A stretch of DNA of 37,284 nucleotides, from assembly GCA_964605995.1 (NCBI GenBank), contig CAZSEN010000002.1, positions 5,350-42,633 on the forward strand, written 5' to 3'. The DNA comes from an uncultured Candidatus Saccharibacteria bacterium. Lineage in GTDB: Bacteria > Patescibacteriota > Minisyncoccia > Phycocordibacterales > UBA9973. The notes below the pieces were generated by a model. The model was not told the origin of the DNA. It saw nothing but the letters and a program-made list of their open reading frames with translations, and ran no database searches. The position numbers and the translations under genes are program-made. Positions 1 to 37,284 of the stretch are shown here, piece after piece (positions within the stretch are counted from its first letter, which is position 1; every line of letters starts with the position of its first letter).

Positions 1-90
1 AGGAGCTTTTTCTTTCTTCGACAGGAGAAAAGGAGAGGCTTCAGAATCCGGAATCTCTTGGTGGTGAGGCGCTTGTTCTCCGTTTTTCAT
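1..90 (-). CDS. partial CDS (first 30 codons, continues past left edge), unknown product
   Basis: ATG at 88-90 on the minus strand, 9 nt downstream of the rpmA stop. The frame MKNGEQAPHHQEIPDSEASPFLLSKKEKAP stays open to the window edge. Too short for the ORF track. Confidence 0.3.
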   Translation of the reverse strand, partial: MKNGEQAPHHQEIPDSEASPFLLSKKEKAP

Positions 91-99
91 TTTAAATGA

Positions 100-372
100 T
101 TACAAAACGTTTGCTGTTTTCTTGACTGTGGTTTTGCCGTCAAAATTAGTGTGTCGCTTCGTGCCGAATTTGATAGTGCCTGGCTTAAGGGCAAAAAGAG
201 TGTGGTCTTTCCCCATGCTGACATTCGTTCCAGCGATGATTTTAGTTCCTCTCTGGCGGACAATGACAGAGCCGGCTTTCGCGAGCTGGCCGTCATAAAG
301 CTTCGTACCGAGGTACTTTGGATTAGAGTCTCTTAAGTTTTTCGATTTTCCTCCGGCTAATTTATGTGCCAT
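100..372 (-). CDS. rpmA: 50S ribosomal protein L27
   Basis: [29 protein letters not shown]...VIVRQRGTK...GKDHTLFAL matches the L27 signature. The extended C-terminal tail ([18 protein letters not shown]) is a form I associate with CPR/Patescibacteria. Confidence 0.95.
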
Positions 373-443
373 AGTTTTGAAGTTAGCGGCAAAAGGCTTT
401 ATTTATTAGCTTTTTTGCCTGAAATATAATATTATTTACAGAC

Positions 444-830
444 ATGAGTATAAATGATTTGAAAGAAAAAATCAAGTATTATCTCGCAAGCGATGGAGTT
501 CGCGACGTTTACATATCACTCGTCATTATCCTGGTGGCGATTTCCGCTTTCGGATTAGGAAGGCTGTCAAAAGCGAATTTGGATGGTCCGGGGGTTGTGA
601 TTCAATATCCCATCGGGAATCAAAACTCTTCATTCAGTAAAACTACTGCCGCCTCAAACAATGTTCCAGATGTTTTTGAAACAGATATTTTTGCTTCAAA
701 AAATGGAACCAGATATTATTTCTCATCATGCTCCGGCGCAGGTAAGATAAAAGAAGAGAACAAGGTGTGGTTTTCAACTGAAGCGCAGGCTCAAGCGGCC
801 GGATTTATAAAATCATCCACATGCAAGTAG
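444..830 (+). CDS. N-terminally membrane-anchored protein with C-terminal Cys-containing Ada-like metal-binding-type motif
   Basis: One TM helix (VYISLVIILVAISAFGLG). The C-terminal YYFSSCSGAGKIKEENKVWFSTEAQAQAAGFIKSSTC resembles the small YHxxxC..IK.EN...F.S..EA..AGY..C module. Confidence 0.6.
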   Translation: MSINDLKEKIKYYLASDGVRDVYISLVIILVAISAFGLGRLSKANLDGPGVVIQYPIGNQNSSFSKTTAASNNVPDVFETDIFASKNGTRYYFSSCSGAGKIKEENKVWFSTEAQAQAAGFIKSSTCK

Positions 831-835
831 GGAAG

Positions 836-1744
836 ATGTATACCATAAAGAGCATAAAATATCTGGTTGCCATATTCGCCATCGCTGTAGCGATCTTTTT
901 TATTGGAAATGGCGGAATCAATTTTGTTTCAAATTTCTTTGCTGGTCAAACTGGCGAGGAAAATATTTTAATCGAAGAGACAGGTAATCAATCGGGAATC
1001 ACTGATGCAGTGAAAAAAATCATTTCGACTCCCGGTGCTTTAAGAATTTCTTCAGGCGATTCTGTTCTTGCTGAAATCAGAGACATTTCAGCTTCGGGAA
1101 TAATACAAGCGACCAATAAAGCCCGTAATGATAATGGCGTCACGGCTTTGCTTGTCGAAAATCAAAAACTCAACGCTTCAGCGCGGATAAAGCTCGAAGA
1201 CATGTTCAGTAAGCAATATTTTGAACATGTTTCTCCTAATGGAATAGGAATTGAAAATTTAGCAGCGGAAGTCGGCTACGACTATATCATCATCGGGGAG
1301 AATTTAGCTCTTGGAACTTTTAAAACCAGTGCTGAGATTGTGAAAGCGTGGATGAATAGCCCCGGACATCGGGCAAATATTTTAAATGAAAGATATTCTG
1401 AAATCGGTATTGCTGCCGGCAAGGGGAATTTTGAAGGCAACACAGTCTGGGTCGCTGTACAGCACTTTGGGCTTCCGCTTTCAGCATGTCCTGAGGTTGA
1501 TGCGGCTCTTAAGGTGGATATTGAGGCAAATCAGGCGGCATTAGGGGATTTGGAGCAGGAGATAACCATGCTTGCGGAGGAAATTGACCAAGAAAGCCGC
1601 AATAGGCCAAAATATCGCGAGGATGTGAAAAAGTACAATAATCTTGTTGTTGCGTATAATTCGCTTCTCGATACAACTAAAAATAAAATATCAGAATACA
1701 ATGGCGAAGTTGCCGCTTTCAATGCGTGCGCGGCAGGAAATTAG
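836..1744 (+). CDS. secreted/membrane-anchored CAP (SCP/PR1, YkwD-like) domain protein with coiled-coil tail
   Basis: GENLALG...AEIVKAWMNSPGHRANILNERYSEIGIAAG is the CAP-domain motif. N-terminal hydrophobic helix. I prefer the ATG at 836 (AGGGAAG Shine-Dalgarno) over the track start at 821. Confidence 0.8.
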   Translation: MYTIKSIKYLVAIFAIAVAIFFIGNGGINFVSNFFAGQTGEENILIEETGNQSGITDAVKKIISTPGALRISSGDSVLAEIRDISASGIIQATNKARNDNGVTALLVENQKLNASARIKLEDMFSKQYFEHVSPNGIGIENLAAEVGYDYIIIGENLALGTFKTSAEIVKAWMNSPGHRANILNERYSEIGIAAGKGNFEGNTVWVAVQHFGLPLSACPEVDAALKVDIEANQAALGDLEQEITMLAEEIDQESRNRPKYREDVKKYNNLVVAYNSLLDTTKNKISEYNGEVAAFNACAAGN

Positions 1745-1800
1745 ATCACCGGTATCTTAGAGAGCTTTTTCTATGGGGAATAATGGGTTTTAAATTTATA

Positions 1801-1820
1801 CGAATGTCGCACAATATATC
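1801..1820. repeat. left copy of 20-bp direct repeat (candidate attL core)
   Basis: Exact match to 36539-36558. Flanking bases differ on both sides. Confidence 0.6.
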
Positions 1821-1861
1821 GTGTAAGATGTCAAGTTTTTGTGCACAGGTCAGCTAACGAA

Positions 1862-1890
1862 AAAACACCGAGAATTATTTTCGGTGTTTT
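1862..1890. terminator. bidirectional intrinsic terminator-like hairpin
   Basis: aaaaacaccga-gaattatt-ttcggtgtttttt: stem caccga/tcggtg with an A-run upstream and a T-run downstream. Confidence 0.5.
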
Positions 1891-1902
1891 TTATTTGCAC
1901 CT

Positions 1903-1978
1903 AACGGTCTGTGGAGTTGAAATTACGGGTGTAGGGGGCTGTTTTCTTCATTGTTGCAGTCCAACTCCATAGACCGTT
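1903..1978. repeat. 17-bp inverted repeat with 42-nt spacer upstream of replication-like genes
   Basis: aacggtctgtggagttg (1903-1919) against caactccatagaccgtt (1962-1978), 16 of 17 complementary. Confidence 0.5.
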
Positions 1979-2035
1979 GTGTGTAAGCGCAACGAAGAGG
2001 TCGAAACATTATCACGAAACAAAAGGTATTATTTC

Positions 2036-2251
2036 ATGCAGATTCTGAATGTATGCACCAAGTTTGTCTATAACAGTCACGGAGAGGAAAAAGTAAAATG
2101 GTTTAAAGCGGGAATCCTTAAAATAACGGATTCGGGACACAAATATCTCCGGTTCTTTCATCATCCGTACACGGATTTCTATGTCTTTGAAAAAGATCCC
2201 ACGCTCGACTCTCTTCCGATAATCGACTTTGACAAAATCACCAGACAATAA
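2036..2251 (+). CDS. hypothetical small protein
   Basis: In-frame ATG at 2036 (MQILNVCTKFVYNSHGEEKVKWFKAGILKITDSGHKYLRF...). The track start at 1979 is GTG and lies inside the inverted repeat. Confidence 0.4.
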   Translation: MQILNVCTKFVYNSHGEEKVKWFKAGILKITDSGHKYLRFFHHPYTDFYVFEKDPTLDSLPIIDFDKITRQ

Positions 2252-2288
2252 CTTGTCGCTTACAAGTCCATATTACCTACACCCATAT

Positions 2289-2702
2289 ATGCTATTTTAC
2301 ACCACCCCGGTACCAAACGCGGTTATTCGACTCATTCCAACATTGAACGGAGGAGAAACCAAAGTGATTCTCATTGTTGTTCAAAAAACACTCGGCTGGA
2401 AAGATGAAACCACAATGAGCAAGCGGAAAGAGCGCGACTGGATTTCAATCAGTCAGTTTGAAACGGAATCAGGTATGTCGCGCCGCACCATTGGATTTGC
2501 CATTGATTCGCTTGTTGAGAAGGGACATATCATCGTCACTGACCATGCAGGAAACGTGGTTAATACACCAGAGAAGCGCAAAGGCTGTTCACGGTTGTAT
2601 TTCCAGTTATCCCCAGCCCTCATGCCACCCAGCGAAGATTACAACACCTACCTGCGAAGAAAAAGCGCTGAACTAGCGAATAAATTTCGCTATACAAAGT
2701 AA
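2289..2702 (+). CDS. replication-initiator-like winged-helix protein (phage replication protein O N-terminal-like)
   Basis: VILIVVQKTLGWKDE...RDWISISQFETESGMSRRTIGFAIDSLVEKGHIIV is the pattern of replisome-organizer/RepO-type wHTH domains. I prefer the ATG at 2289 over the TTG at 2229. Confidence 0.5.
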   Translation: MLFYTTPVPNAVIRLIPTLNGGETKVILIVVQKTLGWKDETTMSKRKERDWISISQFETESGMSRRTIGFAIDSLVEKGHIIVTDHAGNVVNTPEKRKGCSRLYFQLSPALMPPSEDYNTYLRRKSAELANKFRYTK

Positions 2703-2733
2703 AACTCTACAAAAGAAACTCTACAAAGTAAAA
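2690..2733. repeat. three imperfect tandem 14-15-bp repeats (iteron-like)
   Basis: ctatacaaagtaaaa / ctctacaaaagaaa / ctctacaaagtaaaa, overlapping the stop codon of the rep-like gene. Confidence 0.45.
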
Positions 2734-2824
2734 GAAGATAATAAGGGAGGAGAGTTGGGGAAAACTTCCTAGAAAGAAATATGCAGAATACGATTCCAGT
2801 AGATAACATTCTCCAAAATAATAG

Positions 2825-3064
2825 TTAATCATCATCGAACTCATATCCTGTTCCTCCGCAAGTTTGACATTGCCCGGTACCAGAACAGACTCCACACTCT
2901 CCTTCATCTTCAGTCAGCCCAAAATGATTAGTCATGGAATCGATAAACCCCAAATGTTTGCCTGTCCCATGACATCTGCTGCAGTTCCCGTCACCTTGAT
3001 CAGATAAAATCATTGTCGCACCCTTATCACAATCCGTGCACTTTTTCTGATTGTCTTTTTCCAT
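2825..3064 (-). CDS. stand-alone DnaJ cysteine-rich (CxxCxGxG) zinc-finger protein, 79 aa
   Basis: Four motifs: CTDCDKG, CSRCHGTG, CGVCSGTG, CQTCGGTG. ATG start at 3064. Confidence 0.75.
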   Translation of the reverse strand: MEKDNQKKCTDCDKGATMILSDQGDGNCSRCHGTGKHLGFIDSMTNHFGLTEDEGECGVCSGTGQCQTCGGTGYEFDDD

Positions 3065-3101
3065 AGTTTTTATTATTTCAATTGTTTGCTAGACTTAACT
3101 A

Positions 3102-3716
3102 ATGAATAAAAAAGAACGCTTTTCAAATATAGAAAAAAGCGAAAAACAAAAACGATGGGAAGAGACCAAGCATGAGATCGATCAAATAGCGGATAAACTT
3201 GGGAAGGGCATAGATGTCAACATTAAAGAGACAATTATCGTTTTTCACGTTTTCAATATTAATACTGACGGATCATGCGAGGGGCATATTGATCGGGGAA
3301 CTTTTGCGCCATACATAGATATAATATCAAAAGACACTGCTGCTTTGGACAAGCAACTTAAGGAAATAAGTGGGAACCTTGAAAAATCCAAGGACACTCC
3401 TGATTTCCAGTTAATGCTTGAAGCCGCAAAAGAAAAAACCAAGGAAATCTATAAACAGATTGAATATAAAAATTTAGAGGAGAGGAAAAAAGTAATGTCT
3501 TACCTGGAAGAATTTTATCAAGATCGAAATGTGCCATATCATCAGCGATTAATACTTGAAGGTTTGGCTAGAGGGTGGACTCGACTGGAGAGCCAAGGAG
3601 TAGATTTACAAAAAATCGAAAATGATGAAGTGAAACAACAGCGACTCCTTGAATATCAAGATGAAATGCAGGCCTTCACGAAATTTTTGAAAGACAAGTT
3701 TTTTGCCGGAGCGTAA
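3102..3716 (+). CDS. hypothetical protein (helical, lysine/glutamate rich)
   Basis: Clean ATG ORF of 204 aa followed by a terminator hairpin. No motif I can name. Confidence 0.6.
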   Translation: MNKKERFSNIEKSEKQKRWEETKHEIDQIADKLGKGIDVNIKETIIVFHVFNINTDGSCEGHIDRGTFAPYIDIISKDTAALDKQLKEISGNLEKSKDTPDFQLMLEAAKEKTKEIYKQIEYKNLEERKKVMSYLEEFYQDRNVPYHQRLILEGLARGWTRLESQGVDLQKIENDEVKQQRLLEYQDEMQAFTKFLKDKFFAGA

Positions 3717-3734
3717 TTCTTTAATATGTTTTTC

Positions 3735-3781
3735 GCAAGTGTATCGCTCGGCGATTGAGCAAAGGTATACTCTTGCTTTTA
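3735..3781 (+). terminator. intrinsic terminator-like hairpin
   Basis: gcaagtgtat (3735-3744) pairs with atactcttgc (3767-3776) at 9 of 10 positions, followed by TTTT. Confidence 0.5.
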
Positions 3782-4140
3782 TATCGACAGAATACGGTTA
3801 AGAACGTACACATCCATATTTCAGGTGTGTGAACGGATTAACGGTATTACCGATTTTTTTGGGAAAAGAAAAAGTGTCCCTCTCCCAAAACTCCTTCCGA
3901 ATTGATTTCATCTAAAGCACGAAATTGACGAAGAAGTAGATAATCGATACTAGGAGTAGGATGCCCAGAGTAAATAATACAATAAACCCCCACTCCCCAT
4001 TTGAATTTTTTCTTTTCATAACAGGGATGTTTGAGGGATGTGGTGTAAAGGTATCTTTTCGCATGAGATGAAGAAATGCCAAGGCTTAGAATTGTCCTCC
4101 AGCCGTGGTGTGACAATCTCTTCTCCCTTCGAAAGAAAAA

Positions 4141-4170
4141 AGCCATTTATCCGAAATCGGATAAATGGCT
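4141..4170 (-). terminator. intrinsic terminator (perfect 14-bp palindrome)
   Basis: agccatttatccga-aa-tcggataaatggct. On the minus strand a T-run follows (complement of the A-run at 4136-4140). Lies just downstream of the 4193-4405 gene. Confidence 0.6.
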
Positions 4171-4192
4171 TGAAAGATCATGCGCGGGCGAA

Positions 4193-4405
4193 TTATTTTT
4201 TGATGGTACCATTATAGAGCGCATCAAAATCAATTTGAGAGAGAAGCCTGTCATTTTCCATTCGGTCAATTTCAGGTTGAAGTTCTTCCTCAGTCAAACG
4301 TTCTACATCTTCATCAGAGAATTTAGTTCTTTCCGATGCATGTTTTTTTTGTTTTACTTGCGTAGCGCGATTTTTGATTTTTTTGGAACTATTTGTCTTT
4401 TTCAT
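4193..4405 (-). CDS. hypothetical small basic/acidic protein, 70 aa
   Basis: ATG start, strongly charged sequence, own terminator. Confidence 0.5.
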   Translation of the reverse strand: MKKTNSSKKIKNRATQVKQKKHASERTKFSDEDVERLTEEELQPEIDRMENDRLLSQIDFDALYNGTIKK

Positions 4406-4452
4406 TACCCTTGAATATTAAATATATGAACATGAATTAATCCGAGAACATC

Positions 4453-5403
4453 CTACCACGACACTTGGGGGAATGCAAGTCTTTCTTCGTGTTCAAATCT
4501 CTTCCTGACTTTTTTGAAAAATGATTTTATGAGGCGGATTTCTATTACCCGATTATATCCTCTTTTGATCCCAAACTTCTTAACAAGTATATCGATCTCC
4601 CAGGAAGGAGTTGGTTTGTCTCCGTATTTGAGATAAAGCAGCAATACCGTTTTTTTCACCCCCTTCAATTTATTAAATTCTTGGCGGATAATTTTTTTCA
4701 TTAGGTTTCGTTTCGCCTTGCGAAATTCATCCGCTGAATAAGAATCTTTTTCCTCCATCGCATTATATACCAGTTCATTTTCAGAGTCGTCAACCAGATT
4801 TGCTTTATCACTGTCTTGTTTCAGCTGGATTTTCTCGAATATTCCGTCACTGAAAAATTCGGAGGGCTGAAATTTTTTACTCTTCCTTCTCAATTCTTCT
4901 CCAGTTACTCCATTTATCTCCAATTCATATAGATATTTTCTTTTCTGTTCAGAAACTCCCTTTTTGTTCTGTTGAATATGATCCGCATACTGTTCAGTGA
5001 TAGTCCCACTCGCATTATTTACCGCAATCTTTTTTAACCAACTAAAAAATCTGCCCCTAACAGCTGCATTCCCTTCGTTTTCGTCGAAGCGAAACTCCGG
5101 AGCTTTTTTGATTACAAACCCGATCACTTTACTGAAATGGTCTTTCGCCAATTCGTCATATTCAATCCTTATTCCTCGTTTTACAATAATATTCCGACAC
5201 ATAGTCATGAGATCATTCTTGATCTCGTTATAAAGCCTTTGAAAGGCCATTTTTCTCGTACGTGAATTAATCCTGCAATTCTTCAACTCTTTAAGCAAAT
5301 CAATAAAACTGGACTCCTCATTTTTCATTGGTTTTTTGTTTTTAGTTAAGCAGTCTTCTGCACATAGATGTAGCGGCGTTGCACATTTTTCCCATTCTGA
5401 CAC
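4453..5403 (-). CDS. sigma-70-family (ECF-like) RNA polymerase sigma factor-like protein
   Basis: FFSWLKKIAVNNAS resembles the region 2.4 pattern F..WL..IA.N. The C-terminal VLLLYLKYG...EIDILVKKFGIKRGYNRVIEIRLIKSFFKKV resembles the region 4 HTH. There is a long insert between them. GTG start at 5403. Confidence 0.45.
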   Translation of the reverse strand: MSEWEKCATPLHLCAEDCLTKNKKPMKNEESSFIDLLKELKNCRINSRTRKMAFQRLYNEIKNDLMTMCRNIIVKRGIRIEYDELAKDHFSKVIGFVIKKAPEFRFDENEGNAAVRGRFFSWLKKIAVNNASGTITEQYADHIQQNKKGVSEQKRKYLYELEINGVTGEELRRKSKKFQPSEFFSDGIFEKIQLKQDSDKANLVDDSENELVYNAMEEKDSYSADEFRKAKRNLMKKIIRQEFNKLKGVKKTVLLLYLKYGDKPTPSWEIDILVKKFGIKRGYNRVIEIRLIKSFFKKVRKRFEHEERLAFPQVSW

Positions 5404-5452
5404 GGGAAATCATTTGTATTAAAAGATTGAACGCTAGAAAAACAGCACGACG

Positions 5453-5833
5453 ATGGAACGCCTGAGACTGTTTGAGGTGGCCCGGATTCTGGGCTACAAG
5501 GACTTGAGATCAGTAAAACGCTGGTGCGAAAACAACAGCGTTATGGTATTATCAGATGTAGGTACTAAAGGGAAATATGTAATTCTAAAGGAATTCGAAG
5601 CCGCACGGCTGCGGTCGTTCGCGAATTATCTAAGGCTAAAACATGGCGAGAAAAATTGGTTAGCAGTCTTTGTTCGTTATACGCAACAAAGCTCGATCCA
5701 GTTTATCCAGGAAGAAGCAAAAAATGTTAACGCTTCTTCTCAAGGCACTGAGAGAAATAATAAAGGTGAGGTACAAGGCGAAAACGAAAAGCGCTTTTTG
5801 AACGATCTCAGGCATTTAATATCAACCGCCTAA
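5453..5833 (+). CDS. excisionase/MerR-like HTH DNA-binding protein
   Basis: The N-terminal LFEVARILGYKDLRSVKRWCENNSV is HTH-like. Lies immediately upstream of the integrase and abuts it. Confidence 0.55.
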   Translation: MERLRLFEVARILGYKDLRSVKRWCENNSVMVLSDVGTKGKYVILKEFEAARLRSFANYLRLKHGEKNWLAVFVRYTQQSSIQFIQEEAKNVNASSQGTERNNKGEVQGENEKRFLNDLRHLISTA

Positions 5834-5842
5834 TTGCCACCC

Positions 5843-7291
5843 ATGCAGCACAAGCCGCTCCATATCCCGCCGAATAAAAAGTTCAAAGGATTGAAAATCG
5901 TCTGCTATGGATGCGGAACGCTGGTTAATGGCGTGTGCAAGAAGACGGGGAAGCCACTTGCAACATGCCAGTTTGGAGATAAGCACAGGTATAAGGTCAT
6001 TGTCCATGTTCCCGGCACGAAGAACGAGCGGAGAGTGAAAGTTCTGGAAACGAGAACGTATGACGAAGCAGTGAAGCAAGCGATAGATTTTCAGAGAGAA
6101 ATCAAAGAACAGGCGAAAGGTACTGAGCGAATAACATCAGTGGAGTTGATGCAGGGAATAGTAGCGAAGCCCGTACACGTGCCGGAAATAAGGCAGGTTC
6201 AGCAAATCAAATCATACAGCCTGGTCGATCTCATGGCCCGATATGTGGGCTATCTCCACGGCGACCCGGAAATTGTGCCTGAATTCCGGAAAAAGGTGCG
6301 AAGCAAGGGACACATTGATGATGTTGAGCGAACCTTCAAGTACTTTGTCAAAGCGCTCAAGAATAATGCGTATGATGTACATTCGCTTCGTGTCGATGAA
6401 ATTGATGATCGAGCAATCGGAAAATTCCACGAATATCTGCTCAAAGAATTGAACCTCGGAAACAGCAGCTATAACAAATCGCTCACGGTTCTGACCAGCT
6501 TCTACAACTACCTCAACAACATCGAAGGGTATCACATCCGGAATCCGTTCCTGGGAATCCCGAGAAAATCGGTTATCGGTAACATTGACACGATCTCACA
6601 CGATGAGTACAGCAAGCTTTTGGACATTGTGCAAAAGCCGGAACTGGGCATTGCAACATTGGGTACTGGCGAAGAAAAGAACTTGTACAAGCCGTGGGTG
6701 AAAGACGCGATTGAATTGGGCCTTCACACCGGACGCCGAAACGAGGAAATTGCGCGGATGAATTGGAAAGAGCTGCATGAGGATGACATGGGAAATCCAG
6801 CGTACATCAAAGTGCCGGACTTCAAAGTCAACCGTCAGCGGGGAAGCAGTGAAGAGAATCTTAAATATATTTATGTGCCCGTGACGGAGGATTTGAAAGA
6901 ATTGCTTGAACGTCTCGGGTATGAAAAATACAAGGGCACTGAGAAATATATTCTCGCGCCAGAGGAAGACATGGAGCGCGATACAATCAGGAAGCTCATG
7001 TCGCGTTCGTTCACGCATTACTACAAGCAATTGGGTACCGGAAAAAATTTGTCGTTCAAATCTCTGCGCAAAACATATATCACGCAATTGACGAATTACA
7101 TGGGCATGGACAATGCGCGACTGATTACAAAGCATAGCGGTACGGAAGTGATGCAGGAACATTACATCGACCAAAAAGCGATTGCGAAAACCGCACAGGG
7201 ATTCAAGATGTTCGACGAGAAAAAAACTACCCGTCAGGATGAACTTGAAAATATCAGGACAGTAAAAAAGAATCCATCACGTGATCGGTAA
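5843..7291 (+). CDS. tyrosine-type site-specific integrase (Bacteroidota-type with N-terminal arm-binding and SAM-like domains)
   Basis: GLHTGRRNEEIARMNW (Arg I), FKSLRKTYITQL and TKHSGTEVMQEHYI (His/Tyr region). Long N-terminal domain with a Cys cluster. ATG at 5843; the track start at 5834 is TTG. Confidence 0.9.
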   Translation: MQHKPLHIPPNKKFKGLKIVCYGCGTLVNGVCKKTGKPLATCQFGDKHRYKVIVHVPGTKNERRVKVLETRTYDEAVKQAIDFQREIKEQAKGTERITSVELMQGIVAKPVHVPEIRQVQQIKSYSLVDLMARYVGYLHGDPEIVPEFRKKVRSKGHIDDVERTFKYFVKALKNNAYDVHSLRVDEIDDRAIGKFHEYLLKELNLGNSSYNKSLTVLTSFYNYLNNIEGYHIRNPFLGIPRKSVIGNIDTISHDEYSKLLDIVQKPELGIATLGTGEEKNLYKPWVKDAIELGLHTGRRNEEIARMNWKELHEDDMGNPAYIKVPDFKVNRQRGSSEENLKYIYVPVTEDLKELLERLGYEKYKGTEKYILAPEEDMERDTIRKLMSRSFTHYYKQLGTGKNLSFKSLRKTYITQLTNYMGMDNARLITKHSGTEVMQEHYIDQKAIAKTAQGFKMFDEKKTTRQDELENIRTVKKNPSRDR

Positions 7292-7321
7292 AAAGGATAT
7301 TTTTGGAGAAATAAAAATCCC

Positions 7322-7525
7322 ATGAGCGATACCACCATCTGGAAAGTCAAGGCGAGCATTCAGTGGAGTACTATTGCCAAAGGAATGGAAGTTGAAGTTG
7401 TTGTCAAAAACCGGACAAACAGTAAGCCCAATGTTGGAGAAATAAAGGAAGCTTTAGAAAGGAAATATTCGATTAAAGTTCCGGGCGGCATGAGCACAAG
7501 CATTTTTGAATTTACCCGATGCTGA
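7322..7525 (+). CDS. small conserved hypothetical protein (67 aa) of mobile-element ends
   Basis: ATG ORF directly after the integrase. The pattern KGMEVEVVVKN...IKEALERKYSIK resembles small proteins I recall next to Bacteroidota element integrases. The family name is not certain. Confidence 0.45.
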   Translation: MSDTTIWKVKASIQWSTIAKGMEVEVVVKNRTNSKPNVGEIKEALERKYSIKVPGGMSTSIFEFTRC

Positions 7526-7542
7526 GACCGTATTTCCAAAAT

Positions 7543-7584
7543 TTCCGCACCTAATTCCGCACCTAAACTGATTTTTTCCGCACC
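7543..7584 (+). promoter_or_regulatory. three direct TTCCGCACC repeats (candidate arm-type recombinase/Xis binding sites, left arm)
   Basis: Copies at 7543-7551, 7555-7563 and 7576-7584. Confidence 0.55.
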
Positions 7585-7644
7585 CACGTACTTTGAAGAA
7601 AAAGGAAAAGGCCTGAATCCTTTCGGTATCAAGCCTTTAACTCG

Positions 7645-7689
7645 CTCCCCCTTCAGGACTTGAACCTGAGACCCCATGATTAACAGTCG
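7645..7689 (-). pseudogene. tRNA-Asn(GUU) 3' fragment (anticodon loop to acceptor 3' strand), att core candidate
   Basis: The minus strand reads CUGUUAA-UCAUG-GGGUC-UCAGG-UUCAAGU-CCUGA-AGGGGGA-G. This gives a GUU anticodon loop, a 5-nt variable loop, a perfect 5-bp T stem with a T loop, and the acceptor 3' strand. No D arm or 5' acceptor strand is present upstream. Confidence 0.65.
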
Positions 7690-7766
7690 TTTGTTATTCG
7701 CGGGATATTGGCTAAAAACCGTATAAACGGCGATTATTTCGGACATCACGGTGCATTTTCCAGCAT

Positions 7767-7799
7767 TTCCGCACCCAAATTCCGCACCTGAACCGCACC
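7767..7799 (+). promoter_or_regulatory. three further direct (T)TCCGCACC repeats (right arm)
   Basis: Copies at 7767-7775 and 7780-7788, plus the variant ACCGCACC at 7792-7799. Same orientation as the left set. Confidence 0.55.
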
Positions 7800-7958
7800 T
7801 GAAATTTTAGGATTCTCTGCGGTATGTTCCAAAAAATCCTCCTGCAACTAGTATTTCAACCGAGCGCGATCATACCTGTTGTAGATGTGAATGAAAACTA
7901 GGCTGTCACGCTGTCAGATATATCAAGTAAGAAGCTAACCGCACATAACAATCTCACA

Positions 7959-8918
7959 ATGCCACGCAGATCACCACAAAAAGAAATATACAGTAGTATC
8001 TACAACAAGCTGCACAGGGTCATTCCTGACCTTGAAAAGCATCTTGCAAAAGGAGCATCGTCAGGAAAATCCGAATTGCCTTCCCCCGGAATGATGGATT
8101 TAAGTTTCGACTATCTGTACAACGATGAGGATGGCAATCCAGTCATCGCGATTGCGCATTACTTCAAGCAGAATGGCGATGTAGTACCTGATCCGGATAT
8201 GGAAATCAGAATTTTCCCGAAAGAAAAACTCGCTGAGGCGCTGACTTTCCAGGATCAATTTGTCTTTCAGCGCGTGTATGACGAATACAAAGGAGAGCCG
8301 TTCGTTCACTTCAAACGCAAAACCGAGTTGAATGCGTTTCTCAACCAATGGCTAAGCAATCTCATCGAACAAGGACACCGAATAGACTTATCTGAACACA
8401 CACAACCTGTCACGCCTCCACATATATCAGTAAAAGGAGAACAGGGACATTATTCACTTAAAAAACCAAACAATATGAGCAACACAGAAGAACAGAATCA
8501 ACCAATCAACGAAAGCAAAATGTATTTCATTGAAAAAGCCGCCTGGAAGAAAGGCGAAGAAATGATGACCGTTGTAGTCGGCGAAAAAGACGAATCGAAA
8601 AATGTCGTCGGCTACGTCCGTCTCGAAGGGTACGATGCGAACAGAAAGCCGATCCTCATCTCTACCGATGTAGACGGCAAGGAACTTTTTCCGGCATCGA
8701 ATAATCTCTTTGAACTCAAAAAGCAATTCAAGGACAATGAACGCCGATTGATCCCTGCCAGCCAGGAAAAAGAAAGCACTCCCGAAGTATCGGAAGAAAT
8801 TCAAGAGAGCGAAGAATCTGATTTTGAAGAAATGCCTGAGAATCCAGAACAGAAAAAAGAAAGTGAAGTCAAAGACCTCAGGCAGAAGAAGGATAAAGAC
8901 AAGGGAATAAACCGCTAA
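7959..8918 (+). CDS. hypothetical mobile-element protein with acidic/lysine-rich C-terminal tail
   Basis: ATG ORF of 319 aa. The N-terminal block IAIAHYFKQNGDVVPDPDMEIRIF is one I recall from conjugative/mobilizable element proteins. The family is not confirmed. Confidence 0.55.
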   Translation: MPRRSPQKEIYSSIYNKLHRVIPDLEKHLAKGASSGKSELPSPGMMDLSFDYLYNDEDGNPVIAIAHYFKQNGDVVPDPDMEIRIFPKEKLAEALTFQDQFVFQRVYDEYKGEPFVHFKRKTELNAFLNQWLSNLIEQGHRIDLSEHTQPVTPPHISVKGEQGHYSLKKPNNMSNTEEQNQPINESKMYFIEKAAWKKGEEMMTVVVGEKDESKNVVGYVRLEGYDANRKPILISTDVDGKELFPASNNLFELKKQFKDNERRLIPASQEKESTPEVSEEIQESEESDFEEMPENPEQKKESEVKDLRQKKDKDKGINR

Positions 8919-8930
8919 AAACCAAAAGCC

Positions 8931-9989
8931 ATGAAACCGCATGACCGACCGACCAGTTATTTCAGCGAGACGCTGGAAAAGATCATTGAGAAAAAGGAAC
9001 ATGAACTCAAATCATTGGCGCGCAAACACGCACAACATCTGGCTGGAAAAAATCTTCCCGCACTGGTTGGTGACAGCCTCGCACCCTACTTGGGACATCT
9101 GAAGGCTGAATGTGAATCTCTGGCCGCTCTTGTTCATCAGCATCTATTACCCACCATGCACAAATCGGAAAGAAAAATAGAATCCGATTTTGCGTCGAAA
9201 GAGAACATGAGGCTTGATGCCGAGATTCAGAATATGGAACACGAAAATCACAATAGGGAATTTGAACGTGAACATTTCGATGCAAGCGTGTATCACAGGA
9301 TACTTCTGGCGGGCATCATCGGCATAGTCATCTGTATCGGGGACACGGTCTACAACATCCAGTCATTTGAAGCGGTGACGGATAATCTCTTGTTCGCCAT
9401 GCTGTTTTCTCTCGGATGCTCGGTCGCGGCGCTTTCATTGGCACATTTCATCCCCATGCTCTACAAAAAACTCACCACACGTTTCGGACGGATAACATTC
9501 GGCGGCGCAATAACTGCGGCTGTCATGCTGTTCTTCTCGGCTCTGTCGGTTTTCCGCTCGCAGTTCCTGCAAGGAAGTGGCGTAACGGTGGACTCCGGCT
9601 GGTTCATTGTCATCAACATGGTTTTCTTCCTCGCCACAATGCTTGTGTCTGCTCTGCTCCTTCCCACGTGGGAGGAATTGCAGAAGAACTGGAAGCAAAT
9701 CAAGTTGCGGATTGCTATCAGTAAACAGAAGCGCAAAATCAGGAACATCTTCCGGCAAAAGGAGAAGCTTCGCATTGCCGAAAAGGAACATGAAAAGCAC
9801 TGCGCCCGCATTTCTCATTATCGGGATTCCTGCAACCACCGGATCAAAAAACTATTCGCCGACTGCGCTCAAGCATTCACATGCGAGAACATCGCGTATC
9901 GTTCTGACAACAAAGTGCCGGACTGCGTTAATGAGCCGTTGCCGGACATCGACGTCAATCCTAAACCGCAAAAACCGCATGACCAATGA
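8931..9989 (+). CDS. multi-pass membrane protein with coiled-coil flanks
   Basis: About four hydrophobic helices (residues ~125-245) between charged helical segments. Confidence 0.6.
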   Translation: MKPHDRPTSYFSETLEKIIEKKEHELKSLARKHAQHLAGKNLPALVGDSLAPYLGHLKAECESLAALVHQHLLPTMHKSERKIESDFASKENMRLDAEIQNMEHENHNREFEREHFDASVYHRILLAGIIGIVICIGDTVYNIQSFEAVTDNLLFAMLFSLGCSVAALSLAHFIPMLYKKLTTRFGRITFGGAITAAVMLFFSALSVFRSQFLQGSGVTVDSGWFIVINMVFFLATMLVSALLLPTWEELQKNWKQIKLRIAISKQKRKIRNIFRQKEKLRIAEKEHEKHCARISHYRDSCNHRIKKLFADCAQAFTCENIAYRSDNKVPDCVNEPLPDIDVNPKPQKPHDQ

Positions 9990-10702
9990 AAACCATCTCG
10001 TTCATATCGCTATTAGTCGGAACTCTTTTCCTGGCTTCATGTTCGGAAATGGAAACGCCGATCACTACCGAAATTGTCGTCATATATGACATCACCGATT
10101 CGCTGTTGTCAGAGCCGGATGCAGATGAAATCATTTCACGCTTCGGACTCAATGCGAACACATCAAACGGTGCGGAATTCCGCTTCGTTATGATCAGCGA
10201 TGTGAGCTATACGAGAATCGAATCCGCGCATCTGGAACCGGTGACAGACAAGTGGTCATCCAATGATTTCCAGAGAGGCAAAATCATACAAAAGTTTGAG
10301 GAAAAAATCAGGAATATTCTCACGAACGCAATGCAGGACAGCGTCGGCAAAAAATACTCGTCGGTATATGTGCCGTTGGCAACCCATCTGAACCAGTTAA
10401 GTAAAAGCACCTCGGAAAATAGAATCCTGTTTGTGTACAGCGATTTGATGGAACACCAAAAGGAAATATCCTTCTACGACAAGAAGACATTCAACCTCTT
10501 GAAACATGATCCAGAGAAAATCGAAACGCAACTTGATTCACAGATGCCGCTTGGACGCCTCGATGGCATCGACATTCATTTTCTGTACCAGCCGTTGAAT
10601 GCTGAACAAGACAATCAGTACCGCGTCGTCTCGGAATTCTACAAAAATCTGTTTGAAGAGTTTGGAGCGAGTGTCATCATCGGAGCCAATCTCACGGAAT
10701 AA
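9986..10702 (+). CDS. lipoprotein, unknown function
   Basis: Signal peptide with lipobox LFLASC. ATGA overlap with the upstream gene. Confidence 0.6.
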   Translation: MKTISFISLLVGTLFLASCSEMETPITTEIVVIYDITDSLLSEPDADEIISRFGLNANTSNGAEFRFVMISDVSYTRIESAHLEPVTDKWSSNDFQRGKIIQKFEEKIRNILTNAMQDSVGKKYSSVYVPLATHLNQLSKSTSENRILFVYSDLMEHQKEISFYDKKTFNLLKHDPEKIETQLDSQMPLGRLDGIDIHFLYQPLNAEQDNQYRVVSEFYKNLFEEFGASVIIGANLTE

Positions 10703-10717
10703 AAATAACGCAAGGCA

Positions 10718-10873
10718 ATGGGAAGTGTCATTGGAGATATTCTAGTCGGACTGCTCAAAGTCATCGGAAAGATTTTTCTTTTCCTGCTGTGGGGCATCCT
10801 GCGGCTTGCTGAACTCATTTGCCATTCGCTTGCGTCATTTATTAAAAACATGCTTATCCCTAAAGAACGCTAA
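10718..10873 (+). CDS. small hydrophobic protein (51 aa), not in ORF track
   Basis: MGSVIGDILVGLLKVIGKIFLFLLWGILRLAELICHSLASFIKNMLIPKER. Its stop lies 4 nt before the coupling-protein ATG. Confidence 0.4.
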   Translation: MGSVIGDILVGLLKVIGKIFLFLLWGILRLAELICHSLASFIKNMLIPKER

Positions 10874-10877
10874 TCAT

Positions 10878-12344
10878 ATGTTAAACCTTCTTGAAAAATT
10901 GCTTGAATTATTCGTCCGCGCGATGGAGCACTTTTTCACGCGGATGGCTGAATTATTAGAGCGTTTCATTGACTACCTCTTTCAGAAAAACAAACATGCC
11001 TACAAAGCTGAATTCGTATCTGAAAAAGATTTGTTCATTGAGGATCATGAAGGCTTCTGTCTGACGGGCAAAGGAAATCTTTCGATTAAGAATTCATATC
11101 AAGGCGCGCTCGTCGTTGGCGGTACGGGAACGGGTAAATCAAGCATCACGCTCTTGCCCTCGCTCTATACCATGCGTTCCAGTTTCATCGTTCATGACCC
11201 CTCAGGCGAGTTATTCGCCAAAAGCGCCGGATACCTCACAGTTACGGGTTATAGCGTGCGTACGCTCAATTTTACCAATCCCATTGCGTCTTCCGGCTAC
11301 AATCCATTGGCGCGAGTACGGAGTTCCTCTGATATTCAGAAAATCGCTTCGATGTTAGTCGCAAATGCGCTAGGAAATAATGCAAAAGACCCGTTCTGGA
11401 ACACACAGGCAACGGCTCTACTTTCCATGCTGATTTCGATTCTCAAAAAACAGCCGGAGCAGTATTACAACCTGTATAACGTAAGGCAATTGTTGAATGA
11501 CTTGGGCGGCGGCAATACAAAAGCTGTGGATGCGCTGTTTTCCCGTCATGCTGACAGCGTGCTGTTTTCCGAATACAAATCGTTCATCGCGTATGATGAC
11601 AAGGTCATCAGCGGAGTCATTGCCACCTGCAAGGCAGCATTACAGATATTCTCCGATGATTCAATAGCGAAAATCACATCCTACGATACGCTCAATCTTG
11701 CGGACTTCAGAAGCAAGCCTGTTGCATTGTTTGTGCAGAATTCCATCGCGGACCAGAAATATTACAGCATCCTCACGTCCATTTTTTTCGAGCAGTTCTT
11801 CTCATATATCCTGAGCCGTTTTCCGGAGAAGGATGAACAGGATATTTTCTTCCTGATTGATGAAGCGTCATCGCTCAGACTTCCGACACTTCCGTTAGCC
11901 GTTGCCAATGTCCGCAAACACCGGGCGGGAATCATGCTCATTATCCAGGACTTCAACCAGCTCGTTCATACGTATGGCAAGCACGAAGCGGATGCGATAC
12001 GCGCCAACTGCTTCGCTAAGATGTTCTACACCGGGCAATCTTTGGATACTGCGAAGGAACTGGAACAGACACTTGGACGCTTCGAGTATAAGGACGATGA
12101 CGGTAAAGTCATCGTGCGTCCCTTGATGACCAACGATGAAATCCGCACGATGAAGAAAAATCAGGCTCTCCTCATCTGCGGACATCTCTCGCCGATGAAA
12201 GCAACTCTTCATCCGTATTACGAGAACCGGAAATTGAGAACCTATGCGAATATACCGGCTCCGGAACTCTACAATCAGGTGTCGATTGAAACCGTGCCGA
12301 TTCTGCCCTTAGACGTTCCTAAATCAAACGATGAAGCGGAGTGA
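10878..12344 (+). CDS. type IV secretion coupling protein (TraG/TraD/VirD4 family)
   Basis: Walker A VVGGTGTGKSS and Walker B FFLIDEASSL. The overall length and order fit a T4SS-DNA-transfer ATPase. I prefer the ATG at 10878 over the TTG at 10806. Confidence 0.9.
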   Translation: MLNLLEKLLELFVRAMEHFFTRMAELLERFIDYLFQKNKHAYKAEFVSEKDLFIEDHEGFCLTGKGNLSIKNSYQGALVVGGTGTGKSSITLLPSLYTMRSSFIVHDPSGELFAKSAGYLTVTGYSVRTLNFTNPIASSGYNPLARVRSSSDIQKIASMLVANALGNNAKDPFWNTQATALLSMLISILKKQPEQYYNLYNVRQLLNDLGGGNTKAVDALFSRHADSVLFSEYKSFIAYDDKVISGVIATCKAALQIFSDDSIAKITSYDTLNLADFRSKPVALFVQNSIADQKYYSILTSIFFEQFFSYILSRFPEKDEQDIFFLIDEASSLRLPTLPLAVANVRKHRAGIMLIIQDFNQLVHTYGKHEADAIRANCFAKMFYTGQSLDTAKELEQTLGRFEYKDDDGKVIVRPLMTNDEIRTMKKNQALLICGHLSPMKATLHPYYENRKLRTYANIPAPELYNQVSIETVPILPLDVPKSNDEAE

Positions 12345-12906
12345 GAAACATACAGGCGGGATATGGGCGTATCTCGATGCGTCTGGCGTTCTTGAAAAGG
12401 GGACCGAGGAGGAAATCAAGTCCGCCAAGCGCGCATACCGGAAAATCTACCTGAAGAAATACAAGCAAATTCAGCGGGACGAGAAGCCGGAGTTCACTGT
12501 CTTGCTTTCACGACAAAAAGGAGAGTACGGCAAAATCGCTCTTGCTGCAAAAAGGCATCACCTGAGCATTCCGGCATTTCTTCGTCAGGCGACATTCGCT
12601 TATTTAAACAAAGCCTATCTCGTTCCTGACACGGAATTGGTAGCGCGGCTGTATCAGAAACTGAGTGATTGTCTCAATGAAATTCACGCCATCACGAACA
12701 CGAAAGAAAAATATGATTGGGAGCATGAGCGGAAATTCGAGGCGATAGAAAAACGGATCGGGAAGCTGGAAACCGATATCGGCGAATTATTCCACAATCC
12801 TCCGCCCTTAGAAGATGCGGTGCGTAAAGCGATTGAAAAAAATCCTGATGTGCGGGAACAACTATTGAAAATGCTCACGGATGATCGTCAAGATAAAAAC
12901 GCATAA
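12331..12906 (+). CDS. MobC-like relaxosome accessory protein
   Basis: KIALAAKRHHLSIPAFLRQATFAYL is the ribbon-helix-helix MobC-type pattern. Overlaps both neighbouring genes. Confidence 0.65.
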   Translation: MKRSEKHTGGIWAYLDASGVLEKGTEEEIKSAKRAYRKIYLKKYKQIQRDEKPEFTVLLSRQKGEYGKIALAAKRHHLSIPAFLRQATFAYLNKAYLVPDTELVARLYQKLSDCLNEIHAITNTKEKYDWEHERKFEAIEKRIGKLETDIGELFHNPPPLEDAVRKAIEKNPDVREQLLKMLTDDRQDKNA

Positions 12907-13732
12907 GAAACCATCGTTTCGAAAATTGCTTGAGTATATGCTCAACGACAAGGAACGGTTATCCGACAAAGACAGTCGGAGTTTTCTCATGACGCATAAT
13001 CTCAGAGGCAAGGGTATCGAAACATGGGTGAAGCAATTTCAAGAAAATGAAACCTACCGCAAGCACAAGCGGAAAAACAGCGTATACGTCAATCACGAAA
13101 TCCTTTCCTGGCACAAAGACGATGTGAAGCACATGTCAGCAGACACCTTGCGAGATATGACGCGGGAATATCTCACGCTCCGTAATCCGAACGGAATGTA
13201 TGTCGCCGTTCCGCACTTCGACCGCGACCATTTCCATGTACATATTTGTTCGTCGGGAATCCAGTACCGCACCGGAAAATCAATGCGTATGTCGCGGCAG
13301 GAATTTCATGAACTCAAAAAAAACATTCAGGAGTATCAGATCGAAAAGTTTCCGGAACTCTCAAAGTCGGTCGTTGAACATGGGAAAAAGAAAAGCAGGC
13401 GGATTGTCACCGATGAAGAACGGCATTGTACAGAACGGACAGGAAAACAAACCAAGAAAGATGAACTGCTTTCTATTCTCAATGACTGCTTCATACACGC
13501 CACATCACAAGAAGATTTCTTTTCAAGATTAAAAGCGTGCAACCTGCAACCGTATGAGCGCGGAGGAAAAGTAACGGGTGTTATCTACGTGAAACGGAAA
13601 TACCGATTTAAGCGGTTGGGAATTGATCTAACCAAGTTCAAATCACTGGAGCAAGAAAACAAAAGGGAAAAAGAATTGCGGAATGTTCGAGAGAAAACAA
13701 AAGAGAAAAATGTTCGTCGGTCGCGTCGGTAA
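12881..13732 (+). CDS. relaxase/mobilization nuclease
   Basis: Histidine triad HFDRDHFHVHICSS and an N-terminal LLEYMLND block typical of the relaxase/mobilisation nuclease domain. Confidence 0.85.
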   Translation: MIVKIKTHKKPSFRKLLEYMLNDKERLSDKDSRSFLMTHNLRGKGIETWVKQFQENETYRKHKRKNSVYVNHEILSWHKDDVKHMSADTLRDMTREYLTLRNPNGMYVAVPHFDRDHFHVHICSSGIQYRTGKSMRMSRQEFHELKKNIQEYQIEKFPELSKSVVEHGKKKSRRIVTDEERHCTERTGKQTKKDELLSILNDCFIHATSQEDFFSRLKACNLQPYERGGKVTGVIYVKRKYRFKRLGIDLTKFKSLEQENKREKELRNVREKTKEKNVRRSRR

Positions 13733-13790
13733 TATGACCACACCACGTCATTCTTTCCTGCTAGGCACCTGTTTGCGGAAGTTGGGAGGT

Positions 13791-13851
13791 GTTGTCAAGG
13801 ATGCCCTGTGAAAGGAAGTGTGCAAGCGGGCACGTGCTTGTCCTTGACAAC
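13791..13851. repeat. 11-bp perfect inverted repeat with nested 5-bp stem (terminator or oriT candidate)
   Basis: gttgtcaagga (13791-13801) pairs with tccttgacaac (13841-13851). Inner stem caagc/gcttg. Confidence 0.4.
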
Positions 13852-13906
13852 GCTGGACAACGAGCGAGCTTTGCCGGAGCAGGGGAATGAGTAGCAAACT
13901 AACTTA

Positions 13907-14479
13907 TTAAAGATAGGTGAAAGAAAAAATGGCTATTCCCAGCAAAGAAAAAAGTATTACGTAAAACCCTACATCACTTATCTGCAATCGAGCCTTATGG
14001 TTGTAAATTGAAAAAATCAGATCTCGTTGGGAATCAACAATACTGTTTTCGACCATAGCTGAGTGTGATTTTGCAATATTGTTTGCTTTTGAATGTTCAC
14101 ACTGTGCGATTGCGCTGTACATGATATTTGTTACTACATCCAGATTTTCCTTTATCGTCTTCCCCAACTCAGGATCCACAACATATAATAGCGTTACAAA
14201 TGTTTTGTTGAGCCTATCATACCGTGATCTGACCAACGCAGTTTTCGCTATGACACCATCATCATCAACCGGATTGGAAAAAATATCACTATGGATTAAA
14301 TCAAGTGTCTTATAAAACCCGCGGATTCTGTTTAAGTTGGGCGTAATGAGAAGTTCCTTAAACCATTGCAATCGAATGTTTCGTTTATCATTTCTGACCT
14401 GATACGATAAAACAGAAATAGCCAGCACAAAGCCGGCTATTGAAATTACTACTTCTGAAAAATTATTCTCCGTTGCCAA
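13907..14479 (-). CDS. membrane protein with N- and C-terminal TM helices and helical core, unknown function
   Basis: TM helices at VVISIAGFVLAISVLSY and FYVILFSLLGIAIFSF. TTG start. Lies 12 nt downstream of the STAS-like gene. Confidence 0.5.
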   Translation of the reverse strand: MATENNFSEVVISIAGFVLAISVLSYQVRNDKRNIRLQWFKELLITPNLNRIRGFYKTLDLIHSDIFSNPVDDDGVIAKTALVRSRYDRLNKTFVTLLYVVDPELGKTIKENLDVVTNIMYSAIAQCEHSKANNIAKSHSAMVENSIVDSQRDLIFSIYNHKARLQISDVGFYVILFSLLGIAIFSFTYL

Positions 14480-14491
14480 AAACCCAAAGAT

Positions 14492-14920
14492 TTAAAACTT
14501 AAACTTCAACATATTATTTTCACGAAGTACATTATAGACGGCTGTTTCCAAATCAGCATCTATTTTGTATTTACCTTCATTAGTGAAATGAACCGTTTTG
14601 TAGAATAAGTCTTTTCCTAGATGCTTGATTACATTCTTAAATAATTCCTCGAAGAAAGTTGGGCTGATTGAGAGAATGCGTGTGGGAATAACAACGTTAA
14701 CCTTCCATTCAGACTGGTCATCAGTTGTTTTATTCGCTCCGCTTTCCGCTAGAATAATCTCATCAATTTTGGTGCGAATTTTTTCTGCAATCGCTTTATC
14801 CAAAAGTGATCTTGATTCTTCAGTTATCCCTTCCATTTTCCCCAAATCAATGACTTGAGGAATATTATTGTCCTCATAAGTCATGTCTGGATTATATATG
14901 TCAGTTTCTGTAGTACTCAT
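14492..14920 (-). CDS. STAS-like (DUF4325-type) protein
   Basis: VIDLG...ISPTFFEELFKNVIKHLGKDLFYKTVHFTNEGKYKIDADLETAVYNVLRENN parallels the flank gene at 36637-36975 (VIIDLG...NPSFLEAFIKKLLLRLGENAFRKKFNFISLGNYKIENDLEESIERILRENN). Confidence 0.55.
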   Translation of the reverse strand: MSTTETDIYNPDMTYEDNNIPQVIDLGKMEGITEESRSLLDKAIAEKIRTKIDEIILAESGANKTTDDQSEWKVNVVIPTRILSISPTFFEELFKNVIKHLGKDLFYKTVHFTNEGKYKIDADLETAVYNVLRENNMLKFKF

Positions 14921-15292
14921 CTGATTACGAGTTTAGTATAGTTTCCTTCGTATGTCAACGTGTAGCGCAATTAATAGGGAATCATTCCAACTCCACGCAT
15001 TACGTTATCATTGCTTGCACAAAATTCTCCCTTTTTAGTTATTTCTACTCTTAAACTACAATACAAGTTACGTTATTATTTGAAAATAAGCTAATTGCAA
15101 ACATCGCTCCAATCCTTACTCGCGGTAAACGAATCAAGTACATCCAACCATTAAAATCTTCAGTCCGTCGTTTTGTCACATCTAAAAATTGGCATTTTTT
15201 AAGTTTTTCGAGGGATCCTGCCAAAAGGGATAAAAAGGGGCTCTTGGCACGTGCATTGACCAGTGAAGGTGGCATAACCTAACCTACACTTG

Positions 15293-15715
15293 ATGGAAAA
15301 CCTTTACGATCCTTCTTACTACCGTATTCTCTGTCTCGAACCAAACGCCACTGCGGAACAAATCAGATCAGCGTATAGAGGCATGATGAAGATATTCCAT
15401 GAAGACATTAATCAGGATGATCCTGAAGCCAAAGAAAAATCCCAAAGAATTAATGCAGCACACGAAGTACTTTCCAATCCTGCGTCGAAGATGCAATACG
15501 ACCAAGAACTCAGGTCGTATCTGCGAAGCGAAGAACTGAAAGAACAGCAGCGTCAAAGTGAGGCTCGCGCGAAAAAAGAAGAGGAACAAAGAAAGAAACG
15601 GAGGGAATATTCTCCGAATAAGAACGACGCCGAAGATGGCATCGGGGCACTGGTTACCCTACTCTTTATCCTCGCGTTGCTGCTTGGCGGTAACGGAAAT
15701 AATAAGAACCGTTAA
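15293..15715 (+). CDS. J-domain-like protein with HPD replaced by HED and a C-terminal TM anchor
   Basis: YYRILCLEPNATAEQIRSAYRGMMKIFHEDINQDDPEAKEKSQRINAAHEVLSNPASKMQYD aligns to the DnaJ J-domain. The codons cat-gaa-gac give HED. C-terminal ALVTLLFILALLLGG. Confidence 0.75.
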   Translation: MENLYDPSYYRILCLEPNATAEQIRSAYRGMMKIFHEDINQDDPEAKEKSQRINAAHEVLSNPASKMQYDQELRSYLRSEELKEQQRQSEARAKKEEEQRKKRREYSPNKNDAEDGIGALVTLLFILALLLGGNGNNKNR

Positions 15716-15729
15716 TTCTCAAACGCACC

Positions 15730-16638
15730 ATGATACCGACGGAGATATGTTCCCAGACGCGCAACTGGTTTGATACTTTGATGACTCAAGGATTTTGCAA
15801 CCAGGTACATCATCAAGGCAAGTTTGTTCACGCAATCAAAACACCCTCTCTATTTCATGTTCGACCTAAAGTAATGGAAACACTAAGGAAGAACTACACT
15901 GCTGACCGGGAAACGGGCGGTATCCTGCTCGCCAGGCCGATCAAGGCAAACGGGAAATCATACTTCGATATATATGATGTAATCTTTCTTCCAAATATCC
16001 TTCCGAAAGAAAAACAAGAATCTTCCTATTGGTTCAATGAACACGATTTACAGCGTGCTCTTGCTGAATGTTTCCGGTATGGAAAAGAAGAGGATAAGAG
16101 AATTTCCTTCCCAATTTTCTTTCACACCCACCCGACCTGCGATCCGGATAACGTCAATAGGATGCTGAAATATTTTGCGCAAACGAGAACGTCATTGAGT
16201 GATCAAGGTCTGGCGCACACGATGGCACGTAGTTACAAGGGAAGCAACTTTGTCATGCCGAACGCTCTTGTTGTTGTAAATCCGAAACTACAGGGACAAT
16301 TTTTTATTGGCTTCTTTGGTGGATATATTGCCCCGGAATCATTCTGTGCATATATGGAAAAAGTGACCGGAAAAACATTCCAAAGTATTTGCGATGACAT
16401 AGCAGTATGGGTCGGGAATGATGAAACAAAGCAGATTGTTCTGGTGACAGCCACGGCAATTCTACTCGGTATAGGAATCTATTATGCGGAAGATGTTATT
16501 CCGTTATTACTGATGCTGTACGCCCTAAATATCATTCCACTCACGGTAACATATTTTGAAGAAACACCAAATTACTTTTCACAAGTGTTTGATTGTGAAA
16601 AACCGCTTTCGATACATATTCCAGAATTTGATTCGTAA
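15730..16638 (+). CDS. JAB/MPN-like metalloprotease-domain protein with C-terminal TM helices
   Basis: ETGGILLARP, then FFHTHP (HxH), then TSLSDQG (SxxD). The HxH-to-S spacer is longer than canonical. Two C-terminal hydrophobic helices. Confidence 0.6.
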   Translation: MIPTEICSQTRNWFDTLMTQGFCNQVHHQGKFVHAIKTPSLFHVRPKVMETLRKNYTADRETGGILLARPIKANGKSYFDIYDVIFLPNILPKEKQESSYWFNEHDLQRALAECFRYGKEEDKRISFPIFFHTHPTCDPDNVNRMLKYFAQTRTSLSDQGLAHTMARSYKGSNFVMPNALVVVNPKLQGQFFIGFFGGYIAPESFCAYMEKVTGKTFQSICDDIAVWVGNDETKQIVLVTATAILLGIGIYYAEDVIPLLLMLYALNIIPLTVTYFEETPNYFSQVFDCEKPLSIHIPEFDS

Positions 16639-16668
16639 TCCTTATTTATTAACTAAACAAAATTACTA

Positions 16669-16911
16669 ATGGCTAAAATGATAACTGTTACAGAGGCGGG
16701 CGGCACTTATTTTAAACTCGGGAAAAGCACACCGAAAACAATTAACGCGGATAATATCAAAAGCATTCGGAAGCCATTTTCGACCGATGCAAAAACAATT
16801 CAATCGGTAATTGAATTTAGTGATGGGGACGAGTTGTACGTAACCGAAACGGAGTTGCAATTAAAAGACCTAATCAATCCACCTAAAAAACCATGGTGGA
16901 AATTCTGGTGA
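16669..16911 (+). CDS. hypothetical small protein (80 aa)
   Basis: ATG ORF 30 nt after the JAB gene. No motif recognised. Confidence 0.5.
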   Translation: MAKMITVTEAGGTYFKLGKSTPKTINADNIKSIRKPFSTDAKTIQSVIEFSDGDELYVTETELQLKDLINPPKKPWWKFW

Positions 16912-17577
16912 AAATTTAATTGGTCATTTCTTGCCGGATAATTTACCCCCCAGTTTCACTGGGCTTAATCGCTTCAATCTCACACTTGCATGGGCATTAT
17001 CATTCATGATTTTGCCCTCTGCTTGTGTGTGTTCCTGATAGGGAACATCAAGGGAGGTCGGAGGGAATGTGTCCCTCCGCAAGATTGCAAGTTGGCGGTT
17101 TACGAAGTTTACCGTCAACTTGCAATCTTGCTCGAAGCGTTGGAGTGCGTCTGCATTTCCTTTGCGACTTTCCTTTTGAGGACAGTGAGTTTTCACCGGA
17201 TGGGAGATTACTCACCGTTCCTGTCCTCAATTGGATTGGAGCTTAGTGTGTGATGTTGAAGGTAAAGACGGGTTTTGATTTGGTACTGTGAACCTTATGG
17301 TAACCTCTGCATGTTGTCCGACTGATGGCAGATTTTGACAGTCCGTCAGTAAGTAATAGCCGATGATTGGCGGAAATTTTGGCAGAAAAAGTCGTTTGGT
17401 ACAATGCTTGAGGCAACAACCCGCTCCGCTGATGAGTGATTTGATGTAGCGGAAACGGGTTGTAATTGTGATATAAGCGGTCGCAAATATAGCTCCTCAA
17501 ACGATAAATCCAAATCACGGTAGGAAATTCTCCCGCACCTACACTCCTTGTGGGCGAGCTGTAAATCCTTAGAAAGT
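16912..17577. other. 660-nt ORF-poor, hairpin-dense non-coding region (candidate large structured RNA or DNA element)
   Basis: Stems at 17060-17078 (7 bp), 17079-17131 (16-bp perfect arms), 17178-17228 (8 bp plus 5 bp nested) and 17417-17462 (7 bp plus 6 bp nested). Only low-complexity shadow ORFs are present. Confidence 0.55.
17122..17286. repeat. copy 1 of ~165-nt structured repeat
   Basis: Aligns with 19389-19583 and looks highly similar by eye. Includes the conserved nested hairpin gaggacag..ctgtcctc. Confidence 0.7.
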
Positions 17578-17706
17578 ATGAGTAAGAAATCTACTTCCGG
17601 TGGGAGCAAGTATCGTAGCGCGAAAACGGGTCAATACGTTAAACCGAGTTACGGGAAAAGTCATCCGAGCACCACGGTAAAAGAAACCGACCGCAAGAAG
17701 AAGTAA
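17578..17706 (+). CDS. small basic protein (42 aa), not in ORF track
   Basis: MSKKSTSGGSKYRSAKTGQYVKPSYGKSHPSTTVKETDRKKK. The motif AKTGQYVK...HPSTTVKE resembles a widespread small-protein family I cannot name. Followed by its own terminator. Confidence 0.45.
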   Translation: MSKKSTSGGSKYRSAKTGQYVKPSYGKSHPSTTVKETDRKKK

Positions 17707-17719
17707 TTCTTCAGGTTCA

Positions 17720-17768
17720 CCCTGTCGACAGTATGCGGAAGAGTCATTCTTTCGACAGGGTTTCTATT
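17720..17768 (+). terminator. intrinsic terminator-like hairpin
   Basis: ccctgtcga (17720-17728) pairs with tcgacaggg (17752-17760), followed by TTTCTATT. Confidence 0.5.
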
Positions 17769-17814
17769 CACTTAAATCAATAACGTATTTGTAAACACTA
17801 ATAAATTACCTGGC

Positions 17815-18756
17815 ATGAAACACCTTTACCACGCGCGCGACTACTTCAGGAGCGCACTTCAACCTTCATATTCATCATTCGCTAACGAGAGTATCGGATT
17901 CATTTCCGAGTCCTTTTATGGACACGCCCGAAATTTCAGTGGAAGTAATTATGGCGACTTACTTTTAAGCGTTTGCACGGTTAGAGGCTCGTACCTGCAA
18001 CTTGTGTTTGATGCTGATGCCGGATGCACCGGTCATTCCTGTAATTGCATCAAGAATGATATTGCACGGAAATTCGGACTGCGACCACAACAGGTCTCGG
18101 TTCACAATGCCTCAATGGATGTCCCTCAATTTTCTGCTTTGCAAGTTGGAGACATGATTGCCCATGAGTCATTGCCAACATGGGGAACACTGGGCGGTTT
18201 TGCCATTGATAAGAATAACAATCGCCTTTCGCATATCGTTAGCAATAACCACGTTCTGGCAAATTCCAACAATGCAAAGATCGGGGATGATATTTATAAA
18301 AAAGGCACGAACCCTCGGCATATTGCAAAACTGCAGAATTACATTCCAATCCGCTTTGGTGGATACGCCAACGAACTTGATCTGGCAGTTGCCGAACTTG
18401 ATTCTGATGAACAGGTGGCGATAGGAAGTTATATCGGTTATCATCACCCACGACAAGGTGAGATCGTTACTAAAGTGGGCGCGAAGACAGGCACGACACA
18501 AGGCGTCGTGCAAGCAGATGATCGCGCTTTTAGGTTACACTACAATGGAAAGCTTGCCTTGTTTGTGGATCAACTTCTTATTACCGATGTGAATGGAGGT
18601 AATCAGTTCTCACAAGGCGGGGACTCTGGATCATTTATCTTCGGAGAAAATGGTGATTTCGTTGGCTTGCTCTTTGCGGGAGGAATAACCGGAACAAGCG
18701 CGAATCGAGGCGTGAACGTCGCCAGTAAACTTCAGGAATGGAAACTTTTACGCTAA
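17815..18756 (+). CDS. trypsin-like (S1 family) serine protease, no signal peptide
   Basis: Catalytic triad context: SNNHVLAN (His), ELDLAVAEL (Asp), GGDSGSFIF (Ser). N-terminal ~100-aa extension with CTGHSCNC. Confidence 0.8.
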   Translation: MKHLYHARDYFRSALQPSYSSFANESIGFISESFYGHARNFSGSNYGDLLLSVCTVRGSYLQLVFDADAGCTGHSCNCIKNDIARKFGLRPQQVSVHNASMDVPQFSALQVGDMIAHESLPTWGTLGGFAIDKNNNRLSHIVSNNHVLANSNNAKIGDDIYKKGTNPRHIAKLQNYIPIRFGGYANELDLAVAELDSDEQVAIGSYIGYHHPRQGEIVTKVGAKTGTTQGVVQADDRAFRLHYNGKLALFVDQLLITDVNGGNQFSQGGDSGSFIFGENGDFVGLLFAGGITGTSANRGVNVASKLQEWKLLR

Positions 18757-18762
18757 GAAATA

Positions 18763-18984
18763 ATGGATAACATTCGAGAATCAAAAAAAACTTTGCAGGC
18801 GCTCATTATTTCAAATGAGTTTGTAACCAGCATCACAACTCGGTACCGGGACACGGGTGAATATATTGAAGTTGGTGTTGCGGAAGCAAAATATATTTCC
18901 GAAGTCCTGTCTCATCTTGACGGAGGAAAGTGGCAGGGTTTCCCCGTTGAGGTAATTGTCGAACCTCCGTCGACACTATTGTGA
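18763..18984 (+). CDS. hypothetical small protein (73 aa), possible protease partner
   Basis: ATG 6 nt after the protease stop. The pattern YIEVGVAEAKYISEVLSHLDGGKWQGFPVEVIV is reminiscent of S1 pro-domain-like modules (weak). Confidence 0.5.
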   Translation: MDNIRESKKTLQALIISNEFVTSITTRYRDTGEYIEVGVAEAKYISEVLSHLDGGKWQGFPVEVIVEPPSTLL

Positions 18985-19020
18985 AACGCAGAAAAAATTC
19001 AATTTAACAACCAACCAATC

Positions 19021-19314
19021 ATGGAAGCATATATTACATATGACGTATCGAATCACGGTCAAAGCGAAGTTAAGTCTGGAATGAAGAAACTAGGCTATTC
19101 GGACAGATGGAAGGCGCATGACAAAATATATTATTTACCTAATACAACTTTGTGGAAAGATGACACGGAATTGTCACAGGCTTGTGCCGATATTAAGAGC
19201 GTAATAGCAAACATAAATGCGGGCAGGGCAGCTAACAACAAGGTCCATCTTGAAAGATGCATTGTTGTTTCGGCAAGTCCGTGGTTTGGTATTCCTGGTG
19301 AACCGCATCAGTAG
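19021..19314 (+). CDS. hypothetical small protein (97 aa)
   Basis: ATG ORF. The N-terminal ITYDVSNHGQSEVKSGMKKLGY looks ferredoxin-like, but no family is assigned. Confidence 0.5.
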   Translation: MEAYITYDVSNHGQSEVKSGMKKLGYSDRWKAHDKIYYLPNTTLWKDDTELSQACADIKSVIANINAGRAANNKVHLERCIVVSASPWFGIPGEPHQ

Positions 19315-19388
19315 ATGCCTTATTAGTCAATAAAGGACATTCAATCGGTAAGGAAGGACACGTAAGCAAAACCGCGCGGAGGCGAAGC

Positions 19389-19583
19389 GTAATCCTGCTC
19401 GAAACATTGAGTGCGTCTGTATTTCCCTTGCGACAATCCTTTTGAAGACAGTGAGTTTTCACCGGAGAGGGGATTACTCACCGATCCTGTCCTCAATTGG
19501 ATTGGAGCTTAGTGGATGATGTGGACGGTAAAGACGTGTATCAAAAAAACCGGTCGTCGAGACCGGCTTTTGATTTTGGTATG
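19389..19583. repeat. copy 2 of ~165-nt structured repeat (with inserted terminator hairpin)
   Basis: Aligns with 17122-17286. The nested hairpin 19444-19494 is conserved. Confidence 0.7.
19549..19571. terminator. bidirectional intrinsic terminator
   Basis: aaaaaaa-ccggtc-gtcga-gaccgg-ctttt, between convergent genes. Confidence 0.6.
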
Positions 19584-19591
19584 CTTGAATC

Positions 19592-20053
19592 TCACAACAA
19601 CCCATCATCCGCGAAGCTGAAATAGTTCGGTGATGCTTCCGGGTATGAGGATATGATGATGTGATCTAAGAGTGATACATCCATGATCGAACATGCATCG
19701 CCAATGCGCTTGGTAAGCTGAATATCCTGTTGGGAAGGTTTTACATCGCCTGCGGGATGATTGTGGAATAGAATGATGCCGGACGCATTCGCCAGAAGCG
19801 CGAACTGCATGACGATTTTCGGATCGACGACGGTAGTGCTTACACCGCCCATCGAGACGATGCACTTGCGCAAGATGCGATTCGCGCGGTTTAACATCAG
19901 CATCCCGAAGAATTCACGATGCGCGATCTGGCCATCAGGGATTGTCGAGCGGCATGGTTCTACGGCATCAGAGCTTTGCATGATCTTCACTGCGGGAAGT
20001 TCTGTTTTCTTGTAGATGAGTTCAACATCGCTGATTGTGAGCTTGGTTTTCAT
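19592..20053 (-). CDS. radC: RadC-like JAB domain protein (short form)
   Basis: GGVSTTVVDPKIVMQFALLANASGIILFHNHPAGDVKPSQQDIQLTKRI is the RadC/JAB signature (HNHPxG...PSxxD). At 153 aa it lacks the HhH N-terminus. Confidence 0.85.
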   Translation of the reverse strand: MKTKLTISDVELIYKKTELPAVKIMQSSDAVEPCRSTIPDGQIAHREFFGMLMLNRANRILRKCIVSMGGVSTTVVDPKIVMQFALLANASGIILFHNHPAGDVKPSQQDIQLTKRIGDACSIMDVSLLDHIIISSYPEASPNYFSFADDGLL

Positions 20054-20085
20054 AGACCTTCTTTTTGCGGATTCCGCTGTCGCCA

Positions 20086-20325
20086 GGGATTCCTGTTAGA
20101 TAGGTCTCTTTTGCGAGCGATGGATGTTACATCGGGTTTCAAGCTGACCGAAAGCGAAGGGAAAACTCAATGCGGAGCAAATAAAAACGGAGCGGATGAT
20201 TCAAAAGTTCGTGGGTTCCCTCATTCCCAAAAAAACAAACAATACGATGAGGGGGAACAGACTTTTGTCGAGTCAGCATGAAACTTGACTGTCGGGGGCA
20301 TACAATCCTATCTAACGGGAATTCC
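20086..20325. repeat. 19-bp imperfect inverted repeat enclosing ~200 nt upstream of radC
   Basis: gggattcctgttagatagg (20086-20104) against cctatctaacgggaattcc (20307-20325), 17 of 19 complementary. Confidence 0.4.
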
Positions 20326-20449
20326 GTTTAGACGATAGGGAAATGAAAGATGATCGTGAAAAAACTTTAGAGTTTTGGGGACAAGAACATTTAATTAAAA
20401 AAATGACAATTCTAGGTTAAAGAAGCAATATATTAGCAAAAAAGAAAAT

Positions 20450-21244
20450 ATGTTGGGACACTATCTTCTTATTGCATTTGGATCTCTTCTATCAGGCGGG
20501 GCCCTTTGGGAGTTCATCAAATTTATTCATCCCATAATTAAAGAAAGTAGTGAACGCAAAAGAGAAGCATATGCTTTTTTATCTCAAAACATTGATCCGA
20601 TTCTTAAGGCTGCGGATGAACTTTACGGCAAATTAGTTTCTTTATCGGACGAAGATTTTGCCGCATTTAAGACTTTATCAAATTCAGGATCAGATGAAAA
20701 ATCATTTGATCAAAACAAAAAGTACACATGTTATCTCTTTGCTCAATTTTGGGCACAATTAGAACATATCCGGATTCAAAGTCGTTATTCATCAATAACA
20801 CGCCTGAAAAAAGGGGTTCATCTATTGAGATTTATTCACACGTTTGAAACGAGGAAATTTCGGGTATTAGATCGGTCTCTCCAACGAATGATTGGTGAAA
20901 CAATGATAGCGGGTTCGAATGGAGGATTTAGAGTAATGAGCTTAAATGATTTTGTCAGAAAACTTGAAAATAAAAAACCGTCAGGGGTTAATAAATTGAT
21001 AAGCCACTTAGAAGGAGAATTGGATCGAGCTTACGATAAAGACACTCGGCAAAGAATTTTAAGATACGGGATCATTGTCTCTTCTTTTGTCAATCATTTT
21101 GATCCTGAACATAAATTTACTTTGAAAAGAAAAATCTATGTCAATAAACTAACTCCTGCCAGCAAGCGAATTTTGGGGAATTTTTTATTTCGTTTATACC
21201 TACCGTTTGTTTCAACTCCCAAAAGATATTATGGGGCAAATTGA
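20450..21244 (+). CDS. N-terminally TM-anchored helical protein, unknown function
   Basis: TM helix LLIAFGSLLSGGALWEFI followed by a 240-aa soluble helical region. Confidence 0.5.
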   Translation: MLGHYLLIAFGSLLSGGALWEFIKFIHPIIKESSERKREAYAFLSQNIDPILKAADELYGKLVSLSDEDFAAFKTLSNSGSDEKSFDQNKKYTCYLFAQFWAQLEHIRIQSRYSSITRLKKGVHLLRFIHTFETRKFRVLDRSLQRMIGETMIAGSNGGFRVMSLNDFVRKLENKKPSGVNKLISHLEGELDRAYDKDTRQRILRYGIIVSSFVNHFDPEHKFTLKRKIYVNKLTPASKRILGNFLFRLYLPFVSTPKRYYGAN

Positions 21245-21511
21245 AAAGTCCCGCCGGGTACAACTTCTTCGCATTGCTGCAAAAAAGCACCCCCATTGGG
21301 ACTTTTGATTATCTTGAAACCTTGCGGCTTATAATCTATTTTCTAGTACTAAGATAGCACAAATCAGGTAAAATAAATCCTTCTTATTGTGGACAGAATT
21401 TATATCCCTGAATATCAACTCCATACTTAGTATAAAAATCTATCATAAAGTTGTCAATGGGGTTTTCTGAGAGAAAATATGACGAAAATAGAGTCAAGTT
21501 ATTCTTCATAT

Positions 21512-21730
21512 TCAAAAATCAAAAAGTTCTTTCATCCCCACATCCAGCACTACCGCAATCGCATGAAGTGTGTCATGCGTCACATTTGTCTTACCGCTTT
21601 CCAACTGCGACACCAGTTCGCGGCTTAGGCCAGCCTCAAATCCCAATTGCTGCTGAGAAATTCCCTGATTCTTTCTCGCCCTGCGGATGTTCATTCCTAA
21701 TTTCTTCCTGGAAGCCCTTACGGAGATCAT
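21512..21730 (-). CDS. XRE-family HTH transcriptional regulator
   Basis: IRRARKNQGISQQQLGFEAGLSRELVSQLESGKTNVT. ATG at 21730; the track GTG is at 21736. Confidence 0.8.
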   Translation of the reverse strand: MISVRASRKKLGMNIRRARKNQGISQQQLGFEAGLSRELVSQLESGKTNVTHDTLHAIAVVLDVGMKELFDF

Positions 21731-22014
21731 TTTCACCGGAAAAGGTCGGAAAGCCCGAATATTTTATGTGAAGTATACTGCATATATCCATTTTTCGTTT
21801 TACTTTCGTCATGTGAAGTATAATACACATGTAAAATCGCCCTCATGAAAGCAAAACGAAGTGTATCCGAAAAGTTGACAATAGAATGGTGTAGATGTAT
21901 ATTATTTTTAAATGTTCTTTCAGTTCTGTTTTGAATTGATGGGAGGTTTCTGTGAATCTGCCGTGGCAGGTTGCCAGAAATCTCCTAATCAATTCACGAA
22001 AAAAAAACAGAATC

Positions 22015-22482
22015 ATGAAGTACTTTAAAAATTGCGACGGGTTTGTGCTACTTGCTCTGGCATCCATACTAAACTGTTCTTGTGGAGGAGATAATAATAA
22101 ACTCCGTTCTTCCGATAAGTTAGCTAATAAATATGAAGATTATAGTAAAGTGGAACTTTTTCTTGACGCAGACGAAGAAATTCCACATGTTGTTAGTGGC
22201 TGGTACGGTTGGGTTACATTAAAAATAACCTACATTGGATATGATCGTCCGAAAGCATACAATATTTCTGCTGATGTTTTTGAAGGCATGAATTATGAAG
22301 TCGGTTTTGATAATAGCAGCAACCTTTATAGCGATATTTTCCCTTTGACTGAAATTTTCACTATTCAACTTTCTTGTCCTCGAAAATATAAATCAGGCGA
22401 AATTCTTCCCATTAAATTTCGAGTCAAGTTTCCGAACCAAGAGAAAGAAAAAATTCTCCTAGTTCCTGTCAGGGTCGAATGA
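22015..22482 (+). CDS. lipoprotein, unknown function
   Basis: MKYFKNCDGFVLLALASILNCSCGG is a signal peptide with lipobox. I prefer the ATG at 22015 over the GTG at 21952. Confidence 0.5.
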   Translation: MKYFKNCDGFVLLALASILNCSCGGDNNKLRSSDKLANKYEDYSKVELFLDADEEIPHVVSGWYGWVTLKITYIGYDRPKAYNISADVFEGMNYEVGFDNSSNLYSDIFPLTEIFTIQLSCPRKYKSGEILPIKFRVKFPNQEKEKILLVPVRVE

Positions 22483-22498
22483 AAACAAAATCCCCTTA

Positions 22499-23140
22499 TC
22501 ACTTTTTATAGAGAAGGGGATTTTTTAATGTCATTTTCAGAGAATCCTCAGCCTTTTTAGCTCCCATGTATAGAATCTCGCTTTCAGAATGTATTTTATT
22601 TAACGAAGCTGCCCCGTCATTATTACCATAGAAATTTAAAAAAGCCTTAGTAAACTGATCTTTTTGATTATCGGAAAGCGTATCCTGTGTCAATAACAAG
22701 TTCAATAATTTTTCTTTATTTTGGATTACCGTGTCACGTTTTGCTTGGATAGTGATTACCATTTTCTCATCTCCAATTAACTGATAGATACTTTCCGATT
22801 TATCTAGATTTCTAAGTGTTGAATCGGCCATGTTCAATGTTTGTTTGGCTCCAACCTGCGCAAATAACACCGAGAAATTTCCATCTTTATCGGCGCTTAT
22901 TTTAACAGTCTTAAATTTGAAAGCAATTAAGAGACATAGAATAATTTGCATCACAAGAATAACAAGCCATTTGAAGCTCGTGCTGTTGTATAAAGACCAC
23001 CCGATAGTATTTTCTTTTTTTGGTCGACTTAGGAAATACCATATTATAAAAAAGAAAATAACTAGTGGAATAAATAATAATAAGTATGACCAATCTGTTA
23101 ATTCAAGGCGGGCTGTGCACAAAGTGTCATTCATAATCAT
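22499..23140 (-). CDS. two-TM membrane protein, unknown function
   Basis: TM helices LLLFIPLVIFFFIIWYFL and WLVILVMQIILCLLIAF. Lies 16 nt downstream of an XRE gene on the same strand. Confidence 0.5.
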   Translation of the reverse strand: MIMNDTLCTARLELTDWSYLLLFIPLVIFFFIIWYFLSRPKKENTIGWSLYNSTSFKWLVILVMQIILCLLIAFKFKTVKISADKDGNFSVLFAQVGAKQTLNMADSTLRNLDKSESIYQLIGDEKMVITIQAKRDTVIQNKEKLLNLLLTQDTLSDNQKDQFTKAFLNFYGNNDGAASLNKIHSESEILYMGAKKAEDSLKMTLKNPLLYKK

Positions 23141-23156
23141 TTGATTTTTTGAATGT

Positions 23157-23381
23157 TCAAAAAAACTTCTTCACCGCAACATCAAGTGCATTGCTGATTT
23201 TTCTCAGGTTCAGTGCCGTAATATTCGAATTTCCGGACTCTATGCGCGCGATTGCCGATTGCTCCATGTCGCATAAATCGCTCAACTCGGCTTGCGTCAT
23301 TTCTTTCTGCTTCCGATACTTCGCTATTCGCTTACCTATCTGCTTCAAATAAGCCTTTTCCTGTGCGGATACTGTCCCCAT
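23157..23381 (-). CDS. XRE-family HTH transcriptional regulator
   Basis: IAKYRKQKEMTQAELSDLCDMEQSAIARIESGNSNIT. Confidence 0.8.
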   Translation of the reverse strand: MGTVSAQEKAYLKQIGKRIAKYRKQKEMTQAELSDLCDMEQSAIARIESGNSNITALNLRKISNALDVAVKKFF

Positions 23382-23467
23382 TGCAGGAATTAAGGTGCAG
23401 GGATTTAATAAAAATCATTATAACGTATATGTTATAATTCGGATTTTCAACTATATTTGAAAAACGA

Positions 23468-24037
23468 ATGAGCATGAAAACGAACCTCTTTATTCTTCTT
23501 TTAGGACTTGGGTGGCTATCATCCTGTGATGAAAATAAAACGCCTGTTTCTGATACAAAGGCAGGTAGCGGTGAACAAGACACGACTGTGCAAAATGAGC
23601 TTGACCCTCGTATTGCAGTCGCAAGAGAATATGTGCTCAATGAAATCATAAAATCAAAACCATTGGAACTTACCGAATTCAAAAAGACAAACAGCTATGA
23701 AATGGAAGAGAGGGGAATAAGTCTCTACGTGATTGAATGGGAGACTCAAGCGATTATCAGGCAAGATGTGGTGATAGACGCTCTGAGTACAACCGGTAAA
23801 AATAATCTTATAAGCAGAGACCGATTAAGTGTCTATGCTAAGGGTGATCAAGTGTTTGATGATTGGGAAAGCAAACCTGTCTCTATATGGAGAAAGCATT
23901 ACAGAAAACTCTACACCGGCGCCGTCATACGATTAACAGGGGAGTGTAAACTTCAAAAAACGGAAAATGGTTGGAGGGTTGCTGATTTCCGTGGCGGGGA
24001 ATTCAAAACGTCTGAAATACTCAGTGAAGTGAATTAA
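23468..24037 (+). CDS. lipoprotein, unknown function
   Basis: Signal peptide with lipobox GWLSSC. Confidence 0.55.
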   Translation: MSMKTNLFILLLGLGWLSSCDENKTPVSDTKAGSGEQDTTVQNELDPRIAVAREYVLNEIIKSKPLELTEFKKTNSYEMEERGISLYVIEWETQAIIRQDVVIDALSTTGKNNLISRDRLSVYAKGDQVFDDWESKPVSIWRKHYRKLYTGAVIRLTGECKLQKTENGWRVADFRGGEFKTSEILSEVN

Positions 24038-24049
24038 AAAACATTAGCC

Positions 24050-25294
24050 ATGAAAATGACCCAACTTTCAAGACTTTGTATTTCAACAATTGTCTTTCTC
24101 CTAGTCCTCGCGGGATGTATTCAAAGAATATCAAAAACTGAAACAACGTATGTACTGATGCCGCACAAACAACCAAAGGACACGATCATCACCTATCTCC
24201 TGCCGGACATTCATCCTACTGTAACGACAAAACAAATGCAGACAAAAGGCGGGGTCTCCATTTCAGCGGAAATAATTCCGTTCAGAGTCGATAGCGGTAC
24301 AACTCCGAGATCAACAATAATAAATGCTGATCCAAAGATGCCTGGCTATGATGTGTCTGAAGTTGCCCACATTCCGCATTACACGCTCAGTACCGATAAC
24401 AAGACGCATAATATTGAATTTCGGTTACGGATACGAAACAATGAAGATGTCCCATTGAGATTAAGTGAAATTGGTTTCGCAATAATCATTGACGGATTGC
24501 AATTTTCCTTTCCGCAGGAACAAACTGAAGAGTGGGATAAGGGAATTGTCCTTACCGGATTTGAGAGGAATGATATTATTATTCGTGGTCCCGAATTTAG
24601 CGGGCTGAACAACGCGAAAGTTGTATACCTTTTTCTCAATGGCGTTCCTACTTCTTATGACACTGCGGGCAACATCACACAAAAGAGCAACTTTGAATGG
24701 TACTTCCAGATTGCATCGCAAACTATACAAAAAAGCTGCAAAATTTTTTATACCTATGAAATGCAACCGGTATACACTGAGACATGTAAAGCGTGCAGTG
24801 GCACCGGTGCCAATCCTACGGAATCAGTCTGCCCTATATGTAAGGGGACGGGTGTTTTCTTGAAGCTCACTTGTAGTACGTGCGGTGGCACAGGAAAAGT
24901 ACATTACAAGTGCACTCACTGTAGTGGTACGGGTTCAATCTCATTTCCAAAATCACCGCCCCCGCAGATCGCTGGCAATGAAGTTTGGACAGGATGGAAA
25001 GTCAAAGTCGTGACGCGTCCTGCAGGAGCAACAATCAGTCAATACAATCCACAGACAGCGCAATATGAACCAGTAAAGCAATATTCCTCTCAAACGCTGG
25101 CTTTTACTCCATACACGATCAATTGGTACTCAGGTAAAGTCGGTGGAACGAATCAATATCCAATACTTATCGAATTTAACGGGAGAAAAGTAAAGGCCCT
25201 ACCGGTTAAAAAGTCTGGCAAGCCGTCGCCTTTTGTTCAAGTTGATTTTAGGGGAGCTGTGCCAATTGTGAAGGGAGGAAGGGAGGTTGAATAA
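24050..25294 (+). CDS. lipoprotein containing a complete DnaJ-type cysteine-rich zinc-finger module
   Basis: Lipobox LVLAGC. Residues 246-295 (nt 24785-24934) carry CKACSGTG, CPICKGTG, CSTCGGTG and CTHCSGTG. The C-terminal region looks like a beta-rich PEGA-type fold (weak). Confidence 0.7.
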   Translation: MKMTQLSRLCISTIVFLLVLAGCIQRISKTETTYVLMPHKQPKDTIITYLLPDIHPTVTTKQMQTKGGVSISAEIIPFRVDSGTTPRSTIINADPKMPGYDVSEVAHIPHYTLSTDNKTHNIEFRLRIRNNEDVPLRLSEIGFAIIIDGLQFSFPQEQTEEWDKGIVLTGFERNDIIIRGPEFSGLNNAKVVYLFLNGVPTSYDTAGNITQKSNFEWYFQIASQTIQKSCKIFYTYEMQPVYTETCKACSGTGANPTESVCPICKGTGVFLKLTCSTCGGTGKVHYKCTHCSGTGSISFPKSPPPQIAGNEVWTGWKVKVVTRPAGATISQYNPQTAQYEPVKQYSSQTLAFTPYTINWYSGKVGGTNQYPILIEFNGRKVKALPVKKSGKPSPFVQVDFRGAVPIVKGGREVE

Positions 25295-25407
25295 GATCGT
25301 AATCACCAAAAGAATATATTTCATCAGCGTGAAAACAGGAACGGAATCCTTCATGCAACGAGTACTCATTTCACGATAGGGATTGCTACGGAACAAAAAA
25401 ACTTCAC

Positions 25408-26640
25408 ATGAAATCAGTCATCATCTGCATTGCATTCACAGCCGCGATAAGTATCTCGGGATATGCGCAAGAAGAATCCGGCATTCGCTTTGAGTCCGAT
25501 TCCTTTTCTGTTTTACTTGTAAAAGCCAAACAAGAACACAAACTCATATTCATCGACTGCTACACCACCTGGTGCGGTCCCTGCAAATGGATGGACAAGA
25601 ACGTGTATCCGAATGATACGGTCGCTGATTTCTATAATGCCAATTTCATCTGCGCCAAGATAGACATGGAGAAAGGAGGGGGAATCGAGCTTGTACAACG
25701 GTACGATATTCACTGCTACCCCACATACCTTTTCATTGATAGTACAGGTGCGGTGGTGCATCGCACAAGCGGAGCGCAAAAAGTACCGGCGTTTGTAGCC
25801 CTCGGCAAAGAAGCACTCACTCCGGAAGATCAATTTGCAACTTACCAGAGTGCATACGACGCAAAGAAACTCACGCCATCTCAATTCGTCGCATACATGG
25901 CAATGCGACAAGCAACCTGTCTCTCCGTTGAATCTGAGATCGACGGATACTTTGCAGGTGATACCGCTGGTCTTGCCGAAAGCCCGTACACATGGATATT
26001 GCTCCGTGATTTTACGTTCCCCCCGCATTCGGTTGCGTGCAGATACCTGATTTCCCATCGGGAATATTTTGAATCCCATCATACTCCGGATTCCGTCAGC
26101 ACAATACTGAAGCGCAGCTACGGCAACGCGATGTTCAAATGTCTGTACAGAAAAGACGAAGGAACAGATACCGCCACATATCAGCAATTGCGGAGAGAAC
26201 TTAACGAACAGCACTTTCCTTTTTCAGTCCGACTCTCTCTTGGCATGGATATGTTTTACTATCAAGCCCTCGGTGATTGGACAACCTATGCCGGCACCGC
26301 CGTCATTTATGTTCATGAATATGCATCTGCCGACCCATTCATGCTCAACAATATCGCCTGGACGTTCTATGAACATATCGACGACACTGTCATGCTCGAC
26401 AGCGCATTGTCCTGGGCGAAGGTGGCAGTTGCACTTGATCCGAACTACTACTATGTCGATACATATGCCGCCGTCCTCTACAAGCGCGGAAGAAATGCCG
26501 AAGCTGAAGTGCAAGCAAAGCGGGCGATTGCACTGGCAAGGGAAGCCAATGACGATCCCGAAGCGAAAAAGAACGGCTACCCTCCGATTGATTATTCGGT
26601 GACGGAGGAATTGCTTGAGAAGATCACATCGGGAAAGTGA
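25408..26640 (+). CDS. secreted thioredoxin-fold protein with C-terminal TPR-like helical domain
   Basis: Signal peptide. FIDCYTTWCGPCKWMDK contains the CGPC active site. C-terminal helical repeats. Confidence 0.8.
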   Translation: MKSVIICIAFTAAISISGYAQEESGIRFESDSFSVLLVKAKQEHKLIFIDCYTTWCGPCKWMDKNVYPNDTVADFYNANFICAKIDMEKGGGIELVQRYDIHCYPTYLFIDSTGAVVHRTSGAQKVPAFVALGKEALTPEDQFATYQSAYDAKKLTPSQFVAYMAMRQATCLSVESEIDGYFAGDTAGLAESPYTWILLRDFTFPPHSVACRYLISHREYFESHHTPDSVSTILKRSYGNAMFKCLYRKDEGTDTATYQQLRRELNEQHFPFSVRLSLGMDMFYYQALGDWTTYAGTAVIYVHEYASADPFMLNNIAWTFYEHIDDTVMLDSALSWAKVAVALDPNYYYVDTYAAVLYKRGRNAEAEVQAKRAIALAREANDDPEAKKNGYPPIDYSVTEELLEKITSGK

Positions 26641-27319
26641 GAAACGTGGCGAGTGTCAAATTGCTCATATCTATCAGAAAAAAATCATGAGATGGAATAT
26701 AGTAATTGAAATAATATTTGGATGTGTATAAAATAAATGTAAAAAGACTTGGATATACCACCCGGATAGTTATACATTGCGTGAATTAAAAAGGAACTAC
26801 GCGCCGACCAACATCCCTTCGCAATACGTTCCTGTCAGTCGCCCTGACTGACTACTCGGGCGGTCAATTTATCAGCGAATTGATCGCAATTTACTCTACG
26901 CGGGTTCTGTAAAGAATCCGCGTAGTTAAATAACTATGCAATCTCCAAAGTGATGTCCGATTTCCTGATTCGCTTCCTGTAATTGCTGATATGGCTCATA
27001 AATCCGAATCAGTATTTGGAGTTGATTAAAAATGACGAAAATTTGTTCCTATATAAATAATAAATGATATACCTTTCCGTTATCGCATTCGTTAATTTCG
27101 CAAGAAGAAGTTTTGAATGTGTCATTCGCGATACCGCTCATTTCCCTCGGCGGTATCCCCGACACGCAAATGGAAGGCAATCGCAAGGCAAAGATGCTTT
27201 GCGTGTTCCGCAGTTTGTGGAGCGAGGTGGGACGGTGAATATGTACATCCGCGAAAATGCCACACAAGTGCGTGGTTGAGTTGCATTGTAGTAATAAGTC
27301 ACATAACATATCACACCCA

Positions 27320-30300
27320 ATGAAAACAAAAATTCTCCTGCTCTCCTGTATGCTTACAAGTGCATTGGCCAGCATTAGTCAGACCACATTGTGCAATCGC
27401 GAATGGGAAACCATTACCGCGCTCCCAGATACAGTAGATCTTACCATGTCGGCGATTGACAATACCGGCTGCGCAATTATTACCGGCAATACGAAAACAA
27501 TCGCGCAAGGAACAAACCTGCTATTGGTAAAATACAACGGTAACGGATCTATCTGTTGGCAGCAACAATATAACGGAGCTGCCAATGGCAGTGATTTTGG
27601 TAGTGCCGTTGTACAGGACAATAGCGGTAATATTTATGTGACCGGAGCAACCTGGGGCGGCAATGTCAATGGCTACGATTTCGTAACTTTAAAGTATAAC
27701 TCGAGTGGAATTTTGCAATGGTCAGTTTTATATAATGGTACGGGAAGCAAAAATGATATTCCGTCGCGTATCGCCGTCGATAACGCGGGGAATGTCTATG
27801 TCACCGGTGCAAGCATCGGGACGGGCAATGCTCTCAATTCTGATTACGCAACAATCAAATATACAGCAAGCGGCGCTCAGGTATGGGTGAAGCGATACAA
27901 CTACATTAACCTTCCAGATATTCCCGTAGGTCTTGTTGTCGATAACAGTGGGAATGTTTTTGTCGGGGGGACAAGCGCAAGCAGTTTTTTCAATTCTGAT
28001 TTCGCAGTGATTAAATACAATGCGGCGGGGACGCAGGTAGGTGTCTATCGTCATACTGTTCCGGGAAATGGATACGATAAGGCAACAGCGATCAGACTCG
28101 ATAACAACGGCAATGTATTTCTCTCTGGCGCAGTGCTTCAGGGATCGCCAACAAGCGATTTTGCGCTTGTTAAGCTCAGCAACGTATTGTCGTTCCAGTG
28201 GGTGCAGTATTACGACGGTGAAAGTCTTGATGATTGTGCGAATGCGCTTGAAGTTGATGCATGGGGCGATCCGGTAGTAACCGGCTGGACGAAAAAGCAA
28301 AACGGTGGCAAAGATTTTACTACGATTCGGTATTCAGGAACAGGTGCGCTCCAATGGATTCGCCGTGAAGCCGCTGCGATCTCCTCCAATTTCGGCGAAG
28401 CACACACTCTTGCAATCGACAACAACGGCGACGTGTTTGTGAGTGGAGAAATGACAAGTGCCCTCGGCAACAAGGATTTTCTGACGATCAAGTACACGAG
28501 TGGGGGAATAAAAGAATGGCAGAATTTCTTCAACAATCCATTCAATGCCGGAGATAAGTCCTACACGCTCTCCATGCGCAATAACATCCTTTATGCATGC
28601 GGTAAATCTTGCACAGGAGCGAATGATCAGTATGCGACTGTCAAATATTCTTTTCTCAATGCTCCACTCCTTGCCGATACAACTGTGCCTGGGACTGCAC
28701 CATTTGCAAAAGGCGAAGTTATTGTGCGCTTCGATCCAATTTCAGTAATCCCGACAAAAGTAAACGACAAGGATATTCAGTTTGGTTACGTTCACGAATT
28801 CATAACTCCTGCAGCGATTGCTGTAATGAATAACAAACTCCATACTGACGTAACTGATTGGCGAATCGCAAAAATTTTCCTTGATCTTACGACGCTGGAT
28901 ACCATTTCCATTTCACGGACGAATGACACCGTTCCGATTCCGACTTTCTGGGCTGCATTCCGGATTTTTACATCTGGAATGCCTGATCAGGTTGTCGCTG
29001 ATTCTCTCAATCATTGTCAACCAGAACTCTGGTACGCACATCTTAATTTCATCGTTGCGACGCAAAACGTGCCTAATGACAATGAATACAATTTGAATCA
29101 AGGGAGCTTGCATCCGACAACGTTATATCCAGGTGGACATATCAACATGGAACCGGCGTGGGACATAGAGCGAGGAAATTCCAACATTCGCGTTGGTATT
29201 TACGATACAGGAATTGATCAATTGCATCCTGAATTACAAGGCCGTGTAGTTGGAGGATATAATTACAGCACTAATACAGCACTATCAACACCGTATGATA
29301 ATTTCGGTCATGGAACTTCTTGTGCAGGTATTGTCGGTGCAAAACGAAACAACTCTGCAGGTATTGCAGGTATTGCGGGAGGAGATGGAACACCGCTGTT
29401 TGACGGAGTGCAATTATTCGATATGCACATCTTAGAACCTAATGCTACAGTGTCACTTATTTGTAACGCGATTACGGGTGGCGCGACAAGCGTAGCACAA
29501 GGAGGATTCGGCTTAAACATTATGAGTAACAGTTGGGCGGCTGGCGTGGGTGCTTGCCAAGCGTGTTTCAACCAACAGGAAATAAGCCTTATGAAAGATG
29601 CTGTGCGATATGCTGCTCGGAATAAGGTAGTTTTTGCAGCATCACGAGGAAATGACGGAAACACAGACCTGCTTTTTCCAGCGTGCTACCCCGACGAGTT
29701 TGTTCTAAATGTCGGCGCGACCGGGACGAACGGCGAGTATAAAGATCTCTCAAATGGTGATCCGTACTCGTCCAGTTACGATGGAGGGATCGACTTCTGT
29801 GCACCTGGCACTACGCAACTCGTGTATACTACCGAGTCGGGAACAGGGAGCTATCATACCTTCAACGGAACTTCTGCTGCTTGTCCACATGTTGCAGGAA
29901 CCGCTGCACTGATGTTGAGTCAGAACAATACGCCTTCAATTCCATTCCTCTTCCATCTTCAACCGGAAGATGTGGAACATATACTTCAGGGCACGGCGAC
30001 CGATCTGACAGGCGGTTCAGCGTCGCCTGGATACGATGCTTATACTGGGTACGGCCGTATCAATGCAGGTTCTGCCCTTGATGAAACAGATTATCCCAAG
30101 TATAAAGTATATCACTATGGTACAGCAGAAAACTCCACAGGTTACGTTATTACACCCTCTCTTTATTTATCAGGCGTTTCAGTAATTCTTCCTAACAGCT
30201 ATCAAAGCGTTGCTGCGGGAATTTATGAAGCAGATATTCATAAGGTAACGCACACGATTAACTTTACACCAATTCCGGGGAATGAGGTAATCTTGGGAAT

Positions 30301-30814
30301 ATGGCCACGGTATAATTCTTCTTTTGGATGGAGTTTGGCAAACCCGCTTGGTACTGAGGCGTGGAGCAATATCGTTTCTTTTACGAACGGTCAAGTGATC
30401 ATGGAAACGTATTTCTACCATTTTACGCAGAACTCAACAACCCAGCAGACAATGAATCTCTACCTGCCTTCAACACAATTCGGAACTAAGGCGGCAATCA
30501 GCATCATGACGTATGATCCGAATGCCGTAGGTGTTGCGGAGAATTCTGAGCCTGGATTTACGATTAGTGAACCGTTCCCTAATCCAGCCAATGATAACGT
30601 CAATCTATATGTTACTTTACAAGATCATACTTCAGTGACTGTCGATCTTTTTGATATGGAGGGGCGACTTGTAAAAACGCAGCAGGAAGGCGAACTTCCA
30701 GCGGGAGTGCATCTCATCGAAATGCAGACCGCCGAAATTTCTGAAGGTGTGTATTTCATGAAAGTAACTACTGGAAAAGGAACGCTACCGAAAAAAATAC
30801 TTATCGTCCATTAA
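27320..30814 (+). CDS. S8 subtilisin-family peptidase with N-terminal SBBP beta-propeller repeats and T9SS C-terminal sorting domain
   Basis: Repeats of the form YNG..NG.D...A...D..GN.YVTG. Catalytic VGIYDTGID, HGTSCAGIVGA and NGTSAACPHVAG. C-terminal FPNPANDNVNLYV...GVYFMKV...KKILIVH matches the Por-secretion tail pattern. ATG at 27320. Confidence 0.9.
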   Translation: MKTKILLLSCMLTSALASISQTTLCNREWETITALPDTVDLTMSAIDNTGCAIITGNTKTIAQGTNLLLVKYNGNGSICWQQQYNGAANGSDFGSAVVQDNSGNIYVTGATWGGNVNGYDFVTLKYNSSGILQWSVLYNGTGSKNDIPSRIAVDNAGNVYVTGASIGTGNALNSDYATIKYTASGAQVWVKRYNYINLPDIPVGLVVDNSGNVFVGGTSASSFFNSDFAVIKYNAAGTQVGVYRHTVPGNGYDKATAIRLDNNGNVFLSGAVLQGSPTSDFALVKLSNVLSFQWVQYYDGESLDDCANALEVDAWGDPVVTGWTKKQNGGKDFTTIRYSGTGALQWIRREAAAISSNFGEAHTLAIDNNGDVFVSGEMTSALGNKDFLTIKYTSGGIKEWQNFFNNPFNAGDKSYTLSMRNNILYACGKSCTGANDQYATVKYSFLNAPLLADTTVPGTAPFAKGEVIVRFDPISVIPTKVNDKDIQFGYVHEFITPAAIAVMNNKLHTDVTDWRIAKIFLDLTTLDTISISRTNDTVPIPTFWAAFRIFTSGMPDQVVADSLNHCQPELWYAHLNFIVATQNVPNDNEYNLNQGSLHPTTLYPGGHINMEPAWDIERGNSNIRVGIYDTGIDQLHPELQGRVVGGYNYSTNTALSTPYDNFGHGTSCAGIVGAKRNNSAGIAGIAGGDGTPLFDGVQLFDMHILEPNATVSLICNAITGGATSVAQGGFGLNIMSNSWAAGVGACQACFNQQEISLMKDAVRYAARNKVVFAASRGNDGNTDLLFPACYPDEFVLNVGATGTNGEYKDLSNGDPYSSSYDGGIDFCAPGTTQLVYTTESGTGSYHTFNGTSAACPHVAGTAALMLSQNNTPSIPFLFHLQPEDVEHILQGTATDLTGGSASPGYDAYTGYGRINAGSALDETDYPKYKVYHYGTAENSTGYVITPSLYLSGVSVILPNSYQSVAAGIYEADIHKVTHTINFTPIPGNEVILGIWPRYNSSFGWSLANPLGTEAWSNIVSFTNGQVIMETYFYHFTQNSTTQQTMNLYLPSTQFGTKAAISIMTYDPNAVGVAENSEPGFTISEPFPNPANDNVNLYVTLQDHTSVTVDLFDMEGRLVKTQQEGELPAGVHLIEMQTAEISEGVYFMKVTTGKGTLPKKILIVH

Positions 30815-31770
30815 TGAAAATAAAGGCAATCATATACACATCACTACTCATCCTTGCTGCCTCGTGCAGCAAGGATGTTGCTCTTTCTCCGGATGGGGAG
30901 TGTTATGATCTGCCACCTTCTACAAGTTGGACGGGCTATAGTTATACATACGCTCAGTATTCATATCTTGCCCCGTGCTTCAACCCGAACAGTGGTGATG
31001 AATTTGTCTACATACGAGAGGTGCGGGACAGTCTTGTGATCGGCGAGTTGCGAATAAAAAATATCATTACCGGCACTGATTTCTCTTTGACGATGGGAGC
31101 ATGGAGAAAACCGAATTGGGGACGGAATGGATGGATACTGTTCAATCACGGTGACAATAATATCTGGAGGATCAAGAGCAATGGCGACAGTCTCACGCAA
31201 CTGACCGTTGATGGCAGCAGCCATGATGCCCGCTGGAATTATGATGCAACGAAATACGTTTTTTGGCAGCGGATTGGGTCGGGGAATTATTACACCATCA
31301 TCGCTGATGCAAACGGCAATCATCTCGATACGTTGACCGATTTTTCGTACTACTACGGCTCTTGGTCGAATGATGATATAAAAATCTCGTCCACTTATGA
31401 CAACGGAAACGAAAGCAGTCCCGCGTATTATGATTTCAATTCCAATCAAATAGTATTTCCTGCCACCGTGCAAGTCTCCGATGCACGTGACAATGTTGGC
31501 GACAGTGATTGGTTTCCGGACTCTCGACGCATACTTTGGAATACAGGGCGAGAAATAAACATTACCGATGTTGTCACACGCGAGACTCGGACAATTAAAT
31601 ATGCGTGCACTTCCAAGCTGTATGTCTGGATGGATGTTTCTCCCGATGGGCAAAAAATTATCACGAGCCGTTGGGATCAGAAGATGGTCGGGGATAATAC
31701 CGTCCATGTCGAGAGTAATATCTACCTCATGAATGCAGATGGCAGCAATGAACAAAAAATAGAATTCTAA
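30814..31770 (+). CDS. lipoprotein with TolB-like/PD40 beta-propeller repeats
   Basis: Lipobox ILAASC. Motifs of the type WFPDSRRILW and VSPDGQKII. TAATG overlap with the S8 gene. Confidence 0.6.
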   Translation: MKIKAIIYTSLLILAASCSKDVALSPDGECYDLPPSTSWTGYSYTYAQYSYLAPCFNPNSGDEFVYIREVRDSLVIGELRIKNIITGTDFSLTMGAWRKPNWGRNGWILFNHGDNNIWRIKSNGDSLTQLTVDGSSHDARWNYDATKYVFWQRIGSGNYYTIIADANGNHLDTLTDFSYYYGSWSNDDIKISSTYDNGNESSPAYYDFNSNQIVFPATVQVSDARDNVGDSDWFPDSRRILWNTGREINITDVVTRETRTIKYACTSKLYVWMDVSPDGQKIITSRWDQKMVGDNTVHVESNIYLMNADGSNEQKIEF

Positions 31771-31782
31771 ATCTCATCGCAG

Positions 31783-32469
31783 ATGCGACACCCAATTACT
31801 CTAGTGTGTTCCGCCATCGCGGTAATATTTATCTTGGGTGCGAAGCCTCTTTCGGGTCAGTCGTCTTGGCACAAGGGAATTTCTATTGAAGCCGGTGCGG
31901 GATATAATACTGCCGCCTGGAAGTCAGTCGATCACTTCTTTGATACAACTATCACATTCAAGCGCAATGCATTTTCGCTGCAACCTGCGTTTCGATTATC
32001 GTACACGATACCAGTGGGAAAAGAAGATTCTGCCCGATTAAAACTCACGCCATTTGTAGGCTATTACGTTTTCGGTGGAAAATCATCACCAGATACCTCC
32101 GGGTACGAAGATGTTTTTCTTTGCAATTCGATTGAAGCAGGAATTATCCCTGAATACAGAGTTTGGAGAGGACTACACGTTGGAGTTGGATTCAAGGGGC
32201 AATACATTTTTTCCACAAAGATGAAGCATTACGGTTATTTCGGCCAAGCTGATTCCATCCCGCGCGAGTGGGGTACTCAGGACATTTCTGATCTGTATTA
32301 TTCTTATGCTTTCAATACAGGAGTGCAGGTCAAGTACCGCTTAAAACATCTGACGTTCGCCGCTGAAGGCTGGTTCGGCATTACCAATCTCTTCTCATTC
32401 AAATCTCCTACAATTGATGTGCGGGTGACGGAGAATAATTACCGCATATTGATTGGATATGCTTTTTAG
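31783..32469 (+). CDS. outer-membrane beta-barrel (porin-family) protein
   Basis: Signal peptide, alternating aromatic/hydrophobic strands, and a C-terminal ...ILIGYAF. Confidence 0.6.
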   Translation: MRHPITLVCSAIAVIFILGAKPLSGQSSWHKGISIEAGAGYNTAAWKSVDHFFDTTITFKRNAFSLQPAFRLSYTIPVGKEDSARLKLTPFVGYYVFGGKSSPDTSGYEDVFLCNSIEAGIIPEYRVWRGLHVGVGFKGQYIFSTKMKHYGYFGQADSIPREWGTQDISDLYYSYAFNTGVQVKYRLKHLTFAAEGWFGITNLFSFKSPTIDVRVTENNYRILIGYAF

Positions 32470-32701
32470 AGGTGAAAAATCCTTTGTACGAAATTCAGCC
32501 GCCACCTTGCGCGGTGACAACAATTATTTCAGCTCGCATGTCCAACCTCCTCCTGTACTCGTTACAACGATGATCTGCCGGAAGTCGAGGTCTTGTGTTG
32601 TGATAATAGAGCGGAAGCCGTTGCCAATAGTAGTGACGATTGAACGGAATCCAGAATTATCATAGTTGATTATCATATCTCTAAATTAGTCGCTTTAGCA
32701 A

Positions 32702-32790
32702 AATTTACTAGCCCTGATAGAAGTGTTTTGCCACGCAATAACGAAAGCAGGGGCGAAGATATTTTAATGAACAGAAGTTGCGCTCCGAAT
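32702..32790. repeat. copy 1 of ~89-bp direct repeat (68-nt near-identical core 32723-32790)
   Basis: The core differs from 34043-34110 at 3 positions. Its 3' end runs into a perfect 16-bp palindrome, ccgaataattattcgg (32785-32800). Confidence 0.7.
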
Positions 32791-32965
32791 AATTATTCGG
32801 GTGGATAAGATAGTGCAACACGATGGCATAGTGTACAAAAAAGAACGCTTGGAATACCCTTTATAATTTCCTATCTTAGATACTGTGAACAGAATTCTTG
32901 AAGAATTAATTTTCACCACGTTGAACCGTACGTTGAACTTGACAGATCATTAGAATTTTAGGAAG

Positions 32966-33238
32966 ATGAACACAGAAGTTTCTTCACAAGAAATACAGCC
33001 TGTCATGGACGATAGAAAAATCGCCCATGACTTTTGTCGTTGGGCTAAGAAGCAATCGGAGTGGATTCATTCAGATGAAGGTAAAGCCAGTCTGGAAAGA
33101 ATGAGAGCTGAATTAAGCGGTAAAAAGCAAAAGGTAACAGCCAAGGACATTTTTGAACTGGTGATTTACATCATTACTTTCCCTCTGCGAATTGTAATTA
33201 ATTTATTCCACGTCATTTTCGATGTTCTTGAAAAGTAA
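32966..33238 (+). CDS. hypothetical small protein with C-terminal hydrophobic helix
   Basis: ATG ORF of 90 aa. C-terminal IFELVIYIITFPLRIVINLFHVIF. Confidence 0.45.
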   Translation: MNTEVSSQEIQPVMDDRKIAHDFCRWAKKQSEWIHSDEGKASLERMRAELSGKKQKVTAKDIFELVIYIITFPLRIVINLFHVIFDVLEK

Positions 33239-33863
33239 TGCTCTTATGCGGTTACCCATCCTTACTTTGGTCTTTTTTCTAACCGCAATTGCCAATCTGA
33301 AAGCTGATAGTCTTAATGTTTCCATTGATAAGAGTGGTCAGAGTAGCTTGGATCAATATCATCTCGTTGAGCTTGTTCTTGCCGCAGGTGGTATTCTTAT
33401 TGGTGTGTTGATTGCCAGAAAGCAAAATCAAGTTGGTACAATTACACATTTTAGGGAAAAGTGGCTTACTGAGCTGAGAAGTGCATACTGTGAAAGTATT
33501 GCAATACACGAAGCTATTTGTCAAAGACTCAAATCTCTTCCGAAAGAGTCGAATAAACGAGATCCTAAAGCTGATCCGGATTGGCATAAGCTTCATTTTC
33601 AAACAACGAAGATTAAGTTACTCTTGCATCATAATCCAACCTCTGACGATTGGAAACATCCTGTGTTTTGGGGAATGTTTATGGATTATACCGAACAAAG
33701 CTTTAACAAGTATTCAGGGAGATCGATTACCGAGGAAGAAAAAGAATCACTGGAAACTTTTCGTAATGAAGTAGAAGTTGTATTGTTAGACATTCTAAAA
33801 GATGAATGGGAAAAACTGAAGCTGCTTGAAAAAAGGAAATGGTTTAAAGGCAAGCCCAACTAA
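33222..33863 (+). CDS. membrane-anchored helical protein, unknown function
   Basis: N-terminal signal-like helix plus the TM helix LVELVLAAGGILIGVLIA. Overlaps the upstream ORF. Confidence 0.5.
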   Translation: MFLKSNALMRLPILTLVFFLTAIANLKADSLNVSIDKSGQSSLDQYHLVELVLAAGGILIGVLIARKQNQVGTITHFREKWLTELRSAYCESIAIHEAICQRLKSLPKESNKRDPKADPDWHKLHFQTTKIKLLLHHNPTSDDWKHPVFWGMFMDYTEQSFNKYSGRSITEEEKESLETFRNEVEVVLLDILKDEWEKLKLLEKRKWFKGKPN

Positions 33864-33884
33864 TTAGTCGGGCTTTTATTTTTG
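33852..33884 (+). terminator. intrinsic terminator-like hairpin
   Basis: aagccc (33852-33857) pairs with gggctt (33870-33875), followed by TTTTATTTTT. Confidence 0.5.
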
Positions 33885-34021
33885 TTGCTCCATTCTCGTA
33901 ACCCCAATTCTACACCTTGTTGTTTTTTTAACCATCTTCCTGATTCCATGTCGCGAAAAAGTGTTGTACAGAAAAGAAATTAGCGCAGCATGATAGCGCA
34001 GTAGACAAAAAAGATCAAAAG

Positions 34022-34110
34022 AATTTCTCTAGCCGTGATTGAGTGTTTTGCCACGCAATAACGAAAGCAGGAGCAAAGATATTTTAATGAGCAGAAGTTG
34101 CGCTCCGAAT
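34022..34110. repeat. copy 2 of ~89-bp direct repeat
   Basis: See copy 1. The cores are offset by exactly 1320 bp. Confidence 0.7.
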
Positions 34111-34195
34111 TGTTGTGAATCTACGTTGAACGAATTTTCCATAATCCCTAGCGACTTTGTTTGCCATGACTTGATTAAGTTGGTAATATGAATGG

Positions 34196-34456
34196 ATGAC
34201 CGACGATGAATTCATAAAACTCAATAACCTGCTTGATGCAAAGCTGCAACCATTGAAGGACGACCTTGTGAGCATCAAAGAGGATGTCGAAGCTATTAGA
34301 GAAACGACCCAGGCGACTGCGGTGGCTATTGACAAGCAGATCGGTGTTAACAAGGATCTGGAATCGGAACAGGCCGCTGCACACGGGCAATTGATACGTC
34401 ATGAAGACTGGATTAAAAAACTTGCAGAGAAGACCGAAATAAAACTGGAATATTAA
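34196..34456 (+). CDS. hypothetical coiled-coil protein (86 aa)
   Basis: ATG ORF, heptad-like charged sequence, followed by a terminator. Confidence 0.5.
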   Translation: MTDDEFIKLNNLLDAKLQPLKDDLVSIKEDVEAIRETTQATAVAIDKQIGVNKDLESEQAAAHGQLIRHEDWIKKLAEKTEIKLEY

Positions 34457-34476
34457 AACTCGAAAATTCTCAGACA

Positions 34477-34504
34477 ACAGCACCAGTATCTGGATGCTGT
34501 TTTT
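34477..34504 (+). terminator. intrinsic terminator
   Basis: acagcaccag-tat-ctggatgctgt (one bulge), followed by TTTT. Confidence 0.55.
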
Positions 34505-34548
34505 GATTTCTTACCAGATGACGGAATGAAATTTTCTCAATAAAAACC

Positions 34549-34577
34549 TTGACAAGACATTTCATTCGTGATACTGT
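34549..34577 (+). promoter_or_regulatory. sigma-70-type promoter (extended -10)
   Basis: TTGACA (34549-34554), a 17-nt spacer ending in TGa, and TACTGT (34572-34577). Confidence 0.45.
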
Positions 34578-34583
34578 AAAGTC

Positions 34584-34784
34584 GGTCGTTTATAAAGTTA
34601 AGAACCCACTGTCCCTGAAAGGGGATCAACCGAAAGGTTTGAGGAAACATTGGGTTTGTATTATGACATGGCATTTTAGCACGTTGCGCATGTGATGCCT
34701 AAGTGTCCTGTCCTTTCTTGTAACTGAGAAAGGAACGATTAATGCAAACACCCGCTGATTTCCTCAGTCGGGTGTTTGCATTTT
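34584..34784 (+). ncRNA. candidate ~200-nt non-coding transcript or leader (unit U1)
   Basis: Lies between the promoter and a strong terminator. No ORF longer than about 10 codons. Internal stems include cctttct/agaaagg. Confidence 0.35.
34742..34784 (+). terminator. strong intrinsic terminator ending 3 nt before the next ATG
   Basis: atgcaaacacccg (34742-34754) pairs with cgggtgtttgcat (34769-34781), extended by ctga/tcag, followed by TTT. Confidence 0.6.
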
Positions 34785-35207
34785 ATGAGATTATCAGAAG
34801 CAATTGAAAAGTTCACAAAGTGGAGAGCGTTTCAAGTTAAAAAGGCAACAGTCACAGGATACGACCTTATACTTCGTCAGTTCTGCATGTACGTTCGTGA
34901 TTGTGAAATTGAACATGTGCGTTTAGAAGATGTTGTTTCATGGTTTGAATTAATGGCTCATCTGAATTGGAAATACAATTCATTCATTCCAAAAGCACAA
35001 GCGCTGAAGAAGTTCTTTGAGTTTTATAAAAGACAAGGACTTCTTGTTCTTGATCCTGGGCTTATTCCATCACCATCAAAGCAGTACAATATTCCACGCG
35101 TTGCAACAGAGGAAAATTACTCCAAGTTGCTTGCGGCAATTCCTGCTGGTAGTAACGATCCCCGGCATATTCGCAATAAGGCAATCATCATGCTTCTCTG
35201 GGATAGC
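34785..35207 (+). pseudogene. truncated tyrosine recombinase (N-terminal SAM-like domain and start of catalytic domain only)
   Basis: SEAIEKFTKWRAF...VTGYDLILRQFCMYV...RLEDVVSWF...KAQALKKFFEFYKRQG...ATEENYSKLLAAI...IRNKAIIMLLWDS. Homology stops just before the expected Arg-I box, where the hicA 3' end begins. Confidence 0.6.
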
Positions 35208-35214
35208 CAACCAC

Positions 35215-35469
35215 TTATTTTTTATTGCTGGTATAGAAAAATGCCCTCAATTCGTGCTCAGGAATGTGTGGTAGAAGCTTTTTGAATATCTGATGCAAAG
35301 TTCCGCGATCTATTTCTTTATGTGCTGGGATGGTAATGATTTGTTTTGCTCTATTGATTACCCGGACAAGGTTAACATGGCTTCCTCGGATTCTGCTTAT
35401 TTCAAAACCGTGATGTCTACAAAACCCAATCACTTCTTTTCCAGAAACCCGCTTCAACTTGTTAGGCAT
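35215..35469 (-). CDS. hicA: HicA-family toxin
   Basis: KRVSGKEVIGFCRHHGFEISRIRGSHVNLVR...ITIPAHKEIDRGTLHQIFKK. Confidence 0.8.
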   Translation of the reverse strand: MPNKLKRVSGKEVIGFCRHHGFEISRIRGSHVNLVRVINRAKQIITIPAHKEIDRGTLHQIFKKLLPHIPEHELRAFFYTSNKK

Positions 35470-35692
35470 GTAAGGAAATCGGTAATTCGTAATTGATAAA
35501 AATCGAAGGAGTGCGACTTATGGATTTTTGATCAGCCTTTGCTTCCTCAAAGTACAGTTCAGTTGCCTCAGAAATATTTTTTACGAGTCCTTCAAGATTC
35601 TTGGCCTGGGTTACAATAGGGAAGTTGGCTGCGGAGGCAACGTAATGACCGTCCTGACCTTTTTCAATAACAAAGTGGATGATGTTCTTCAT
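35462..35692 (-). CDS. hicB: HicB-family antitoxin
   Basis: MKNIIHFVIEKGQDGHYVASAANFPIVTQAKNLEGLVKNISEATELYFEE. ATG at 35692. 8-nt overlap with hicA. Confidence 0.75.
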   Translation of the reverse strand: MKNIIHFVIEKGQDGHYVASAANFPIVTQAKNLEGLVKNISEATELYFEEAKADQKSISRTPSIFINYELPISLHA

Positions 35693-35699
35693 ATTATTG

Positions 35700-35727
35700 A
35701 TTATACAGGTGTTTCGTATTTTGGCAA
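35700..35727 (-). promoter_or_regulatory. sigma-70-type promoter for hicBA
   Basis: Minus strand: TTGCCA (35722-35727), a 16-nt spacer, and TATAAT (35700-35705), 7 nt before the hicB ATG. Confidence 0.55.
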
Positions 35728-35750
35728 TGCTGTGTTCGGGGCTGACCCTC

Positions 35751-35780
35751 TTGACAATCAAATAGGGAGTAGGGTATAAT
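35751..35780 (+). promoter_or_regulatory. near-consensus sigma-70 promoter, divergent from hicBA
   Basis: TTGACA (35751-35756), an 18-nt spacer, and TATAAT (35775-35780). Confidence 0.55.
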
Positions 35781-35786
35781 TTTTTC

Positions 35787-35985
35787 GGTTGAATTATAAA
35801 TCTTAATAACAAGACCGTTGCCCTGCTTGCAGGGAGGTTCCGACATCAGTCGGAACAGAGACGAACAACGGTGGCTTGAATTTAGCTTCTCTTTTTCTGT
35901 TTCTATGGTAAGCTAATTGCGTTCTGACTTTTTGTCGGAACCATAAAGCCCGCTGTGATTCGTCTCCGGCGGGCTTTATGGTTTT
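35787..35985 (+). ncRNA. candidate ~200-nt non-coding transcript or leader (unit U2)
   Basis: No ORF. Stems accgttg/caacggt, ccctg/caggg and ttccgac/gtcggaa. A second gtcggaacc copy (35934-35942) overlaps the terminator arm. Confidence 0.35.
35939..35985 (+). terminator. strong intrinsic terminator (15-bp perfect stem) ending 2 nt before the next ATG
   Basis: aaccataaagcccgc (35939-35953) pairs with gcgggctttatggtt (35969-35983), followed by TT and then the ATG at 35986. Confidence 0.65.
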
Positions 35986-36432
35986 ATGTTGTTTAAGAAA
36001 AAAGAGAAATTCATGGCAATGCAAATCGCTGTTTATGCAGCGTACTTGCGAAAAAAGGGGATAAGCGGAGATGATTATTGGCTTAAAGCTTTTTTGAAAT
36101 TCACCAGGAAGCAGGACATACACGATGTTGTAGATTCAGATGTAAGGGAATTTTGCGAAAGCATAAGAATGGTACACACGCCCTATGCAATGATTAAGGT
36201 CCACAGGGAAATAAATAACCTAAGGAGGTATTATTGCGCGCGAAGTAAAAATATCAAAAAGAGTAAAGGGGGAAGACCGTTCGACATTGACAAGATCATG
36301 CTTGTAAAAAATCTAAGTAAGAACGGGCTTAGTGTTCGCAAAATCTCTGCCACGCTTGGCTTTTATCCAACACAAGTACAGCGTTGGAATAAATTTCCGG
36401 AGAAGAAGCTGGAGGAGTTTTCCCCAACATAA
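35986..36432 (+). CDS. integrase N-terminal SAM-like domain fused to a C-terminal HTH (no catalytic domain)
   Basis: AVYAAYLRKKGISGDDYWLKAFLKFTRKQDIHDVVDSDVREFCESI matches the SAM-like pattern. GRPFDIDKIMLVKNLSKNGLSVRKISATLGFYPTQVQRW is a resolvase-type HTH. The start could instead be the ATG at 36013. Confidence 0.55.
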   Translation: MLFKKKEKFMAMQIAVYAAYLRKKGISGDDYWLKAFLKFTRKQDIHDVVDSDVREFCESIRMVHTPYAMIKVHREINNLRRYYCARSKNIKKSKGGRPFDIDKIMLVKNLSKNGLSVRKISATLGFYPTQVQRWNKFPEKKLEEFSPT

Positions 36433-36507
36433 TCTGTACACAAAACCATCGGCGTGATATTCTAGAGTCAGTAACAACGATCCTTCAATGATAACAGGGG
36501 ATTTACT

Positions 36508-36532
36508 ACCGAATTCATCGGTCGATTTTTTT
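36508..36532 (+). terminator. weak intrinsic terminator
   Basis: accga/tcggt stem followed by a T7 run. Confidence 0.4.
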
Positions 36533-36538
36533 GTTTAG

Positions 36539-36570
36539 CGAATGTCGCACAATATATCTTTTGCGACATT
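36539..36570. repeat. right copy of 20-bp direct repeat embedded in a palindrome (candidate attR / original attB hairpin)
   Basis: cgaatgtcgcacaatatatc (36539-36558). Arms aatgtcgca (36541-36549) and tgcgacatt (36562-36570) are reverse complements around a 12-nt spacer. Confidence 0.6.
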
Positions 36571-36636
36571 AAAATAATCAACAAATAAAAACCAGCCCTG
36601 ATAAAGAGCTGGTTATAAAAAACTAATTCAAAATGA

Positions 36637-36975
36637 TCACCTTATATTATTCTCGCGAAGAATTCTCTCAATTGATTCTTCCAAGTCGTTTTCTATCTTG
36701 TAATTTCCCAGGCTTATAAAATTAAATTTTTTCCTGAACGCATTCTCTCCTAGCCTTAGGAGTAATTTTTTTATAAACGCTTCAAGGAAAGACGGGTTTA
36801 CTGAATATATGTATTCCGGTATCTCTATGATTATTTGATTGTAATTCCGTGAAATATCATCAATTGATGATATTTCACGGACAAGATTCCCGAATTCCCT
36901 TCCAGTAAACACCCTAGATCCTGGTTTTTTGAACCTGCCGAGGTCGATTATTACAAGCGGTTTGATTTTAGCCAT
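36637..36975 (-). CDS. STAS-like (DUF4325-type) protein, chromosomal paralog of 14492-14920
   Basis: MAKIKPLVIIDLGRFKKPGSRVFTGREFGNLVREI...NPSFLEAFIKKLL. I prefer the ATG at 36975; the track extends the ORF to 37110, through the terminator. Confidence 0.55.
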   Translation of the reverse strand: MAKIKPLVIIDLGRFKKPGSRVFTGREFGNLVREISSIDDISRNYNQIIIEIPEYIYSVNPSFLEAFIKKLLLRLGENAFRKKFNFISLGNYKIENDLEESIERILRENNIR

Positions 36976-37096
36976 TGCTAAGATATTTTGTTTTTTGATG
37001 TGCTTTTCCTCAAACACTCTACCAAAATTTCCAATTAAATCAACGCTTGCTTTTTTAGACAAAATTGAAAATTCAAAAAATAAAAGATAAATAAAA

Positions 37097-37126
37097 ATCC
37101 GCCCGAACATATTCGGGCGGATTTTT
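37097..37126. terminator. bidirectional intrinsic terminator
   Basis: atccgcccgaa-cata-ttcgggcggat, flanked by an A-run and a T-run. Confidence 0.7.
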
Positions 37127-37145
37127 ATTTACTGAATGAAGAAAA

Positions 37146-37284
37146 TTATGGAGCGACTAGCGGAGCGTTAAGATCAAAATCGGTCGGTTGCCCATTTTTT
37201 ATGCGAGTCATATTGCTTACGAAAGATTCCCAAAGCAGCTCGATAAAAACATAATTCCATAGATACGACGCCGGACCTGCAAGA
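37146..37284 (-). CDS. partial CDS (C-terminal 45 codons, enters from right edge), unknown product
   Basis: The frame ...LAGPASYLWNYVFIELLWESFVSNMTRIKNGQPTDFDLNAPLVAP is open to the edge. The stop is the complement of tta at 37146-37148, and a terminator follows. Confidence 0.4.
   Translation of the reverse strand, partial: LAGPASYLWNYVFIELLWESFVSNMTRIKNGQPTDFDLNAPLVAP

Follow-up and report, generated by a model that had tools for sequence, protein, structure and literature searches.

A mobilizable island at a dif-like site in the chromosome of a probable Patescibacteria bacterium

A 34.7-kb mobilizable island, with a backbone of the kind found in Bacteroidota, is inserted in the chromosome of a probable ultra-small Patescibacteria (CPR) bacterium, at a short palindromic site that resembles the chromosome-dimer-resolution site, dif. 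The island lies within a 37,284-nt window (the whole stretch of DNA analysed) and is bracketed by two exact copies of the 20-mer CGAATGTCGCACAATATATC. Comparison with other assemblies recovered all four attachment forms, namely the empty site (attB) in a related chromosome, L024, the joined element ends (attP) in two relatives, L022 and L023, and attL and attR in the window itself, together with a related element at the same locus in another genome, L025. The segment is therefore a discrete, site-specifically integrated element. Our best reading, held with moderate confidence, is that it is an IMEX-like island (IMEX, integrative mobile element exploiting Xer) that uses a host Xer-type recombinase, although the recombinase itself is inferred.

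Borders and attachment sites of the integrated element

The direct repeat described in the initial annotation is real. The 20-mer occurs exactly twice, at 1801-1820 and 36539-36558 on the + strand, with different flanking bases on both sides, no other match was found with up to 3 mismatches, and 0 of 100 shuffles gave any match. At the right copy the repeat pairs with TTTTGCGACATT and, as single-stranded DNA, folds at -8.2 kcal/mol (z = -3.4), while the left copy does not fold (z = +0.4). The initial annotation described this palindrome as 9-nt arms around a 12-nt spacer, but it is better read as two 12-nt arms, matching at 11 of 12 positions, around a 6-nt spacer. Accordingly, attR (36539-36570, +) is an intact 12-6-12 site comprised of CG, AATGTCGCACAA, TATATC, and TTTTGCGACATT, whereas attL (1801-1832, +) is comprised of CG, the host-side arm AATGTCGCACAA (1803-1814), the spacer TATATC (1815-1820), and an element-derived divergent arm, GTGTAAGATGTC (1821-1832), that is conserved in attP of L022 and L023 and in attL of L025. 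The body of the element (1821-36538, +) is 34,718 bp between the repeats, or 34,738 bp with one core copy.

The junctions are not an assembly artefact. In run X1, k=31 Logan contigs of 24,895 and 11,131 nt cross attL and attR without a difference and at even depth (13.6-14.7), and a 20-bp repeat cannot create such joins at k=31. Breaks near both att sites in the Logan contigs of run X2 support no inference, as X2 is fragmented every few hundred bases at about 3-5x depth. No excision products (attB or attP) were seen in the assembled contigs of the runs, which drop rare forms.

The initial annotation predicted that joining the two flanks would restore a single palindrome, and this empty site exists almost verbatim in L024 (8586-8660), where the left flank, one palindrome, and the right flank are contiguous and a blastn alignment with the window jumps from 1818 to 36542. 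In L022 and L023, in contrast, the right end, core, and left end of the element are contiguous. The attP of L022 and L023, and the inferred attP of the present element, read AA(T/C)GTCGCACAA-TATA(T/C)C-(G/A)TGTAAGATGTC, against an attB of GATGTCGCACAA-TATACC-TTTTGCGACATT, and the spacer variants TATACC and TATATC agree between partner sites. Thus, attP keeps one arm and the spacer of the target but has a divergent second arm.

Gene content of the island and its flanks

The chromosomal left flank encodes ribosomal protein L27 (rpmA, 100-372, -; Pfam Ribosomal_L27, E = 1e-30), which is syntenic with L024 and L025, falls in the same 90% cluster as their L27 proteins, and shows 81-85% tblastx identity. 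The last chromosomal gene before the site encodes a CAP/SCP-domain protein (821-1744, +; Pfam CAP, E = 9.5e-15), whose named homologues are from Paceibacterota, Nomurabacteria, and Giovannonibacteria. The assignment of the host to Patescibacteria is only probable, as it rests on the named homologues of this one flank protein and on the titles of the two MAGs described below. The right-flank gene (36637-37110, -; Pfam DUF4325, E = 2e-5) is STAS-like, as the initial annotation stated, but it is absent from L024, where synteny resumes only at 37147, and is therefore a variable gene next to the site. An exact-match look-up of its protein returned nothing.

The element encodes a type IV coupling protein (T4CP) of the VirD4/TraG family (10806-12344, +; Pfam T4SS-DNA_transf, E = 1e-55), whose named homologues at 60-67% identity are Bacteroidota, and a MOBP-type relaxase (12881-13732, +; Pfam Relaxase, E = 7.5e-15, with weak NCBIfam MobP hits). 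No VirB4 or other T4SS family was detected among about 50 ORFs scanned against Pfam and ten against NCBIfam, and no oriT was identified. The presence of a relaxase and coupling protein without detected mating-pore genes, within att-bounded borders and with a joined form in relatives, is that of an integrative mobilizable element. Cargo includes an S8 subtilase with a T9SS C-terminal sorting domain (27257-30814, +; Pfam Peptidase_S8, SBBP, and Por_Secre_tail). The element also encodes a HicA toxin (35215-35469, -; Pfam HicA_toxin, E = 5e-12), adjacent to a gene (35462-35812, -) that resembles HicB by eye only and has no Pfam hit. At the left end, an HTH_36/phage RepO-like DNA-binding protein (2229-2702, +) is supported by weak Pfam hits (E = 1.3e-4 and 1.8e-4) but is conserved in L022, L023, and L025.

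Two tyrosine-recombinase genes are present. The first encodes an apparently intact integrase of 485 aa (5834-7291, +; Pfam Phage_integrase and Phage_int_SAM_5) with 79% nucleotide identity to the L022 copy. Beside it lies a second, unused attP-like site (7543-7800, -), in which a tRNA-Asn(GUU)-like 3' fragment (7645-7689) is flanked on both sides by TTCCGCACC repeats (repeat family D5). The fragment was read directly from the sequence and is not called by ARAGORN or Rfam, although the start of the region is conserved in L022. As this site is intact inside the element, it was not the crossover site for the present insertion. The second gene (34776-35285, +) is truncated, retaining only the N-terminal domain and the start of the catalytic domain, with a weak Phage_int_SAM_1 hit and no downstream catalytic frame.

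Close to the right end, 35986-36432 (+) encodes a small protein, P0121, with a four-helix N-terminal domain and a C-terminal HTH, supported only by weak Pfam hits (Phage_int_SAM_4 and HTH_23) and none in NCBIfam. Its family comprises 81 cluster representatives, almost all of 140-175 aa. In 6 of 6 loci a P0121-family gene is followed on the same strand by the dif-like site, at 101-132 nt in five loci and 831 nt in one. The structure model is of low confidence (pLDDT 64) and Foldseek returned only generic HTH matches, so no fold is assigned. Homology between P0121 and the ORF of L004, a mini-insert described below, is not claimed, as BLASTP is not significant and hhalign gives only 28% probability.

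The target site and the inferred route of integration

The interpretation offered by the initial annotation is partly supported: the repeat does mark attL and attR of an inserted mobile element, and the geometry is that of a tyrosine-recombinase core site, but its terminator label is not supported and the use of the element's own integrase that it implied is doubtful. The palindrome has no T-run and is not called by a terminator scan, which instead calls separate canonical terminators at 36614-36590 (-), belonging to the right-flank gene, and at 36508-36522 (+). The target is therefore probably not a terminator. An RNA-gene target is also rejected, as Rfam and ARAGORN found no RNA gene at the site, in the window, or in two further sequences, L002 and L003.

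The sequence, position, and distribution of the palindrome fit a dif-type recombination site instead. It shares 17 of 28 positions with E. coli and B. subtilis dif, a score reached by 30 of 200,000 shuffles. In L024, for which a single 15.9-kb contig rather than a whole chromosome was analysed, the cumulative G-C maximum falls at nt 8632, inside the site at 8629-8658, with a skew of +0.021 to the left and -0.030 to the right (block permutation p = 0.011), and genes are mostly on the + strand to the left and all on the - strand to the right. The exact 20-mer was found in only 2 of about 185,000 species genomes, both of them Patescibacteria MAGs in which the neighbouring genes are unrelated, and other low-depth contigs in the same metagenomes hold similar palindromes with different flanks. 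Predicted Bacteroidetes dif sites differ from this palindrome (Kono 2011), which disfavours its being a mimic of a Bacteroidota dif.

The full site also sits on inovirus-like contigs encoding Zot and G2P Rep (L012, L015, and L017), and it borders a 770-bp mini-insert (L004) without a detected recombinase, although not every ORF of the inovirus-like contigs was covered by the screen for recombinases. Of 17 IMG/VR hits to the 17-mer, five (L007, L008, L010, L016, and L018) have unrelated right sides and are treated as chance. No further half-sites lie inside the element, so a tandem IMEX array is rejected.

What the comparisons show directly is that integration went through the 30-bp site AATGTCGCACAA-TATATC-TTTTGCGACATT, that attP carried the same left arm and 6-bp spacer with a divergent right arm, and that recombination therefore duplicated CG, the arm, and the spacer (the 20-bp repeat), leaving a complete palindrome at attR and a crippled site at attL. 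We infer that the chromosomal site is this lineage's dif at the replication terminus, in which case the crossover would be catalysed by a host Xer-type tyrosine recombinase and the element would be an IMEX. More weakly, we infer that P0121, encoded about 110 nt upstream of attP, may be the element's accessory factor for this reaction, functionally comparable to XafT, although the link is positional only. The divergent arm at attL may stabilise the integrated state, and the 485-aa integrase probably belongs to a second docking system, the tRNA-Asn-like attP, that is not the one used here.

The strongest alternative, which we consider unlikely, is a classical integrase-driven island in which the 485-aa integrase recombines the 20-bp core with a conserved intergenic palindrome that is merely a favoured target without dif function. 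The integrase is apparently intact, is conserved in L022, and could in principle act at the core, many islands use short identity segments of 15-25 bp, and the role of a host Xer is supported only indirectly. However, the integrase is immediately followed by its own attP-like site in the usual layout for a heterobivalent integrase, the same palindrome is carried by inovirus-like contigs and by a mini-insert in which no integrase was detected, the gene that accompanies the site in the loci examined encodes P0121 rather than an integrase, and the site resembles dif and sits at a skew and orientation switch. Less likely still, recombination may have been catalysed by a dedicated element-borne recombinase that has since decayed, represented by the truncated gene at 34776-35285, such that the element would be a stranded remnant and the palindrome a lox-like private site. 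This gene lies 1.3 kb from attP, and its leader resembles that upstream of the P0121 homologue in L023 (blastn, L023 496-707 against window 34543-34787). However, L022 and L023 have no such recombinase near attP yet keep the site and P0121, the site occurs in unrelated chromosomal contexts in other Patescibacteria MAGs, and a private site would not be expected at a GC-skew switch. An in silico joining of a Bacteroidota element to Patescibacteria flanks through a shared 20-mer, suggested by the metagenomic origin of the data and the disagreeing phylum signals of flank and cargo, is largely refuted by the k=31 contigs, by the related element at the same CAP locus in an independent NCBI assembly (L025), and by the matching attB and attP from independent samples.

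A broader possibility, which remains tentative, is that the palindrome is the previously undescribed dif of at least part of the Patescibacteria, served by a single Xer-type recombinase, and that the P0121 family is a new class of Xer-hijacking factor that travels with a dif mimic as a portable docking module on phages and mobilizable elements. Such a module would let a Bacteroidota-type island, which keeps an integrase and tRNA docking kit for its usual hosts, also lodge in a CPR chromosome, a two-phylum docking strategy that is perhaps between an epibiont and its host. In the literature searched, no paper describes a dif/Xer system or an IMEX for Patescibacteria, and a 2025 survey notes only that relaxases are rare there and probably arrived on acquired elements (PMC12102498). 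If the dif reading holds, this locus gives a candidate dif for CPR genomes, useful for locating termini and orienting MAGs, and a concrete case of conjugative-type DNA of Bacteroidota affinity fixed in a CPR chromosome, while the small protein family tied to the site would be a testable candidate for a new recombination accessory factor.

Comparison with known integrative elements

Bacteroides-type integrative mobilizable elements (NBU1/NBU2-like) dock in tRNA 3' ends. The named homologues of the present mobilization backbone are Bacteroidota, its tyrosine integrase lies next to a tRNA-3'-end-like attP, and a relative in a 3-Mb chromosome abuts a tRNA-Leu-like fragment. That docking site is not the one used here, and the host flank is Patescibacteria-like.

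The attP design of the island, with one arm and the overlap region conserved, matches that of the gonococcal genetic island (GGI), Legionella LME-1, and TLCφ (PMC5357621, PMC9765430, PMC6744903). As in TLCφ, attP has a poor second arm and a small element-encoded protein lies next to it, and just as filamentous phages such as the IMEXs CTXφ and VGJφ carry dif mimics (PMC6744903), the inovirus-like contigs here carry the full dif-like site. P0121 lacks a DUF3653 hit, however, and is not proposed to belong to the known XafT family (HTH + DUF3653) of Xer activation factors, which is confined to beta- and gamma-proteobacteria; the comparison concerns only how it may work.

The GGI of Neisseria, a 57-kb IMEX, is likewise a large island carrying a relaxase and coupling protein, integrated at dif and flanked by the intact dif and a dif-like site that keeps one arm and the central region but has a divergent other arm (PMC5357621, PMC6744903). 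GGI encodes a full T4SS and no integrase, whereas the present element has only a T4CP and a relaxase, plus an integrase with a separate tRNA-like attP, in a probable CPR host. Xer dependence is proven for GGI and only inferred here, and the near-perfect palindrome of the present site suggests a single recombinase species rather than XerC plus XerD.

In Legionella, the modified site of LME-1 differs at three bases rather than across a whole arm, its arms share no sequence with the present site, and the recombinase, XerL, was identified and tested, while the recombinase acting here is inferred by analogy. In both systems the att of the element is identical to part of a roughly 29-bp dyad-symmetric site (22 bp in LME-1, 20 bp here) that is conserved across species in varying gene neighbourhoods and lies near the GC-skew maximum, here that of the single 15.9-kb L024 contig, and integration leaves one intact and one modified site, which in LME-1 stabilises the insert. 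There, the mobile element revealed a previously unknown dif (PMC9765430).

A discrete element bounded by a 20-bp direct repeat

The 20-mer CGAATGTCGCACAATATATC occurs exactly twice, at 1801-1820 and 36539-36558 on the + strand, and no third copy is found with up to three mismatches, nor does any appear in 100 shuffles. The bases on either side of the two copies differ, and the repeat described in the initial annotation is therefore real. At the right copy, the repeat continues into TTTTGCGACATT and folds as a hairpin (-8.2 kcal/mol, z = -3.4), while the left copy does not fold. The sequence derives from groundwater metagenomes, and in one run (X1) contigs built with 31-mers cross both the left junction, attL (a 24,895-nt contig), and the right junction, attR (an 11,131-nt contig), with no difference from the window and at an even depth of 13.6-14.7. 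Given that a 20-bp repeat cannot produce such joins at k=31, an assembly chimera is largely excluded. In the same run, two haplotypes of the right flank (window 36658-36898; depths 7.2 and 8.0, about 5% apart) coexist, while the element and the left flank show a single haplotype at about 14x.

The left flank comprises rpmA, encoding ribosomal protein L27 (100-372, minus strand), a small protein (444-830) and a CAP-domain gene (821-1744), while the right flank carries a DUF4325 gene (36637-37110, minus strand). Between the repeats lie genes for a RepO-like HTH protein, a 485-aa tyrosine integrase (5834-7291), a DUF6908 protein, a type IV coupling protein (10806-12344), a MOBP-type relaxase (12881-13732), RadC, J-domain and thioredoxin-fold proteins, an S8 subtilase with a T9SS sorting tail (27257-30814), HicA (35215-35469, minus strand) and a 148-aa protein, P0121 (35986-36432), together with a truncated recombinase gene (34776-35285). 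No mating-pore genes were found among these, so the element is, on its gene content, mobilizable and not self-transmissible. Two pairs of non-coding direct repeats lie within the element, one of 131 nt at 89% identity (17143-17273 and 19409-19539) and one of 69 nt at 96% identity (32722-32790 and 34042-34110), and the same 69-nt unit also joins contigs in run X1. Paralogous leader regions precede the truncated recombinase gene (34543-34787) and P0121 (35751-35985), the first of which matches, at 70% identity, the leader of the P0121 homologue in L023, a related element from another sample.

Attachment forms in related sequences

Comparison with other assemblies recovered all four attachment forms, attB, attP, attL and attR, and we regard it as nearly certain that the repeat bounds a discrete, site-specifically integrated element. 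The empty site, attB, is found in L024, a 15.9-kb contig of a related chromosome whose CAP protein is 71% identical to that of the window. L024 has the same neighbourhood (rplI, rpmA, small gene, CAP) followed by one palindrome, GATGTCGCACAA-TATACC-TTTTGCGACATT, and its blastn alignment to the window runs over 46-1818, then 36542-36591, then 37147-37274, skipping exactly the 34.7 kb. The joined form, attP, is found in L022 and L023, two relatives of the element from two other samples, in which homologues of the window's right end (P0121 gene, 71% and 58% identity) and left end (RepO-like gene, integrase) are contiguous across one core copy, AATGTCGCACAA-TATACC-ATGTAAGATGTC. A further attL is provided by L025, from an NCBI assembly with a CAP protein 67% identical, which shows the same left junction with a related element, while the window itself supplies attL and attR. 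The spacer variant agrees between partners, being TATACC in L022, L024 and L025 and TATATC in L023 and the window, as is expected if these six bases are the strand-exchange overlap.

The region just to the right of the site is not conserved, as the window (36559-37146) carries the DUF4325 gene while the empty-site relative (L024 8659-9957) carries genes for 116-aa and 187-aa proteins. A DUF4325 paralogue also lies inside the element (14492-14920), and the flank gene may be a remnant of an earlier insert.

A candidate dif-type target

The initial annotation proposed that the insertion had targeted an intergenic terminator hairpin, and this interpretation is only partly supported, as the repeat does mark an integrated element but the palindrome is not called as a terminator and has no T-run, and canonical terminators instead lie beside it. 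The site is comprised of two 12-nt arms, matching at 11 of 12 positions, around a 6-nt spacer. The 20-bp repeat corresponds to CG, the left arm and the spacer, and identity stops at the spacer's edge.

Four lines of evidence point to a dif-type site. First, the site shares 17 of 28 positions with the textbook dif sequences of E. coli and of B. subtilis, a score reached by only 30 of 200,000 composition-preserving shuffles. Second, in L024 the cumulative G-C maximum falls at nt 8632, inside the site at 8629-8658, with a skew of +0.021 to the left and -0.030 to the right (block permutation p = 0.011), and called genes are mostly on the + strand to the left and all on the - strand to the right, although this positional evidence comes from one short contig of a relative. 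Third, the exact 20-mer occurs in only two of about 185,000 species genomes, both of which are Patescibacteria MAGs (a Saccharibacteria MAG and a 'Patescibacteria group' MAG) with unrelated neighbouring genes (Fic; class I aldolase), and both hits lie near contig ends. In L003, from a Patescibacteria MAG, a weak Ribosomal_L33 ORF (7141-7362, minus strand) lies about 330 nt from a half-site, and other low-depth contigs in the same metagenome runs carry similar palindromes with different flanks.

Fourth, unrelated mobile elements carry the site. Of 17 IMG/VR hits to the 17-mer, five have the full inverted arm, TTTT[GA][CT]GAC[AG]T, which we calculate to arise by chance at about 2e-6 per hit. Three of these five (L012, L015 and L017) are contigs of 5.3-6.3 kb that encode Zot and/or a G2P-type Rep and are thus filamentous-phage-like. 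These contigs, none of which has terminal repeats showing circularity, carry the complete 12-6-12 palindrome and may be inoviruses that use the same site. In addition, a 1,125-nt metagenome contig, L004 (JADMIO011048914.1), holds a half-site, 770 nt with one 135-aa ORF, and then a full palindrome, and may represent a minimal insert at the same kind of site. The ORF resembles the P0121 N-terminus only weakly (hhalign probability 28%).

Integrase, phyla and the inferred mode of integration

Directly downstream of the integrase, the region 7543-7800 contains a tRNA-Asn(GUU)-like 3' fragment (7645-7689, minus strand) with three TTCCGCACC repeats on each side, and the start of this region is conserved in L022. 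The fragment was identified by inspection of the sequence, as ARAGORN and Rfam do not call fragments. This is the layout of an intact attP for an arm-binding integrase, so the integrase's presumed site was not used for this insertion. A relative of the mobilization backbone, in the 3.07-Mb contig L029 (about 6900-6965 and 13786-20175), is preceded by an abutting tRNA-Leu(UAA)-like 3' fragment and carries defence-type cargo, namely PycTM, E2-CBASS, a KAP NTPase and an AAA_15/21 ATPase.

Flank and element differ in phylum signal. Named homologues of the CAP flank protein are Paceibacterota, Nomurabacteria and Giovannonibacteria, and the host phylum is inferred from these and from the two MAGs that hold the 20-mer, while named homologues of the coupling protein, at 60-67% identity, are Bacteroidales, Lentimicrobiaceae and other Bacteroidota, and the cargo includes a T9SS-tailed protease. 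Predicted Bacteroidetes dif sites differ from the palindrome.

The sequences themselves establish that crossover occurred within the 20-bp core, between an attP with one good arm and an attB with two, leaving an intact palindrome at attR and a crippled site at attL, which retains the divergent arm GTGTAAGATGTC of attP. That the target is dif, and that catalysis was carried out by a host Xer-type recombinase, are inferences from sequence, position and analogy, which we favor with moderate confidence. In this view, the near-perfect dyad suggests a single recombinase species.

A new element-side feature is the P0121 family, for which a profile search of 1.84 billion representatives found 81 clusters (at 50% identity), nearly all of 140-175 aa. 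In all six loci examined (the window, L022, L023 and L026-L028), the gene is followed on the same strand by GTCGCA[CG]AAT[AG]TA[TC]C, a dif-like half or full site, at a distance of 101-132 nt in five loci and 831 nt in one, where a gene has been inserted. Three of these loci, L026-L028, are distant family members in unrelated gene contexts, two of which carry phage-type genes (YqaJ; HNH and RNase H). The gene and its site (window 35986-36558) look like a portable docking module. We therefore propose, on positional evidence, that P0121 may be an attP-bound accessory factor, although no fold could be assigned to it.

Several known systems offer parallels to this model. The argument for a dif-type target parallels the one that identified dif in Legionella from LME-1 (PMC9765430). 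The inferred use of a host Xer-type recombinase follows the gonococcal genetic island (GGI), LME-1 and TLCφ (PMC5357621, PMC6744903), and the crippled attL should disfavor excision, as shown for LME-1 and GGI. The proposed role of P0121 is comparable to that of XafT, although P0121 is not a member of that family, since it has no DUF3653 domain.
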